This document shows, in pieces, positions 1 through 64,000 of a stretch of 64,000 nucleotides of DNA. The stretch's first letter is position 1, and each line of letters begins with the position of its first letter. The notes below the pieces were generated by a model. That model saw only the letters and a list, made by a program, of their open reading frames with translations, made no database searches and was not told where the DNA came from. The DNA comes from Spirochaetales bacterium (lineage in GTDB: Bacteria > Spirochaetota > Spirochaetia > JABEVK01), in the NCBI GenBank assembly GCA_037142615.1, contig JBAXAI010000010.1, positions 57,966 to 121,965 on the forward strand. The letters run 5' to 3'. The position numbers were made by a program, and so were the translations under genes.

Positions 1-791
1 ACGACACCGGCTCGGCCGTGGCGGCCATCCCTCTGGCCGACGAGAAGGCCGCCTACATCGCCACCGGCACCTGGTGCCTCATCGGCATCGAGTCGAAGGT
101 CCCCGAAACCGGAGCGGCGGCCCAAGCCGCCAACTTCACCAACGAGGCAGGGGTCGACGGCACCTACCGTTTTTTGAAAAACTGCATGGGTCTGTGGCTG
201 CTGCAACAGCTCAAAGCGACCTGGCCGGGCTGCCCCGACTTTGGTCCGCTGGTGGCCGCTGCCGCCGACGCCCCCCCGTTCGCCGCGTTGGTCGACGCCG
301 ACGACGCCGCGTTCTTTCAGCCCGCTTCGATGAAAGAGGAGCTGGAAGGTTGGTTTGCCCGCTCGCAGCAGAAAGCGCCCCCCGCCACGCCGGGAGCGTA
401 CGCCCGCGCCTGCATCGAGGGTCTGGTGCTGGCCTTTTGCAAAACGCTGGCCGAGATCGAGGCCATCCGCGGGCTCAGGCTTGAGCGGATTCACCTGGTG
501 GGTGGCGGCTGCCGCAACACCCTTTTGTGCCAGTTGACGGCCGACGCCACGGGTTTGCCGGTGCTGGCTGGCCCGGTGGAAGGCAGCGCACTGGGCAACC
601 TCATCGTGCAGGCGCGCTCGCTGGGGCTGGTCGCCAACCATCGGGAGGGCCGTGCGCTCGTCGACCGCTCCTTCCCCGTCACCGCCTACACGCCCCAGGC
701 CGACCGGACCCCTTGGCTCAAAGCGGGGCAACAACTCGAGGATCTGAAAAAGCTCGCTGCCCAAGCGAGCGAAGGAGTAAGTCATGCGTAG
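1..791 (+). CDS. rhaB: Rhamnulokinase-like FGGY sugar kinase, C-terminal part (5' end outside window)
   Basis: Frame is open from the window edge (DTGSAV, end of the HDT motif); NEAG...FLKNCMGLWLLQ, VGGG and GPVEGSALGN motifs; overlaps rhaM start. Confidence 0.85.
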   Translation, partial: DTGSAVAAIPLADEKAAYIATGTWCLIGIESKVPETGAAAQAANFTNEAGVDGTYRFLKNCMGLWLLQQLKATWPGCPDFGPLVAAAADAPPFAALVDADDAAFFQPASMKEELEGWFARSQQKAPPATPGAYARACIEGLVLAFCKTLAEIEAIRGLRLERIHLVGGGCRNTLLCQLTADATGLPVLAGPVEGSALGNLIVQARSLGLVANHREGRALVDRSFPVTAYTPQADRTPWLKAGQQLEDLKKLAAQASEGVSHA

Positions 792-1098
792 AGCTGCATT
801 TGTGATGTATCTGAAGCCGGGCTGCGAGGCCGAGTACAAAAAGCGCCACGACGAAATCTGGCCCGAACTGATCCGGGAACTCGAAGACGCCGGGGTGAGC
901 GACTATTCCATCTACCTCGAGCCCAAGACCAATATACTGTTCGCCTTCCAAAAGGTGAAAGACCACGATAGCAGCGGCAACCTGGCCAACACGGCCATCG
1001 TCAAAAAGTGGTGGGCCTACATGGGCGACCTGATGGCCACCAACCCCGACAACTCGCCGGTCGTCACAGACCTGCGGGAAGTCTTCCACATGGATTAG
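784..1098 (+). CDS. rhaM: L-rhamnose mutarotase
   Basis: EYKKRHDEIWPE, YSIYL, KWWAYM, LREVFHMD; RBS GAAGGAG; rha context. Confidence 0.93.
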   Translation: MRRAAFVMYLKPGCEAEYKKRHDEIWPELIRELEDAGVSDYSIYLEPKTNILFAFQKVKDHDSSGNLANTAIVKKWWAYMGDLMATNPDNSPVVTDLREVFHMD

Positions 1099-1241
1099 CC
1101 CGTCGCCGAGAGGCTACTGCGGCCGATTTCCACTTCGCGTCATCCTCCCTCAAATCCTCACGTATCCACGATACGCTTCGGTTTTCGGATCGGCGTGCCG
1201 CTCGCGGAAACGGGTCCTCGCTACGCCTCTCGGCGGCGGGC
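1098..1241. repeat. ~144-nt palindromic REP/MITE-like element, copy 1
   Basis: 17-bp terminal inverted repeat gcccgtcgccgagaggc / gcctctcggcggcgggc (1 mismatch); inner core aatcctcacgtatccacgatacgcttcgg shared with the element at 22783. Confidence 0.8.
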
Positions 1242-1242
1242 T

Positions 1243-1308
1243 CCCGCCGCCGAGAGGCTACTGCGGCCCATTTCCACTTCGCGTCATCCTCCCTCAAATC
1301 CTCAGGTA
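1243..1308. repeat. Truncated tandem copy 2 of the palindromic element
   Basis: Near-identical direct repeat of 1099-1164 (cccgccgccgagaggctactgcggcccatttccacttcgcgtcatcctccctcaaatcctca). Confidence 0.85.
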
Positions 1309-1565
1309 GTCGTTTCCCGCGTTAGGCCCACAGGGTTCCCGACGACCGGGTGCCCCAACAGGATGCCCTCGATGGAAAGGTCTTCGTCGAGAGCTTCCCA
1401 ATGGAGACCGTGCCCGCCACCAATCAACTCCACCTGCAGGAGTTCGTCGCGGGTTGCATGCGCCAGTCGCGGCGAGTAGGCCAATGGAGTGCCCAGCTGG
1501 CGGCCATCTTCAAGCAAAATCCAGAAGTTGTCGGCGTCAAACCAGACCTTCGCAAGTGATTCGCG
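1302..1565 (-). pseudogene. DUF2442-family (toxin-antitoxin-associated) protein lacking a clear start codon
   Basis: AKVWFDADNFWILLEDGRQLGTPLAYSPRL...GLHWEALDEDLSIEGIL matches the DUF2442 pattern; in-frame TGA just upstream and no ATG; no DUF4160 partner seen. Confidence 0.65.
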
Positions 1566-1659
1566 TCAGGCGGACGAAGGGTAAGGCTCAAGCGAAGCCC
1601 GGAGGAGGCCGCCCGCGAAGCGGGGACGCCAAGATTTTTCGAAGACTTCTGAAGCAAAC

Positions 1660-1817
1660 CGCGTGAGGTTCGCCGGTTTCCCGGGAGGCGACGCGTACCG
1701 AGTTCCTGCAGTATTATTCGAAGGGGGTACACCATGAGGGATGAGTACGACTTTACCAACGCCGAACGTGGTCGGTTCTTCCGCGAAGCCGCGATGCTGG
1801 CGTCTGTCGTCAACTAG
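1660..1817 (+). pseudogene. Degenerate BrnT/BrnA-like toxin-antitoxin remnant
   Basis: VSREATRTEFLQY resembles the BrnT C-terminal ISARKATR motif; it is followed by an RBS and MRDEYDFTNAERGRFFR (1734-1817), which resembles an antitoxin N-terminus but stops after 27 codons. Confidence 0.45.
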
Positions 1818-2623
1818 CCAAACACATGCCCCGAGATGGGCACACCCATCAGGTCCTGGTTGTGGTCGGTACGGCCGAGGTCTGTCCCCGCAGCACCGGC
1901 GGCCACAAACAATGGAATCAGGTGCTCGCTGCGCGGATGGCAGTCGCGGGCTCCGGGTGCCGACTCCCAAGCGATCAGGCGCTTGTTGCGCTCGGCGGTA
2001 TCGGTCAGGGCGACGGTGGCGTTCAGCCAGTCGTCGAAGGCCTTGGCCGTTTGCGCCACGCGGGGATCGCCCGACATGAAGCCGCGCATGTTGTGGTAGC
2101 TCATGCCGCTGGCAATAATGAGCACGCCCTCGTCGCGAAGGGGTTCGAGCGCTGCACCCAGCTTGACGTGGTCGGCAGGGTCGAGCGAGCGAAGCAACGA
2201 CAACTGGGCCACCGGAAGGTCGGCCTGGGGAAAGGCCACCATCATCGGAACAAAGGTGCCGTGGTCGTAGCCGCGCTCGGTCTCACGGCCGGGGCTAAAG
2301 CCGGCTGCCTTCAGCAGTTCCTCGACGCGGGCGGCCACAGCGGGGGCACCAGGCGCCGGCCACTTGAGCTGGTAAGTATGCGGCGGAAAGCCACCGTAGT
2401 CGTAGAGCATGCCGGGAGCCTTGCCAAAATGCACCGTCGGCTGGCGTTCTTCCCAATGGGCCGAGATCACCAGCAGCGCTTTGACGTCTTTGCGGAAGCG
2501 CTGACCCACTCCGACGAGCCAGGCTTCCAGTTCGTTGTAGGGAGCGGGATCGCCAAAGGCATCTTTCATGACATTCCAAGGGCCACCGCCGTGCGGCAGC
2601 GACAAAACGGGCAAGCGAGACAT
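1814..2623 (-). CDS. DODA-type extradiol ring-cleavage dioxygenase (LigB/YgiD family)
   Basis: HGGGP, ISAHWE, YDYGGFP, RGYDHG, SGMSYHN, HPRSEHLIPL. Confidence 0.92.
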   Translation of the reverse strand: MSRLPVLSLPHGGGPWNVMKDAFGDPAPYNELEAWLVGVGQRFRKDVKALLVISAHWEERQPTVHFGKAPGMLYDYGGFPPHTYQLKWPAPGAPAVAARVEELLKAAGFSPGRETERGYDHGTFVPMMVAFPQADLPVAQLSLLRSLDPADHVKLGAALEPLRDEGVLIIASGMSYHNMRGFMSGDPRVAQTAKAFDDWLNATVALTDTAERNKRLIAWESAPGARDCHPRSEHLIPLFVAAGAAGTDLGRTDHNQDLMGVPISGHVFG

Positions 2624-2634
2624 ACGAACCTCCT

Positions 2635-2657
2635 AGGTTACTTACTTAAAGTAACCT
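2635..2657. promoter_or_regulatory. Perfect inverted-repeat operator, HxlR/DUF24-type (TACT-N7-AGTA)
   Basis: aggttactt-actta-aagtaacct directly upstream of the dioxygenase RBS. Confidence 0.6.
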
Positions 2658-2696
2658 TGTTCACGGAGAATGTCCAGTGCTGGTCGCGCGGGGCAC

Positions 2697-3989
2697 CTAC
2701 TTCTCCAGCTTGAACGCCACCACGAGCTCGTCGACCTGCTCCTTGTTGATGGCCACCAGAGGCCCCAACTCCTGCGCGGCGATAAGGGCCTGCGCGCTGT
2801 AGTCGGCCACCTCAAGGCGGTCGAAGGCGTTCAGCAGGCTCGTGCCGGCCACCATGAGGCAGTCGTTTTCGAGGAGGACGATCGGGGTGCGGCTGGTGAG
2901 CGTTTTCACGATGCTCTCGGGGTCGGTGAAGTTGGTGCCGTAGGGCAACTTGGGAACTTCGCGCAGCAAAATGTAGCTTTCGGGGATGGTACGGCTGTCG
3001 AAGCTGGCCTCGGTGACGGCGAACACCAGCGCCGACGGCGGGTGCGCGATGATCACCGACGCGATGTCGGGATGAGCTTCGTACAGGCGCTGGTGCAAAC
3101 TCACCGACCGGCTGGGGGTTTTGCCGGCCTCGGCACGGCCGTTTTCGATGCGCACCAGGTCGCTGGGCTCCAGGTACTTGCGGTCAACTCCATACGGGGT
3201 AATGACAAAGCTATTGCCCTCGAGCCGCTGGCTGAAGGTGCCCTGCGTGCTCGAAACCAGTCGCTGGTCGTACGAGCGGTGAATCAGGGCACACAGGTCG
3301 CGGCGGGCGGCGCGTTCGGCGCTGTTCACGGGGCCGGGCACGAACGTCGGCAAAGGTGGTTGTCGCTTGCGGGCGGTGAGCGTCACCTGCTCGGGCGCCA
3401 GCGTTCGGATCTTGCCCATGCGGCGGGCCGAGATTTCGAGCCGGGCACAGAAGTCGAGCGTTTCGAAGGCCATGAACGCCTGAAACAGGTCGAGCGCGCC
3501 GATTACAATGCCATGGTTTTCGAGCAGCACGGTGTTCAGGCCGCGCGAGAACACCTCAGCGATGGTGTCGCCCAGCAGCTTGCTTCCCGGCAGGGCGTAG
3601 GCCGCGTACTCGATCTGCCCGCACAGATCGTGCACGTGCGGAATCAGGAAGGTCTGCGGAACTTGGCGCACGATGCTGAAGGCCACCAGGGCCGGCGGAT
3701 GCGCGTGCAGCACCGACTTCAGGTCGGGCCTCCGGTCGTACACGGTTTTGTGAAACGGGAACTCGCTCGAGGGCTTGTGAGGGCCGATCACGGTGCCGTC
3801 GGGTTGCACGCGCACGATGTCGCCCCGCGTGAGCGAACCTTTGTCGATGCCGCCGGGGGTGATCCAGATGTCGCCGTTGTCGTCTTTGATCGACAGGTTA
3901 CCGCCCGAGGTCGTCGTCATGCCATACGCGTAAATGCGCTGCATGATGAGGACGATCTGGTCGGCCGGGTGAAGCAGGTCAAATTGCAT
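2697..3989 (-). CDS. Class II aldolase/adducin protein with two tandem aldolase domains (candidate rhamnulose-/fuculose-1-phosphate aldolase)
   Basis: TTSGGNLS...PSSE...HAHP...ENHG, then a second STQGTFS...PSRS...AHP...ENDC domain; start MQFDLLHP behind RBS AGGGG. Confidence 0.85.
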   Translation of the reverse strand: MQFDLLHPADQIVLIMQRIYAYGMTTTSGGNLSIKDDNGDIWITPGGIDKGSLTRGDIVRVQPDGTVIGPHKPSSEFPFHKTVYDRRPDLKSVLHAHPPALVAFSIVRQVPQTFLIPHVHDLCGQIEYAAYALPGSKLLGDTIAEVFSRGLNTVLLENHGIVIGALDLFQAFMAFETLDFCARLEISARRMGKIRTLAPEQVTLTARKRQPPLPTFVPGPVNSAERAARRDLCALIHRSYDQRLVSSTQGTFSQRLEGNSFVITPYGVDRKYLEPSDLVRIENGRAEAGKTPSRSVSLHQRLYEAHPDIASVIIAHPPSALVFAVTEASFDSRTIPESYILLREVPKLPYGTNFTDPESIVKTLTSRTPIVLLENDCLMVAGTSLLNAFDRLEVADYSAQALIAAQELGPLVAINKEQVDELVVAFKLEK

Positions 3990-4006
3990 CGGGTCCCCCT
4001 TGGACG

Positions 4007-5278
4007 CTATCGCTTGGAAAGCACCTCGCTCTCGTATTTGTCGCTGACGTTGATCCAGCTGGCTCCCGTGGGCACGCTGGCGTCGAGGCACAATTTATCC
4101 CACACGGCGCTCAGAGGCAGGTTTTTCAGTTCTTCCATCAAGGCCAAGCGGGCACCAAAACGGCCGGCGGCTTCTTCGTCCTTGAGGAGGGCCGAAGGTT
4201 CGAGCAGGGCGCTGAGCATGGCTTTGCGGGCGGCGCGGGCGCCGATGGTCCAGGCCATGATGCGGTTGATGCTGGCGTCGAAAAAGTCGAGCCCGACGGC
4301 GACGCGGTTCCAGGCTCCGGCCCGCTGGATTTCGGTGAACACGGCCTGCACGTCGTCGTTGTACGTCACCACGTGGTCACTGTCCCAACGCAGGCCGCGG
4401 CTGACGTGCAGCAGTAACCCGGGAACGAAGGGCAGCATGCCGGGGATTTTGTCGGCGATGGTTTCGGTGGGGTGAAAGTGCCCCATGTCGAGCGTCAGGG
4501 CCATTTTGTTCTGCACCGCGTAGCCCATGTAGAACTCGTGGCTGCCCACGACGTAGGCCTCGCTGCCGATGCCGAAGAGCTTGCATTCCACGGCGTCGAG
4601 CAGTTGGCTGGCGGGGAACTTTTCGGCGAACATCGCGTCGAGCGAGTCCTTGAGGCGCAGGCGTGGGCTCAGGCGGTCGGCCGGCAGGTCTTTGGTGCCA
4701 TCGGGGATCCAGACGTTGTTCGACGCGGGCGCTCCGGTGGCCTTGCCCATGGCGGCGGCGATGCGGCGGCTCTGGATGCCGTGGCGGATCCAAAACTCGC
4801 GGGTAGCCTTGTCGGCGGCCGACAGCGTGCCGTGGTCGGCCTTGGGGTGGCTGAAAAAGCTGGGGTTGAAGTCAAGGCCGAGCTTGGCCTTTTGCGCCCA
4901 GGCGATCCAGTTGGCAAAGTGCTCGGGGCCCAGCTCGTCGCGGGCGATCTTTTTGCCGTTGGTTTCGGCGTACAGCGCGTGGACGCTGATCTTCTTGGCG
5001 CCGGGGATGAGGCTGGAAGCCAGCGCGAGGTCGGCGCGCAGCTGCTCGGCATTGCGGGCCTTGCCGGGGTAGTTGCCGGTGGCCAAAATGCCACCCGTGA
5101 GCGCCTGGTCGGCGTTTTCGAACCCGGTGACGTCGTCACCCTGCCAGCAATGCAGGCTCAGCGGTACAGCCGAGGCCTGCGCGACGGCACCGTCGGTATC
5201 GACTCCGAGCAGGGCAAAGGCCTGCTTGGCGGCGGCATAGTTGGCGTTGACTTGGTCTTTCGAAAGGGACTTGTACAT
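4007..5278 (-). CDS. rhaA: L-rhamnose isomerase
   Basis: SLHCWQGDDV.GFE, ATGNYPGKAR, FWIRHG, KLFGIGSEAY, GHFHPTE, WDSDHV, LDFFDASINR. Confidence 0.97.
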   Translation of the reverse strand: MYKSLSKDQVNANYAAAKQAFALLGVDTDGAVAQASAVPLSLHCWQGDDVTGFENADQALTGGILATGNYPGKARNAEQLRADLALASSLIPGAKKISVHALYAETNGKKIARDELGPEHFANWIAWAQKAKLGLDFNPSFFSHPKADHGTLSAADKATREFWIRHGIQSRRIAAAMGKATGAPASNNVWIPDGTKDLPADRLSPRLRLKDSLDAMFAEKFPASQLLDAVECKLFGIGSEAYVVGSHEFYMGYAVQNKMALTLDMGHFHPTETIADKIPGMLPFVPGLLLHVSRGLRWDSDHVVTYNDDVQAVFTEIQRAGAWNRVAVGLDFFDASINRIMAWTIGARAARKAMLSALLEPSALLKDEEAAGRFGARLALMEELKNLPLSAVWDKLCLDASVPTGASWINVSDKYESEVLSKR

Positions 5279-5299
5279 GGGGAACTCCTTGTTTGAAAA

Positions 5300-6433
5300 C
5301 TACTTGCTACTAACCGAACTTCTGAACGCTTCGACTTCCCAGCTGACGATAAAATCGATGGCGGGCTTGGTCATAAAAAGGGGGCCGCCGAAAGAGGGGC
5401 TGGCCACGGCGATCTGAACGGCGTCGAGGAGCAGTTGTTGGGCCTGCCCAGCGGCCTTGGCGTTGGGGCCGAGGCAAAACCCGCCCAAGCCTTTGGCCAG
5501 CACGGCTCGCGGGGCTTTGCCGTACTTTTGTTTGTAGTCGGCAAAGGCGCGCGGAAGCTCGCCCACCGCATCGACCCGCACGGGTGACACCCCCATATAA
5601 ACGATGTGGTCGGGGGTAAAGGCCGACGACAGCGGCCCAAACGCCGCTTCGCTTTCGGCCAGCGCCAGCACCGACTTGGCCGTTGACCGGGCGACAAACG
5701 CCACCTCGGTGCCGAGTTCTTGCCTCGCCAAGGGGGCCAGGGCCTGCAAAAAGGCGATTTCGGCCAAGGCGTCAACGCCGGCGGGGGTCAGGTCGGCCTT
5801 GAACTTGAGCTCGCGTTCCAGATCGGCCAGCAATGTGCGGTAGGTATCGCGGATCTCGGCAGGCGAATTGCCGGCCACCACAAGGCCGTGGTTCTGCAAA
5901 AAGATCACCGAAGGCGCCTTCCCGTGGGCCTTTTGGTAGGCCTCGAGGGCATCCTTGACGACCTTGGACAGCACGTAGCCCGGGTCGACGAGCGGGATCC
6001 ACACCGCCACGGCACCAAACAGACGGTCGAACGCCGCCTTGCCGTTTTGCCCGCAGGTGAGCGCGTTGACGAGGGTCGGGTGCGTGTGCACCACGTAGGT
6101 GAAAGGCAGCATGTCGTGCAGCAGGGTCTCGACGCTGGGGCGTTTAGCCTCTTCGCCGGGCAACCGCGCGGCCATCAGGCACTCGAGCACCTGCTTTTCG
6201 CGCAAAGCCGTGTCGGCCGAAAAACTTTGGGTCCACAGCGCGGCCAGCGCGGCGCGGTCCATTTTCACAAAGCCTTGTTCGCCGATGGTGCCAAGCGCCT
6301 GGCCCGAGCCCTTGACCCATAGCGTGGTCTTGGTCTTGTACGAGGTGTTGCCGCCACCAGCGATCACGTACTCGGTCCGGGTGCCGTAGTGATTCGAGAG
6401 GGCGATCAGGCCCTCGAGTTCTTGACTCATCAT
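5300..6433 (-). CDS. Class II aldolase, like the aldolase module of bifunctional rhamnulose-1-phosphate aldolase/SDR proteins but without the SDR domain
   Basis: GGGNTSYK, KGSG, RPSVETLLH, VVHTHP, QNHGL, TPDH, WEVEAFR. Confidence 0.8.
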   Translation of the reverse strand: MMSQELEGLIALSNHYGTRTEYVIAGGGNTSYKTKTTLWVKGSGQALGTIGEQGFVKMDRAALAALWTQSFSADTALREKQVLECLMAARLPGEEAKRPSVETLLHDMLPFTYVVHTHPTLVNALTCGQNGKAAFDRLFGAVAVWIPLVDPGYVLSKVVKDALEAYQKAHGKAPSVIFLQNHGLVVAGNSPAEIRDTYRTLLADLERELKFKADLTPAGVDALAEIAFLQALAPLARQELGTEVAFVARSTAKSVLALAESEAAFGPLSSAFTPDHIVYMGVSPVRVDAVGELPRAFADYKQKYGKAPRAVLAKGLGGFCLGPNAKAAGQAQQLLLDAVQIAVASPSFGGPLFMTKPAIDFIVSWEVEAFRSSVSSK

Positions 6434-6519
6434 GCGCTCATGCTAAGCCCACTCGCCCCGGACGGCCATGGACATTCCTCACGAAGCTCATGCACTTTTG
6501 TGCGAGCCATTGGTGGGGC

Positions 6520-6550
6520 AAAAAAAAGGGCCGCCCCGAAGGACGGCCCC
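6520..6550 (-). terminator. Rho-independent terminator after the sugar-binding protein gene
   Basis: Minus strand ggggccgtccttcggggcggccc followed by T8. Confidence 0.85.
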
Positions 6551-6572
6551 AAAGTGTCAGCTCAGCTTCGAA

Positions 6573-7511
6573 TCAATCGTACAGCAGGGGAGCCAGGTCG
6601 GGCGAGTCGATGTTGGTCTTGTCGTACCACTTGAAGCCGGTGTCGGTGACCTTGGGAAGGTAAACACCCTTGACGGCCATGAAGGCGGACATCACGGTCT
6701 TGTAGCCCATGCCCACGGGGTCTTGGGTAATGGCGCCGTACTCAGCACCGGAGCGGATCGCATCTTTCTGCTGCTTGCCAGCGTCGTAACCGATGACGAT
6801 GACCTTGGTGCGCTTCATTTCCTTGACGCCGTTGAGCACGCCGATGATGGAGCCTTCGTTGGCACCAAAGAAGCCCTTCAGGTTGGGGTAGGCCTGGAGA
6901 ATCGACTTGGCGATGTCGGTCGACTTCAGCTGGTCACCACCACCGTACTGAACCGAAACAACCTTGATGTTGGGGTACTTCTTCATGCCCAGCAGGAACC
7001 CGTCGCGGCGGTCGATACCGGTGCGGCTGGTCTGGTCATGCACGATCACGGCGACTTCACCAGCGTTGCCGATGGCCTTGGCCATCATGTCGGCGGCGAG
7101 GCCGGCGGCGGCGATGTTGTCGGTGGTACAGGTGGTCAACGGAATGTCGGAATCGACACCGGAGTCAAACGCGATCACGGGAATACCGGCGGCCTGGGCC
7201 TTCTTCAGCAAGGGAATGGCGGCCTTGCTGTCGACTGCGGCGAAACCAATGGCGGTAGGCTTCTTGGCAATGGCGGCGGCGAGCTGGTCCATTTGCTTGT
7301 CAACCATGGCTTCCGTCTCGGGGCCTTCGAAGGTGATGGTGATGCCCAAGTCCTTGCCGGCTCTTTCGGCGCCGAGTTGGACAGCCTTCCAGAACTGGTG
7401 CTGGAATCCCTTCGAAACCAAGGGAACGTACATCGTCTCGGCGCTGACAACCGCGCTGGACAGAACCAAGGACAGGATGGTCAGAATCGTGAACAATTTC
7501 TTGCTCTTCAT
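6573..7511 (-). CDS. Sugar/polyol ABC transporter substrate-binding protein
   Basis: Signal peptide; VSKGFQHQFW, GIPVIAFDSG, GAITQDP. Confidence 0.92.
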   Translation of the reverse strand: MKSKKLFTILTILSLVLSSAVVSAETMYVPLVSKGFQHQFWKAVQLGAERAGKDLGITITFEGPETEAMVDKQMDQLAAAIAKKPTAIGFAAVDSKAAIPLLKKAQAAGIPVIAFDSGVDSDIPLTTCTTDNIAAAGLAADMMAKAIGNAGEVAVIVHDQTSRTGIDRRDGFLLGMKKYPNIKVVSVQYGGGDQLKSTDIAKSILQAYPNLKGFFGANEGSIIGVLNGVKEMKRTKVIVIGYDAGKQQKDAIRSGAEYGAITQDPVGMGYKTVMSAFMAVKGVYLPKVTDTGFKWYDKTNIDSPDLAPLLYD

Positions 7512-7581
7512 ACAAATACCTCCAAACTATTTCCCCCCTCCATACGGAAGGGTTTGAACACAACTTGAACGCGGTGGCGAA

Positions 7582-8586
7582 CTACTTTCGCCGCCGAAGG
7601 ATATCGGCGTACACCGCGAAGATGACGATGAGCCCCGTCACCGTGATCTGCCATTCCTGCGGCACCGACAGGATGCGCAGCCCGTTGATGAGCACGCTCA
7701 TGATGAACGCGCCGATCACGGTGCCCAGAATGGTTCCCTCTCCACCGGCCAGCGACACGCCGCCGATGACGGCCGCCGCGATGGCGTCGAGCTCATAGCC
7801 CTGGCCCAGGGCCGGCTGGGCCGAGTTCAGCCGCGACGAGATGAGGATGCCCGCCACACCGACGATGGCACCGGCCAAGGTGTAGATGCCGATCTTCCAG
7901 CGGTCCACGTTGACACCCGAGAGCCGCACGGCTTCCTCGTTGCTGCCCAGGGCGAAGGTGTAGCGGCCCAGAGCCGTCTTGTTCAGGATGAAGCCAGCGA
8001 CCAAGGCCACGCCGAAAAAGATCAGCACCGCGTTGGGAATAACCAGATTGGGCACGAAGGCACTGAGGTCGATCACGGAGCCCATGGAAATCCAGTTGTA
8101 CTCTTCCGTGTCGTTGAAATAGATGGGCTTGGTGCCCGAGATGACCAGTGAGAGCCCCTTGGCGACGAGCATCATGCCCAGCGTGGCGATGAAGGGAGGG
8201 ATTTTGAGCTTGGCGATGAGCACGCCGTTGAGGGCACCCACCAGCGAGCCGATAACTAGACCCGCGATCACGCCCAGCCAGACAGGCAGGCCCAGGTAGG
8301 TGATGATCACTCCGACCATGACGGCGCAGAAGGTCATCACGGTACCGATCGATAGGTCGATGCCGCTGGTGATGATGACAAAAGTGACCCCGATTCCCAG
8401 CACGCCGGCGACGGCAGTGGACAGCATGATGGAGATCAGGTTCTCGGTCTGGAAGAAGTTGGGCGAGGCAAACGAAAAGATGATCAACATCGCCACGAGG
8501 CTGGCAAAGGCCAGAATCTTCTGCGTGGCGTTGGCACCGTAGGTCACGGGTTTCTTGGTACTAAGCGGGGTCGGTGTCTGTGACAT
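7582..8586 (-). CDS. Sugar ABC transporter permease (RbsC type)
   Basis: [40 protein letters not shown]. Confidence 0.95.
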
Positions 8587-8599
8587 GGAAAATCCTTTC

Positions 8600-10129
8600 T
8601 TAACTCGAAATCGTTTCTCGCGCCGTGGCGAGCTTCATGATGTTTTCTTGGGTAATCTCGGAACCCGAGAGCTCGCCAGTGATCCGGCCTTCGCACATGA
8701 CCAACACGCGGTGGCACAAGCGCACCACTTCCGGCAGTTCCGACGAAATCAAAATCAGCGTCTTGCCGTCTTCGACCAGCTTGTTGAGCAGTTTGTAGAT
8801 TTCAAACTTGGCCCCCACGTCGATGCCCCGGGTGGGTTCGTCAAAAATCAGCACTTCGCTGTCGCGGACAATCCATTTGGCGATAATGACCTTCTGCTGG
8901 TTGCCGCCGGAAAGGAACTTCACCGTCTGCGAAAGGCTGGGGGTCTTGATGGCCAGCGAGTCCACGTACTGGGCCCCGATTCGCGAAGTCTCTTTGTTCT
9001 TGATCAAACCGGCCCAGTTGCAGAACCGTCCCAGGCTGGCAAGCACGATGTTGGTCTCCACATCCATGCCGACGGCCAAACCAAAGCGCTTGCGGTCTTC
9101 TGAAAGGTAACCGATGCCGTGGCCCACGGCGTCCTGCGGCTGCTTGATGGTGACCTTTTTGCCCTTGACGAAGATCTCGCCGGTTTCGAAGGGGTCAGCG
9201 CCAAACACGGCCCGGGCGACTTCGGTGCGGCCGGCGCCCATGAGGCCGGCAAAGCCCAGAATCTCGCCCTTGCGGACCTGGAAGTTCACGTTCTTGATGG
9301 CGCGGCCGCGATTGAGGTTTTTTACCTCGAGCAGAATCTTGTCGCTGGCGATTTTGGACTCGGGCCTTACCATTTCGTCGAGTTGGCGGCCCACCATCAT
9401 GTTGATAATCTGCTCAAGCTCGACGTCGGCGGCCCGCACGGTGTCGATGTAGGTGCCGTCGCGCATGACGGTGACGCGGTCGCTGATCTTCTTGATTTCG
9501 TCCATGCGGTGGCTGATGTACACAATGGCCACGCCGGTGGACTTGAGCTGGCGGATGATGCGGAACAGCTCCTCGATCTCTTTGTCGTTGAGGGCGGCGG
9601 TAGGCTCATCCATGATCAGCAGGTGCGAGTCGTGGCTCAAGGCCTTCACGATCTCGATCATCTGCTGCTTGGCGACCACCAGGTCCATCACCCTCACCCG
9701 GGGGTCAAGGTCGATCTTGATCTGGTCAAACAGCTTCTGGGTCTTGGCGTTGAGGGTCTTCTCATCGAGCACCATGCCACCCCACATGCGGGGCTCGCGG
9801 CCGATGAAAATGTTCTGCGCGGCCGTCAGGTGCTGCATCAGGTTGAGTTCCTGATGGATGATGCCGATGCCGAGTTTTTGGGCGGCGCGGGGGCTGGAAC
9901 TGTCGATGGACTTGCCCTCGAAGGTGATCGTTCCCGAGTCCTTGGTGTACACGCCAGCGAGGATCTTCATCAGCGTCGACTTGCCGGCCCCGTTTTCACC
10001 GAGCAGGGCATGAACCTCGCCCCGGCGCACATCAAACCTGACGTTGTTGAGGGCCAACACACCGGGGAAAGATTTGTGGATGCCTTCCATGCGCAGCAAA
10101 ACATCGTCGTTGGTCGCAGAATCACTCAT
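8600..10129 (-). CDS. Sugar ABC transporter ATP-binding protein (RbsA/MglA type)
   Basis: [34 protein letters not shown]. Confidence 0.96.
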
Positions 10130-10167
10130 GGGCTCATCGTGGGGCCGTTCCCGGAATCCGCAAATCC

Positions 10168-10198
10168 AAAATCCGGCACAGAGTGTTTAAAATCCGGC
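10168..10198. promoter_or_regulatory. 21-bp-period direct repeat, candidate binding site of the AraC-type response regulator
   Basis: aaaatccggc at 10168 and 10189 in the divergent intergenic region. Confidence 0.5.
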
Positions 10199-10231
10199 GC
10201 GCGGGAACCCCATGCTATACTTCACGATGCC

Positions 10232-11743
10232 ATGAGCGATACCACCTACACTGTTCTGATGGTCGATGACGAGGAACTGATCCGCCGCGGCTTCCAGGCG
10301 AAAGTCCCTTGGACAGACTTGGGCTTCGAGTTTTGGGAGCCTTGCGTCGATGGTCGCCAAGCCCTCGCCACGTTCGCCAACCGCCGCCCCGATGTTCTGA
10401 TCACCGACATCAACATGCCTCATGTAGACGGTCTGGAACTCTGCCGCCTGGTCAACACGCAGTACCCGGAGGTTCTGCTGGTCGTGTTGTCGGGCTTCGA
10501 CGACTTCGAGTACGCCCGCACAGCCCTTCGCTACCGGGTGTGGGACTACATCCTCAAGCCCTTGAACGTGGAAGACCTGAAGCTTTTTCTGGGCAGGCTC
10601 CGGGGTGAACTTGAAGCCCGGCGCACCGCCGCCCGCGCGGGTACCGAAGCCTTGGGCCTGCATCTGCTCCGGGGTTCGGTTCCCGAGACCCTGTTGCCGG
10701 AAGCCTACCGGAGGCTGGGCGAAACGTTCGCCGACCGGGTGTGGGCCTGTTGCCACCTGGAAACCTCGTGGGGAGGCGATCTGGCCGCGCTGTCGGGCGT
10801 CCCTGGCGAGGAGGCGCCGGTGGTCGTGGGCCTCGAAGCCCCACCGCACGGCGTCTTTCGCCGCTGGAAGCTTTTGTATCACGCCACCGACGCCGCAGCG
10901 GCCAAGCGCGTGGCCTACTTCGGATCGCGCCGCCTGGTTCAGGAGTTGCGCCGCCAGACAGAATGGGCCGTGGCCGCGCTGGCTCCCGCAGTGAAGGGCA
11001 TCGCCAACCTGCCTGCGGCCTCGCACGAAGCCGAGGAAGGGCTGGTGTTGCGCTTTGTGCTCGACGACGAAGTGTACCAGCCCTCGTCGGTCGACAAGTC
11101 GGTCCCCGTGGGCCTGGATGCGTTTCCGGACTCGTTCCGCACCGCGCTGACCTCGGTGTCGATGGACGATCTGGGGTTGCTCGTGTCGCGCTTCGAGTCG
11201 GCCCTGCGTCGCGCGCCGGCCTCGCCCCGACGCCTGTCGGACGAACTTCAGGCTGTGTTCACCACGGTGGCCGATTTGCATCCTTCGCCCGAGGAAGTCG
11301 ATGATCTTCGCTCATCCTCGCTGGCCCGCGACACCAGCGACCTGTGCCGCCGTCTGGAAACCCTGTGCCGCCGCGTCAAACAGCGCTTGGACCTGGAAAG
11401 CTCACCCTTGGCCGACCAAAAGGTGAGGGAGTTTCAGGCCCTTCTGGACCGCCGCTTTGCCGAACCGCAACTGGGCATCGACGAGGTCAGCCGTGAGCTG
11501 GCGTTGAGCCCGAGCTACCTCACCAAATTGCTGCGCAAAAAGCTGGGGCGAAGTTTTCTGGACTGCCTGACCGAGGCGCGGATGAACTCGGCCCGCCACC
11601 TGCTGGCTTCCACCAACATGATGACGTACGAAATTGCCGAAAAGTCGGGCTTTTCCGACTCGCGCTACTTCAGTTCGGCGTTCAAGAAGAACAACGGCAA
11701 CACTCCCTCGGAGTTTCGCGCCAAGCGCAGGGAGAACCGATGA
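10232..11743 (+). CDS. YesN-type response regulator (REC plus AraC HTH)
   Basis: VDDE, ITDINMP, SGFDDFEYA, YILKP; C-terminal AraC motif LSPSYL...GFSDSRYFSSAFKK. Confidence 0.92.
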   Translation: MSDTTYTVLMVDDEELIRRGFQAKVPWTDLGFEFWEPCVDGRQALATFANRRPDVLITDINMPHVDGLELCRLVNTQYPEVLLVVLSGFDDFEYARTALRYRVWDYILKPLNVEDLKLFLGRLRGELEARRTAARAGTEALGLHLLRGSVPETLLPEAYRRLGETFADRVWACCHLETSWGGDLAALSGVPGEEAPVVVGLEAPPHGVFRRWKLLYHATDAAAAKRVAYFGSRRLVQELRRQTEWAVAALAPAVKGIANLPAASHEAEEGLVLRFVLDDEVYQPSSVDKSVPVGLDAFPDSFRTALTSVSMDDLGLLVSRFESALRRAPASPRRLSDELQAVFTTVADLHPSPEEVDDLRSSSLARDTSDLCRRLETLCRRVKQRLDLESSPLADQKVREFQALLDRRFAEPQLGIDEVSRELALSPSYLTKLLRKKLGRSFLDCLTEARMNSARHLLASTNMMTYEIAEKSGFSDSRYFSSAFKKNNGNTPSEFRAKRRENR

Positions 11744-13458
11744 AGCCCCGCAGCATCCGGACGAGTTTGATCCTGTCGTTCACGCTGGTGGTGGTGCTCA
11801 GCATTCTCATTCTGGGACTGTCGTCGGGCCTGGTGTTTCAGAAGAATCTGCTCGACAACAACCAGTCGTCGACCCTGCAGCTGGTCGGTCAGCTCAACCG
11901 CGTTCTCGACGGCTACATCGGCTACATGGAAGACCTGGTGCTGGTGGCGTCGGGAAACAGCGATGTGAGGGCTTACCTGGAAAGCCCGGCGGAAGACCCG
12001 GTGCTGCGCGCACGGGTTTCGGTGTTTCTGAAGAACCTGCGGACGGTGCGACGCGACATCGACTCGGTGTTCGTGGTCCGGTCCCCCAACGAAATCCTCA
12101 CCTCGGAGGCCAACGTCGGCCTCAACCCCTTTTTGGACCAGCGGCAGCTGGAGTGGTACCTCCCCTACCTCAAGACGAACTCGAGCATCGCGGTCTCGTC
12201 AGCACGGGTCGAGAACCTGCTGGCTGACCGCTACACCTGGGTGGTGTCGCTGGCGCGCCCGTCGCCCGACCAGAAGATCGTTCAGGTCGACCTCAACTAC
12301 GCTGTCATCCGCGACCTGTGCAAGGCCCTGCAACTCGGGCGCACGGGCTACGTCTATATCGTGAACTCCAACGGCGACCTCGTGTACCACCCGCGCCAGC
12401 AACTGGTATATTCCAAAATCCGCGAAGAAAAGACCTCCGAAGTGCTGGCCATGAAAAATGGCACGCTCACCACCCAGGTGGGCGACCGCACGGTGGTGTA
12501 CACGGCGGCCACCTCGACGCACACGGGCTGGACGGTAGTGGGCGTCTCGTTTCTAGATGAGGTGTTTTCATCGAGCCGCGACGTGTTTACCACCACCTCG
12601 CTGATTGCCCTGGGGAGTCTGCTCGTGGCGATCCTGCTGGCGTGGCTGGTGTCGCGGCGCATTTCGGCGCCCATCGAGGAACTGCGGCGGTCGATGCAAA
12701 AAATCGAAACCGGCGACTTTGACATCGAAATCTCGGTGCAGGCCGACAACGAACTGACGCAGTTGGCGAATGACTGCAACCTGGCGATCAAGACCATCCG
12801 CGAGCTCATGCTCGACAACGAGCGGGAGCAGGAAAACAAACGCCGCCAGGACCTGTTGTTGTTGCAGTCGCAGATCAACCCCCACTTTCTGTACAACACC
12901 CTCGACTCCATCGTGTGGATGTGCGAAATGGAAGACGGCCCGGGGGCCATCAAGATGACCACGGCGCTGGCCAAGTTCTTCCGTTTGGGCATCAGCCGGG
13001 GTTCCGACATCCTGACACTCAAGGACGAGGCGGGGCACGTGGAGTCGTACCTGCAGATCCAAAAGATGCGCTACGGCGACAAGTTCGAGTACAGCATCAA
13101 AATCGACGACGGCATCCGCGAGGCGCTGATGTTGCGCCTGTTGCTGCAGCCGTTGGTGGAAAACGCCCTGTACCACGGCATCAAACCCAAGGAAGGGCCC
13201 GGTCGCATCGAAGTGTTGGGCCACCGTGAAGGGGCCAATCTGATGCTGACCATCCGCGACGACGGGGTGGGAATGAGCTCGGTAGCCCTGGAACGCCTGC
13301 AGAATCCCGGCAGCCAAGTCCACATCGGCCTGGAAAACGTGCAGGAACGCATCCGCATCTTTTACGGCACCGAAGGGGGGCTCGAGGTGAACAGCACGCC
13401 GGGCAAGGGCACGGAAGTCCGCCTTACCCTGCCCTTTTTGACCACGGAGTTGTCATGA
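11740..13458 (+). CDS. YesM-type sensor histidine kinase (Cache, HAMP, His_kinase)
   Basis: Two TM helices; LQSQINPHFLYNTL, LQPLVENA, DDGVG, GKGTEV. Confidence 0.95.
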   Translation: MKPRSIRTSLILSFTLVVVLSILILGLSSGLVFQKNLLDNNQSSTLQLVGQLNRVLDGYIGYMEDLVLVASGNSDVRAYLESPAEDPVLRARVSVFLKNLRTVRRDIDSVFVVRSPNEILTSEANVGLNPFLDQRQLEWYLPYLKTNSSIAVSSARVENLLADRYTWVVSLARPSPDQKIVQVDLNYAVIRDLCKALQLGRTGYVYIVNSNGDLVYHPRQQLVYSKIREEKTSEVLAMKNGTLTTQVGDRTVVYTAATSTHTGWTVVGVSFLDEVFSSSRDVFTTTSLIALGSLLVAILLAWLVSRRISAPIEELRRSMQKIETGDFDIEISVQADNELTQLANDCNLAIKTIRELMLDNEREQENKRRQDLLLLQSQINPHFLYNTLDSIVWMCEMEDGPGAIKMTTALAKFFRLGISRGSDILTLKDEAGHVESYLQIQKMRYGDKFEYSIKIDDGIREALMLRLLLQPLVENALYHGIKPKEGPGRIEVLGHREGANLMLTIRDDGVGMSSVALERLQNPGSQVHIGLENVQERIRIFYGTEGGLEVNSTPGKGTEVRLTLPFLTTELS

Positions 13459-14468
13459 AACAATCCACCCGCATGATCGCGGGGCTGGCCGTTCTGGTAG
13501 CCTTGGCCTTGGCCACCTTCGCCCTGTTTATTGTGCCCGGCTTTCTGTCGGCCGCCGAAGGCCGTTACCAGGGCCGCCCCAAGGTCATCGTGCTGCTCAA
13601 AGAAAACAACAGCGCCATGACCTTCTGGAAGATTGTTCGTGAAGGGGCGGAATCGGCGGCCGAAGACGTCAACTTGGACCTCGACATCCGGGGGCCCGAC
13701 AACGAAAAGGCCGTGGACCAGCAGATTCAGCAGCTCGACCAGGCCGTACGCGAAAAGCCGGCTGCCATCGTGTTGGCCGCCACCGACTTTCTGCGACTGG
13801 TGCCGGGAGTGAAGGCAGCCCGCAGCGCGGGAATCCCCATCGTTACCATGGATTCTTTCATCGCTTCGGACGACGCGCTTTCGCAGATTGGCACCGACAG
13901 CGTGGCGATGGGAGCCGAAGCGGCCCGAAGTCTGCTGAAGTTTGCAGCGCTGAAGCCAGAAGTGGCGATCTTGAGCCACATCCGCGGTTCCTCGACGGCC
14001 CTCGACCGCGAAAAAGGGGCTCAGGAAGTGCTCAAGGGCAAGGCGACGGTGCTGCCTGTGGTGTACAGCGGCGCCGACATCGCCACCGCGTACCGCCTGA
14101 CCCAGGAGATTCTCGCCACGCACCCGAACCTGGGTGGCATCTTGGCGATGAACGAACCCACGACCCAGGGCGTCATCCGCGCGCTTCGCGAGTCGGGACG
14201 TGCCAACTCCATCCCGCTGGTCGGCATTGACCAGTCGTTTGAACTGCTCAAGGGCCTCGAAGAGGGGGTTCTGCGCAGCCTGATGGTTCAGCAACCCTTC
14301 AACATGGGCTATTTGAGCGTCGTGTCGGTGCGCAATCTGCTCGATCACAAATCGGTGCCCCGAAATCAGGACACCGGTTCGATAGAAATCACCAAAGAGA
14401 ATATGTTTTTGCCTGCCAACGAACAGCGGTTGTTCCCCTTTGACGAGGCCCAACCGCTGTTGAAGTAG
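13455..14468 (+). CDS. Sugar-binding protein associated with the two-component system
   Basis: N-terminal anchor; FW..VREGA, GIPIVTMDS, VQQPFNMGY. Confidence 0.85.
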   Translation: MKQSTRMIAGLAVLVALALATFALFIVPGFLSAAEGRYQGRPKVIVLLKENNSAMTFWKIVREGAESAAEDVNLDLDIRGPDNEKAVDQQIQQLDQAVREKPAAIVLAATDFLRLVPGVKAARSAGIPIVTMDSFIASDDALSQIGTDSVAMGAEAARSLLKFAALKPEVAILSHIRGSSTALDREKGAQEVLKGKATVLPVVYSGADIATAYRLTQEILATHPNLGGILAMNEPTTQGVIRALRESGRANSIPLVGIDQSFELLKGLEEGVLRSLMVQQPFNMGYLSVVSVRNLLDHKSVPRNQDTGSIEITKENMFLPANEQRLFPFDEAQPLLK

Positions 14469-14477
14469 TTCTCGACC

Positions 14478-15476
14478 TCAAGGCGTGATGGTGCCGTCCA
14501 GGTCCCAAAGGTCTTCCCAGGTCTGACCCTCTTTCCACAGAAACACCTGACCCTTGATCAGGCGGCAGTTGCGGTCAATTCGCGATAGGGCCTGAACTTC
14601 CTGGGCGGTGAGGGGCAGCGCGATGCTGGCCTCGAGATTGGCCTGAAGGTTCTTGGCCTTCACCGAGAACGGGATGACGACATGCCCCCGCTGAAGGCCC
14701 CATTGCAAGCAGACCGTCACGGGGTGGACGCCGTGCTGCTTGGCGATCTCGACAACCACGGGGTCGTCCATGTCGACGGTGTCTTCGGGGGTGCGGTCGC
14801 GTTCGGGCCGACCAGGCGAGCCGATGGGGCTGTAACCGATGGGCACCACCCCGTTCTTGACCACGAATTGGAGCAGTTCTGGCTGCTGAAAGTGCGGGTG
14901 CAGCTCCATTTCGTTGACAGCGGGTTTGATCCTGGCGTCGCGAAGCACAAGTTCCAGCTTGGGGATGGTCATGTTGCTGGTGCCGATCGAGCGCACCAGG
15001 CCTTGGTCGACCAAAGACTCGAGCTTGCGCCAGATCTTCATGTAGTCGGCGTGAAGGTAGGGCTTGGCGTCGTGGGCACGGCTGGTGACATCCACCCCGG
15101 GCGCGTGGTGGTTGGGAAAAGGCCAATGGATCAAGTACAGGTCGAGGTAGTCCAAGCCCAGATCGCGCAGAGACTTTTCGAAGGCGGGGATGACGTCGGC
15201 CTCGGCGTGTTTGTTGTTCCACAGCTTCGAGGTGATGAACAGATCTTCGCGTTTGACGCCGCCGGCCATCACCTGCTTCAGGGAAGCCCCGACCAGACGC
15301 TCGTTGTTGTACACCGCCGCGCAGTCGAAGTGACGGTAGCCGAGGCGGGCCGCCTCGAGCACGGCGGCTGCCACCTGCTCGCCCGAAACCGCGTCGGAAC
15401 CGAAGGTGCCCATGCCGACCACCGGAATGCGATGGCCGTTGGAAAAGGTTTGAAAGGGAACGTCTTTGGGGTTCAT
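14478..15476 (-). CDS. Aldo/keto reductase
   Basis: GYRHFDCAAVY, FITSKLW, LDYLDLYLIHWP, IGTSN, EMELHP; start MNPKD behind RBS GGAGG. Confidence 0.93.
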   Translation of the reverse strand: MNPKDVPFQTFSNGHRIPVVGMGTFGSDAVSGEQVAAAVLEAARLGYRHFDCAAVYNNERLVGASLKQVMAGGVKREDLFITSKLWNNKHAEADVIPAFEKSLRDLGLDYLDLYLIHWPFPNHHAPGVDVTSRAHDAKPYLHADYMKIWRKLESLVDQGLVRSIGTSNMTIPKLELVLRDARIKPAVNEMELHPHFQQPELLQFVVKNGVVPIGYSPIGSPGRPERDRTPEDTVDMDDPVVVEIAKQHGVHPVTVCLQWGLQRGHVVIPFSVKAKNLQANLEASIALPLTAQEVQALSRIDRNCRLIKGQVFLWKEGQTWEDLWDLDGTITP

Positions 15477-16402
15477 AGAGCCTCCTTGAGGTAGGGTTTC
15501 AGCGCCTCGACCAGCGCCGGTTCTTCGGCCGGGGTTCGTCCGGCGGGCAGGTTCACCCCGTCGAACAGATACCAGGTTTCCTGGTGATCGACACCCTGAC
15601 CGGGCTCCAAGCGGGCCAGGGGTCCCAGAGTCTCTACTTCCAGAAAGCCGGGCATGGTGAAGAACTCGCAGTTGCACCCCTGGTCGGGGTAGGTCTGTCC
15701 CTCGCGGTAGGCGAAGGTCTTGACGAACAGCTGACGGCCTAGCTCGTAGGCCGCCCAGCCCTGGCGGTTGCCCAGGCCGAACTTCTGCTTGGTGGGCAGC
15801 GACTCGTCCTGGCGGAACTGGAGCAGGCGGTCGCCCCAGGTGAAGCGGGGATCGTTCATCCGGGTGAAGCGCCACAGCACCACCGGCCGCGCCGGGGTAA
15901 ACGACACACCGTGGTCGACAAACGGTTCCTGCGGAACCAGCGCCCGCCCGCCGGCCGCCATCACGCTCAGCGCCCACGGCGCCACGTCGATGGCCCACAG
16001 GTTTTCGTTCACCAGGCGGTGGTTCAGGTGCACCCGACCGTCTTCCAGCCGCAGTGTGATTTCCTTGCGAATCCCCGTGGTCGGTTCGGTCTTGCTCAGC
16101 AAGGTGAGCGTTGCCCCGTCCCAGCGGTGCTCCACCGGGTCAAAGTCGGGCGCGTAGGTTCGCGGAGCCACTTCGGGGGCATGCCAGAGCCGGTGCCCAC
16201 CAAAGCTCAGCCATTCGTTGCCACTGGTTTGGCCCAGGTGCTCAGCGAACTCCTTGAACAGGTTTTGCCCGCCCACGGTGCCAAACCGGATGACCCGGGG
16301 CCCCACGTCGAGGGTGACCACCAGTTCGACGCGGCCGTCGGTGAGCCTGACACAGTTCGGCCACCCCCCGTAAGCGAGCTTCTCCAGCCGGGATGCGCTC
16401 AT
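15473..16402 (-). CDS. Conserved hypothetical protein, galactose-mutarotase-like fold (DUF4380-like)
   Basis: VGPRVIRFG, GGHRLWHAPE, YPDQGCNCE, LEVETLGP; overlapping start/stop codons with both neighbours. Confidence 0.7.
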   Translation of the reverse strand: MSASRLEKLAYGGWPNCVRLTDGRVELVVTLDVGPRVIRFGTVGGQNLFKEFAEHLGQTSGNEWLSFGGHRLWHAPEVAPRTYAPDFDPVEHRWDGATLTLLSKTEPTTGIRKEITLRLEDGRVHLNHRLVNENLWAIDVAPWALSVMAAGGRALVPQEPFVDHGVSFTPARPVVLWRFTRMNDPRFTWGDRLLQFRQDESLPTKQKFGLGNRQGWAAYELGRQLFVKTFAYREGQTYPDQGCNCEFFTMPGFLEVETLGPLARLEPGQGVDHQETWYLFDGVNLPAGRTPAEEPALVEALKPYLKEAL

Positions 16403-17472
16403 TTGACTTCCTCGTCGAACACCACCGCCACCTTGCCACACTTGCCGCTGGCCATCAGCGAGTACGCGTCGGCGCAGTTGTCGAGAGTGAACCGGTGGGT
16501 GATGAGGGTTTCGGGGTGGATTCCCCAGCGCACGATGCGTTCCACCAGCTCTTCCATGCGCCAGATGTTGGTCACCCAACTGCCATAGATGGTCTTCTGG
16601 TCGTGGATGATGTCGGCCGAAGGGGCAAACTGCACCGTGCCGCCTTCGCCGATGAAGCAGATTTTTCCCCACTTGCGCGTGGCCTGGATGCAGGTCAGTC
16701 GGGCCTTGTCGTTGGCCGAGCAGTCGATGGCCTTTTCGACGCCGAAGCCGCCGGTCAGCGCCTTCACCTGCGCCACGTTGTCGGGGCCGGAGGGGAACAC
16801 GTGGTCGCACAGGCCTTGGTCTTTGGCCAGGGCCAGCCGTTCGGGCACGGTGTCGGTGCCGATCACCAGCTTGGCTCCCATGGCACGGGCCAGCATGGCG
16901 GTGGCCAGGCCGACCGGCCCCAACCCGGTCACCAGCACGGCGTCGTTACCGCTGATGCCGATCTTTTCGAGGCCTTCGTACACGGTGCCGAACCCGCAGG
17001 CCACCTGGGCACCGTCGCTGTAGGTCAGCTCGTCGGGGAGCAGAACCAGGTCCTTTTCTTCGGCCAGCAGGTATTCGGCCATGCCACCGTTGCGCTGCCA
17101 GCCGTAGGCCCGGCGGTACTTTTCGCTGGTGCAGCTGATCATGTAGCCGCGCCGGCAATCGTTACACACGCCACAGCCCGAAATGTGGTACACGATGACG
17201 CGGTCACCGGTCTTGAAACGGCGGCAACCAGGGCCTTCCTGCACAATTTGGCCGCAGGGTTCGTGGCCGGCGATCATTCCGGTTTGGTAGCCTTCCGGGC
17301 CCTTGCCCGTGTGTTCGCGGTAGATGGCGCGGATGTCGGACCCGCAAATCGTCGAGCTCTTGACCCGAATCAGCACCTCGCCGTGCCCTGGGGTTGGAAC
17401 CTCGAAGTAGCCCATTTGCACGGTGCTGTTTCCGGGGAGCATGGCCCCGGTCATTTTCTTGGGAATTGTCAT
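16399..17472 (-). CDS. Zinc-dependent medium-chain (sugar/polyol) dehydrogenase
   Basis: ICGSD, GHEPCG, CGVCNDCRRG...C, GLGPVG. Confidence 0.92.
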   Translation of the reverse strand: MTIPKKMTGAMLPGNSTVQMGYFEVPTPGHGEVLIRVKSSTICGSDIRAIYREHTGKGPEGYQTGMIAGHEPCGQIVQEGPGCRRFKTGDRVIVYHISGCGVCNDCRRGYMISCTSEKYRRAYGWQRNGGMAEYLLAEEKDLVLLPDELTYSDGAQVACGFGTVYEGLEKIGISGNDAVLVTGLGPVGLATAMLARAMGAKLVIGTDTVPERLALAKDQGLCDHVFPSGPDNVAQVKALTGGFGVEKAIDCSANDKARLTCIQATRKWGKICFIGEGGTVQFAPSADIIHDQKTIYGSWVTNIWRMEELVERIVRWGIHPETLITHRFTLDNCADAYSLMASGKCGKVAVVFDEEVK

Positions 17473-17578
17473 TGTTTCCTCCTGCTCATAGCGCCATTCT
17501 CGACCCGATTCGCGGGGCTGAACATGGATACCTCTGGCCGAAGGATGGATATTTGTGAACCAGGAGCCGGGAGACAAC

Positions 17579-18424
17579 TTAGCTGCGCAGGCGTCGAAAG
17601 CCCTCGGGCGACTGGCCGTACACGGTTTTGAAGCAGCGGCTGAAATGGTAGGGGTCGTCATACCCGGTGAGCGCCGCGACCTCCTTGACGAGCAACTGGG
17701 GATCGAGCAACAGCGACGCTGCCAGGGCCATCCGGCACTGAACCAGAAACTGATGCGGCGTCTGTTGGTCAAACCGGCGGAACAGCCGGGCCAGGTACGA
17801 CGGCGAAACCCCGCATTCCCGGGCAGCCTGCTCCAGGCCGAAGCCCTGGGTGGCCAGCTCCCGGAGCTTTTCTTTCAGGGCCCGGAACCGCCCCGAGCCC
17901 GGGTCGTTGGGCTGGGCCACGCTGCGGTCGGTGAGCAGCACCAGGATTTGCCGAACGATGAGGGAGCACACTTCGGCCCGACTGGCCTGCAAACTATCGG
18001 CGCTGGCCTTGAGATCTTCGAACAGCCGCGCCAACGCGCCGGTGGCCGTGACCCGGCCAGGTCTGCTCTCGGGAAACGCCCGGGCAAGCAGTTCGGCCCC
18101 GAGTTCACCCGAAAAATCGACAAAGTACTTCACCATCGACGAGGCGGGCGAGGCCTCGATCCGGTGCGCCACCCCGGGTCCGTAGCAGAACACCGAGCCC
18201 GGACCGAGCTCATGGCGGCGGCCCTCGAGCACCAGAACCCCCTGCCCCGAGGCCACAAACTCCAGCGATTGGTAACGGAAGTTGGCCCGGTCGACCACGT
18301 AGGTCGAATCACACACTTCCCGCCCGCCGCAGACCACCGCCAACCCCGAGGTTGGCGCCGGTGAAAGGTCGAGAAAATAGTAGTCGCCGCGCTGAACCCG
18401 CTGGGACAGAAAGTTCGGTTCCAT
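17579..18424 (-). CDS. AraC-family transcriptional regulator
   Basis: Cupin N-terminus; C-terminal GYDDPYHFSRCFKTVYGQSP. Confidence 0.92.
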   Translation of the reverse strand: MEPNFLSQRVQRGDYYFLDLSPAPTSGLAVVCGGREVCDSTYVVDRANFRYQSLEFVASGQGVLVLEGRRHELGPGSVFCYGPGVAHRIEASPASSMVKYFVDFSGELGAELLARAFPESRPGRVTATGALARLFEDLKASADSLQASRAEVCSLIVRQILVLLTDRSVAQPNDPGSGRFRALKEKLRELATQGFGLEQAARECGVSPSYLARLFRRFDQQTPHQFLVQCRMALAASLLLDPQLLVKEVAALTGYDDPYHFSRCFKTVYGQSPEGFRRLRS

Positions 18425-18444
18425 GCGTTCATCGTAACACCGAC

Positions 18445-18490
18445 TTGACGGGAACGCACGCCCGGGCTACCGTGTTTGGTAACGGTTACA
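18445..18490 (+). promoter_or_regulatory. Sigma70-like promoter plus LacI operator for the lacI-family gene
   Basis: ttgacg-N17-taccgt followed by the CG-centred palindrome tggtaacggttaca (18477-18490). Confidence 0.7.
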
Positions 18491-18503
18491 CCCTGGAGGG
18501 CCC

Positions 18504-19481
18504 ATGGCGACGATCAAGGATGTGGCCGCTCAGGCGGGAGTTTCGGTGGCCTCGGTGTCGCGGGCGATCAACGACCCCTCGTCGGTGGCGCCGGGCACGC
18601 TGGAACGCATCAACGCCGTCATCCGCAAAACGGGCTTTGCCCCCAACAAGATCGCGCGCAGCCTCAAGGTGCAGACCAGCAAGAGCGTGGCGGTGGTGGT
18701 GCCCGACATTTCCAACCCCTTTCACCTCAAGGTGATCAAGGGGGCCGAATCGGTGCTGGCCGCGGCGGGCTACACGCTGTTCATCATGGACACCGAAGAA
18801 AGCGCCGAAAAGGAAACCCGCTCGCTGCGCGACCTGTTTGACCGGCAGATCGACGGACTGGTGTACATCCCGGTGCTCACCAACCAGCGCCTGCCCCGGG
18901 TTCTGGCGGAGTCGCGCATTCCCTTCGTCGTGGTCGACCGAGCGCTGGGCACCGACCATGACACGGTCCTGAGCAACAACTTCGCTGGCATCTCCTTGTT
19001 GTTGAATCACTTAGCTTCCCTCGGCAAACACCGCATTGCTCTCATCGGTGGCCCGGAAGGGACTCACCTCGGCCGGGAACGCAACCAGGCCTACCGCACG
19101 CTGGTTCGCCAGTACCGGCTCGAAGACAACCCCGCACTGGTGCGCTGCGGCGAGTTCACCATCGAAGCCGGTTTGGCCCTGGCGCGGCAACTGGTCGCCG
19201 AGCAGTTGGCTCCCGAGGCGGTGGTGGCCGCTGCCAACTTTCTGGGCATCGGCGCGCTCAAGGCCTTTCGCGACCTCGGGGTCAAGGTGCCCGGCGACCT
19301 CGAACTGGTGGTTTTTGACGAAATGGGCGACCTGGTCGATCCCCCGATCACCCACGTGCGCCAGCAGGCCTTTGAGATGGGCGCCCAGGCCACGCGGTTT
19401 CTGCTCGAACGCCTTCAGGGGCTGACGGTCGCGCCCCGCACCGTGCTTTTTGAACCCGTCTTGTATCTCGCGCCTGCATGA
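18504..19481 (+). CDS. LacI-family transcriptional regulator
   Basis: MATIKDVA..AGVSVASVSR HTH; FAPNKIARSL hinge helix. Confidence 0.95.
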   Translation: MATIKDVAAQAGVSVASVSRAINDPSSVAPGTLERINAVIRKTGFAPNKIARSLKVQTSKSVAVVVPDISNPFHLKVIKGAESVLAAAGYTLFIMDTEESAEKETRSLRDLFDRQIDGLVYIPVLTNQRLPRVLAESRIPFVVVDRALGTDHDTVLSNNFAGISLLLNHLASLGKHRIALIGGPEGTHLGRERNQAYRTLVRQYRLEDNPALVRCGEFTIEAGLALARQLVAEQLAPEAVVAAANFLGIGALKAFRDLGVKVPGDLELVVFDEMGDLVDPPITHVRQQAFEMGAQATRFLLERLQGLTVAPRTVLFEPVLYLAPA

Positions 19482-19487
19482 AACTTC

Positions 19488-19535
19488 TTGACAGAATGAG
19501 GGGTTGGGTCTAGCCTGTTCATGTAATCGTTTACA
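19488..19535 (+). promoter_or_regulatory. Sigma70-like promoter plus LacI operator for the fucose operon
   Basis: ttgaca-N17-tagcct followed by tgtaatcgtttaca (19522-19535), similar to the site at 18477. Confidence 0.75.
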
Positions 19536-19558
19536 GTCGCAACAAGAGGAGCCAACAA

Positions 19559-19990
19559 ATGCTGATGGGTATTTCGCCGGTCATCGGACCGGAACTGCTG
19601 GATGTGCTGTTTCGCATGGGGCACGGCGACGAGATCGTGCTGGCCGACGCTTTCTTTACCGGCGACTCGCTGGGCAAACGGGTCATCCGCGCCGACGGTC
19701 TGCGCATTCCCGATCTGTTGGACGGCATACTGCGACTGATCAACCTCGACGACTTCGTCACCGACTCACTGGTGATCATGGACCCCGTGAAGGGTGACCA
19801 TCTGGACCCGAACATGGAGAAGACCTACCGCGCGGCGATCGAAAAACACTGGCCCAAGGCCCCCGCCTTCACGCGGCTGGAGCGCTTCAAGTTCTACGAC
19901 CGCTCGCGGGCCGCTTTTGCGGTGGTGATGACCGGCGAAACCGTCAAGTACGGCAACATCATTCTCAAGAAAGGCGTGATTCCCGTATGA
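19559..19990 (+). CDS. fucU: L-fucose mutarotase (RbsD/FucU family)
   Basis: MGHGDEIVLADA.F, RF.FY, TGE...YGNIILKKGV. Confidence 0.92.
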   Translation: MLMGISPVIGPELLDVLFRMGHGDEIVLADAFFTGDSLGKRVIRADGLRIPDLLDGILRLINLDDFVTDSLVIMDPVKGDHLDPNMEKTYRAAIEKHWPKAPAFTRLERFKFYDRSRAAFAVVMTGETVKYGNIILKKGVIPV

Positions 19991-20985
19991 CGCCCGAAGT
20001 TGTGGCGCACGGAGAGGTCCTGATCGACCTTTCGCAGCACGGTCCGGGCCCCATGGGTTACCCCGCGTACGAGGCCCTTCCCGGCGGTGGGGTGGCGAAC
20101 CTGGCGGTCGCGCTGGGGCGCTGGGGCCACCGGGTCGGGTTTTCCGGCCGGGTCGGCGCCGATGCCTTGGGAACCTTGCTCCGCAAAGTGCTCGAGGACG
20201 GCAAGGTCGACACCAGCCGCCTGACCAGCGATTTTCCGCCCACCACCATGGCCATCGTTTCGCTCGATGCGCATGGCGACCGAAGTTTTGACTTCCTGTG
20301 GCAGGGAACCAGTTGCGCGGGCCTCCCTGTTGCCCTGGCCAGGCCAACTGGCCAAGCCGACAAAGCGCAACTGCCCAAGGTCTTCCATTTCAGCACCGTG
20401 TCGATGTGCGAGCCCGTGGGTTTTGCCAACAATCTGACCTCGGCACGTTCGCACAAAGAAGCCGGCGTGGCGATCAGCTTTGACCCGAACTTCCGCCCCC
20501 GCCTTTGGGAGAAGCCCGACGAAGCCCGGCGCGCCATCCACGAGGGCTTGGCCCTGGCCGATATCGTCAAAATCAGCGAGGAAGAAGTCGCGTTCGCGCT
20601 CGGCGAACCCGCCGGAGACCCGCTCGAACAGGCCAAGAAGCTCAGAGCCCAGCTCGCGAAGGGGAAAACCCAGCCGGCGCTGCTTTTTGTCACCCTGGGC
20701 CCTCAAGGCTGCCTGTGGAACTGCGGTGGCGAATGGGGTCGGCAAACCCCGCCGCCGGTCAAGGTGGTTGATACCACGGGCGCCGGCGACTGCTTCATGG
20801 CCGGCGTGCTGCATTCGCTGCTGGTGCTGGGCAAGGCGCCTTCGCAGGTTCTCCCCGCCGAAGCGGCCGCCTTGGCGGCTTTTGGCGTCAAGACCGGTTC
20901 CTTAGCCACCACCAAACGGGGTGGCATTCCCTCGATCCCGACTCTCGAAGAAGTGAAAGTAGACAAAGGAGTTTCTCATGGCTAA
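19987..20985 (+). CDS. PfkB-family carbohydrate kinase
   Basis: [32 protein letters not shown]. Confidence 0.92.
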
Positions 20986-22780
20986 GAAATCAGCAGGAAT
21001 CTGGAAGGCGTCGTTGCCCAAAGTTGGCATCCGCCCCACCATCGACGGTCGCCTCAATGGCGTTCGTGAATCGCTCGAAGAACAGACGATGAACTTGGCC
21101 AAGGCGGCCGCAAAGTTCATCAGCAAAAACCTGCGTCATCCCAGCGGTGAACCCGTGGAATGCGTGCTTGCCGAAACCACCATTGGCGGCGTCAACGAAG
21201 CTGCGCGTTGCCGCGAGTACTTCCGCGAACAGGGTGTGGGGCTCACGCTCACCGTCACCACCTGCTGGTGCTACGGCAGCGAAACCATGGACATGGATCC
21301 CCTGACCCCCAAGGCAGTTTGGGGCTTCAACGGCACTGAGCGCCCCGGCGCGGTGTACTTGGCCGCCGTGTTGGCTGCTCACGCTCAGAAAGGCCTGCCC
21401 TGCTTTGGCATCTACGGCCACGATGTGCAAGAAGCCGGCGACACGAAGATCCCTGCCGACGTGCAAGAGAAGATTCTCCGGTTCGTGAAGGCCGGGCTGG
21501 CCGTGGCCACGATGCAGGGCCGCAGCTACCTCTCGATGGGCTCGGTGTCGATGGGCATCGCGGGTTCGATCGTCAACGAGGACTTCTTCCAGAAATACCT
21601 GGGCATGCGCAACGAGTTTGTCGACATGAGCGAGTTCACCCGGCGCATCGACGAAGGCATTTACGACCCCGAGGAGTTCAAAAAGGCTTTGGCCTGGGTG
21701 AAGAAGAACTGTCCGCAAGGCCCCGACCTCAACCCGCCCAAGGCCAAGAAGAAGCAAAGCGTGCTCGACAAGGAATGGGAGTACGTGGTCAAAATGACCC
21801 TCATCGCCCGCGACCTGATGGTGGGCAACGCCCGGCTGGCCGAGCTCGGCTTTGGTGAAGAGGCTTTGGGCCGCAACGCCCTCGCCAGCGGCTTCCAGGG
21901 CCAGCGCGCCTGGACCGACCACTCGCCCAACGGCGACTTCCTCGAGGCCATTTTGTGCAGCAGTTTTGACTGGAACGGCATCCGCGAGGCCTTCGTGGTC
22001 GCCACCGAAAACGACAGCCTCAACGGTGTCACGATGCTCTTCAGCCACCTGCTCACCGGCACCGCTCAGGTCTTTGCCGACGTGCGCACGTACTGGAGTC
22101 CCGACTCCGTCAAGCGTGTCACGAACCACAAGCTCGAAGGCCACGCCAAGAACGGCATCATCCACCTGATCAACTCGGGGGCCGCCGCGCTCGATGGGGC
22201 CGGCGGCATGAAAGACAAGAAGGGCAACAGCGTGATGAAACCCCTGTGGGACATCACCGACGCCGATGTCGAAGCCTCGCTGAAAGCCACGACCTGGGGA
22301 CCTGCTATCACCGAATATTTCCGTGGCGGCGGTTTCAGTTCCACCTGGTCGACCGAAGGCGAAATGCCGGTGACGCTGGTGCGGCTCAATCATGTGGCTG
22401 GCGTGGGCCCCGTGCTTCAGTTGGCCGAAGGCTACACGGTCAACCTGCCCAAGGACGTCGCCAAGACCCTCGAGGACCGAACCAACCCCACCTGGCCGAG
22501 CACTTGGTTTGCTCCGACCCTCACGGGACAGGGTGCCTTCCGCGATGTGTACAGCGTGATGAACAACTGGGGTGCCAACCATGGTGCCTTCAGCTACGGC
22601 CATATCGGCGGCGACTTGATCGCCCTGTGCGCGCTGCTGCGCATCCCCGTGTGCATGCACAACGTGAGCGCCGAAAAGGTGTTCCGCCCGGCCTCGTGGT
22701 CGGCCTTTGGCACCTCGGAACTCGAAGGCGCCGACTACCGCGCCTGCGCCGCGTACGGTCCCTTGTACGGGAGGGCCTAG
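20978..22780 (+). CDS. fucI: L-fucose isomerase (D-arabinose isomerase)
   Basis: [58 protein letters not shown]. Confidence 0.97.
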
Positions 22781-22782
22781 CC

Positions 22783-22928
22783 GTGCGTTGGCTTCAGAGC
22801 GTTGCGAGGACGGGTTCCGGCAAAGCCGTTGGCGAAGGTCGACCCGGAGCGTATCTGTGATACGTGAGGATTCGACCAAGCCGGCGGCGCAGCCGGAACC
22901 CGCCGCAGTAGCTCCGAAGCCAACACAC
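22783..22928. repeat. ~146-nt palindromic element, copy 3 (inverted relative to copy 1)
   Basis: Terminal IR gtgcgttggcttcagagc / gctccgaagccaacacac; reverse complement carries gctactgcgg, aatcctcacgtatc...gatacgct and gtcctcgc.acgc as in copy 1. Confidence 0.8.
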
Positions 22929-24425
22929 ATGGACCACGTTTTGGCGATTGATCTAGGCGCTTCCGGAGGGCGCGTCATCCGCGGGACGTGGGACGCGTCG
23001 GCCGCAAAGCTGAAGCTCGAGGAAATCCACCGGTTCGCCAACGAGCCGGTGGAGGTTCTGGGCACCCTGCACTGGGACACCCTCCGGTTGTGGTTCGAGA
23101 TTCAAAAAGGGGTCCGCGAAGCGGTGAGGACCCTCCCCAAGGGCGAACGTATCCGGTCGCTGGCCGTCGATACCTGGGGCGTCGATTTTGGTCTGCTCGA
23201 TGCGCACGGCCGCTTGCTGGGAAACCCCGTACACTACCGCGACAAGCGGACCGAAGGGCAGGTGGCCAAGCTGACGGCTCAATTTGGCGAGGGGGAGCTG
23301 TTCCGCCGGGCCGGCACGCAGGACGAGTGGTTCAACACCATTGGTCAGCTTCGCGGCGCTTTGGAGCGCGACCCTCACTTCCTCGCAGGCGCCAAGGCTC
23401 TGCTGTTTTCGCCCGACCTGTTCAACTACTTCTTCTCGGGGCTTAAGGCCGCCGAAAGAACTATCGCGAGCACCTCGCAGCTGCTGCAAGCCGGCAAAAC
23501 CAGTTGGGACAACGAGATCCTGGCCAAGCTGGGGGTTCCGGCGGGTCTGATGCAAGCGGTGCGCGAACCGGGAACGTTGCTGGGTCCGGTGTTGCCTGCC
23601 GTCGCCGCCGAACTCGGTCTGACCCCTGATACGCAGGTGGCCCTGGTTCCCAGCCACGATACCGAAAGCGCCGCCTTGGCGGTGCCCACGACTTCGGGCA
23701 AGCCCTTTGCCTTTATCAGCTGCGGCACGTGGGCCGTGCTCGGCGCCGAACTGTCTGCGCCCGTGACTTCCGAAGCCGCAAGGCTTGCCAAGTTTTCGAA
23801 CGAGGCCGGGGCCTTCGGGACCAACCTGCTGCTGAGCAACATCATGGGCATGTGGCTGGTGCAGGAATGTAAACGCTGGTGGGAGCGCGACGGAAAGAAG
23901 TTTGGCCATGCCGAGCTCGTCGATTGGGCCGCCCAAGCTCCTTGGGGAGGAAGCCTGATCGATGTGAATGACCCCCTGTTTTCGACCCCCGGCGACATGC
24001 CAGGACGCCTCGTGGACTACTGCATGAAGAAGGGCCTACCGGTACCCGAGGGTCGCGGCGCGGTGGTCCGCTGTGTGCTCGAAAGTCTGGCTTGCGAGTT
24101 CCGCCGCAGTCTGGAGACCATGGAAAAGGTGACCGGTCAGGCGTTTGCCGAACTGTGGCTCGTCGGTGGCGGCTCGCAAAACCAACTGCTGTGCCAACTC
24201 ACGGCCGACCTCACAGGCCGAACCGTGCTCACGGGGCCCATCGAGACCACCGCGCTGGGCAACATTGCGGCGCAGTTTGTGGCCTTGGGAACCTTCGGGT
24301 CGGCGAGGGAGGCCCGTCAGGCGGTTTCCAGCTCGTTTGGTGTGTCGCACTACGAACCGGGCAACCGCCTGTTGGCCGCCGACACGTACCGGCGGTGGTT
24401 GGCCGTTACTTCTTCGAATGGTTGA
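22929..24425 (+). CDS. Rhamnulokinase/fuculokinase-type FGGY kinase
   Basis: LAIDLGASGGR, VDTWGVDFG, HYRD.RT, SHDT, SCGTW, VGGGSQN; ATG start follows the repeat. Confidence 0.92.
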   Translation: MDHVLAIDLGASGGRVIRGTWDASAAKLKLEEIHRFANEPVEVLGTLHWDTLRLWFEIQKGVREAVRTLPKGERIRSLAVDTWGVDFGLLDAHGRLLGNPVHYRDKRTEGQVAKLTAQFGEGELFRRAGTQDEWFNTIGQLRGALERDPHFLAGAKALLFSPDLFNYFFSGLKAAERTIASTSQLLQAGKTSWDNEILAKLGVPAGLMQAVREPGTLLGPVLPAVAAELGLTPDTQVALVPSHDTESAALAVPTTSGKPFAFISCGTWAVLGAELSAPVTSEAARLAKFSNEAGAFGTNLLLSNIMGMWLVQECKRWWERDGKKFGHAELVDWAAQAPWGGSLIDVNDPLFSTPGDMPGRLVDYCMKKGLPVPEGRGAVVRCVLESLACEFRRSLETMEKVTGQAFAELWLVGGGSQNQLLCQLTADLTGRTVLTGPIETTALGNIAAQFVALGTFGSAREARQAVSSSFGVSHYEPGNRLLAADTYRRWLAVTSSNG

Positions 24426-24930
24426 CCGGAGGGACTCCGATCTTCTCGGACAAGGCAAAAAGGACGGCAGTGACGACGAAGGTCATGTGAATGCCGACCA
24501 TCCAGGCCAGGTGTTCCGTTGACCAGTCCTTCAGATTCAGGAAAGCCCCCAAGAGGTTGATCCCTGACAACGCTACGATGGAGCCGATGAGCTTGAGCTT
24601 CAGGCCGGCGAAGTCCACCTCGCCCATCCAGGAAGGTCGATCCGGAGACTCGTCAGCAGCACCGATCTTCGAAACGAAGTTCTCGTAGCCACTGAAGATG
24701 ACCAGGATCATGAGGTTGCCCAATAGTGTCATGTCGATGAGGCTGAGGATCCCCAGAAGCAAGTACGTCTGGTCCTTTTCGAGCACATTGAGGGCAAAGC
24801 GAAAGAACTCCTCGCCGAACTTGAACATCAGCAACAGAAGGGCGAGGACGAGCCCCAGGTAGAAGGGAGCCAGCAGCCACCGACTGGCAAAGATCAATTT
24901 TTCCGTCGATTCCTCAATGAACTTGCGCAT
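24406..24930 (-). CDS. YqhA/UPF0114-family membrane protein
   Basis: FASRWLLAPFYLGL, SGYENFVSK, LKLKL..SIVA.S. Confidence 0.88.
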   Translation of the reverse strand: MRKFIEESTEKLIFASRWLLAPFYLGLVLALLLLMFKFGEEFFRFALNVLEKDQTYLLLGILSLIDMTLLGNLMILVIFSGYENFVSKIGAADESPDRPSWMGEVDFAGLKLKLIGSIVALSGINLLGAFLNLKDWSTEHLAWMVGIHMTFVVTAVLFALSEKIGVPPVNHSKK

Positions 24931-25007
24931 GGAAACTCCTTAATTCGCACGATCAGACAGGAATTAAGGCTAGTGTGAGGATTGATAGATTGCAATGACC
25001 ACTAAGT

Positions 25008-25823
25008 TTACACCCAGCGCTCCCGCAGCAATTCCATCATGTGCACGTTGAGCTCCCACTGTTCGGCAACGGGTTGGGCCGTGTACGGGAGCGCCGGCAT
25101 GTACGGCGCCGGGCCAAACTCGGGCGTCACGGTGAAGGTGGCAGCCCCGGCCTGCTGGTGACGTGTGAACACTTTGTCCCACCAAGTGAGGTGTGCCTCG
25201 ACGGCCGGCTGCCACTCGGGAGCCCTGGGATCGCTCACCTGGGGGCCTTGGGCGTGACCCACCCGGGCGTGCAGGTGGTCGGTGCGTTCTATGGCCAGCG
25301 CCAGCGACTCGGCCTGGTCTTCAAGCAGCGATTCGGACACGTTGCACCAATGCGAAAAGTCGGCCGTGAGGCGCAGTTGCGGGTCGTCTCGCAAAAAACC
25401 GGCGGTGACGGCGGCCGCGTACGCGAACTTGGCCCTGTGGGTCTCGTGCACGATTTTGACACCGGTTTGAGCCGAAACCTCGGCCGCCACGTCGAGGATG
25501 CGGCGGTTGAGCTCGGCCGGGAACCAGTCCCTCCCCGTCTGCGAATTGATGAACAACGGCTTGGCGGCCGCAACCCACTCGAGGTGCGCCCGGTACTCGC
25601 GCAGGTGAGCCAGGGGGTCGGCCGTGGTCGTCTCCCAATGTTGGCCGATCAACTGTAGCCCCTGCGCTGCCAGCGCCCCGAGAATCTCCTCGGTGCCCTT
25701 GCGGTCGTCGAGCGGTAGGCTGCACTCGACCCCGTGGAAGCCCGCTTGGCGAACCTTGCGCGCAAAGTCTGCCCACGAAAGGCTTTCCGAGCCCCAGCGT
25801 GGGCAGAAGAACTGAAGTTCCAT
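25008..25823 (-). CDS. Sugar phosphate isomerase/epimerase-like TIM-barrel protein
   Basis: HETHR, TADFSHW, HLHARVG, TPEFGP.PY. Confidence 0.82.
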   Translation of the reverse strand: MELQFFCPRWGSESLSWADFARKVRQAGFHGVECSLPLDDRKGTEEILGALAAQGLQLIGQHWETTTADPLAHLREYRAHLEWVAAAKPLFINSQTGRDWFPAELNRRILDVAAEVSAQTGVKIVHETHRAKFAYAAAVTAGFLRDDPQLRLTADFSHWCNVSESLLEDQAESLALAIERTDHLHARVGHAQGPQVSDPRAPEWQPAVEAHLTWWDKVFTRHQQAGAATFTVTPEFGPAPYMPALPYTAQPVAEQWELNVHMMELLRERWV

Positions 25824-25827
25824 GGTG

Positions 25828-26904
25828 CTACTTCGACCCGCAGCCGCAGGTGGTGAAGGCCATCACCTTGGCCATGATGGTCTTTTCGTAGCCCGGCATC
25901 GAGAGCACGTCGCATTCGCTGCCAATGATGAACGGGTGGCCCGAGGCTTTGAGTTTGCTTTCAATCTCGCACACCAGGTCGGGAATGCCGCTCAAGGGGA
26001 CCTCTTCGTCGGAATAGAACTTCTTGGTAGGGAGGTTGCCGTACAGCACCGTCGTCTTGGGCACCAAGGGCTCGGCCTCCCACAGCTTGACCGGGCTGCC
26101 GAAGCTGATGATCACCGGGTCGAGCACCGCAAACGAGGCGATCATCTCGGGCGTGAGCGAGCCGCAGTCGTGGAAAATCAGGTCGGTGCCGTGCTGGTTG
26201 AACAACGCTTTGAGCCTCAGGTTGGGCTCGATGACGAAGGTTTGGTACACGGTGCCACCCTCGGCAATCTGCTTGGGTGAAAAATACACGAGGTTGGCCG
26301 CGGGTTCGCACAAAAAGATGGCTTTGGCACCGGCCTTGATCTGCGCCAGCACGCAGGCGTGCACGGTCTTTTCGCACAGGTCCATCAGCGACGCCAGCAG
26401 CCCGACTTCGTCGTCGTCCTCGGGCGCGACACCACTGCCCGCCATGTAGATGGGCGTGATGGGGTCTTTCATCAGCTTGGTCATCAGCGAGAACGGGCCG
26501 ATGCTCATGCCGATGGGCACTTCCTTGCCCCCAGCCGCGAACGCCTTGGCAATCGCCGCCAGCGAGTCGCAGTTGGCCTTGATGCGCGGCGAGCCAAGCA
26601 CATCCATGGCAGCCACCTTGGCCACCAACGCGGGGTCGGGCTTGTCGTGAAAATGGTAGGTGGGAATGGCGGCCGCCGCAACGCCCATGGTGCGCAGCAT
26701 CACGTCTTTTTCGAGCGTGAGGTCCATGATGGGCAGCGCCAGCGGGCTATCGAAGCGGCGGGCGGTTTCGAGCATCACTTCGGCCAGGCGTTTGCCGTCG
26801 AGCAGAATGGCTTCGGGGTCCGATTTTTCGTGCAGGACGAGATGCGTCGCCACGGGCAACCGTTTTCCGGAAGCTGCGAGCGAGAGATAAAACGATCGGT
26901 CCAT
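25828..26904 (-). CDS. UROD/MtaA(CmuA)-family methylcobamide methyltransferase
   Basis: GPFSL, CEPAA, Zn motif FHDCG...GSECDV, YGNLP; directly downstream of the corrinoid protein gene. Confidence 0.8.
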   Translation of the reverse strand: MDRSFYLSLAASGKRLPVATHLVLHEKSDPEAILLDGKRLAEVMLETARRFDSPLALPIMDLTLEKDVMLRTMGVAAAAIPTYHFHDKPDPALVAKVAAMDVLGSPRIKANCDSLAAIAKAFAAGGKEVPIGMSIGPFSLMTKLMKDPITPIYMAGSGVAPEDDDEVGLLASLMDLCEKTVHACVLAQIKAGAKAIFLCEPAANLVYFSPKQIAEGGTVYQTFVIEPNLRLKALFNQHGTDLIFHDCGSLTPEMIASFAVLDPVIISFGSPVKLWEAEPLVPKTTVLYGNLPTKKFYSDEEVPLSGIPDLVCEIESKLKASGHPFIIGSECDVLSMPGYEKTIMAKVMAFTTCGCGSK

Positions 26905-26918
26905 GGGACGCTCCTTGG

Positions 26919-27551
26919 TCAGCTGACGAGTTCGATGGCCTTGTCGCCAGCCGAAGCGGCGTCGGCCGTGTACGCGTCGGCTCCGATGCTGGCGCAGAAG
27001 CTGTCGGTGATGGGGGCACCACCGATCATCACCTTGACCTGCTTGCGCACGCCGGCGGCTTCGAGGGCTTCAATGACGGTCTTCATTTCGTTCATGGTGG
27101 TCGTCAACAGCGCCGAGAGCGCCACGATCTGGGGCTTGTGCTCGTGCACGGCAGCCACAAACTTTTCCGCCGAGACGTCGACGCCGAGGTCGATCACTTC
27201 GAGGCCTTTGCCTTCCATCATCATGCGCACCAGGTTCTTGCCGATGTCGTGCAGGTCGCCTTTGACGGTACCGAGAATCACCTTGCCGGTGGCTTTGACT
27301 CCGGCTGTCACCAAATAGGGCTTGAGCAGTGCGGTGCCCTGATTCATGGCGCGGGCGGCGATGAGCACTTCGGGCACGTAGACCTCGTTGCGCTTGAACT
27401 TGCCGCCGATGATGTTCATGCCGGCCATCAGGCCGTCTTCGAGAATGCTCTTGGCCGCAATGCCCTGGTCGATGGCCTGCTGCACCAGCTCTTTCACTTC
27501 TTTGGCTTTACCCTTCTGCAAGAAGGTGGAAATGTCGTCGAGAATTGCCAT
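26919..27551 (-). CDS. Corrinoid (cobalamin-binding) methyl-carrier protein, MtaC/MtbC type
   Basis: Cap domain YVPEVLIAARAM; GTVKGDLHDIGKNLV, SALLTTT, MIGGAP. Confidence 0.95.
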   Translation of the reverse strand: MAILDDISTFLQKGKAKEVKELVQQAIDQGIAAKSILEDGLMAGMNIIGGKFKRNEVYVPEVLIAARAMNQGTALLKPYLVTAGVKATGKVILGTVKGDLHDIGKNLVRMMMEGKGLEVIDLGVDVSAEKFVAAVHEHKPQIVALSALLTTTMNEMKTVIEALEAAGVRKQVKVMIGGAPITDSFCASIGADAYTADAASAGDKAIELVS

Positions 27552-27586
27552 GCTATTCCTCCGTTTATCGTCCGTTTCTTCTGTTC

Positions 27587-27639
27587 AGCTTAAAGCAAGC
27601 GGTGACTGCCGTATTGCACTCCCTTACGCTTTTTGGGAC
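27587..27639 (-). promoter_or_regulatory. Activator-dependent promoter, copy A of the shared 53-bp motif
   Basis: Plus strand agctta-N18-gtattgcac-N11-ttttgggac; same spacing at 35289 and 56445. Confidence 0.75.
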
Positions 27640-28898
27640 AAATTGCGGTTCGTGAGCCAGGCTGCCAGGCCCGCCGTAGGCAAGACCACAGCCCGGCTGC
27701 GGAGTTTCTGGTACGCCGCCAAGCCGGGGCCGCCGGTAAAGTCGCGCAGGGCCATGGGTTGGTCTTCCAAAAGGACCAGTTCGCGGGCTTCGGCGGCCGC
27801 CTCGAGGTTGCGCAGGTTTTGGGCACCGACCACCAGGTTGCCGACGATCACCAGGTCGGCCTCGCGCACCAAACGGCAGTTGTCGGCGTGGGCCGTGTCG
27901 GAAAGGGGTGAGAACGGCGGCGAGACCACGCTGACCAAGTCGTAGACGCCGGCCACGTACAGGTCGCTGTCGCCGGGGCTGAGCACACCGGTCGACACCT
28001 GAAAGTCACCTTCGGCCAGCTCGCGAAGCACCGCCGAGGCCGCCCCGCCGCCGCCGATCACGTGGATGCGGGGTGCCGTGAGGCCGGGGTCGGTTCCCCT
28101 CAAGTGAAAATCGAACTGACCGGTGGCAGGATTGACGTACACCCGCACCTGAACTCCGTAAGCCGCCTCGAGGTTACCCGGCGTGAAAACCTCACTGGGG
28201 GTCCCTTGAGCCAGGACTCGGCCTTCGGCCAACAGCACAACCCGGGTGCAATACCGTGCGGCCAACCGCAAATCGTGCACGGCTGCCACGATGGTTTTTC
28301 CTTCGGCGGCCAGAGTTTGCGCGTAGCGGAAGGTCTGCTGCTGGTGGCTCAGGTCGAGGCTCGCGCTGGGCTCATCGAGCAGCAGCACCGGCGTTTGCTG
28401 CGCCAGCACCTTGGCAAACAGCACGCGCTGGCGCTCGCCGCCCGACATCTGGTCGAGGGGCTGCAACGCCAGCGCCTCGGTCGCGGTGAACGCCATGGCC
28501 TGGGCCACCGCGCGGCGGTCGGCGGCCGACTCCGGGCGAAAACGGCCCTGGTGGGGGTAGCGGCCCATCATCACCACGTCGGCGGCCGGGAACGACGAGG
28601 TCAGCGCCGTGTCCTGGTGCATCAGCGCCACCCGTAGCGCGATCTCGCGCGGCGGCAGGCCTCGCTGGGCCTGTGAAGTCAAAGGTTGGCCGAACACCTC
28701 TACCTGTCCTTCGAAGGGGATCAAGCCCGCCAAACATCGCAACAGCGTCGACTTGCCCGCACCGTTGGGTCCCAGGATGCCCAGAATCTCGCCGGGGAAC
28801 ACCTGCAGGTCGAGCCCCCGCAACACGGGTTTGTCGCCTAGGGAGCAATGCAGCCCTTGCACCGAAAGCGCGGGGCTCGAGACGCCTCCGGCGCTCAC
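27624..28898 (-). CDS. Cobalamin ABC transporter ATPase (BtuD-like) with a C-terminal extra domain
   Basis: GPNGAGKST, MSGGERQR, LLLDEP; GTG start overlaps the permease stop. Confidence 0.88.
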   Translation of the reverse strand: MSAGGVSSPALSVQGLHCSLGDKPVLRGLDLQVFPGEILGILGPNGAGKSTLLRCLAGLIPFEGQVEVFGQPLTSQAQRGLPPREIALRVALMHQDTALTSSFPAADVVMMGRYPHQGRFRPESAADRRAVAQAMAFTATEALALQPLDQMSGGERQRVLFAKVLAQQTPVLLLDEPSASLDLSHQQQTFRYAQTLAAEGKTIVAAVHDLRLAARYCTRVVLLAEGRVLAQGTPSEVFTPGNLEAAYGVQVRVYVNPATGQFDFHLRGTDPGLTAPRIHVIGGGGAASAVLRELAEGDFQVSTGVLSPGDSDLYVAGVYDLVSVVSPPFSPLSDTAHADNCRLVREADLVIVGNLVVGAQNLRNLEAAAEARELVLLEDQPMALRDFTGGPGLAAYQKLRSRAVVLPTAGLAAWLTNRNLSQKA

Positions 28899-29935
28899 AG
28901 AGTCCCTCCGCGCCGCACACTGCGCAACAGCAAGAACAGGAAGTACGGCGCTCCCACCAGCGCGGTCACAATGCCCACGTTGATCTCTTGCGCGCCCAGA
29001 GCCATGCGGGCCACGAGGTCGCAGATCACCAGAAACGCCGCGCCGCCGAGCGCTGCCGCCGGGACGAGCAGACGATGATCGGGACCCAACAACAAGCGCA
29101 GAATGTGCGGCACGATGAGGCCGACAAAGCTGATCGGCCCGCTGATGCAAACCGCCGAGGCCGTCACCGCCGACACCAGAACCAGCAGAATCAGGCGGGT
29201 ACGGAACACATCGACGCCAACGGCCTGCGCTTCCTCTTCGCCCAGCAGCAGAACGTTCAGGTCGCGGGTGAACCACAGCAGCGCAAATACCCCGGTGCCG
29301 ATGGGCAGAATCACGAGCCCCAGCGATTCCCAGCGCACGTTGTACAGGTTGCCCATCGACCAAAAGAGGAACTGCGCGATGCTGTCATGGCTGGCAAACG
29401 TGAGCACCAGCGACGTGCCGGCCCCGAAAAATGTGCTCACCGCGATACCGGCCAAAATGAGGGTGAACAGGCCCATTTTGCCGGCCCGAATGGCCAACAC
29501 AAAAATGATTCCGGCGGCGGTGAGCGAACCCAGCGACGCAAACACCGGCAACGCCCACGCGCTGGTGGCGGCAACCCCGAGAGCAATGCTGAGCACAGCG
29601 CCAAAACCCGCGCCGCTGGACACACCGATGAGTCCCGGGTCGGCCAGAGGATTGCGCAACAGGCCCTGCATCACCGTCCCCGCGACCGCCAACGCAGCAC
29701 CGATCACCACGGCCCCGAGCACGCGAGGCAGGCGCACCAGAAAAATGATGGCGTCCCACTTCTGGTCGGGAGGCGGCAACCATCCGGCGGGAAAGCCCAG
29801 CCGCGCCAAGATCACCCCGGCCGTGTCGCCCAGCGGCACCGACACCGACCCGATGGCCGTCGCCACAAGCACCAGCCCCAACAACGCCAACGTCAGAGGA
29901 AGCAGAATCCACCACGCCAGGCGGGGGGTATTCAT
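28895..29935 (-). CDS. Cobalamin ABC transporter permease (BtuC/FecCD)
   Basis: RLPR, QGLLRNPLADP, FVGLIVPH, GAPYF. Confidence 0.93.
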   Translation of the reverse strand: MNTPRLAWWILLPLTLALLGLVLVATAIGSVSVPLGDTAGVILARLGFPAGWLPPPDQKWDAIIFLVRLPRVLGAVVIGAALAVAGTVMQGLLRNPLADPGLIGVSSGAGFGAVLSIALGVAATSAWALPVFASLGSLTAAGIIFVLAIRAGKMGLFTLILAGIAVSTFFGAGTSLVLTFASHDSIAQFLFWSMGNLYNVRWESLGLVILPIGTGVFALLWFTRDLNVLLLGEEEAQAVGVDVFRTRLILLVLVSAVTASAVCISGPISFVGLIVPHILRLLLGPDHRLLVPAAALGGAAFLVICDLVARMALGAQEINVGIVTALVGAPYFLFLLLRSVRRGGTL

Positions 29936-29948
29936 CGCGGTAGCGGGC

Positions 29949-30896
29949 CTAGCGGAACAGCGCCGGGTAGCCGGCTTTGGCCAGGTCTTCCACCGCGTCG
30001 GCCATGTACTGACTGGTCGACTGCAGGTGCTTGTCTTGCATCACCAGCACCCGTTTGTTCTTGACGGCCTTGAGCCCAGCAAACACGGGGTCGGCCACAA
30101 AGTCGGCCAGAAACTTGGCCGCATCGCTGCTGCCGTCGTAGCTCCAGCTGGGCAACAGGATCACGTCGGGGTCGAGGGCCAACACCTGCTCTTTGCTCAC
30201 CTGAGGCCAGCCGGACAGGCCAGCCTTGGTGGCGACGTTCACCAGCCCGGCTTTTTCGATCAAAGCCTCAAAGCTGGTCCCTTTGGCGTAGGTGCTGCCC
30301 CAGAAGCTGTAACTGAGCACGGTGGGTTTGGCGGCGACGCCCTTGAGCTTGGTGGCCACTGCTGCCAGACGTTTTTCCACCGTGGCAAGCAAGGCCTTTC
30401 CCTTGGCGGTTTCACCGGTGACGGCCGCCATCTGGGTGACGAGCGTGGTCAGCTCGTCGAAATTGTCGGGCGTTTTGAACACGAACACCGGGATTTTGGC
30501 CTCGCGCAGGGCAGCGATGAACTCGGGTTCCTTCCAACTGGCCACGAACACGAGGTCGGGCTGCAACGCGATGATCTTTTCTTTTTCGCCGGCGATTTTG
30601 GTGGGAAAGGCCTTGGCCCAGGCAGCGATGTTGGAAATGCCCGCGTCGGTGGCGAAACTGTCGATGGCCTTGATGCGGCTCTGGTCGACCAGTTCGATGA
30701 GGATTTCGTCGGTGGGCAACGTGAGCGAAATGATGGCCTTGGGAGCGGCGGACAAGGTGATGGCCGTGCCTTGCGCATCCTTGAGCGTGAGCGGGAAAAC
30801 CTTGTCGGTCGCCCCGGTGCCGGCGGCATTGAGGCCGACAAGGGTTGTGAGCAGCAGGGACGACAACGCGACCCGGCGCAACAGGTGAGAACTCAT
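29949..30896 (-). CDS. Cobalamin ABC transporter substrate-binding protein (BtuF-like)
   Basis: Signal peptide; P..IISL, EKIIALQPDLV, LKAVKNKRV; lies downstream of a B12 riboswitch. Confidence 0.88.
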   Translation of the reverse strand: MSSHLLRRVALSSLLLTTLVGLNAAGTGATDKVFPLTLKDAQGTAITLSAAPKAIISLTLPTDEILIELVDQSRIKAIDSFATDAGISNIAAWAKAFPTKIAGEKEKIIALQPDLVFVASWKEPEFIAALREAKIPVFVFKTPDNFDELTTLVTQMAAVTGETAKGKALLATVEKRLAAVATKLKGVAAKPTVLSYSFWGSTYAKGTSFEALIEKAGLVNVATKAGLSGWPQVSKEQVLALDPDVILLPSWSYDGSSDAAKFLADFVADPVFAGLKAVKNKRVLVMQDKHLQSTSQYMADAVEDLAKAGYPALFR

Positions 30897-30899
30897 GGT

Positions 30900-31005
30900 G
30901 AAACTCCTATCTCTCGTAGGTTTTCAGTACGGCACCGAGGTGAGCGACCTGGCTTTACAGTGGCGGGACCGCGCGGGATTTTCACCCGCTTCCCTCTGCC
31001 TCGGC
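30900..31005 (-). ncRNA. Cobalamin riboswitch, compact form, with expression platform over the RBS
   Basis: Minus strand gccgagg..GGGAAgcgggTGAAAATcccgcgcggtCCCGCCACTGTAaAGCCAGg..cctcggt upstream of btuF. Confidence 0.85.
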
Positions 31006-31158
31006 TGTCTGTCAACACTGTCCATTCAAGCGCATTTCGGCGGTGCGTTCTAGCAAAAACCGGGGAATCTTGGGATTATTGCATCAGGATACGGCACGTG
31101 AACGTCACACTTGCCATGGTATCTTGCTCTGGTGAGGGGGGGGGAGTATCATGACAAT

Positions 31159-31341
31159 ATGGCAACCATGACTGGCATCCAGGTACCTCCCCCTCCAATT
31201 CCTAGCAAGGAAGAGAAACATCAGATGACCCTAGAAGCCCTGAAGAGCATTGACGAGGGTCGAGTGTCCACCGACAAGGAAGCTTCGGCCTGGCTCAGAA
31301 GCCTAGGTACCGCCAATCCTCTTCCACGCCCTCACAAATGA
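31159..31341 (+). CDS. Antitoxin-like small protein (C-terminal part of a CopG/RHH-type antitoxin)
   Basis: TLEALKSIDEGRV...AWLRSLGTANPLPRP; ATGA overlap with a ParE-like gene. Confidence 0.6.
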   Translation: MATMTGIQVPPPPIPSKEEKHQMTLEALKSIDEGRVSTDKEASAWLRSLGTANPLPRPHK

Positions 31342-31547
31342 GCGTTATCTGGTCCAATGAGTCCCTCGAGGATATGGAGCGGATTTACGAGTTTCACGCC
31401 GAGTTCAGCGTTCACGTCGCCAGGCGTGTCGTAGCGATGATCCGAAGAGCAACCAAGTTGCCAACTGTGTTTCCGCAAGTCGGCCGCCCGTGTGATCGGT
31501 ACATCCCCAGAGACGTCCGGGTCTGGCCTTCCAAAGAAGACCGCTGA
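31338..31547 (+). pseudogene. Truncated RelE/ParE-family toxin
   Basis: VIWSNESLEDMERIYEF...FPQVGRP; stops at 69 aa and lacks the C-terminal strands. Confidence 0.65.
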
Positions 31548-31629
31548 GCTACGGCATCCAAACCTTCTTGGCCCAGCGGGTGCCCTTCGGCCCTCAGGCA
31601 ACGAAAACTACACTGGCAGTACGGAATTG

Positions 31630-32175
31630 TCAAATGCTTTGCGGGAAGTGAGTTAGCAGACAACTCGTGAACGTCACCGTGAGAGAGCCATGGTTGTAGG
31701 GGATGCCGTTGGCCTCGCACACTTGGCTGACGAACAGCCCGTAAGCCTCCATCGACACGATGGCCTTATCGGGAAAACGGCATGGTTCCGCCGGGCACGG
31801 ACATTCGGCGCAAAGCGTGCAGGCCCCGGCGCCCATGGGCAAACAGTGGGGTACCGTTCCACGCACGTCGCCCACCAACTGGTGAAACCGTTGGTTGTGC
31901 AGGGCTTGCGCCGCCTCCATGGACTCGTAGTCGAAGTCGTCATCAAGCTTGCCGACCGTTTGCACCAGAATGCCCCGCTCGAAGGCAGCCACCTTCCGGG
32001 TAGACTCGTCGAGCGTGCCGCAATGGGGCGGGCAGGTCCAGTTTTTGCCATAGCTGCGGCAGGTGTTGGCGGCGCACATGGAGCGCACCTCGGGCAGAAA
32101 CTTGAGCGTGGCGACGCTTAGTTCGCCGGCGTCTTCGAAGCCGTGGTCGCGGGCGAGTTGCAAAAGGGCGGTCAT
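31630..32175 (-). CDS. DUF2284-family Cys-rich metal-binding protein
   Basis: C...C..YGKNWTCPP, GAGACTLCAEC, CRFP, SMEAYG. Confidence 0.85.
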   Translation of the reverse strand: MTALLQLARDHGFEDAGELSVATLKFLPEVRSMCAANTCRSYGKNWTCPPHCGTLDESTRKVAAFERGILVQTVGKLDDDFDYESMEAAQALHNQRFHQLVGDVRGTVPHCLPMGAGACTLCAECPCPAEPCRFPDKAIVSMEAYGLFVSQVCEANGIPYNHGSLTVTFTSCLLTHFPQSI

Positions 32176-32489
32176 TCCTTGCTGATCCGCATCACCACGT
32201 CCTTGGGGAGCGCGAGGACGCAAGCCACTTCGATGCCTTTGAGGATGGCTGCCGGGACGGGGCAGGCGGCGTGGTGGCAGTGAAGCCTCGCCGCCTTGGC
32301 CACCGTCGAACTACCCCATTTGCCGAGCACTTCGGTATAGCCATCGAGTTCCTGCAGGTCGGCCTCCATGGCCTTAATGGCCTCGCAGTCGGAGGTGAGG
32401 CTGACTTTGACCTGCAGGTCGTCATCGGCGACGGCCGTGATTTCGGTGGTGAACCCGCAGATTCCAGGTTCAACGTGCACGTGTGCCAT
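32172..32489 (-). CDS. Small Cys-rich protein (DUF6951-like)
   Basis: PGICGF.T, SDC, CHHAACPVP..ILK.IEV...LALP. Confidence 0.75.
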   Translation of the reverse strand: MAHVHVEPGICGFTTEITAVADDDLQVKVSLTSDCEAIKAMEADLQELDGYTEVLGKWGSSTVAKAARLHCHHAACPVPAAILKGIEVACVLALPKDVVMRISKE

Positions 32490-32500
32490 GGACTTCTCCT

Positions 32501-33703
32501 TTACGACCCACCGGCTTGTTGGTTTCCCGCTTGCCGGAACTTGCCCGGCGACTGGCCGGTGACTTTCTTGAACACCCGGTTGAAGTAGCTTTGGTCCTCA
32601 AACCCGACCAGACCCGCGACGACCACCAAGGGGATGGAGCGGTCGGCCAGCAGGCGTTTGCTTTTTTCGATGCGCACGTCGCTCAAAAAGGCGACAAAAC
32701 TGGTCTTGAGCTCTTCTTTGAACACCCGGCTGAAATAGCTGGGGCTCAGGTACACCTGCGCGGCCACCGCTTCGAGCGACAGTTTTTGCGCGTAGTTCAG
32801 CCGGATGTAGCGCACGGCCTTCTGGATGATGTCGGCGTGCTTGACGGCCTTGAGCACGAACATGCAGTCGGCGAAGCGGCGCACCACGCGCGCCAAAATG
32901 GTCTCGAGGTCATCGATGCTGCGGGCCAACTGAAGGCGCTGCATCCAGTTCTCGCTGATACCGAACACCTCTTCGGCCGACGCGCCGCCCTCGACCGCCG
33001 CCCGAGAAAGCAACACCAGCAACTCTTGCGCCCGCAGGCGCACGGTGGCGATCTTTTGACCTGAGAAGAAGAACACGTGGCCCAAAATGTCGTTCACCAG
33101 CGCGCGGGCTTCGTCGTGGTTGCCGTTCGAAAGCAGAGCGATGAGCTCTTTTTCTTTTTCGAACGGGTACGTGGGCGGAAGTTCGGCGCCGGTGTCGGGG
33201 TACCAACTGGTGGGCCTTTGCAACGGCTGGGGCTCGGCTTCGGGCGCCAGTCGGTGGCGCAGTTCGGCCACCAGGCGGTAGAGCACCTCGGCGAGCGCCG
33301 TCGCACGCGCGGGCTGCAGGTAGGGAACCAGACGCAGCTCGTCTTCCAACTGATCCAACCCTTTGAGCTTGAGGTCGGTAAGCATTTCCTCGGGTTCCAG
33401 CAGCAGAACTGGGCCGCCAACCACCACCGCTTGGACTTCGGCGTTCACAGTCAACGGTATAGACCAATGGAGCAAATTGTTGGGGCAAAAGTAGATGTAC
33501 TTGCCACCGAAGCGCTCGGCCTGGTAGGCGCCGTACTGGTGGGCCTTGCTGCACTCCGACCGGTGCCCGGGCAGAGCGTGCTGCATAGCGCGGCAAAACC
33601 GGCACCCCCCCGCTTGGCCGAGCTGGTCCTTGTCAAACACTTGGCAGTCGACGCCGCAGGCTTCGCGGTAACTGCGAACCAGGTTCTCCAGTTCAGTCGT
33701 CAT
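32501..33703 (-). CDS. PocR-ligand-binding-domain AraC-family activator
   Basis: C.FC...C...H.YG..QA..FGGKYIYFCP, VVGGP; AraC HTH GFEDQSYFNRVFKK. Confidence 0.88.
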   Translation of the reverse strand: MTTELENLVRSYREACGVDCQVFDKDQLGQAGGCRFCRAMQHALPGHRSECSKAHQYGAYQAERFGGKYIYFCPNNLLHWSIPLTVNAEVQAVVVGGPVLLLEPEEMLTDLKLKGLDQLEDELRLVPYLQPARATALAEVLYRLVAELRHRLAPEAEPQPLQRPTSWYPDTGAELPPTYPFEKEKELIALLSNGNHDEARALVNDILGHVFFFSGQKIATVRLRAQELLVLLSRAAVEGGASAEEVFGISENWMQRLQLARSIDDLETILARVVRRFADCMFVLKAVKHADIIQKAVRYIRLNYAQKLSLEAVAAQVYLSPSYFSRVFKEELKTSFVAFLSDVRIEKSKRLLADRSIPLVVVAGLVGFEDQSYFNRVFKKVTGQSPGKFRQAGNQQAGGS

Positions 33704-35282
33704 CACCGGGATCCTCCGGGAACAGCATAGCCTCGGCGAAAGCCATTTGGAACTCGGGTTCGGCCGAAAGATCGACGGCGGCGGTGGCCTTGGCAATGGC
33801 CAGGGCCCGGTCGAGGGCCAGCGGCTCTGCAAGTACAGCGAGCGCTCCCTTGAGCGCGGTGTTGCCCGAGGGCACCACTTTCCCCCGAAGGGCTTGCGGA
33901 AGCAGACCAATGGCAAGCGCCGACGCCGGCCGCAAAAAGGTTCCAAAGCCGCCAGCCAGGTGCACGCGCGAAATCTGCTCCAGGGCGACGGCGCTCTTGA
34001 GGCACAGAACTTCGATGCCGGCGGCGATGGCCCCCTTGGCCAGCTGCAGCTGACGGATATCGGCCTGGCTGAGGCACACCGGCGAGGCGGCGTCGGGGAA
34101 GAAATCGTCGCCTTCAGCCAGCTCCAGATACCCGGTTTCGTCGAGTTGGCCGCCCCGACGGAGGGCGGCCGCCAGGTCGAGCAGGCCCGAGCCGCAGATG
34201 CCGGTCAGGGGCTTGTCGCCAATCGTGGTGTACCAAAACTCGCCGGCCGTATCACCGGTGGCCGAGGTCCAGCCCGCATGGTCGAGCGCTCCGGGTACGC
34301 CGGGACAGCCGTGGGCAATCTGCGCGCCTTCGAAGGCCGGGCCGGCGGCGGTGGCTGTGGACTTCATTCCGTGGCGGTTGCCGAGCACCATTTCGCCGTT
34401 GGTACCGATATCGAGCAGCAGCTCCAACTCTTCGGCCTGGTCGAGCCCGGTGGCAAGCACCCCGGCCGTGAGGTCGGCCCCCACAAACGCCGAAATGCCG
34501 GGCAGAAGTTGCACGGTGCAAGTGGCAGGAAGCGCAAGGCCCAACGACGGAGCAGGCGTGACTCTCGGCTCCAGAAACACCGGCCGGAAGGGAACCCTGG
34601 CCATGCCCGTGGGATCGGCCCCGGCGAACAGGTGTAGCATCACGGTGTTGCCCGCGACCACGATCCCATCGAGCTCCGAAGGCATGCGCCCGGCGGCGTC
34701 GAGCTGCTCGGTGATCAAGTTTTGGATCTGCCCCGCGACCGCGCGACGCATGGCCTCGAGGGCCTCGGGGTGATCGATCACCGACTGGATGCGCGCCACC
34801 ACGTCGGAACCCCAGGTTTTTTGGGCGTTGGCGGCGGTGCGCACCGAAAGCACCCGGCTGGCGGCCACATCGACCAGGGCGACTGCCAGGGTGGTGGTAC
34901 CGATATCGACCGCCACGCTCAGCGGTCGGCCCGAAGTTTGGGCGGCGGCACGCAGCGCCGGGTCAACGTCAATCGTCAACTGCTCCTGCGGCACGGCGAT
35001 GCCGTCGTCCCCCGCAGCCAGTTCCACCCACCCTTCATGCTCAAAACGCGCCAAGCACGCCAAACGCACACCGCGAGCCCGCTCGACCTCGCTCAGGTGA
35101 CGCAGTTCCAGCGGGTCCGCGAGGCTCAACGGCGAGGCAGCGACCGCGGAAGAGGGACAGACCTCGACGCGGCACTTGCCGCACGAGCCTCGGCCCGCGC
35201 AGGGAGCCCTCAAAGCGTGATCGTTCCCCCGAAGCACTTCGAGGAGGGTCTGGCCGGCCTGGCCGTGGACGCGAAGGTTCAT
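33693..35282 (-). CDS. ASKHA-domain reductive activator of corrinoid proteins (RACo/RamA-like, DUF4445) with N-terminal 2Fe-2S domain
   Basis: CAGRGSCGKC...RLAC; VDIGTTT, GNTVM, FVGAD, DIGTNGE, AAGPAFEG, GICGSG, QLAKGAI, LAGGFG. Confidence 0.93.
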   Translation of the reverse strand: MNLRVHGQAGQTLLEVLRGNDHALRAPCAGRGSCGKCRVEVCPSSAVAASPLSLADPLELRHLSEVERARGVRLACLARFEHEGWVELAAGDDGIAVPQEQLTIDVDPALRAAAQTSGRPLSVAVDIGTTTLAVALVDVAASRVLSVRTAANAQKTWGSDVVARIQSVIDHPEALEAMRRAVAGQIQNLITEQLDAAGRMPSELDGIVVAGNTVMLHLFAGADPTGMARVPFRPVFLEPRVTPAPSLGLALPATCTVQLLPGISAFVGADLTAGVLATGLDQAEELELLLDIGTNGEMVLGNRHGMKSTATAAGPAFEGAQIAHGCPGVPGALDHAGWTSATGDTAGEFWYTTIGDKPLTGICGSGLLDLAAALRRGGQLDETGYLELAEGDDFFPDAASPVCLSQADIRQLQLAKGAIAAGIEVLCLKSAVALEQISRVHLAGGFGTFLRPASALAIGLLPQALRGKVVPSGNTALKGALAVLAEPLALDRALAIAKATAAVDLSAEPEFQMAFAEAMLFPEDPGDDD

Positions 35283-35288
35283 CGTCAC

Positions 35289-35341
35289 AGCCTAGCGCCC
35301 GCCGCGCGGACTGTCTTGCACATTGGCTTTATTCTTGGGAC
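35289..35341 (-). promoter_or_regulatory. Activator-dependent promoter, copy C of the shared 53-bp motif
   Basis: Plus strand agccta-N18-gtcttgcac-N11-tcttgggac. Confidence 0.7.
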
Positions 35342-36348
35342 TTTTCGGGCAAGGTCGGCACGTAGATGTAGCCCGGATCGGTTTTCTGTTTTTTGCGGAT
35401 TTCGAACAAGAGCCTCAGCCCGGCCCAGAGGCTTTTCTGGCTCGGGGGCAGATCGTAGGCAATGGCCCGGTGCAGCTTACCCTCGTTGTAGCACGGGACG
35501 GCCGCGTACATGTGGTGCGCGGTGTGATAGTTCATGTTCCAGTACAACCATCGGGTGATGGGGCCACCGGTGAACGAATGGCACACCAGCCGCCAGTCGG
35601 GGGTGCTGTCGCCCAGACCGGTGTGCTGCATGGCCCCGCAGAGTTTGCCGTACCAGCTGGCAAAGAACACCCCAAAGGTCACCAGGTAGATGAGCACCCA
35701 GAGTTGAAAGTAAATGAAGACTCCCAGCAGGATCAGATGGCTGAGCAGCATGAATCTCGCCCACCCCACCATTTGCCCTCGGCGCTTGTCGCCCTTCTCA
35801 AACAGGGGATTCCAAAAGAAGTAGTCCGCGTCGGCTTTACCGAAGGTGTGCATCACCGCCAAACCGAACCACGACCGAAACTGAGTCCAGTCAAAGGTGA
35901 ACCACTGCAGCAGGTTCCAGAAGTTCAGTTTGTCTTTCACCGGGCCCTGCACGACTTCCTTGTCGGGGTCCTTGAACACCGTCAGTTGGTGATGCAGCCC
36001 GTGGCTGGCGCGAAAGTGGACGGGGTTGTTCCAGGTCATCCAGCAGAACAAATGGTAGAAAAATTCGTTCAGGGCCTTGGTCTTGAACATGGTGCCGTGG
36101 CTGAGTTCGTGAACCCCGGCGGCCATGCTGAAGAACATGAGGAAGGTCGAGTGGACGTAGCAGGCGACGACCATGGGCACCCACATCTGATTGACAAAGA
36201 AATAGAGCGCAGCCGATATCGTGACGACCCAGCCCAGCAGAAAGCTCAGCGTCTTGCGTAGCCCCTTGAAGTCGCTCTTGGTGGCCAGCTCCTTGAGCAG
36301 CGCCTTGTCGACCGGAGTCCGGTACCACTCGATTTTTTTGGGATCCAT
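35329..36348 (-). CDS. Fatty-acid-desaturase-superfamily membrane di-iron oxygenase, MocD (rhizopine oxygenase)-like
   Basis: His boxes HELSH, HGLHH, HTAHH; EWYR N-terminus, QHTGL, LYWNMNYH..HHMY..VP. Confidence 0.85.
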   Translation of the reverse strand: MDPKKIEWYRTPVDKALLKELATKSDFKGLRKTLSFLLGWVVTISAALYFFVNQMWVPMVVACYVHSTFLMFFSMAAGVHELSHGTMFKTKALNEFFYHLFCWMTWNNPVHFRASHGLHHQLTVFKDPDKEVVQGPVKDKLNFWNLLQWFTFDWTQFRSWFGLAVMHTFGKADADYFFWNPLFEKGDKRRGQMVGWARFMLLSHLILLGVFIYFQLWVLIYLVTFGVFFASWYGKLCGAMQHTGLGDSTPDWRLVCHSFTGGPITRWLYWNMNYHTAHHMYAAVPCYNEGKLHRAIAYDLPPSQKSLWAGLRLLFEIRKKQKTDPGYIYVPTLPEKSQE

Positions 36349-36382
36349 GTTGATTCTCCTTCTTGAACCAAGGCTCTCGCCT

Positions 36383-38215
36383 CTAGGCCGTCTTGAACTT
36401 CTGGATGGCGCCGTCCAGGTTGCCCGCAATCACTCCAATGCCGTCGGCCTGCTCCGACACCTGACGGATGGTTCCCGAGATGTCGCTCAGGCCGGTGCCG
36501 ATTTCGCCGATGTTCGAAACCACCTCTTGCGACACGCGCCGAACCTCTCCCATCACCTTTTGAACGGCTCCGCTGGATTGCAGAACCTGAACGGCTTCTT
36601 CGGTGATCTTGAGAGAACCCGACTTGAGTTCGCTCATCGCCTCGAGCACATGCTGACTCCCCACTTGCATCTCATTCACATTGCCATGGATTTCGCGAAC
36701 CGAGCGGCTGACTTCGCCAATCCGCCTCGTGATCACCTCAAAGGCCTGACTCGTCGTTTCGCGGGTACTGCCAGCCTCTTTCATCTTGCTCAGAATCGTG
36801 CGGATGACTCGGGCTATGTCGTCGGAGCTGGTTCGGGCGGCCTGGGCCAGCTTGGTGATTTCGTCGGCGACCACCGCGAAACCTTTGCCAAACTCTCCGG
36901 CGTGCGCAGCCTCGATGGCGGCGTTCATGGCTAGAATCTGGGTCTGGCCGGCGATGCCCGAAATTACGTCGGCCATCTCTTGAATCGACCCGACACTCTC
37001 GGTGATTTCAGCCACTTTTTCAAAGGCCGCATTGAAGACCTCGCGACCGCCATCCGCCTCGCGCACCAAGCTTTCGGCCGACCTCTGGTCGCGCTCGGTA
37101 AGCAGCGAGATGTTGCCGATCGAGGTGAGCACCTGGGTCACCGAGCCCACGGAATCCTCGACAAGCGAATTCTGATTCCGGATGGCCAGAGTGAACCGGT
37201 CCAAGGCACCCAGAATGTTGTCCATGTCGGACGAAGACACAGCAATCATGTGGTCCATGGTTTCCATCTGCGAACGAATCGACGACGAGTTGGCCTCGAT
37301 CTCGACTGAAGAACTGGAGGCTTCGGTTACGGCCCTGACCAGTTCCTCCCTGAGCGCCAGGTTGTGCCGGGAGGCCTGCTGAATCGTCGACAACGAACCA
37401 TTCAAACTGTCGAGCAGATCGTCGAGCTTACGCCCCAGAATTCCGATCTCGTCGCGCCGTTTGAGCCGAAGGCGCTGAGTGAAGTCGCCCGCACTCATCA
37501 AAGTGATGTTTTTGTCGACGGCGCGAAACGATAGCGTGATGCTCCTTGTGAGCGAAAGCGACAGGGTCAAAGTGACAACAAGAAGCAGAATCACCGCTCC
37601 AAGACTGATCCAGGTTGCCCTTGACTGCAAGGCGCTGACTTCGCCAAAAATGACGGCGTCTTTTTCCTTGATGACCTTCACAGTCGTGACAAACAGATCA
37701 TTGAGGTTCGTTAAGTTGTTAAGCAGGGAACCCGTGTGGAACATGGCCAACCCGCTGGTGTCGTCGGTATTCTTGAGCAGATTGACGACAATGAAGTCGT
37801 CCGAAACCCCTTGGTAAAGTTCCTTGGCGTCGGCTTCCAAGTCGGCCAAGTTCCCCGCAACCTGCTCGAGCCCGTCGGCCGAAAGGGAACCCAAGTCCTT
37901 CACAGCGGTCACGGCCTGCTTGAGAGTCTCGCTGACCGTGGGCAACAGGGTTACGGTGTCCATTTCTTTCAAAGCAAGCTGAAAGTTGGCGACCGAATCG
38001 CGGAACCTCTTCACTTGCGTTTCAAACCCCGAAGTGGCCAATAGGTTTGCTTCGGCGCGCAGCTCCGTCGCCGCCAGCGACAACCGCTGGAAAACACCAT
38101 TTTCCTTGCGCATTTGTTCGATGGGAGCCTGAATCGCAAAATAAATTCCGGCAGCCAGAACAAACATCAAAAGGCTTCCTATGACGAGAAGGAATAGCTT
38201 GGTTTTTAGCGACAT
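36383..38215 (-). CDS. Methyl-accepting chemotaxis protein
   Basis: Two TM helices, HAMP domain, QTQILAMNAAIEAAHAGEFGKGFAVVADEI. Confidence 0.95.
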   Translation of the reverse strand: MSLKTKLFLLVIGSLLMFVLAAGIYFAIQAPIEQMRKENGVFQRLSLAATELRAEANLLATSGFETQVKRFRDSVANFQLALKEMDTVTLLPTVSETLKQAVTAVKDLGSLSADGLEQVAGNLADLEADAKELYQGVSDDFIVVNLLKNTDDTSGLAMFHTGSLLNNLTNLNDLFVTTVKVIKEKDAVIFGEVSALQSRATWISLGAVILLLVVTLTLSLSLTRSITLSFRAVDKNITLMSAGDFTQRLRLKRRDEIGILGRKLDDLLDSLNGSLSTIQQASRHNLALREELVRAVTEASSSSVEIEANSSSIRSQMETMDHMIAVSSSDMDNILGALDRFTLAIRNQNSLVEDSVGSVTQVLTSIGNISLLTERDQRSAESLVREADGGREVFNAAFEKVAEITESVGSIQEMADVISGIAGQTQILAMNAAIEAAHAGEFGKGFAVVADEITKLAQAARTSSDDIARVIRTILSKMKEAGSTRETTSQAFEVITRRIGEVSRSVREIHGNVNEMQVGSQHVLEAMSELKSGSLKITEEAVQVLQSSGAVQKVMGEVRRVSQEVVSNIGEIGTGLSDISGTIRQVSEQADGIGVIAGNLDGAIQKFKTA

Positions 38216-38234
38216 GAAAATACTCTCCTCTCGC

Positions 38235-38263
38235 AAAAAAGAGGGGCCTTATGGCCCCTCTTT
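38235..38263 (-). terminator. Rho-independent terminator-like hairpin after the binding-protein gene
   Basis: aaaaaagaggggcc-ttat-ggcccctcttt. Confidence 0.75.
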
Positions 38264-38282
38264 CACGAAAAAGAAACGAGCC

Positions 38283-39455
38283 TTACCACTGGGGCGGGTA
38301 GAACTTGTCGACGTTGGCCTTGGTGATGATCTGCTGAGGCAGGTAGGTGATTTCGGCCACCTTCTTGCCGTTGAACCAGTCGGCGGCGGTCTTGATAGTC
38401 AAAGCTCCATCGCCTTCAGCGGTCTGGTAGGTAATGGCGAAGAGCTTGCCTTCCTTGACGAGGTCCATGCCGACCTTGCTGTTGCCAGCGGCCGCGACCA
38501 CCACGTCGGTGCGATTGGCCTTCTTGAGGGCCTCGATGATGCCGATGGCCTGCGCCGAGTCGTCAGCGGCAAAGATTCCCTTGAGATTCTTGTCAAAGCG
38601 GGTGAGCCAGTCGCTGACCACCTGGTTTGTCTTGTCGGCTTCAAAACCGGGGGCGTCCTTGACCAGCGTCTTGATCGAAGGGGCGTAGGTCGACAGGGTC
38701 GAGATGGGGCCGAACGAGCGGGCGTAGAAGGGGCTGCCGCCGGGGGCGTGCTGGGTGTAAGCCACGCCCAGTTCCTTGGCCGAAGGGCTCTTCTTCTTCA
38801 GCTCGTCTGCCCAGACCTTGGAAAGCTTGCGCATTTGGCCGAAGTCGTCCGGACCGGTCCAAGCAATAGCATAGGCCATGGCTTCGGCGGTGGGCAACGT
38901 GTTGAAGATGAACAGGGGGATGCCTGCTTCGTTGATCTTGCGGGCCTGCTGGGGAGCGGTCTTGGCATCCAGCGGAATCAGGAAAATCGCGTCAGGCTGT
39001 TCGTTGATGGCCTGATCGATCATCTGGTTCTGCACAGCCAGGTCCCAGTTGGGCGACAGGGCCTTGAACTCCATCTTGTACGCGTCGGCGATCTTCTTGG
39101 CGCCCAAGGTACAAGCAGTTGTCCACGGATGGTCTCCGTGCACAATGAAGATGACCTTTTTGCCAATGGCGCCGTCGGCGGGAGACTTGGGAAGGTTGAT
39201 CTTCTTGACTCCCCAGCCGGCAAATTCCATATCGTACCAGTGTAGAGGATCGGTTTCCGGCAGCGCGTCCGGATTAGCGGGTCGCTTGGGAACTTGCTTG
39301 ATGTCTGTGCTCAAAACGATCAGCGGCTGGCCGTCGCCCGCCAGAATCTTGGTGACATCCACCTTGAGCGACGCGGCCAGATCCTTGGCCGAAGCGGTAC
39401 CCACGAGGGCAAGTGCCATTACGACAGCCGCAAACAAAACTACAATCTTTTTCAT
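38283..39455 (-). CDS. Sugar ABC transporter substrate-binding protein
   Basis: Signal peptide MKKIVV; HPW, QNQMIDQAI, AGIP, AITYQ. Confidence 0.88.
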   Translation of the reverse strand: MKKIVVLFAAVVMALALVGTASAKDLAASLKVDVTKILAGDGQPLIVLSTDIKQVPKRPANPDALPETDPLHWYDMEFAGWGVKKINLPKSPADGAIGKKVIFIVHGDHPWTTACTLGAKKIADAYKMEFKALSPNWDLAVQNQMIDQAINEQPDAIFLIPLDAKTAPQQARKINEAGIPLFIFNTLPTAEAMAYAIAWTGPDDFGQMRKLSKVWADELKKKSPSAKELGVAYTQHAPGGSPFYARSFGPISTLSTYAPSIKTLVKDAPGFEADKTNQVVSDWLTRFDKNLKGIFAADDSAQAIGIIEALKKANRTDVVVAAAGNSKVGMDLVKEGKLFAITYQTAEGDGALTIKTAADWFNGKKVAEITYLPQQIITKANVDKFYPPQW

Positions 39456-39517
39456 AAAACCTCCTAGTGACATGAGCCGCCATGACTAAGCACGGGGCTT
39501 TCCGAAACAGTTCCTCC

Positions 39518-40537
39518 TTACTTCTGTAATTCCTTAACTAATTCCGGTCGTTGTCCGACCGTCTTTTCATGCTTATAGATGGCGAAAGCCTCGTACAGGA
39601 CGACGAGCGCCAGAATCAGGCCCGCCAGGAAAATCTTGACCTCGTTGCCCAGGCCAAACAGGATCACTCCGTCGTACAGAATCTCGAGAGCCAGGATGGC
39701 AACAAAGGTCTGGATGACGCCCCCCTTGCCGCCCGACATAGCGGTGCCACCGATGATGGCGGCCGAAATGACGTACATCAGCGAGTTCGTTCCCAGGTTA
39801 AGAGTCGCGGCCGAACTTTCCATGGCAAACAGCACACCGCCAATGGCTGCCGTGGTGCCCGAAAGGACAAACGCGATGATCAGGGTGCGGTCGGTGTTGA
39901 TCCCAGCCAACCATGCGGTCGACTTGTTTCCACCAACCATGTAGAAGCTCCGCCCAAAGCGAGTCCGCGACAAAATGATCTGCGCCACCACAACCAAGAC
40001 AACCGTCACGATGACGCGGGGGGTGATTAAGGGGACGATCTTCCAGCTCAGAAAGTCCGAAACAGCGAAGGCATCAGGCGTGCTCAGCGCGATGGAATTG
40101 CCACCCGTCACAAAATAGATCAGGCCCTGCAAGACCGTCATGGTTCCCAAGGTCACGATGAACGAGTTGATCTTGGCCTTGGTGACGAGCAGTCCATTGA
40201 TGAGTCCGATCAGCGACCCGGCGACAATGGCCAAAGGCACGCTCAATTCGTAACCGACGAACTGCTTGAGCCCCAAGCCGATGATGCCCGACATCGTGAT
40301 GACCGTGCCAATGGACAAGTCCAGTTGGCCACAGATCATCACGATGGTGAACCCGATGCCGACGCAGGCCGTCATGGCCATGGTCTTCGTGATGGTGGTC
40401 AGGTTGAACGGATTGAGAAACTTGGGTGCAAAGAACGCCATGAAGAGGAGCACCACCGCGAAGATGATGTAGATGCGGTTTTTGTCGATGACGGCCAAGA
40501 GACTTGTGCCGCTGTTTTTTGTTTTAGCTGTCGTCAC
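39518..40537 (-). CDS. Sugar ABC transporter permease
   Basis: GQLDLSIG, INSFIVTLG, GGN...A.LAGI, AAIIGGT. Confidence 0.93.
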   Translation of the reverse strand: MTTAKTKNSGTSLLAVIDKNRIYIIFAVVLLFMAFFAPKFLNPFNLTTITKTMAMTACVGIGFTIVMICGQLDLSIGTVITMSGIIGLGLKQFVGYELSVPLAIVAGSLIGLINGLLVTKAKINSFIVTLGTMTVLQGLIYFVTGGNSIALSTPDAFAVSDFLSWKIVPLITPRVIVTVVLVVVAQIILSRTRFGRSFYMVGGNKSTAWLAGINTDRTLIIAFVLSGTTAAIGGVLFAMESSAATLNLGTNSLMYVISAAIIGGTAMSGGKGGVIQTFVAILALEILYDGVILFGLGNEVKIFLAGLILALVVLYEAFAIYKHEKTVGQRPELVKELQK

Positions 40538-41561
40538 GGCCGAGACTCCTCAAGGATTTCGCACTGATGCCCACGACGATAATGAAGATCAATCCGCGGA
40601 TCATATCTTGTGACAAAGTCGGTATGCCGATCAGCGTCATGATGTTGTTGATGAAGCCAATCACCAGCACGCCGCCCAGGACACCGATAATGGAGCCACG
40701 CCCCCCGGCCAAGGTCATGCCGCCGATAACAATGGCCGTGACCGCGCGGAAGTCGTAACCGGCGCCGTTGTAGTAGGCCCCTGTGCGCGACAGTGAAGTG
40801 ATGGCCAGCCCGCCTACGATGGCCGTGACCGCTGCCAGCACAAAAGCCATACCCACCACGAAGTCCACGTTGATTCCCGAGAAACGCGCGGCCTTTTTGG
40901 CAGAGCCCGTCATCTTGAGCTGGGCACCAAACGAAGTCTTGGTGAGGACGAACTGCCCCAGAATCACCAGGACAACCATGAAGACCATGGGGAGGCGAAT
41001 GTCGAGCAGCGGATTCCCGAAAAGATTGCTGAACACTTCTTGGCGAAAGATGCCATCGAACCAGCCGATGGCTTCCTTGTTGTCGGTGATGGTCTCGGGG
41101 TAGATCTGCTTATTGGCCCACACGAGCCGGATCACGCCCAACGTGACGTAGTTCACCGCCAGGGTCCAGATGATGGGGTTCGCCTTGAGCTTGCCCACCA
41201 CGACGGCATTGATCAGGCCGATCAAGAGGCCCACCGTGGTGGCTGCCAACACGGCCGGCCAAAAGCCATAGCGAAGCATTTCGACCGCAACAATGCCGGT
41301 CAGAGCCATGGTTGTGGGAACGGAAAGGTCGGCGTAGTTGCCCGAGTAGGTGACAAAAGCCATGCCCACAGCCACGATTCCCAACAACGAAACGTTGTCG
41401 AGGATGTTGAGGAAGTTCGACAACGAAATGAAGTTCTGAATCAGGCCGAGCGCCTGCAGAGCGATGCCGAGCAACAAGAAGAACAGCGCAATGAGGTACA
41501 CCCCGAACACGTTGACAAAACTGGCAAAGGCTCCAAAGCGGAGCACACGTGTCTGTTCCAC
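40524..41561 (-). CDS. Sugar ABC transporter permease
   Basis: ADLSVP, AARFSGI, YDFRAVTAIVIGG; GTG start inferred. Confidence 0.9.
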   Translation of the reverse strand: MEQTRVLRFGAFASFVNVFGVYLIALFFLLLGIALQALGLIQNFISLSNFLNILDNVSLLGIVAVGMAFVTYSGNYADLSVPTTMALTGIVAVEMLRYGFWPAVLAATTVGLLIGLINAVVVGKLKANPIIWTLAVNYVTLGVIRLVWANKQIYPETITDNKEAIGWFDGIFRQEVFSNLFGNPLLDIRLPMVFMVVLVILGQFVLTKTSFGAQLKMTGSAKKAARFSGINVDFVVGMAFVLAAVTAIVGGLAITSLSRTGAYYNGAGYDFRAVTAIVIGGMTLAGGRGSIIGVLGGVLVIGFINNIMTLIGIPTLSQDMIRGLIFIIVVGISAKSLRSLGRDDS

Positions 41562-43048
41562 TAGACGCCTCCTTCGTAGGCGGCCATGAGCACCGACTCT
41601 TCGGTGCACTGTGACCGGGGCATTTCGCGGCTGAACCGACCCTTTCGCATGATCATGACGCGGTCTGCCAGTCCCACAAGCTCAGGCAGGTCCGACGAAA
41701 TGAGCAAAATGCAGTGCCCCCCGTCGGCCAGCTTTTTGATGGAATCGTGAATGAGCATCTTGGCGCCGATATCCACACCGCGTGTGGGCTCGTCGAGAAT
41801 AAGCACCCGGGGCTCGCTGGCCATCCACTTGGCCAAGAGGACCTTCTGCTGGTTGCCGCCCGAAAGGTTGCCCACCATGCGGCCGGGGTCGTTGGGACTG
41901 ACCACCAGCTCGTTCATCAGCCGACCCAACAGCGAGTGGCCACGCTTGGCGAAGTACACTCCGGCGGTGGAGTGCCGGGGAATGATGCCCACGAGGGCAT
42001 TTTCGCCCACCGTCATGCGCAGCGCCAAACCTTCGGCCTTGCGGTCCTCGGTCAGATAGGCGATACCGACTCTCAGGGCCTGCGCCATCGAGGTGATGTT
42101 GACTTCCCGCCCGTCGATGAGCATTTTCCCGGCGTCTTTTTTGTCGAGGCCCACCAAAACTCTCGCCAACTCGGAACGGCCCGCGCCGGCCAAGCCGCAG
42201 ATGCCGACGATCTCGCCAGCATGTCCCACAAGGTTCAGCCCGTGGAAGAAACCCCAGCGCGAAAGATTCTCGATGCGCAGGATCTCTTTGCCTGGGGTCC
42301 GTGCGGCCGTGTTGTGAGTCTCTTCTTTGAGGGTGCCCACCATCATCTGGACGATTTCTTGCCGCGAGGTCTCGCTCATGGCCTTGGTCGCGACCTTTTT
42401 GCCGTCGCGCATCACCGTGACCCGGTCGGCAACGCGGTCGATCTCGGGCAGGTGGTGCGAAATGTAGACGACCGCCATGCCCTTCTTCTTCAGGCCATCG
42501 ATGATGGAAAAAAGCCGCTCCACTTCCTCGCGCGAAAGCGCCGACGTCGGTTCGTCCATGACGAGAATGGAGGGATTGGAGGCCAATACCTTGGCGATTT
42601 CGACCAACTGGGCCTCGTGGGGACTGATGTCCTCTACCGGCAGGTCGGGATTGAGGCCCAAGCCAACCTGCTCGAGCCAATACTTGGTCTCGGAACGGAG
42701 CTTGGCCTTGTCGAGAAAGCCGAACTTCGTGGGGAGGCGTCCAATCAGCAGATTTTCGGCGATGCTGATCGGCTTGGCGAGGCTCAGTTCTTGGTAGATC
42801 ATCCCGACGCCGTGCTTCTTGGCGAGGGCGGGAGTATGGAGCGAAACAACCTGGCCGTTGATGGCGATTTCGCCGGTGTAGTCATCGAAGGATCCGGCCA
42901 GCATCTTCATCAGGGTGGACTTTCCCGCCCCGTTTTCGCCCACCAAGGCGTGGACTTCGCCGGCCTGGACCTCGAGGCTGACCTGATCAACCGCGAGCGT
43001 ACCGGGGTAGCGCTTGCTGACCGAGCGCATTTCGAGGGCAAGTTTCAC
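41561..43048 (-). CDS. Sugar ABC transporter ATP-binding protein
   Basis: [35 protein letters not shown]. Confidence 0.96.
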   Translation of the reverse strand: MKLALEMRSVSKRYPGTLAVDQVSLEVQAGEVHALVGENGAGKSTLMKMLAGSFDDYTGEIAINGQVVSLHTPALAKKHGVGMIYQELSLAKPISIAENLLIGRLPTKFGFLDKAKLRSETKYWLEQVGLGLNPDLPVEDISPHEAQLVEIAKVLASNPSILVMDEPTSALSREEVERLFSIIDGLKKKGMAVVYISHHLPEIDRVADRVTVMRDGKKVATKAMSETSRQEIVQMMVGTLKEETHNTAARTPGKEILRIENLSRWGFFHGLNLVGHAGEIVGICGLAGAGRSELARVLVGLDKKDAGKMLIDGREVNITSMAQALRVGIAYLTEDRKAEGLALRMTVGENALVGIIPRHSTAGVYFAKRGHSLLGRLMNELVVSPNDPGRMVGNLSGGNQQKVLLAKWMASEPRVLILDEPTRGVDIGAKMLIHDSIKKLADGGHCILLISSDLPELVGLADRVMIMRKGRFSREMPRSQCTEESVLMAAYEGGV

Positions 43049-44232
43049 GGGCGCGCCTTCATGTCGGGAATGTCGTACTTGCCCAGTTGGAGCGGGTACT
43101 TGCCGTGCTTGCGCACCAGGTTGAGCACAAACTCGTAGCGCTCTGCGCTGCAGTTGCTGGGTATCGAGTGGTCGGACTGCACGATGTAGCCGCCGCCCTT
43201 GGCCGCGTTGAGCTTGCGCATCACCTGCGCCTCAAGCTCGGGAAGTGGGTCATTGGCCCAGGCGATGACGTCGATATTGCCGCAGAAGCCCATTTTGTGG
43301 CCGTACTGCTTGCGGATTTCGACCACGTCGAGGCCACTCTTGGCTTCGAGGGGGTTGTAGGCGTCGAGTCCGATTTCGATGAAGTCCTCGTAGAGAACGC
43401 TGGCGTTGCCGCACCCGTGGTAAATGACCGGAATTCCGGCCTCGTGGCACACTTTGATGATCTGGGCCGTGATAGGCTTGAAGTGTTCGCGCCAAAAAAC
43501 GGGCGAGAACAGCATGCCGTTGCGGTAGGCGACGTCGCCCCACACCACCATGCCCGCCAACATGCCGTCAGCAGCCTGAATCTGGGCCTTGGTCAGGTCA
43601 ACCAGAAACTTACCGAGCCGCTTGAGAAAGACGCCAAGCTCATCGGGATACAGCGCCATCCATTCCAGGGCGTTTTCGGTGCCCACCACGCGCCACAGGT
43701 ACTCGTGGGCTTCGCAGACGTTGCCGTAGACCGGCAGATCTTCGTAGTACGAGGCCACCGTGTCGAACCATGGGGGCGAATTGCGGCTGATGACGTCGCC
43801 AATTCCAGCAAGCTGGTTGTCGCCCGCGCTGAAGAACCGGCGCTTGTCGAAGGGATCGTCAAACTGGAAGGCCTCCATCTTTTCGATGGTGTCGGTGTCA
43901 AAGTGCTCGTAATACGGCATCTGGACGCCCAGCTTGCGGCGGATGGTCGCCTCGAAGCCCGTTTTGAGGATCACGTCGTCGTCGTGCTCGGAAATCACCT
44001 CGAAAGCTTTGATGTGCGGATCCATGTTCGGGGTGACCGTGATCCAGTCGAGGTCGTAATACCGGTAAATATCAACCTCGGGCCCGAGCCCTTTTTCCTT
44101 GCGCCAGCGGGCCACAAAAGACGACCAAAAGAAGTCGCTGATCGGAACCTGGTCGCCTTCCTTGTGCGCCAAAGCCGCGTTCATGCGGTTGAGTTTCTTG
44201 GAACAGTTTTCACTTCGCTTTAGTTTTGTCAT
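43045..44232 (-). CDS. UROD/MtaA-fold protein
   Basis: WGDVA, FSP, YHGCG, NPLE, GNID, GGYI..SDHSIP. Confidence 0.85.
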   Translation of the reverse strand: MTKLKRSENCSKKLNRMNAALAHKEGDQVPISDFFWSSFVARWRKEKGLGPEVDIYRYYDLDWITVTPNMDPHIKAFEVISEHDDDVILKTGFEATIRRKLGVQMPYYEHFDTDTIEKMEAFQFDDPFDKRRFFSAGDNQLAGIGDVISRNSPPWFDTVASYYEDLPVYGNVCEAHEYLWRVVGTENALEWMALYPDELGVFLKRLGKFLVDLTKAQIQAADGMLAGMVVWGDVAYRNGMLFSPVFWREHFKPITAQIIKVCHEAGIPVIYHGCGNASVLYEDFIEIGLDAYNPLEAKSGLDVVEIRKQYGHKMGFCGNIDVIAWANDPLPELEAQVMRKLNAAKGGGYIVQSDHSIPSNCSAERYEFVLNLVRKHGKYPLQLGKYDIPDMKARP

Positions 44233-44245
44233 GATTTCTCCTTCC

Positions 44246-44569
44246 TCAGTCCTGATGGAAACACTCTTCCATGTCGGCCCACCACTCGCCTTCGGCGCGG
44301 GTTGACAAGGGGTCCTGCATGGGTTTCATGATGGCCCACCACTCCTGGGTCTTGGCGTCCTCGCCCATGCGCGCCATGTCGGCGTCAAAGTCCTTTCCGA
44401 CGTACTCGAAGTACGCAAACAAGAAGCCGTCCTTGTGGTAGATGGAATAATTGCGGATGCCACACTCGGTGATTTTGGTGGCCACCTCGGGCCAAACAGC
44501 GGCGTGGTACTTCTTGTAGCTTTCCAACACTCCGGGCTGCAACCGGATGACCTGTCCGAATCGTTTCAT
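44246..44569 (-). CDS. L-rhamnose-mutarotase-family protein (second paralog)
   Basis: YKKYHAAVWPE, NYSIY, QEWW, WWADMEECFH. Confidence 0.9.
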   Translation of the reverse strand: MKRFGQVIRLQPGVLESYKKYHAAVWPEVATKITECGIRNYSIYHKDGFLFAYFEYVGKDFDADMARMGEDAKTQEWWAIMKPMQDPLSTRAEGEWWADMEECFHQD

Positions 44570-44663
44570 GCTTTCAGGCTACCACAGATTGACAGCCTGT
44601 CAAGAATATTTTCCACTATTATCAACTAATTTACCTTCTTTTTTCCTTTTGGATGCTAAATAT

Positions 44664-45968
44664 TTAATGACTAGCACGCTCAGATACGTCCATGGCGATT
44701 TTGGACCAGTCCCAAAGCGACTGAGGACGGTAACGGACTGTCGAGATGTCCTTCATGATAAATTCGACGTGGTTCACCCCTTTACCTGCCTCCAACGCCT
44801 TTTCGAGGTTGGCTCTGGCTTCGGCAGGATTCCAGACCTCGTTGGCGAAGATGGCTGGGTTCGGCTTGACGCTCGCCACGTAGTCTGCCCCCAGGGAAGG
44901 CATGATACGCCCGTAGTCGTTCCACGGGCTGACGGTAACCTTGCGGAGGTTGGGAATTTGGCGCAGCAGGTGAATCTTGTTCTGAACAGGCTCGCAGCAA
45001 CCGTAATAGGTCAGCCCAAAGCGCGAAAGCCAGCGCAGGTCGTGGCGAAGGGCGAACTCCCAGGTCATGTCGGGCGACACTTCGGAGAACACTTGGGCGT
45101 TGGAACAGCCCCACATGTTGCTTGCTCTGACGTGGTGGGGATCAAAGTCTTTGCCGGGGAGCGCCGACACGTAGCCGTACCCGCCCGAGCCGATGCGCGT
45201 GTTGTCGTTGTCGAGGGCCAGCAGGTTCTGCGCCTCAAACTGGTCAAGCTCGACCATCCACGCGTCGACGAGCCGCTCAACGCAGGCGTTCACCAGGTCG
45301 GGGTCGTCCACCAGCAGCAGCATGGCTTCCTGCACCCCGGTCCACCGCACCAGATAGTCCCAAGGCGTGAACCAGATGTGGGTTTGCCCCACTTTTTTGA
45401 CGGGCAGGATGTCGCCAAAAAGGTCGTTCATCTTGGCAAATGCGAGGTCGGTCGAAGCCTGGTCGTGAGTCACCTTGGGCATCTTGATCTTGTCAATGTC
45501 TTCAGGGGTGCTGATTTGCACATGGAAGTGCCGTGAGACGATCTCATTGGAGGCATCGGTCTTTTGGACATCGACCTCTTCGTGAATACCAAAGTCGGTG
45601 GAATGGATAGACAGGGGGCACTCGAGGTAGGGACTGACGACCATGTCGGCCGGCATATGCTTCCATTGATAGAGGGTGCGCCGAAGGCGGGTTTCAAGCT
45701 CGCGCGCCCAAGGGTGAACCGTCTTGAGGGTCAGTTCATCGTCCACGTTCATTTCATGCCAGGGGATCTCGTTGATCCAAACCATGGGGCGTACGGATTT
45801 CAGGTCGTTCAGGCGGCGCCAGAGTTCGGCTTTTTCTTGATGTATGGGAAGTGCGGCAAGGGCAGCAAGTTGGTCGCCCAAGCGTTTGAGGGTGTCTTCT
45901 TCGGCGGCCTTAAGGGTGAAGTCGGTCAGTTTTTGGGGGTCACTATGGCTTCCGGGGTCGTGCAACAT
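44664..45968 (-). CDS. Divergent UROD/methyltransferase-like TIM-barrel protein
   Basis: EIPWHE, VSP...EF, YYGCCEP, SPW, KPNPA, IMKDISTV. Confidence 0.7.
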   Translation of the reverse strand: MLHDPGSHSDPQKLTDFTLKAAEEDTLKRLGDQLAALAALPIHQEKAELWRRLNDLKSVRPMVWINEIPWHEMNVDDELTLKTVHPWARELETRLRRTLYQWKHMPADMVVSPYLECPLSIHSTDFGIHEEVDVQKTDASNEIVSRHFHVQISTPEDIDKIKMPKVTHDQASTDLAFAKMNDLFGDILPVKKVGQTHIWFTPWDYLVRWTGVQEAMLLLVDDPDLVNACVERLVDAWMVELDQFEAQNLLALDNDNTRIGSGGYGYVSALPGKDFDPHHVRASNMWGCSNAQVFSEVSPDMTWEFALRHDLRWLSRFGLTYYGCCEPVQNKIHLLRQIPNLRKVTVSPWNDYGRIMPSLGADYVASVKPNPAIFANEVWNPAEARANLEKALEAGKGVNHVEFIMKDISTVRYRPQSLWDWSKIAMDVSERASH

Positions 45969-46057
45969 GGGGTTCTCCTCGAGTTAATCCATGTTAAGGC
46001 CACCCTCGAGCGCCGTACACTGCCGAAAATATGAAAAAGGTTGCACAAGGTAACTTC

Positions 46058-46828
46058 CTAAAGATGCGGAAGGTACCGGCGGCGGAAGTCGGAAGGCGTG
46101 GTGCCAATCGCTTTTCCAAAAGCTCGGCTGAACGACTTCTCGTCCTCATAGCCGACCAACTGGGCCACCTCGGCGACCTTTTTCTCTTGGCGCAGCAGGG
46201 CCAATGCCCGTTTCATCCTCAGATGCAACTGGTATTCCTTGACCGTCAACCCAACCTCGCGGTGGAAGACCCTTGAGAAGTAGTGCGCTTCCATACCGGC
46301 TACCGAGGCCAGGACTTCCAAGTGCACCCAGCCGCCGTCGGCCTCGAGCAGCCGCACCAGAACCCTGGCGATACGTGCGTCGTGGCAAGGCTGCAACTCC
46401 GTTTGGCGCCCGAGGAGCTCGAACATCAGCTCGAGTGCCGACTCCAAAAGCGCGTCCTTGGTCCCGTCGCGGTCCTGCCAGGAATACGGCACCAGCGCTG
46501 TCAGCAGCTGCACCGCAGCCTGAAGCGGCGGGTTGGCGGCCAAGGGAATCGCTAGCACCCCGCGCGTCAGTACCGGCTGCGACACCACGTGGAACCACAA
46601 GACTTCAAGCGGGTGCGCGAGGTCTTGCCTCAGTTGGTACGGAGAAAATGCGGGGAACAGGTACGCCGTGTCGTCTTCGAGCGGAAACTCGGCTTCGGGG
46701 AGAGTGCAGAACGCCTCGCCACCCCTTTTGATGTACAAACGGTGATACTGGCACCCGGTCACCGACAGCCCCCAATCAGGCGGGCAAACGATGGAACCGG
46801 AGGCCAGGACGGAAATCTCTAGAGCCAA
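46058..46828 (-). CDS. AraC-family transcriptional regulator
   Basis: HYFSRVF, VGYEDEKSFSRAF...GTTPSDFRR; TTG start inferred from the RBS. Confidence 0.88.
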   Translation of the reverse strand: MALEISVLASGSIVCPPDWGLSVTGCQYHRLYIKRGGEAFCTLPEAEFPLEDDTAYLFPAFSPYQLRQDLAHPLEVLWFHVVSQPVLTRGVLAIPLAANPPLQAAVQLLTALVPYSWQDRDGTKDALLESALELMFELLGRQTELQPCHDARIARVLVRLLEADGGWVHLEVLASVAGMEAHYFSRVFHREVGLTVKEYQLHLRMKRALALLRQEKKVAEVAQLVGYEDEKSFSRAFGKAIGTTPSDFRRRYLPHL

Positions 46829-46845
46829 GTGCCCCCCGGATGTCT

Positions 46846-47841
46846 CTATTCCGCAGGATCCTGGTTTCCCTGGAAGCCCTTGGTGGTGTACGGTCCCTGA
46901 CCGTTGTAGAAGCGCCCCAGCCACACGTCCCATGGCACCGTCGCTTCTCCAAAGTTGCAGGAAACGTAGCGGTGATGCAAGTAGTGAAAGTACGAGCCGG
47001 TGATGAACTTGCCCTCGAACAGCGGGCCCTCAAAACCGTGATGCCCATTGGCGGGTGACAGCCCGGTGCAAATCGAGTTGAAGAAGAAGTGCAGCGGGTG
47101 CGACGGGAGCACGAAGTGGATGGCGGTGGAACTGAAGTACAGAAAGGCCTCGACGGGGTGCATCGACAAGCCTGACCAAGGACCAGGATTGGGGTTGCGG
47201 TGATGCACCGAGTGGACGGCAATCATCAGCGGCTTCCAGTGAATCAGCCGATGAATGAAGTAAAAGTGGGTTTCGCGCCACAGGGGAATCAGGAGGAAGA
47301 AAGCCACAAACCAGACGGGGTTCGCTTCCCAGACCAAGGTGGGGATCCAGCCGTTGGCCGCACACCACAGGTAGGCCACTTCCCACAGCGTCCATGACAG
47401 GCCGCCGTAGATGCAGGTGTGAAAAATGTTGTCGAGCACTTGGTTGCGGAACAGGAACTTCTTGCTTCCTTTCTCTTGCCACTTGGGATGGTATTTGCGG
47501 TCACTCCCATGAAGTTTCCAAGTATAGAGAACCAAGTGGTAGCCACCATAGACGATCCAAATCATGGCAAGGTTGCGTACCAGCATCAGGGCGATCCAGT
47601 CGGGGCTGAGGGTCTTGCAGACTTCGGCCGAAGGAATCAGGAACAACCAGGTGACGGCCGCAAGGACGACGTAGAGCAAATGGTAAGGCCAAAGGTAACC
47701 GGGCCAACCGAACAGCCACTTGAGGATCTTGAGCGGCCGCAACGGCCACTCGAAAATCGGGGCGTATTTGACGCCGTAAGGGGGCCGCCACTCCCCTTTC
47801 TCGTTGCGTGTACCGAACTCGTCTGCCATTTCTTCACCCAT
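46846..47841 (-). CDS. Sterol desaturase/fatty acid hydroxylase-family di-iron membrane enzyme
   Basis: HFYFIHRLIH, HSVHH, PWSGLSMHPVE, GHHG, HYLHH...NFG...WD. Confidence 0.88.
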   Translation of the reverse strand: MGEEMADEFGTRNEKGEWRPPYGVKYAPIFEWPLRPLKILKWLFGWPGYLWPYHLLYVVLAAVTWLFLIPSAEVCKTLSPDWIALMLVRNLAMIWIVYGGYHLVLYTWKLHGSDRKYHPKWQEKGSKKFLFRNQVLDNIFHTCIYGGLSWTLWEVAYLWCAANGWIPTLVWEANPVWFVAFFLLIPLWRETHFYFIHRLIHWKPLMIAVHSVHHRNPNPGPWSGLSMHPVEAFLYFSSTAIHFVLPSHPLHFFFNSICTGLSPANGHHGFEGPLFEGKFITGSYFHYLHHRYVSCNFGEATVPWDVWLGRFYNGQGPYTTKGFQGNQDPAE

Positions 47842-47873
47842 CCTTAGGTCAAGGCTACCATGCCTTGGTAAAT

Positions 47874-47921
47874 TGTCAAGCTAAATATTCAGCTTGACAT
47901 TTGATAAATATGCGTTATGCT
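47874..47921. promoter_or_regulatory. Divergent promoter region with back-to-back TTGACA boxes forming a palindrome
   Basis: tgtcaagct-aaatattc-agcttgaca, then tatgct as a -10 on the plus strand. Confidence 0.6.
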
Positions 47922-47960
47922 TTTGATGAAATTAACCAGACCTCGAATCAGGAGTGGAAA

Positions 47961-49199
47961 ATGACAGGACAACAACGAATCCGCGCCGCGGTGGCGCACC
48001 GGGAATCCGACAAGGTTCCCGTTGACATGGGTGCCACGCCCAGTTCGGGCATTTCGGCCATTGCCTATTCACGGGTCATGGATTACACGGGGCTCAAGGG
48101 GACGACCGACATCTACGATGTGGTGCAGCAGCTGGCCCAACCCAACGACGCATTTCTCAACCGCTTTGGGGTCGACGTGGTCGATATCGGCCGGGCGTAC
48201 GACACCGAAGACAAGGACTGGTATTCCATCACCATGGCCAACGGCAAGCCTGCCCGCTACCCGGCCTGGTTCCGCCCTGAGGCACAACCCGGTGGCGGCT
48301 GGCGGGCCAAGCACCCCGATGGCACCGCCATCGCCCACATGCCCGAAGGCAGCGCGTTCTACGACCAGACGTGTTTTCCTTACCTGGATGCCTACCCCAG
48401 TGACTACCGCGACCTCGACAAGGCCATGGACAAGGTGTTGTGGTCGCACCTGGTTCACTCCCCGTGGAAATATTCCGGTCGGCCCGGCTTCTGGGACGAC
48501 CTGCGAAAGCGGACGCTGGCGCTCCGGGCCTCGACCGACAAGGCTCTCATGGTGGTGGTGGGGTGCAACCTATTTGAGTGGGGCACCTTTTTGAGGCGTA
48601 TCGACAACTTCCTGATGGACCTTTTGGCCGAGCCCGAGGAGGTTGAAAAGCTGCTCGACGCCTTGATGGAGCGCCATCTAGCGACCCTCGAGAAAGTGTG
48701 CGCCTCGGTGGGCGACATTGTCGATGTGGTGCGCTTCGGAGACGACCTGGGCACCGATTCCGGCTTGTTCATGAACCCCGAGATCTACCGCACCCTGTTC
48801 AAACCCCGTCACACCCAGCTGTGCACGTACGTCAAGAAGCACAGCAAAATGGCGACGTTTTTGCACACCTGCGGCTCGATCGCACCCCTCATCCCGGACC
48901 TGATCGAGGCCGGTTACGACATCCTGAACCCGGTACAGACCAACGCGCGCGATATGGACCCAGCCACCCTCAAGAAGGACTTCGGCAAGGATGTGACTTT
49001 CTGGGGCGGTGGTGCCGACACCCGGAGCGTTCTCAACAACGGCACTCCGGCGTCGGTTCGCAAGCACGTGATCGAGCGGCTGGAGATCTTCAGCCCGGGC
49101 GGCGGCTTTGTGTTCAACCCTGTGCACAACCTTCTGCCCGACGTGCCGCCGCAAAACATCGTCGCGATGTTCGACGCGGTCGCTGAGTTCAACAAGTAA
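47961..49199 (+). CDS. UROD/MtaA-fold protein
   Basis: H.E.DKVPVD.G, LFE, FGDDLG, LHTCG, NPVQ, TFWGGG.D, GGGFVFNPVHN. Confidence 0.88.
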   Translation: MTGQQRIRAAVAHRESDKVPVDMGATPSSGISAIAYSRVMDYTGLKGTTDIYDVVQQLAQPNDAFLNRFGVDVVDIGRAYDTEDKDWYSITMANGKPARYPAWFRPEAQPGGGWRAKHPDGTAIAHMPEGSAFYDQTCFPYLDAYPSDYRDLDKAMDKVLWSHLVHSPWKYSGRPGFWDDLRKRTLALRASTDKALMVVVGCNLFEWGTFLRRIDNFLMDLLAEPEEVEKLLDALMERHLATLEKVCASVGDIVDVVRFGDDLGTDSGLFMNPEIYRTLFKPRHTQLCTYVKKHSKMATFLHTCGSIAPLIPDLIEAGYDILNPVQTNARDMDPATLKKDFGKDVTFWGGGADTRSVLNNGTPASVRKHVIERLEIFSPGGGFVFNPVHNLLPDVPPQNIVAMFDAVAEFNK

Positions 49200-49266
49200 C
49201 TGGCCTCAACCTGCTCCTTGCATCGTTGGTCCAAAGCTGGTAAAATATTTATCAGACGAGGACGCC

Positions 49267-51366
49267 ATGGCAAAAGTAACACTGAAGGATGTCGCCGAGG
49301 CGGCAGGGGTTTCGATCACCACGGCTTCCTTTGTTATGACGGGCAAGGGTCGCATCTCGACCGACATCCGGCAGAAGGTTCTCGAAGCGGTCGAGACCCT
49401 GGGTTACCGCAAGTCGAACAAGAGCGAGCCCGAGGTGAAGCCCCAGTCGGTAATTGGCATTTTGTTCAGCATCGACGCGGAATGGGCCATGACCTTTGGG
49501 TTTGTCCGCCCCATCCTCGAAAGCATCGACAGTTTCTTCTCGATCCGCGGTCACACTGTCGTGATTGTTCCCATCAGCGAGCATTTGGCCGCCGACGAGA
49601 TCTTTCGGCGCATTGACAGTTTGGGCTGCCAAGGGCTGTTTTCCCTGCACTACGGGAACGACGCTCTGTTTACCAAGCTGGAAAGCCGGGGCACGCCGGT
49701 GGTGCTCATCATGAACGGCAACTTTCAGAGCCGGTTCTCGACGGTTTGCGTCGATGACTTTCAGGGGGCCTACGAAGGGGCTATCCACCTGCTCCAGGCT
49801 GGTCACCGCAAGATCGTGTTCATCGACATCGAGCGTGAGGGCCTGCCCATGCTGTCGATCGACCGGTTCATCGGCTTCAAAAAGGCCATCGACGAGTTCG
49901 ACGTGCCCATCAGCGACATCGAGCGCCTCACCTACGACCCGCGCGACCACGAGTACCTGCGCAACCGCCTGCGGGCGACTTTTGCCGTGCCGGAGCATCC
50001 AACGGCCATTTTTGCCCTCGATGACGACATCGCCGCGCGCACACTTTCTGTTCTCACCGAGCTTAAGATCCTGGTACCCAAGGATGTGTCTCTGATTGCG
50101 CCAGGCGACCTGAACGACTACAGCCAGGAGCACACGCCGCGAATCAGCACCATGCAGATCGATACCAGCCTGATGGGGACGATTGCCTGCGGCATCATGG
50201 AAAACCGCCTCAACCGGAGTGCGGCAGGAATCAACGTGCTCAAGGTGAAGCAGCAACTGATTCTGCGCGGTTCCACCCGCCCCTTCGACTCTGGTTTCTC
50301 GCGCATCCAAGGGAAGAAGCCGTCGCAGTTGTCGCCGCGCGAAAAGGCGCTGGCCGCCTTCAACCACGTTGAGACGGGCGCTGTGCCGAAATGGCTGGGT
50401 GCCTCACCCGAGTTTTTGGCCAAAGTCGGCGCCGAAATGGGGCTCGACGAGGACGGCTTTCGCCGGCGTATCGGCGATGACTTCCGCCGTGTCGAATCGC
50501 TCATCGGCGGCGCAGGCTCACGGTGGCGCAGCCCCTTTGGCCACGACAGACGTCTGGTCGGTTACGGTCAGCCCACCGTGAAACCGCTGCTCGAGCGCCG
50601 CACCCTCGCCGCCTTGAGGGCCTTTCCGTGGCCTGATCCTTCGTCGGCCGACATCAGCGCCATCGCCGAACGGGCACGGCTTCAGCACGGCGAGTTCGCC
50701 ATCCTGGGTGGGGAATGGTCGCCCTTTTGGCACGACGCGATCGACTTCATCGGCACCCAGGAGCTGTACTACCTGATGTACGACGATCCCGATTTTGTGC
50801 TGGTGCTGCTCGAGCGCATCGTCGACTACTACGTCGCTGTGACGGCGGCGACCTTCGAGACGGCGGGCAAGCACATCGATATCTTCTTCCTAGGAAACGA
50901 CTTTGGCGGGCAAAACGGACCACTGTTCACGGTCGACCAGTTTGAACGCTTTATTGCGCCTTCGCTCAAGCGGCTTGCCGACCTGGGGCATCGCTACGGC
51001 AAGAAGGTGATGTTGCACTCCGCAGGGGGCATACGACCGCTGGTGCCCGCGATTATCCGCTCGGGGGTCGATGCCTTGCACGGGTTACAGCCCGACTGCG
51101 CCGGAATGAGCGCGCTCTCGCTGAAAAAGGACTATGGCACGCGGATCTGCCTCAGCGGGGGCATTGATGCCAAGGACCTGCTGCTCAACGGCACGCCAAA
51201 GACCGTGCGAGCTGCCACGCTGGATCTGCTGAAGGTCTTCGCGGTGGGCGGTGCCTACGTGGCCGCACCCAGCCACGAGGCGCTGCTGGCCGATACCCCC
51301 GTCGAAAACGTGCTGGCCCTCTTTGACGCGGTTACGGAGTTTGAAGAGGATGCACACGGGAAGTAG
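49267..51366 (+). CDS. LacI-family regulator fused to a C-terminal UROD/MtaA-fold domain
   Basis: VTLKDVAEAAGVS HTH and LacI sugar-binding domain ending LILRGST; then PREKALAAFNH...WPDP...GNDFGGQ...MLHSAG...LQP...GGID...APSH in one continuous ORF. Confidence 0.88.
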   Translation: MAKVTLKDVAEAAGVSITTASFVMTGKGRISTDIRQKVLEAVETLGYRKSNKSEPEVKPQSVIGILFSIDAEWAMTFGFVRPILESIDSFFSIRGHTVVIVPISEHLAADEIFRRIDSLGCQGLFSLHYGNDALFTKLESRGTPVVLIMNGNFQSRFSTVCVDDFQGAYEGAIHLLQAGHRKIVFIDIEREGLPMLSIDRFIGFKKAIDEFDVPISDIERLTYDPRDHEYLRNRLRATFAVPEHPTAIFALDDDIAARTLSVLTELKILVPKDVSLIAPGDLNDYSQEHTPRISTMQIDTSLMGTIACGIMENRLNRSAAGINVLKVKQQLILRGSTRPFDSGFSRIQGKKPSQLSPREKALAAFNHVETGAVPKWLGASPEFLAKVGAEMGLDEDGFRRRIGDDFRRVESLIGGAGSRWRSPFGHDRRLVGYGQPTVKPLLERRTLAALRAFPWPDPSSADISAIAERARLQHGEFAILGGEWSPFWHDAIDFIGTQELYYLMYDDPDFVLVLLERIVDYYVAVTAATFETAGKHIDIFFLGNDFGGQNGPLFTVDQFERFIAPSLKRLADLGHRYGKKVMLHSAGGIRPLVPAIIRSGVDALHGLQPDCAGMSALSLKKDYGTRICLSGGIDAKDLLLNGTPKTVRAATLDLLKVFAVGGAYVAAPSHEALLADTPVENVLALFDAVTEFEEDAHGK

Positions 51367-51647
51367 GAGTTGCTGTCGCTGAGGTCAGGTTTCCAAAGCC
51401 CTGGCAAAGGCCAGCAGGTTCTCCTTGGGCGTGAACTTGGCTCCTCCTTCAGCGACGGCACGTCGTCCTCAACGGCCTGCGGGGTGCCCCGGTGCGGGCG
51501 AGGAGCGGCAGCAGGTCGGTGACGTTGGGAAGGCGGTTGATTGCGCGTTCGCAAGGGGTCATAGGGTCATAGGGTCCTCGTGCCTCTAGAAGACACCCGG
51601 ACTTCCCGGATCGAGTGTTGTGTTCTTGCCCTCGCCGAGCTGCGATC

Positions 51648-54392
51648 TCAGTAGAAGGCTCCTCCCACGTCGAGGCTGAGCACGGGACCGGCCGACGGAC
51701 CAGCCAGAGCTTGATCGAGCCGAACTCCAACGGCGAGGGGGGCCCGCAGCAGAATCGGGACCGCCCCCGAGCGGAAGTTCAAGGCGATGCGGGTGTAGAG
51801 GTTGTCGAGATAGCGCCCGTCCAGCCATAAGCCCTGGTAGCCCGACTGCAGGTCGAGGCTGTTGGCAAAGCCGATGCCAGGAAGGTCGCGGCGGATCGGC
51901 ACCGAAAAGCCAAAGTTCACGTCACCTTGAACCAACCAAGTCGATGCGAGGTTGCTGCGAACAAGCGCCGGGGAAACCTGGTAGGGCACGTCGCCGAGCC
52001 AAAGTGAACCGTCGCTGGGCAAGGGGCCCGCAGTGCCCAAGGTTAGGGCCCCATTGGTGACTGCCACGCCCGAGACGGTGGCCGAGGTACGCCAGAACGG
52101 CAGAATGACCGACAGGCCGGCCCCGCCGAGTCCTGCCAAATCGACGCCGTTCCAGGCGGTCTGGGTCTGGAAACCCCACTGTTCGCCCGAAAAGTCCACG
52201 GGTCGCAAGTTTTGGTAGATCGCCTGGACCCCGAACGGCACCGCCACCCGGGGCGATGCGAATCGATAGGCAGCGCCGTTGGCAGGGCCACTGGCGGCGA
52301 GCAAGGCCCCGACATCCGCCATCCACGACAGGGTATCCGAGACTCCGTACCAGGTATCGACCACCGAGACCCGGGTGCCGGTCTTGCGGACATCCTCACC
52401 ACGCTCGGGATAACCGACCAGCCGGTCGAAGGCCGAAAAAGACCAGTCTACAGACCCAGCGGTGGAAGTGAGATCCAGATTCCACTCGGCAAAGTTCGAG
52501 GTCCAAAGCCACGCGGCGCTGGTCGCCAAAGCCAGCGTTTCGGTCGGGTCACTCGCAGTGGTGCCCACTCCGGCGCCGCGAACGAGGTTCGCGACATCGC
52601 TGAGGTCGGTGGCGTGCGGATTGAGAACAAACGTCGGGTAGCGGAACTGGGGAACCAGGGCCCAGAGCCACGGGGAATAGGCTTCGGCTCGCTGCTGCGG
52701 GAGCCGGTCGTAAGCGCTGGGCCGCGCGAGCTCGTCGGGGCCGAGCGGTACCTGCGTCACCGGCACCGAGGTCGCCGGAAGGTCGGGCAGTTCCATCAGG
52801 CGATGGCCCTGCGCCTGCCCCGAAACCGCGTACACCTTGCCCCCAGCCGCCACCGGGTACTGAACTCCCCCGCTGACCGCCGGGTAGGTGGTGATTTGGT
52901 CACGCTCGAGCACGCCGAGTTTCAAAAACGTGCGATCGTTGTCCCAGGCGAACCAGACCCGCTGCCCGTCGCTGCTGATTTGCCGTATCCCCTGCAGTCC
53001 CGCACCCTCGACGATCGAAACCGCCCGGGTTGCCGGATCGACAAAGGCCAGTTCCTGCTGGCCATCGCGCTGGAGCAGGAACGAGACGCGGCCGTCGTCG
53101 AAGGCGGTCGGCGCCGCAGGAACCAGGCGTTCGGTGCCAGCCAGAAGCACCGTTTCCACTCCGCCCTCGAGGGCAACCAGATCCATCGTGTAGCCATGGA
53201 CCCGGCAGGCCACCAAGCCCTCGCCAAGGTACGAGGCCTCGACAAGGTGCGCGGGGAACACTTTACCGGTGGGCCTTCCGGCCTCCAAGTCCCACTCGGT
53301 GAGCACGGCCGTCGACAAGGCGCCGTCGGCCTCGGACCGACTGATCAGCAGCCGCCGACCGTCGGGCGAGACCGCGAGGCGGTTGGCGTACTTGCCCAAC
53401 TCGGTGAGCAGGACAGGCTTGCCGTCGCGGCGGGTCCAAAGGCCCCGGTAGTCGGACCAGTAGAGCTTCTCGCCCCAGGCCGCGGTGGCGACAATGTAGC
53501 CTGGGCCGTCGTCCACGGGCTTCAGATCGACGCGGAGGGCCTGTCGGGGTTGCATCCAGAGCCGGAAGTCTTCCCAGGCCTCGGCCAGGCTACGGCCATA
53601 AGCCGTCCGGAAGGCGCCCTGGAACCACAGAAAGTCCTCGAGGCCCCCCGCGCGGCCGAACGCGTGAAAAAGCTCGGCGTACTTTTCGAGCCCGTAGGTG
53701 TCTTGCAGGTAGCGCGAAAACCAGCCGCCCCAACTGTAGAAGCTGCCCGAGGGGTACCCGGTGGTGGCGCCGGCGGTTTCGGTGAAGGTCGGCCACCGGT
53801 TCTCGACGATGGCCTGCTGAAGAACCGACGCGAACGCCGCATCGTTGGCCCTGCCAAAGCCGTCGGCGCTCTCGAAGCTGACGGTGACGCCCTCGACGAA
53901 GTTGGCCGGAGTCCAGTACATGGCCGGGTAGAGGGCGTCGCCCAGCAGCGCCACCAAAAAGCTGCCCAGGCCCTCGGTTTGCATCAGCGAAACCGCGTGC
54001 ACAAGCTCATGCAGAAACAGCTTTTTCAGGGTGTCTCGAAAGAGAGCGAAACCCGAGTTCGGGCTGATCGGCGCTTCGTACAAGACAATCCGGATCGACG
54101 GAATCGACGTGAAGTAGCCGTTCAGGTCGTCAGTGTCGGGGGTGAGCACCACCGGAATATGGAGGTTCGTCGGAACCCCCAGTTTGGCCGCCACCTCGGC
54201 GTACAGCTCCTCGGCCTCGCCGGTAAGCAATTCGGCAGCCGCCTGCGACTGGGGTGGAAAGATGAACGTGAAGTGCTCAGTCTTCAGCGTGAGCAAGGGG
54301 CGGCCGTCGCGGAACACAGGGCCGGCTCCCAAGGTCGAGACTGTCAGCAAGAAAAGACCAAGGGAAACCAGAAACGAACGAATGGTGAACAT
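51648..54392 (-). CDS. Large exported protein: HExxH metallopeptidase-like domain, beta-propeller region and probable C-terminal beta-barrel
   Basis: Signal peptide; TEHF, NGY, HELVH...EGVTV..E; SPDG repeat; C-terminal LSLDVGGAFY. Confidence 0.65.
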   Translation of the reverse strand: MFTIRSFLVSLGLFLLTVSTLGAGPVFRDGRPLLTLKTEHFTFIFPPQSQAAAELLTGEAEELYAEVAAKLGVPTNLHIPVVLTPDTDDLNGYFTSIPSIRIVLYEAPISPNSGFALFRDTLKKLFLHELVHAVSLMQTEGLGSFLVALLGDALYPAMYWTPANFVEGVTVSFESADGFGRANDAAFASVLQQAIVENRWPTFTETAGATTGYPSGSFYSWGGWFSRYLQDTYGLEKYAELFHAFGRAGGLEDFLWFQGAFRTAYGRSLAEAWEDFRLWMQPRQALRVDLKPVDDGPGYIVATAAWGEKLYWSDYRGLWTRRDGKPVLLTELGKYANRLAVSPDGRRLLISRSEADGALSTAVLTEWDLEAGRPTGKVFPAHLVEASYLGEGLVACRVHGYTMDLVALEGGVETVLLAGTERLVPAAPTAFDDGRVSFLLQRDGQQELAFVDPATRAVSIVEGAGLQGIRQISSDGQRVWFAWDNDRTFLKLGVLERDQITTYPAVSGGVQYPVAAGGKVYAVSGQAQGHRLMELPDLPATSVPVTQVPLGPDELARPSAYDRLPQQRAEAYSPWLWALVPQFRYPTFVLNPHATDLSDVANLVRGAGVGTTASDPTETLALATSAAWLWTSNFAEWNLDLTSTAGSVDWSFSAFDRLVGYPERGEDVRKTGTRVSVVDTWYGVSDTLSWMADVGALLAASGPANGAAYRFASPRVAVPFGVQAIYQNLRPVDFSGEQWGFQTQTAWNGVDLAGLGGAGLSVILPFWRTSATVSGVAVTNGALTLGTAGPLPSDGSLWLGDVPYQVSPALVRSNLASTWLVQGDVNFGFSVPIRRDLPGIGFANSLDLQSGYQGLWLDGRYLDNLYTRIALNFRSGAVPILLRAPLAVGVRLDQALAGPSAGPVLSLDVGGAFY

Positions 54393-54412
54393 GGCGTACT
54401 CCCGATGCAACC

Positions 54413-54771
54413 TTAATAGGCGTTGGGTAGGTCGTCTTTCAAGAGCGGCGTCACAAACCCCATAGCCGAAGCGCAGAGGTTGAACTGACGGTCCAGGGTC
54501 CAGATCTCCAAGGTGGAGGTTCGAGACGTGCCAGCCCACTCCAATGCGGTGGCAAGATGCAGGGCATCCAAGGTGCGCAGGACCAAGGGGAACGAACCCT
54601 CAGCCCGCCGGTGAGCGACCGAGTTTGGAGGGTTCGCTCGAGGACCCGGGCGACCTCGATCCACAGCAACCGGCTTGATCCAACTTCGGCCTCGCGTGGC
54701 ACCTGGAGAAGTTGGTCGTTCCCCTCTAGCAAGAACGCCAGCACGACGCTGGTGTCGAGGTAGACTCTCAA
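54413..54771 (-). pseudogene. Frameshifted PIN-domain (VapC) toxin
   Basis: VYLDTSV in one frame and LRTLDALHLATA...WTLD in another; the break lies near 54600. Confidence 0.8.
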
Positions 54772-55010
54772 TGGTCTCCGCGCTCAGTCGCCAGGAGGGC
54801 CAGCGTGTCAACTTTGGGAAATCCAGCCAAGTTCGGCCTGACGGGGTGAAAGGGGCCCGAGGGGCTCGACTCGACTAGGTCGTCCTCTTCGTAGGGGATG
54901 ATCCTGGCCACCGGCTTGCGCCGGTCGGTGACAACGACGGTCTCACCACCAATGACACGCCGGAGATTCTCAGAAAGGTGCGCCTTGAGCGAGGAAACCG
55001 GAGTGACCAT
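54768..55010 (-). CDS. Phd/YefM-family antitoxin
   Basis: LKAHLSE.LRRV..GE.VVVTDR.KPVARIIP. Confidence 0.88.
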   Translation of the reverse strand: MVTPVSSLKAHLSENLRRVIGGETVVVTDRRKPVARIIPYEEDDLVESSPSGPFHPVRPNLAGFPKVDTLALLATERGDH

Positions 55011-55040
55011 AGGGTCAAGTATGAGGTCACAAAAGGAAGT

Positions 55041-56414
55041 TCAGTCAATCCCGTACTCCTTCAGAATGCACTTCTCGCTGTCGATCACGGGAATCATCTC
55101 TTCGATGAAGGCGCTTTCGTTGTCGGGAATCTCGCTGATGATCTCTTGCATCGAGTCGAGGTACTCGGTCTCGCGGTCGTCGATGAGCAGCTGGCCGCTC
55201 TTTTTGGCCGCGCGGAGGAGCTCGATGCCCTTGAGAGCGGCGCGCTTACCGGCTTCGACGTGGTTCTTCGAGGCCACGACTTCCTTCGAAATGGCGATCA
55301 CCGCGTCGGGCGACAGCACCAAGGCCTGGGGGTCGGTGTAGATGTCGGAGTCAACGAACAGCTTTTGCAGCACGGCCGCGTTGCCGCTGGCGATCGAGGT
55401 GTTCATCAGGCGGGTGTCGTAGATCAACTGTTCCATGTACACGGTGGGGGCGTAGCCGCCGAGCAGCTTGATGTTCTGCACGCTCTCGTTGCTCCACAGG
55501 TCGGCCATGGCGGCGGCGATGTTTCCCACGGGACTCATATGCGCGCAGGCGGCTGTTTTGCCTTCCATCGAAATGGGGATGCCGGCGATGGCCTTCATGA
55601 AGGGCCCTTCGTAGCCGCAGTCCTTGCTCGGCCCCACGGCACCGGCCTCGTAGGCGGGCAGCGTGCGCACCACCGAGATCACTCGGTCGATGGCGGCGAA
55701 CACGCGGGGAATGTACTTCTTTTCGGCCAGGACCATGGCGGTGTTGGCAAACCCGCAGGCCGTGTCACCACCGGCTACTCGGCCGGTTTCTTTGGCGATC
55801 TGCACGATGTTCTTCCACAAGAACTGCATGTCGCGCACGCCGAGCACGGTGAGGGCAAACATGGCGCCCTTGATGTCGCAGTACATGAGCGCTTCGTCGT
55901 GCACCTCCTTGCCACCGGTGCTTTCGATCGACAGCATATCGCCACCGGCCAGGGCCCCGTCGCGGAACAGCTTGTACATCGAGTCGAGCAGTTTGCTCGA
56001 GCGCAGCAACGGGGGACGCTCGAAGTCGCGGGCGTCGTTCGGGGTCAGGCGGATCTCGCCGTTGATGCCGTTTTTGGCGCGGTGGTCGGCACAAACGTCG
56101 GCCATGATTTTGGTCAGCTCGATGCCGATTTCGGGCTGCATGGTCATTTCGAGCAGGGTTTCGAACTCGAACACGACGCCCTTCTGGCCCAACTCGTGGG
56201 CCCGTGTGAGCGCCTCGTCGATGATGCTGCGGTAGTGCTCGCGGATCTCGGGCATGGTGGTCTTGCTGATGGTGATGGGGGGCAACGTGAAGTTGAGCTC
56301 GGGGTAAACCGTGCCGCCGCCGATCACCAAACCATGGCTGGTGGTAACGGGTCGGGGGGCAAAACCGAACTTGAGTCCGGCGGCGTTGTCGATGGCCAGT
56401 TTGCTGAAATGCAT
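55041..56414 (-). CDS. mtaB: Methanol:corrinoid methyltransferase MtaB
   Basis: FG.APRPV, GGG.VYPELN, SIESTGGKE, GDTACGFANTAM, GPSKDCGYEG, EGKTAACAH.S, WSNESVQ. Confidence 0.92.
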   Translation of the reverse strand: MHFSKLAIDNAAGLKFGFAPRPVTTSHGLVIGGGTVYPELNFTLPPITISKTTMPEIREHYRSIIDEALTRAHELGQKGVVFEFETLLEMTMQPEIGIELTKIMADVCADHRAKNGINGEIRLTPNDARDFERPPLLRSSKLLDSMYKLFRDGALAGGDMLSIESTGGKEVHDEALMYCDIKGAMFALTVLGVRDMQFLWKNIVQIAKETGRVAGGDTACGFANTAMVLAEKKYIPRVFAAIDRVISVVRTLPAYEAGAVGPSKDCGYEGPFMKAIAGIPISMEGKTAACAHMSPVGNIAAAMADLWSNESVQNIKLLGGYAPTVYMEQLIYDTRLMNTSIASGNAAVLQKLFVDSDIYTDPQALVLSPDAVIAISKEVVASKNHVEAGKRAALKGIELLRAAKKSGQLLIDDRETEYLDSMQEIISEIPDNESAFIEEMIPVIDSEKCILKEYGID

Positions 56415-56444
56415 GAAGTTCCTCCAAGGGTCGCTGATAAGTTC

Positions 56445-56497
56445 AGGTTAACCCTTGGAAACCTTGCCGTATTGGACAACCTTACGAAGTCTGGGAC
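56445..56497 (-). promoter_or_regulatory. Activator-dependent promoter, copy B of the shared 53-bp motif
   Basis: Plus strand aggtta-N18-gtattggac-N11-gtctgggac; extended identity with 27583-27640. Confidence 0.75.
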
Positions 56498-56527
56498 ATT
56501 CGTGCGGTGAACAGTGTCGTGGTGAGC

Positions 56528-56917
56528 CTACCCCACCAATTCCACATCGTACGCCGCAAACCAACCGTCGACGGTCAGAAGCGGCAGCTTTTCCAGCTGG
56601 CTCTGGGCGATGAGCAGCCGGTCGAAGGGATCTTTGTGATGCCACGGCAGGCGGACCACCTGCGCGGTGTGCTCGAGCCGGATGGGCAACAACTGGATGC
56701 GGTTGAGTTCCATCTGCTGCCGCACGAAGCTCTCGGGCTCGCCCCCTTTGAGAACCAGTTTGCCGGTCGAAGCCTTGAGGAAGACTTCCCACACGCTGGC
56801 CATGCTCAGGTAGAGGGTGTTTCCGGGATCCCGGAATAGGCGCAGCCTTACCCCCGTCAGCCTCGGATCTTCGTTGATCGCCCAGAGGAAGATGTGCGTG
56901 TCGATCAGAAGGTTCAC
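56528..56917 (-). CDS. PIN-domain (VapC) toxin
   Basis: LLIDTH.FLW, S.ASVWE, HHKDPFDRLLIAQ, LTVD. Confidence 0.93.
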   Translation of the reverse strand: MNLLIDTHIFLWAINEDPRLTGVRLRLFRDPGNTLYLSMASVWEVFLKASTGKLVLKGGEPESFVRQQMELNRIQLLPIRLEHTAQVVRLPWHHKDPFDRLLIAQSQLEKLPLLTVDGWFAAYDVELVG

Positions 56918-57144
56918 GGCATGTACTCCGCAAACTCCTCGGGTGTTTCGTCGAAATCGTCGGCCATCCAGATCAAACCCTTGGCGGTGCCGAGTTTGCG
57001 CTCACCGAGCTGCGAGGGTTCCAGGGGGACGATTTTGACCAGCGGTTTGTTGCGCCGGGCGATGATGACCTCTTCGCCCTGCAGTGACCGCTCGATCAGC
57101 GCCGACAAGTGGGCCTTGGCTTCGTGAATGGTGACGGTACTCAT
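56914..57144 (-). CDS. Phd/YefM-family antitoxin
   Basis: IHEAKAHLS.L, GEEVIIAR..KP, DDFDE.P. Confidence 0.92.
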   Translation of the reverse strand: MSTVTIHEAKAHLSALIERSLQGEEVIIARRNKPLVKIVPLEPSQLGERKLGTAKGLIWMADDFDETPEEFAEYMP

Positions 57145-57160
57145 GCCAATAGAGTAACAG

Positions 57161-57177
57161 GACCAACTCAGTTGGTC
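57161..57177. promoter_or_regulatory. Palindromic operator, probably toxin-antitoxin autoregulation
   Basis: gaccaact-c-agttggtc just upstream of the antitoxin start. Confidence 0.55.
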
Positions 57178-57189
57178 AACTTCGCAAAC

Positions 57190-58593
57190 CTACCCCTTGG
57201 GCGGTCGTCGCCAGAACAGCACGTTGCCCGTCACGGCGTGAAAAGTCTCGGTGCTCAAGAGCGTCGAGAGCAGCGAGCGCACGCTGTCGGTGGTCGTGTT
57301 GGGCGTTCGCATGCGGGCCAACATCAACTGAGCCACGATGGCGAACGTGATGGCCACGACGATGAGCACCTGCAGCGGTGCCGCCGAAGGGAGCCAGGTC
57401 AGAGGGGTTTCCTGCAGAAAATCGTAAACCGCACCACCGAGCAAGGGCCCCACCGAGGTAGTAAGGCCAAACCACGTCCAGAACCAACCGGCGTAGGCCA
57501 CGCGGTGGTCGGGGTGCGACAGGGTGATCATGAACTGGCCGATGCCTTCCCAGTACGCCGGGGCCAGCAGCCCAATGATGAGGGCCGAAAGAGGTATCAG
57601 GTACCAATAGGTCGTCGGCCCCATGAACAGGTAGGGAATCCAGGCCAGCACAAAAAAACCGCCGACAACCACGACAGCGCGCCGACCGATCGAGTCCATC
57701 AGGCGGCCCCAATGCGGCACCATCAGCACCCAGGTGCCTTGGCTGACGACAAACCCGATACCCAGCCAGATGGGAGTGGCCCCCGCTCCTTTGGGGTCGA
57801 CCACAAAGGGAGCCAGAAAGGGGCTCGCCAGCGTGAACGAGATCAGGAATCCGCCGACGCACAGGCAGAAGCGACGGAAAGGTTTATCTTTGAGCGGCAC
57901 CAAAAACGACGAGAAATCAAGCTTGGGCACCTGGCCCTGGAGCGGATCGGGAGCGCGGATCTGGGTCAGCACTTCGAGGGTGCCCGAGGTGCCCGCGATC
58001 AGGTACAGAAGGCCGTAGACCACGAACACCTGGGTCAGGAACTGGTCGATCATCAGCGTGGCCAAAAAGAAGAAGACCATGTTGATGGTCTGAACCAACG
58101 CCGACCGCTTGCCAAAAAAGCTGGCCCGGATGCTGTCGGGAATCAGGTCGCCCATCCATGCCCACCACGCCGAGGCGCCCAGCGAGTTGCCCACCGACGA
58201 GGCCACCGACGCGACAATGACAATGAGCACGGCCTGGCTTTTGGGACCACCGGCCGCCACCCAAAAAGCGGCCCCGGCCACAGCAAAGGCGCAGACCCGC
58301 GAAAACAGCGTGGTCCAAAACCACAACAGGCGCCGCTCGCGGAACACCCCCACCAGCAACACCGACACCAGGTTGAGGGCGCCCGCCAGGTTGACTCCGC
58401 CGACCAAGGCACCCAGCAAAAAAGCGCTGCCGCCGAGGTGGACTTTGACGAGCACGGTCAGGATTTGTTGGGGCGTCGCCAGCACAAACCAGAAGATATT
58501 GAACGCGGCGGTGGCCATGCAAAACTGCAGGGCCTGCTTCAATTCGGGGTGGTTGACATCCCACTTCATTTCGGGGTGTGTACGTTCACGCAT
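57190..58593 (-). CDS. MFS transporter
   Basis: About 12 hydrophobic segments; WWAWMGDLIP..IRASFFGKR, WGRLMDSIGRR. Confidence 0.85.
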   Translation of the reverse strand: MRERTHPEMKWDVNHPELKQALQFCMATAAFNIFWFVLATPQQILTVLVKVHLGGSAFLLGALVGGVNLAGALNLVSVLLVGVFRERRLLWFWTTLFSRVCAFAVAGAAFWVAAGGPKSQAVLIVIVASVASSVGNSLGASAWWAWMGDLIPDSIRASFFGKRSALVQTINMVFFFLATLMIDQFLTQVFVVYGLLYLIAGTSGTLEVLTQIRAPDPLQGQVPKLDFSSFLVPLKDKPFRRFCLCVGGFLISFTLASPFLAPFVVDPKGAGATPIWLGIGFVVSQGTWVLMVPHWGRLMDSIGRRAVVVVGGFFVLAWIPYLFMGPTTYWYLIPLSALIIGLLAPAYWEGIGQFMITLSHPDHRVAYAGWFWTWFGLTTSVGPLLGGAVYDFLQETPLTWLPSAAPLQVLIVVAITFAIVAQLMLARMRTPNTTTDSVRSLLSTLLSTETFHAVTGNVLFWRRPPKG

Positions 58594-58638
58594 CCTATCG
58601 GTTTAGGGCTTTTGGGGCCAGAATGTCAATCGGCCAAC

Positions 58639-62736
<4,098 letters not shown>

Positions 62737-62744
<8 letters not shown>

Positions 62745-63285
62745 GGGCGGCCCCAGTGACGTGGGTCCGCAGGCCGCGCAAACGGCCCGAAAGCGACGCG
62801 TCGAGCAGTTTGTCGCCCCAAAAAAGGCGCAACCCGCCGCGAAGGCCCTCGTTCTGCCGCACTTCCAGCCGGACGTCTTTTTTCAAGCGGGCACCGAGGT
62901 GGACCCGAAGTTGGGCAAGCTCTTCATCGGCCCAGGGAGTCGCCGTTTCGACCAGAACGGGAAGCACCTCCGCCCGGGCGTCCAGCAGCCGCTGCCAGGC
63001 GCTTTTGAGCCACAGCAGAGCCGGCAGCCGGTCATTTTGAGCCAGCAGGCCCAGCCAGCGAGCCGTGGTGGGCGATACGCCGGGGGCAAAGGCCGAGTCG
63101 ACCAACAGCCCGTCGGTCGAGCGGTCGCTGCAGTGGGTTTCGCAGTAGTCACGGAGCCCCGGCACCGACTCGAGGAGGCGAACCACGCGCTCAACGTCGG
63201 CCGTCGTCGCGTCGAGGGTGCCGGCCTCGTCGGCCACCTCGTAGAGCGCACGGGCGTAATGGAGGGCGGCTTGGGGCGCGCTCAT
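62737..63285 (-). CDS. atpH: F1 delta subunit
   Basis: A..YARALY, L.GG....GD..LDASL..RL. Confidence 0.88.
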
Positions 63286-63764
63286 AACCGTGCCACGAGC
63301 GAGCGTGACCACTCGCGGTCCTCGTCGCGCAAAAAGGCGTGTTCGACCAACGCCTCGCTGGCATCGCACACCAGCGTGGCCAGTTCGTTCTGCAGCGCCC
63401 CGAGCGCCCTTTGACGGTCCGCCAGGGCCCTTTTCGAGCCGTCGGCCAGCAGTTGGGCCACCTCAGCCTGAGCCGCTTCGACGAGCGTGATTCGCAGCGC
63501 CGCCGCCTGGTCGCGGGCAGCCTGCACCAGGGTGGCGCATTCCAGCCGTGCGGCCGCGAGCAGAGCCTCCCGGTCGGCGGCCAGAGTATCGGCAGCGAGG
63601 GCGAGCCGTTGGCCCTCGGCCAGGTTGTCGGCAATCCTGGCTTGCCGTTCGCGCAGGTTTTTCAGCAACGGCGGGATTGCCCACTTCTGAAGGATGACGA
63701 GGACGACGACGAAGCAGATCAGCGTCCAGAGAAACAGTCCGGGTTCCAGTTGAAACAGAGCCAT
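63282..63764 (-). CDS. atpF: Fo b subunit
   Basis: PGLFLWTLICF TM helix, P.L...L.ER...I, coiled coil. Confidence 0.9.
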   Translation of the reverse strand: MALFQLEPGLFLWTLICFVVVLVILQKWAIPPLLKNLRERQARIADNLAEGQRLALAADTLAADREALLAAARLECATLVQAARDQAAALRITLVEAAQAEVAQLLADGSKRALADRQRALGALQNELATLVCDASEALVEHAFLRDEDREWSRSLVARL

Positions 63765-63768
63765 GGCG

Positions 63769-63993
63769 CTAGCGGAAGATGACCAGCAGCGCCACGATGG
63801 CGCTGAAGAAGGCCAGGCCTTCGATCAAGGTCGCCATGAGGATCATGTTCGTCCGGATCTCCTTGCGTTCGGCCGGTTGCCGAGCCAGGGCGTCCATCGC
63901 CTTGCCCCCCAGCAGGCCGATGCCAAGACTCCCGCCAGCGGCCGCAAGAGCCGCTCCCACCACCGCAAGTGCCGGGGCCCAGTTGGTTTCCAT
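63769..63993 (-). CDS. atpE: Fo c subunit
   Basis: G.G.G helix, ARQP loop, ion-binding Glu in LIEGLA. Confidence 0.95.
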   Translation of the reverse strand: METNWAPALAVVGAALAAAGGSLGIGLLGGKAMDALARQPAERKEIRTNMILMATLIEGLAFFSAIVALLVIFR

Positions 63994-64000
63994 CGTCGAC

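Follow-up and report, generated by a model that had tools for sequence, protein, structure and literature searches.

The presence of corrinoid-dependent methyl-transfer genes next to a sugar import operon in a freshwater spirochaete raises the question of whether both form a single system that strips methyl groups from imported sugars, as a sequence-only reading of this DNA had proposed. The locus was analysed within a 64,000-nucleotide window (the whole stretch under analysis) from a Spirochaetales bacterium found in lake and freshwater metagenomes, the genome of which spans 4.27 Mb and is 96.7% complete. Window ORFs were annotated with Pfam and NCBIfam (57 ORFs scanned) and RNA elements with Rfam.

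Gene content of the locus

Annotation recovered every gene named in the sequence-only reading (Table 1). Of the five UROD/MtaA-fold proteins that it had counted, four match the Pfam URO-D family, and the fifth (44664) shows that fold only in its predicted structure. From 45968 down to 25008, 21 co-directional genes join the sugar operon to the RACo activator, the B12 importer and the corrinoid carrier. The riboswitch lies directly upstream of the B12 binding-protein gene, and 43045 overlaps the sugar ATPase gene by 4 bases.

Table 1. Features of the locus in window coordinates; genes are referred to in the text by their first coordinate.
Feature	Coordinates	Strand	Assignment
rha genes (RhaA, rhaM, class II aldolases, FGGY kinase)	18-6433		RhaA 595.8 bits
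fuc genes (FucU, PfkB, FucI, FGGY kinase)	19559-24425		
Xylose-isomerase-like TIM-barrel protein, last gene of array	25008-25823	-	PF01261, weak (30.0 bits, cut-off 31.1); NCBIfam, no match
URO-D-fold methyltransferase, candidate MT2	25828-26904	-	PF01208, 52.6 bits
Corrinoid (B12) methyl-carrier	26919-27551	-	B12-binding PF02310, 98.8 bits; B12-binding_2 PF02607, 72.7 bits; TIGR02370 (NCBIfam), 196 bits
BtuFCD-type B12 ABC importer (BtuD, BtuC, BtuF types)	27624-30896	-	ABC_tran, FecCD, Peripla_BP_2
B12 importer permease	28895-29935	-	FecCD, 306 bits
B12 importer binding protein	29949-30896	-	Peripla_BP_2
AdoCbl riboswitch	30896-31020	-	RF01482, 50.8 bits (gathering score 50), E 2.3e-6
DUF2284 (predicted metal-binding) + DUF6951	31630-32489	-	PF10050, 156.5 bits; PF22263, 117.5 bits
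PocR-sensor AraC-type regulator	32501-33946	-	PF10114, HTH_18
RACo-type activator, reducing corrinoid proteins with ATP (Fer2, middle and C-terminal domains)	33693-35288	-	PF14574, 203 bits; PF17651; Fer2
Membrane di-iron FA_desaturase-family protein (MocD-like)	35329-36429	-	PF00487
MCP, after ABC operon	36383-38236	-	MCPsignal, HAMP
Sugar ABC importer	38283-43048	-	
Sugar binding protein	38283-39473	-	Peripla_BP_4
Sugar permeases	39518-40537, 40524-41609	-	BPD_transp_2 (both)
Sugar double ATPase	41561-43048	-	ABC_tran (double)
URO-D-fold protein, candidate MT1	43045-44232	-	PF01208, 75.3 bits
RhaM-family mutarotase paralog	44246-44569	-	PF05336, 116.7 bits; TIGR02625, 50.6 (cut-off 99.6)
Very divergent URO-D-fold protein (predicted structure)	44664-45968	-	Pfam, no family
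AraC-type regulator	46058-46933	-	HTH_18
FA_hydroxylase-family membrane di-iron protein	46846-47841	-	PF04116
URO-D-fold protein, H-T-C motif, candidate MT1	47901-49199	+	PF01208, 80.4 bits
LacI-family regulator + URO-D-fold domain, one frame	49108-51366	+	LacI, Peripla_BP_3, URO-D 72.3 bits
MtaB-family methanol:corrinoid methyltransferase	55041-56414	-	PF12176, 519.5 bits; NCBIfam equivalog, 394 (cut-off 720)

Profile searches of the genome located its sole RACo, sole stand-alone corrinoid carrier and sole MtaB in the window. Only two B12-binding matches were obtained genome-wide, the carrier 26919 and a full-length MetH of 1250 aa. All seven URO-D-family genes of the genome, four of them in the window, lie in carbohydrate contexts or adjoin the carrier, and none reaches the NCBIfam hemE model (29.0 and 22.4 bits vs 302.95). 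The clustering of methyl-transfer genes in the window exceeds chance. MtaB has no carrier gene of its own, and probably provides a second methyl donor route using the common carrier. Parts of the genes for the carrier, RACo, the binding protein, ABC components and rhaM are matched with zero differences by contigs of two RNA libraries from a single study, which does not prove transcription of the locus. Elsewhere in the same genome, an MttB-superfamily gene sits within a glycosidase operon.

These genes might instead belong to two unrelated systems lying side by side: a methylotrophic set for methanol or another small-molecule donor (MtaB, carrier, 25828, RACo and B12 importer), and a sugar operon with corrinoid-independent URO-D chemistry, such as decarboxylation, isomerisation or hydration of a fucose-like sugar or sugar acid. 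We consider this arrangement rather unlikely. It is favoured by the strong family match of MtaB, which with the carrier, 25828 and RACo makes up a complete known type of system, but the distance of the URO-D-family genes from the hemE model speaks against it.

Conservation of the sugar module and its link to corrinoid genes

The neighbourhoods of 80 loci encoding 43045 homologs were compared, counting homologs within +/-10 kb. The module formed by 43045 and the mutarotase paralog spans at least six phyla, with the paralog as the tightest partner of 43045, present in 45 of the 80 loci and mostly adjoining its homolog. Homologs of the sugar ABC genes adjoin the 43045 homolog in 15-24 loci (median identity 63-68%), and homologs of 47901 and 44664 were detected in 25 and 20 loci, respectively. 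Further shared elements include an MCP following the homologous binding-protein gene (L006 and L013), homologs of the AraC regulator 46058 with 69-72% identity (L001 and L003), and the single open frame joining LacI and URO-D domains (L002 and L024). This fusion has lost the motif cysteines, with HSA in place of HCC, and is probably a sensor. An association of the locus with fucose and rhamnose metabolism is supported: FucI is encoded in 4 of the 80 loci, and 12 scanned loci include three with fucosidases (GH95 once, GH29 twice) and two occurrences of an L-fuconate-dehydratase-like MR_MLE protein.

In some spirochaete relatives the module adjoins RACo, a PocR-type regulator, DUF1638, CobW, a corrinoid protein or a pterin methyltransferase. 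A Pfam scan of upstream regions, covering 7 of 28 spirochaete-type loci, identified RACo with an adjoining PocR-AraC homolog in three (L006, L015 and L021), DUF1638 in four, a canonical URO-D methyltransferase in two, and CobW and a pterin-binding methyltransferase in one each; L006 also encodes a corrinoid protein (80% identity, tblastn). Gene order in these loci differs from that of the window, and the linkage has therefore been kept through rearrangement. In Acidobacteriota, one locus (L085) carries, in order, a 47901-like URO-D gene (30% identity to 47901), a corrinoid protein, a 25828-like URO-D gene, DUF1638 and RACo, and another (L082) carries a melibiase, a 47901-like URO-D gene (31% identity), a sugar transporter and RACo. 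Homologs of 25828 (43-46% identity) directly follow the corrinoid protein and precede DUF1638 and RACo in L081 and L085. Two observations speak against unrelated systems: relatives keep RACo, carrier and DUF1638 by the sugar module with no MtaB (0/80 loci; 0/12 spirochaete genomes with the 43045 homolog), and 47901-like genes head cassettes with carrier and RACo. Some observations weigh against a single system. RACo is absent within 10 kb in 4 of the 7 scanned spirochaete loci, and no corrinoid-related gene was found within 5.5 kb of the 43045 homolog in any of 12 distant-group loci scanned (from L029-L080), a result that also favours two separate systems.

At the genome level, 40 genomes with a 43045 homolog were considered, 12 from Spirochaetota and 28 recorded as Acidobacteriota, Latescibacterota, Planctomycetota, Anaerolineales, Ignavibacteriae and Aminicenantales. 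A distribution of homologs mostly in genomes devoid of carrier or activator would have spoken against a demethylation pathway; instead, RACo was detected in 39 of these 40 genomes, against a background of 15-26% (74/288 sampled Spirochaetota without the homolog; 30/200 sampled Acidobacteriota), a difference that also speaks against two unrelated systems. Corrinoid-protein matches were obtained in all 40, with 38 at E 1e-47 or better. In one spirochaete family (f15), RACo is present in 17/17 genomes and the 43045 homolog in 11/17; since RACo occurs there with or without the homolog, much of the spirochaete co-occurrence is not discriminating, and related genomes do not count as independent. Furthermore, RamA-like activators with DUF1638 have another role in aerobes, reactivating a split methionine synthase (PMC5764234), and L083 resembles such a reactivation cluster; part of the genome-level co-occurrence may stem from methionine synthesis. 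Counting against the pathway, the 25828 family was detected in only 12/40 genomes, with none of their 12 Spirochaetota among them, and is no more a universal partner than MtaB. MtaB, present in 0/80 loci and 11/40 genomes, is not a conserved part of the system.

Active sites and predicted docking to the carrier

The AF2 model of 43045 (pLDDT 87.8) gave a TM score of 0.71 to both URO-D and MtaA. The family is strongly constrained (58-95% identity across phyla), and 30 aligned sequences show no variation at H272, C274, E296, C317 or H355. Its H-x-C motif aligns with that of MtaA (4ay7), but the third position of the MtaA zinc site is here a HemE-like His and not Cys, a point against the proposed pathway. 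The zinc-site motif is not diagnostic, because CdmB is active without zinc (PMC13222342). The candidate MT2 25828 presents HDC and SECD motifs, of the MtaA-type H-x-C...C pattern. For 44664, hhalign against the 43045 family returned a probability of 0.8%, and its AlphaFold model (pLDDT 80.9) matched URO-D 4wsh (E 3.8e-7, TM 0.61) and MtaA 4ay7 (E 6.5e-6). Foldseek ranked URO-D above MtaA for the models of both 43045 and 44664. URO-D itself needs no cofactor, and both points favour two separate systems.

The complex predicted between 43045 and the carrier, which runs counter to that alternative, yielded ipSAE values of 0.82, 0.80 and 0.80, with the best of three controls at 0.00. In passing its controls it attained a mark reached by 58/80 solved complexes and 2/110 mismatched pairs. 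At least 91% of contacts recur between runs, with partner pLDDT of at least 86, and the predicted interface encompasses invariant carrier residues 59-67 and the B12 face (103, 106, 178-180); D99-x-H101-x-x-G104 of the carrier is invariant in alignment A3. This docking may reproduce solved corrinoid-protein complexes, and indicates no more than likeness. Synteny, co-occurrence, the predicted complex and the presence of a single carrier and activator support the proposed tie between the URO-D-fold proteins of the sugar operon and the corrinoid machinery.

A putative demethylation pathway and other donors or chemistries

From gene content, folds, conservation, co-occurrence and predicted docking, we infer a modular corrinoid-dependent methyl-transfer system with imported sugars as donors, most likely O-methylated fucose- or rhamnose-type 6-deoxyhexoses, a reading in which we place roughly even confidence. 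The sugar would be taken up by the ABC importer, with the adjacent MCP possibly mediating chemotaxis toward it. The candidate MT1 enzymes 43045 and 47901, and perhaps 44664, would be substrate-specific and position the methoxy group at the mouth of the barrel, a region in which the conserved His/Cys/Glu cluster forms a candidate zinc site, for Co(I) of the carrier to attack the methyl carbon, yielding CH3-Co(III) and the free sugar. The RhaM paralog could then equilibrate the anomers of the released sugar, which the neighbouring fuc and rha enzymes would catabolise. Lying beside the carrier, the MtaA-type 25828 would move the methyl group to an acceptor, with a thiol or tetrahydrofolate as candidates; the genome has no acetyl-CoA synthase, and the route is therefore not acetogenesis. 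RACo would use ATP to re-reduce carrier oxidised to Co(II), the riboswitch-controlled BtuFCD importer would supply B12, and the PocR-AraC, AraC and LacI-URO-D fusion proteins could act as regulators. Two further points count against this pathway. MetH and a 298-aa frame excepted, no pterin-binding MT2 was found in the genome, and we know of no precedent for Co(I) cleaving aliphatic (non-aryl) methyl ethers other than methanol with MtaB. Our literature search on sugar demethylation returned only an oxygen-dependent P450 route. If correct, the pathway would strip methyl groups from fucose- and rhamnose-type sugars without oxygen, a reaction for which no enzyme is known.

It is distinctly unlikely that these proteins are corrinoid-dependent methyltransferases acting in the methylating direction, or on a donor other than a sugar O-methyl ether, such as a sugar derivative methylated at S or N, or a methyl ester or aglycone set free along with the sugar. 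In MtaA and MetE, a site of the H-x-C type activates thiols, which agrees with such donors, as does the glycosidase context of the MttB-superfamily gene. The range of known URO-D-superfamily substrates (aryl methyl ethers, halomethanes, methylthiols or CoM; PMC13222342 and PMC10418091) points the same way. In contrast, the tightest partner of 43045 is a paralog of a sugar mutarotase, the module belongs to operons for import and catabolism, accompanied by LacI and AraC regulators as well as fucose genes, and the window holds no glycosyltransferase or biosynthetic neighbours.

The two di-iron oxygenase-type genes offer another demethylation chemistry, which counts against the corrinoid pathway. 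The MocD likeness proposed for 35329 held to the extent of ~31% identity to rhizobial desaturase-family genes adjoining a MocE-family ferredoxin and an FAD oxidoreductase; scanning of the 57 window ORFs revealed no MocE, MocF, Rieske or reductase partner. Oxidative demethylation of the imported sugar by 35329 and 46846, likened to the route proposed for rhizopine and leaving the URO-D-fold proteins some other role, would accord with that identity, with the freshwater provenance of the organism and with a desaturase-Rieske fusion in the same neighbourhood of L013, but is highly improbable given that each gene has a homolog in only 1/80 loci (27% identity for 35329, in the fused L013 copy; 87% for 46846, in L001) and that the module of URO-D, rhaM and ABC genes is conserved in their absence. 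The protein 35329 is a possible oxygen-dependent alternative and not a conserved part of the system; the corrinoid and fucose/rhamnose ties of the originally proposed pathway were supported computationally, and its MtaB and MocD-like components were not supported as conserved parts. A 963-aa ORF at 51648-54539 encodes a TolB/PD40-like envelope protein and does not belong to the system.

Gene content of the locus and family membership of its proteins

Scans of 57 ORFs of the window against Pfam, of 22 of these also against NCBIfam and of the entire window against Rfam (G+C ~62%; genes picked by codon-position G+C) found in place every element listed by the sequence-only reading, from the corrinoid protein (hereafter the carrier), its RACo activator, MtaB and the B12 importer with its riboswitch to the sugar ABC operon, and the rhamnose and fucose genes that it named as neighbours do flank the locus. 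The layout includes a long minus-strand array, in which genes are named here by their start coordinate. A promoter and terminator scan of 24800-44700 gave counts close to those for shuffled sequence (3 versus 3.5 and 23 versus 21.4) and is uninformative on operon borders. The 963-aa ORF downstream of the LacI fusion has no Pfam family, and an Atlas structure search matched it to TolB/PD40 envelope proteins, some of them Omp85-bearing (TM 0.82-0.87); it probably has no role in the pathway and is not counted as part of it.

Features of the window, with the array in gene order from 45968 down, and of other loci discussed in the text
Feature	Location	Strand	Remark
rha genes	18-6433
LigB-type extradiol dioxygenase-family gene	1814-2623	-	in rhamnose cluster
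464-aa class II aldolase	2697-4091	-	in rhamnose cluster; two matched stretches
fuc genes	19559-24425
AraC regulator, FA_hydroxylase-family gene			upstream of array
Array of 21 genes	45968 to 25008	-	gaps short or overlapping
44664	from 45968 down	-	first in array; no family
rhaM paralog		-	second in array
43045		-	third in array; URO-D family; 4-base overlap with ATPase gene
ATPase, two permeases, binding protein		-
MCP		-
FA_desaturase-family protein	35329-36429	-
RACo	33693-35288	-
PocR-AraC regulator		-
DUF6951, DUF2284 (predicted metal-binding)	31630-32489	-	between PocR regulator and B12 riboswitch
AdoCbl riboswitch, BtuF, BtuC, BtuD		-
Carrier (corrinoid protein)	26919-27551	-
25828 (URO-D family), TIM-barrel protein		-	array end
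47901 (URO-D family)	47901-49199	+
LacI-URO-D fusion	49108-51366	+	one open frame
963-aa ORF	51648-54539	-
MtaB	55041-56414	-
PIN-domain gene	56528-56917	-	after MtaB
F-type ATP synthase operon	58887-63764	-	window's end; beta, gamma, alpha, delta, b subunits
LacI-URO-D fusion	L002:2501-4600
LacI-URO-D fusion	L024:4844-6922
FA_desaturase-Rieske fusion	L013:5949-7508		Treponemataceae genome
Melibiase to RACo region	L082 (G318:C54) 570-6772		short contig
MttB-superfamily gene	L098 (G000:C7) 7904-9310		window's genome
URO-D-family gene	L099 (G000:C56) 6743-7744		window's genome

Four of the five URO-D-fold proteins counted by the sequence-only reading (25828, 43045, 47901 and 49108) belong to the Pfam URO-D family and lie in one gene array or adjoin it on the opposite strand; the fifth, 44664, upholds the count by predicted fold only. 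It has no sequence match in Pfam, NCBIfam or PDB, and its homology to URO-D families at sequence level was rejected because hhalign against the 43045 family gave a probability of 0.8% and a PDB profile search was empty. An AlphaFold model of 44664 built from 19 homologs (pLDDT 80.9, pTM 0.82) matches URO-D (4wsh, E 3.8e-7, TM 0.61), MtaA (4ay7, E 6.5e-6) and MetE barrels. The model of 43045 (pLDDT 87.8) also has the URO-D fold and matches URO-D and MtaA equally in Foldseek (TM 0.71 for both), so that fold fails to separate decarboxylase from methyltransferase. None of the URO-D genes scored approaches the hemE model (TIGR01464, cut-off 302.95; 29.0 bits for 43045 and 22.4 for 47901), and scores likewise stay below the cut-offs of the MtaA/CmuA model TIGR01463 (26.5-46.4 bits; cut-off 235.4) and of PRK06252 (29-49 bits; cut-off 244).

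Across 30 sequences of the 43045 family, residues H272, C274, E296, C317 and H355 do not vary, and in both 43045 and 47901 the H-x-C lines up with its counterpart in MtaA (4ay7). At the position taken to be MtaA's third ligand, 43045 carries His, as HemE does. The full MtaA-like H-x-C...C pattern is present only in 25828 (HDC...SECD), whose family shows H-D-C and S-E-C-D; 43045 and 47901 combine H-x-C with His, the 47901 family showing H-[TS]-C and V/I-H-N. Stand-alone members of the 50300 type, a URO-D family whose window copy is fused to LacI, show H-C-C and S-H-D. Fusions of a LacI-family repressor to a URO-D-fold domain in one open frame occur in three genomes, and those of the window and of L002 (a locus of a 43045 relative) have H-S-A in place of H-C-C, which suggests, from the motifs, an enzyme-derived, catalytically dead ligand sensor.

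The carrier contains the cap and B12-binding domains (PF02607, PF02310) and a D-x-H-x-x-G motif, of which D99, H101 and G104 are invariant in its alignment (A3), and RACo contains Fer2, Raco_middle and RACo_C_ter domains, scoring 294 bits against the NCBIfam AcsV model (cut-off 800). MtaB reaches 519.5 bits in Pfam (cut-off 25) and 394.4 in the NCBIfam equivalog model (cut-off 720), which makes it a family member and not an equivalog. Similarly, the rhaM gene scores 116.7 bits against Pfam rhaM and 50.6 against the RhaM equivalog TIGR02625 (cut-off 99.6); judged by these scores it is a paralog of L-rhamnose mutarotase, with its sugar specificity left unassigned. In silico, 43045 (alignment A2) and the carrier were predicted to form a complex in three runs (ipSAE 0.82, 0.80 and 0.80; best of three controls 0.00), a mark that 58/80 solved complexes and 2/110 mismatched pairs reach. 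The runs share at least 91% of contacts, with partner pLDDT of at least 86, and the predicted interface takes in invariant residues 59-67 of the carrier as well as its B12 face. Because similar carrier-barrel complexes have been solved, the prediction speaks for likeness to these and not for binding.

Corrinoid inventory of the host genome

The assembly (4.27 Mb, completeness 96.7%) has named homologs in Spirochaetota, including Rectinemataceae and Treponemataceae, and DNA of the window recurs in lake and freshwater metagenomes from 10 studies, runs with a small share being left out of this habitat call. RACo, MtaB and the MttB superfamily each have one match in the genome, and its two B12-binding proteins are the carrier and a 1250-aa MetH. 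No pterin-binding MT2 of the bacterial type was found in the genome besides MetH and a 298-aa frame on another contig (PF00809). DUF1638 has no match, and acetogenesis was rejected given that CdhC/ACS is without a match in this assembly. Seven URO-D-family matches were detected, four of them within the window; the other three each lie in a sugar locus, the first next to an AraC regulator and genes of a sugar ABC importer, the second among GH20-, GH63-, GH38- and GH4-type genes with the MttB-like gene, and the third adjoining LacI and a glucuronate isomerase. This inventory places the genome's entire corrinoid methyl-carrier apparatus in the window, and the positions of the seven genes wire all its URO-D-fold genes to carbohydrates.

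Two RNA libraries from one study, one of them from a sample that is possibly the source of the window DNA, gave contigs identical to parts of the carrier gene (27411-27549), the binding-protein gene (38266-39553), the permease and ATPase genes, rhaM (44325-44524) and the desaturase gene (35724-35880), and a contig over RACo (35066-35230) with a one-letter difference; RNA-library contigs are no proof of transcription, nor are uncovered parts of the window in runs X16 and X17 evidence of silence. A third RNA library (X23) gave no contig on the window.

Conservation of the sugar module and its candidate corrinoid partners

A scan of one genome per species confirmed 180 relatives of 43045, and window proteins were mapped by tblastn (at least 50% of query, E <=1e-10) on the loci of the best 80 of these 180. 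Many loci are short contigs, and the counts include loci ended by a contig edge. Read in this way, homologs of the rhaM paralog are present in 45/80 loci, of 47901 in 25, of the ABC ATPase in 24, of the permeases in 22 and 21, of 44664 in 20 and of the binding protein in 15, and 50300-type genes in 43 (13 ORFs at >=45% identity). FucI occurs in 4/80 loci, RACo and PocR-AraC in 3/80 each, and a corrinoid protein in 2/80, one of them MetH; MtaB, 25828 and BtuFCD are in 0/80, and DUF2284 and DUF6951 were not found across the 80 loci. The closer relatives (L001-L028, 63-95% identity, nearly all labelled spirochaetes) keep rhaM, 43045, 47901 and the ABC module, with 44664, a 50300-type gene and LacI close by. 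The more distant ones (L029-L080, 58-63% identity), labelled Acidobacteriota, Planctomycetota, Latescibacterota, Anaerolineales, Ignavibacteriae, Aminicenantales and some spirochaetes, retain nothing of the module but 43045, in many cases accompanied by rhaM.

Upstream regions were scanned against Pfam in 7 of the 28 spirochaete-type loci. In L006, a corrinoid protein (truncated at the edge of the locus; tblastn identity 80%), PocR-AraC, RACo, a canonical URO-D (182 bits), DUF1638, CobW, 44664 and LacI precede rhaM, 43045, 47901 and the ABC genes; L021 repeats this layout and holds a pterin-binding methyltransferase gene at its end. PocR-AraC and RACo are present in L015, and DUF1638 in L013 and L007; near the sugar module of L013 there is also a fusion of FA_desaturase and Rieske domains, which unites MocD and MocE in a single protein. 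Gene order in these loci is unlike that of the window, where RACo follows the ABC operon, indicating that linkage of the sugar module with corrinoid genes survived rearrangement. In the distant loci, a Pfam scan of 12 of the 52 (+/-5.5 kb of the 43045 homolog; L068 left out) found corrinoid-related families in none of the 12. Neighbours detected there include GH95 (L040), GH29 fucosidase (L050, L064), FucI (L038), MR_MLE enolase-type dehydratases (L030, L033), a xylose-isomerase-like barrel (L033) and SDR and GFO oxidoreductases. The main rival explanation, that two unrelated systems happen to lie side by side in the window, loses weight because in relatives corrinoid genes accompany the sugar module and MtaB does not, and we consider it unlikely.

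At genome level, 43045 homologs (E <=1e-60) were called in 13/301 sampled Spirochaetota, 11 of the 13 in one spirochaete family (f15), and in 1/201 sampled Acidobacteriota, which is the centre genome itself. RACo is present in 39/40 genomes with a homolog (all except G310), in 74/288 sampled Spirochaetota without one and in 30/200 other sampled Acidobacteriota. The corrinoid-protein model matches all 40 holders, in 38 at E <=1e-47; in G310 and G328 the match is only near 1e-38, the level of MetH-length frames. Homologous operons occurring mostly in genomes without carrier or activator, which the sequence-only reading had named as a refutation, is thus not what these counts show. Related genomes are not independent in these counts, and in f15 RACo is present in 17/17 genomes whether or not they have a 43045 homolog. 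A further caveat is that split methionine synthase, too, is reactivated by RamA-like activators with DUF1638, in aerobes as well (PMC5764234, PMC12478193).

Ten RACo regions from nine of the distant genomes were examined. L085 encodes, in order, a 47901-like URO-D (30% identity), a corrinoid protein (44%), a 25828-like URO-D (43%), DUF1638, RACo and two GFO oxidoreductases, by gene content a classical MT1, carrier, MT2, activator layout, and L081 a corrinoid protein, a 25828-like URO-D, DUF1638 and RACo. The Terracidiphilus-labelled L082 combines, in this order, melibiase, a 47901-like URO-D (31%), a sugar transporter and RACo, an arrangement by which Acidobacteriota independently bring sugar and activator genes together. 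L083 resembles a split methionine synthase accompanied by an additional URO-D gene, L086 has an MttB-family gene near RACo, and five of the ten regions have RACo without these partners, one of the five with DUF1638. By coordinates, the cassette of carrier, 25828 and RACo recurs in G307, G312, G314, G318 and G321. The 25828 family was rejected as universal MT2 partner (12/40 holders, 0/12 Spirochaetota), as was MtaB as a general methyl sink acting in reverse, with net ether hydrolysis (11/40 holders, 0/12 Spirochaetota, 0/80 loci); in the window's own genome MtaB is a possible sink. Full-length MtaB homologs (E 1e-151 to 1e-160) are present in 11 of the 28 holders mostly labelled Acidobacteriota (within G302-G324), unexpected in groups usually treated as aerobic heterotrophs.

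A putative corrinoid route for sugar methyl ethers and its precedents

We give an even chance to the reading that the locus encodes a modular B12-carrier system whose MT1s are the sugar-locus URO-D-fold proteins, with methylated deoxyhexoses as the most likely donors, to judge by the mutarotase paralog and the genes for fucose and rhamnose. More tentatively, and with somewhat less confidence, this would exemplify a widespread, cross-phylum and O2-independent removal of sugar methyl ethers, in which URO-D-fold MT1 families feed a shared B12 carrier kept reduced by a RACo/RamA-type ATPase. Each family would act on a single methyl sugar or at a single ring position, and in the window's spirochaete one carrier would serve up to seven URO-D-fold enzymes, MtaB and the MttB-like protein, all in sugar loci, and a catalytically dead copy of the enzyme would have been taken over by a LacI repressor as its ligand sensor.

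In architecture the locus follows the corrinoid O-demethylase and dehalogenase systems known from anaerobes, as well as MtaABC. What would be new are its candidate MT1 families, their setting among sugar genes and an aliphatic ether as substrate. The anaerobe systems comprise a UroD-superfamily MT1 (MtvB, OdmB, VdmB, MtoB, CdmB), a corrinoid protein, an MT2 and an activating enzyme, and the window likewise encodes together URO-D-fold candidate MT1s, a small His-on carrier and a RACo-type activator. Modular use of one carrier by several MT1s is described for such systems in PMC13222342. Sequence likeness to their MT1s is negligible (43045 has no PDB match in phmmer; 47901 against CdmB, E 0.62), their bacterial MT2 is pterin-binding, whereas the window has an MtaA-type URO-D protein beside the carrier, and, unlike theirs, the window genes lie inside a sugar-import operon with a mutarotase, in a host that is not an acetogen. 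The window resembles MtaABC, the methanol:CoM system of Methanosarcina (MtaA, 4AY7), in its MtaB homolog and in the MtaA-like H-x-C...C pattern of 25828, but it offers no CoM pathway context and its MtaB lies 28 kb from the carrier. To our knowledge, methanol is the only case in which Co(I) attacks an aliphatic C-O bond.

Known donors of the anaerobe systems are aryl methyl ethers or halomethanes, aliphatic sugar ethers not being among them. A different methyl donor for the window's carrier system, or transfer in the opposite direction, is a reading that we regard as improbable. Donors also distinguish the proposed sugar demethylation from other known systems. The Type 1 mlp clusters (preprint of Kountz and Balskus, PMC10418091) are proposed for methyl-sulfur or methyl-selenide metabolism and have no sugar importer or mutarotase. 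In the MtgC/RamA/DUF1638 system (PMC12478193; Price 2018, PMC5764234), one carrier and one activator are shared by several methyltransferase modules, glycine betaine demethylation and methionine synthesis among them, also in aerobes; such sharing would explain homologs in Acidobacteriota. That system acts on quaternary amines through MttB-family enzymes, and the window's genome differs in having full-length MetH and no DUF1638.

Also considered was an oxidative route via di-iron enzymes, and it is very improbable: the protein that the sequence-only reading called MocD-like does belong to the desaturase family of MocD, with ~31% identity to rhizobial genes adjoining MocE, but, unlike in the MocDEF system for the rhizopine 3-O-methyl-scyllo-inosamine, the scan of 57 window ORFs gave no MocE/MocF partner and no Rieske or reductase gene, and 35329 is not conserved with the module (1/80 loci).

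Glycans of plants, mosses, algae and bacteria commonly contain O-methyl sugars, such as 2-O-methyl-fucose and 2-O-methyl-xylose (pectin), 4-O-methyl-glucuronate (xylan), 3-O-methyl-rhamnose and 6-O-methyl-galactose. The only enzymatic sugar demethylation in the searched literature is the P450 route of marine bacteria for 6-O-methyl-D-galactose, which performs the same task of removing the O-methyl group to enable catabolism, needs O2 and releases formaldehyde (PMC6292453, PMC9400963). By contrast, the window system would be O2-independent and keep the methyl group on cobalt, and the 57 window ORFs scanned gave no P450. No corrinoid-dependent sugar O-demethylase was found in the searched literature; the supplements of PMC13222342 (Data 3, uncharacterised UroD clades) and the supplementary tables of PMC10418091 might list the window's URO-D-fold families. 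The fate of O-methyl sugars in anoxic communities is consequently a gap, which the corrinoid route, if real, would fill as the first corrinoid-dependent cleavage of aliphatic sugar methyl ethers. It would add aliphatic ethers as a new substrate class for B12 methyltransferase chemistry, tie the breakdown of glycans in lakes, peat and guts to the flow of C1 units and methyl groups there, and give a function to large URO-D superfamily branches that are uncharacterised and annotated as haem enzymes. The window is a good test case, with all parts in one locus of a genome that has a single carrier and a single activator.

Two sugar loci elsewhere in this genome contain related genes. In L098 the only MttB-superfamily gene (PF06253, 85 bits) lies in a glycosidase operon, adjoining another URO-D-like gene, and is a second corrinoid-type methyltransferase family wired to sugars. 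In L099 a URO-D-family gene lies beside a LacI regulator and the glucuronate isomerase UxaC, which raises 4-O-methyl-glucuronate as a possible donor.
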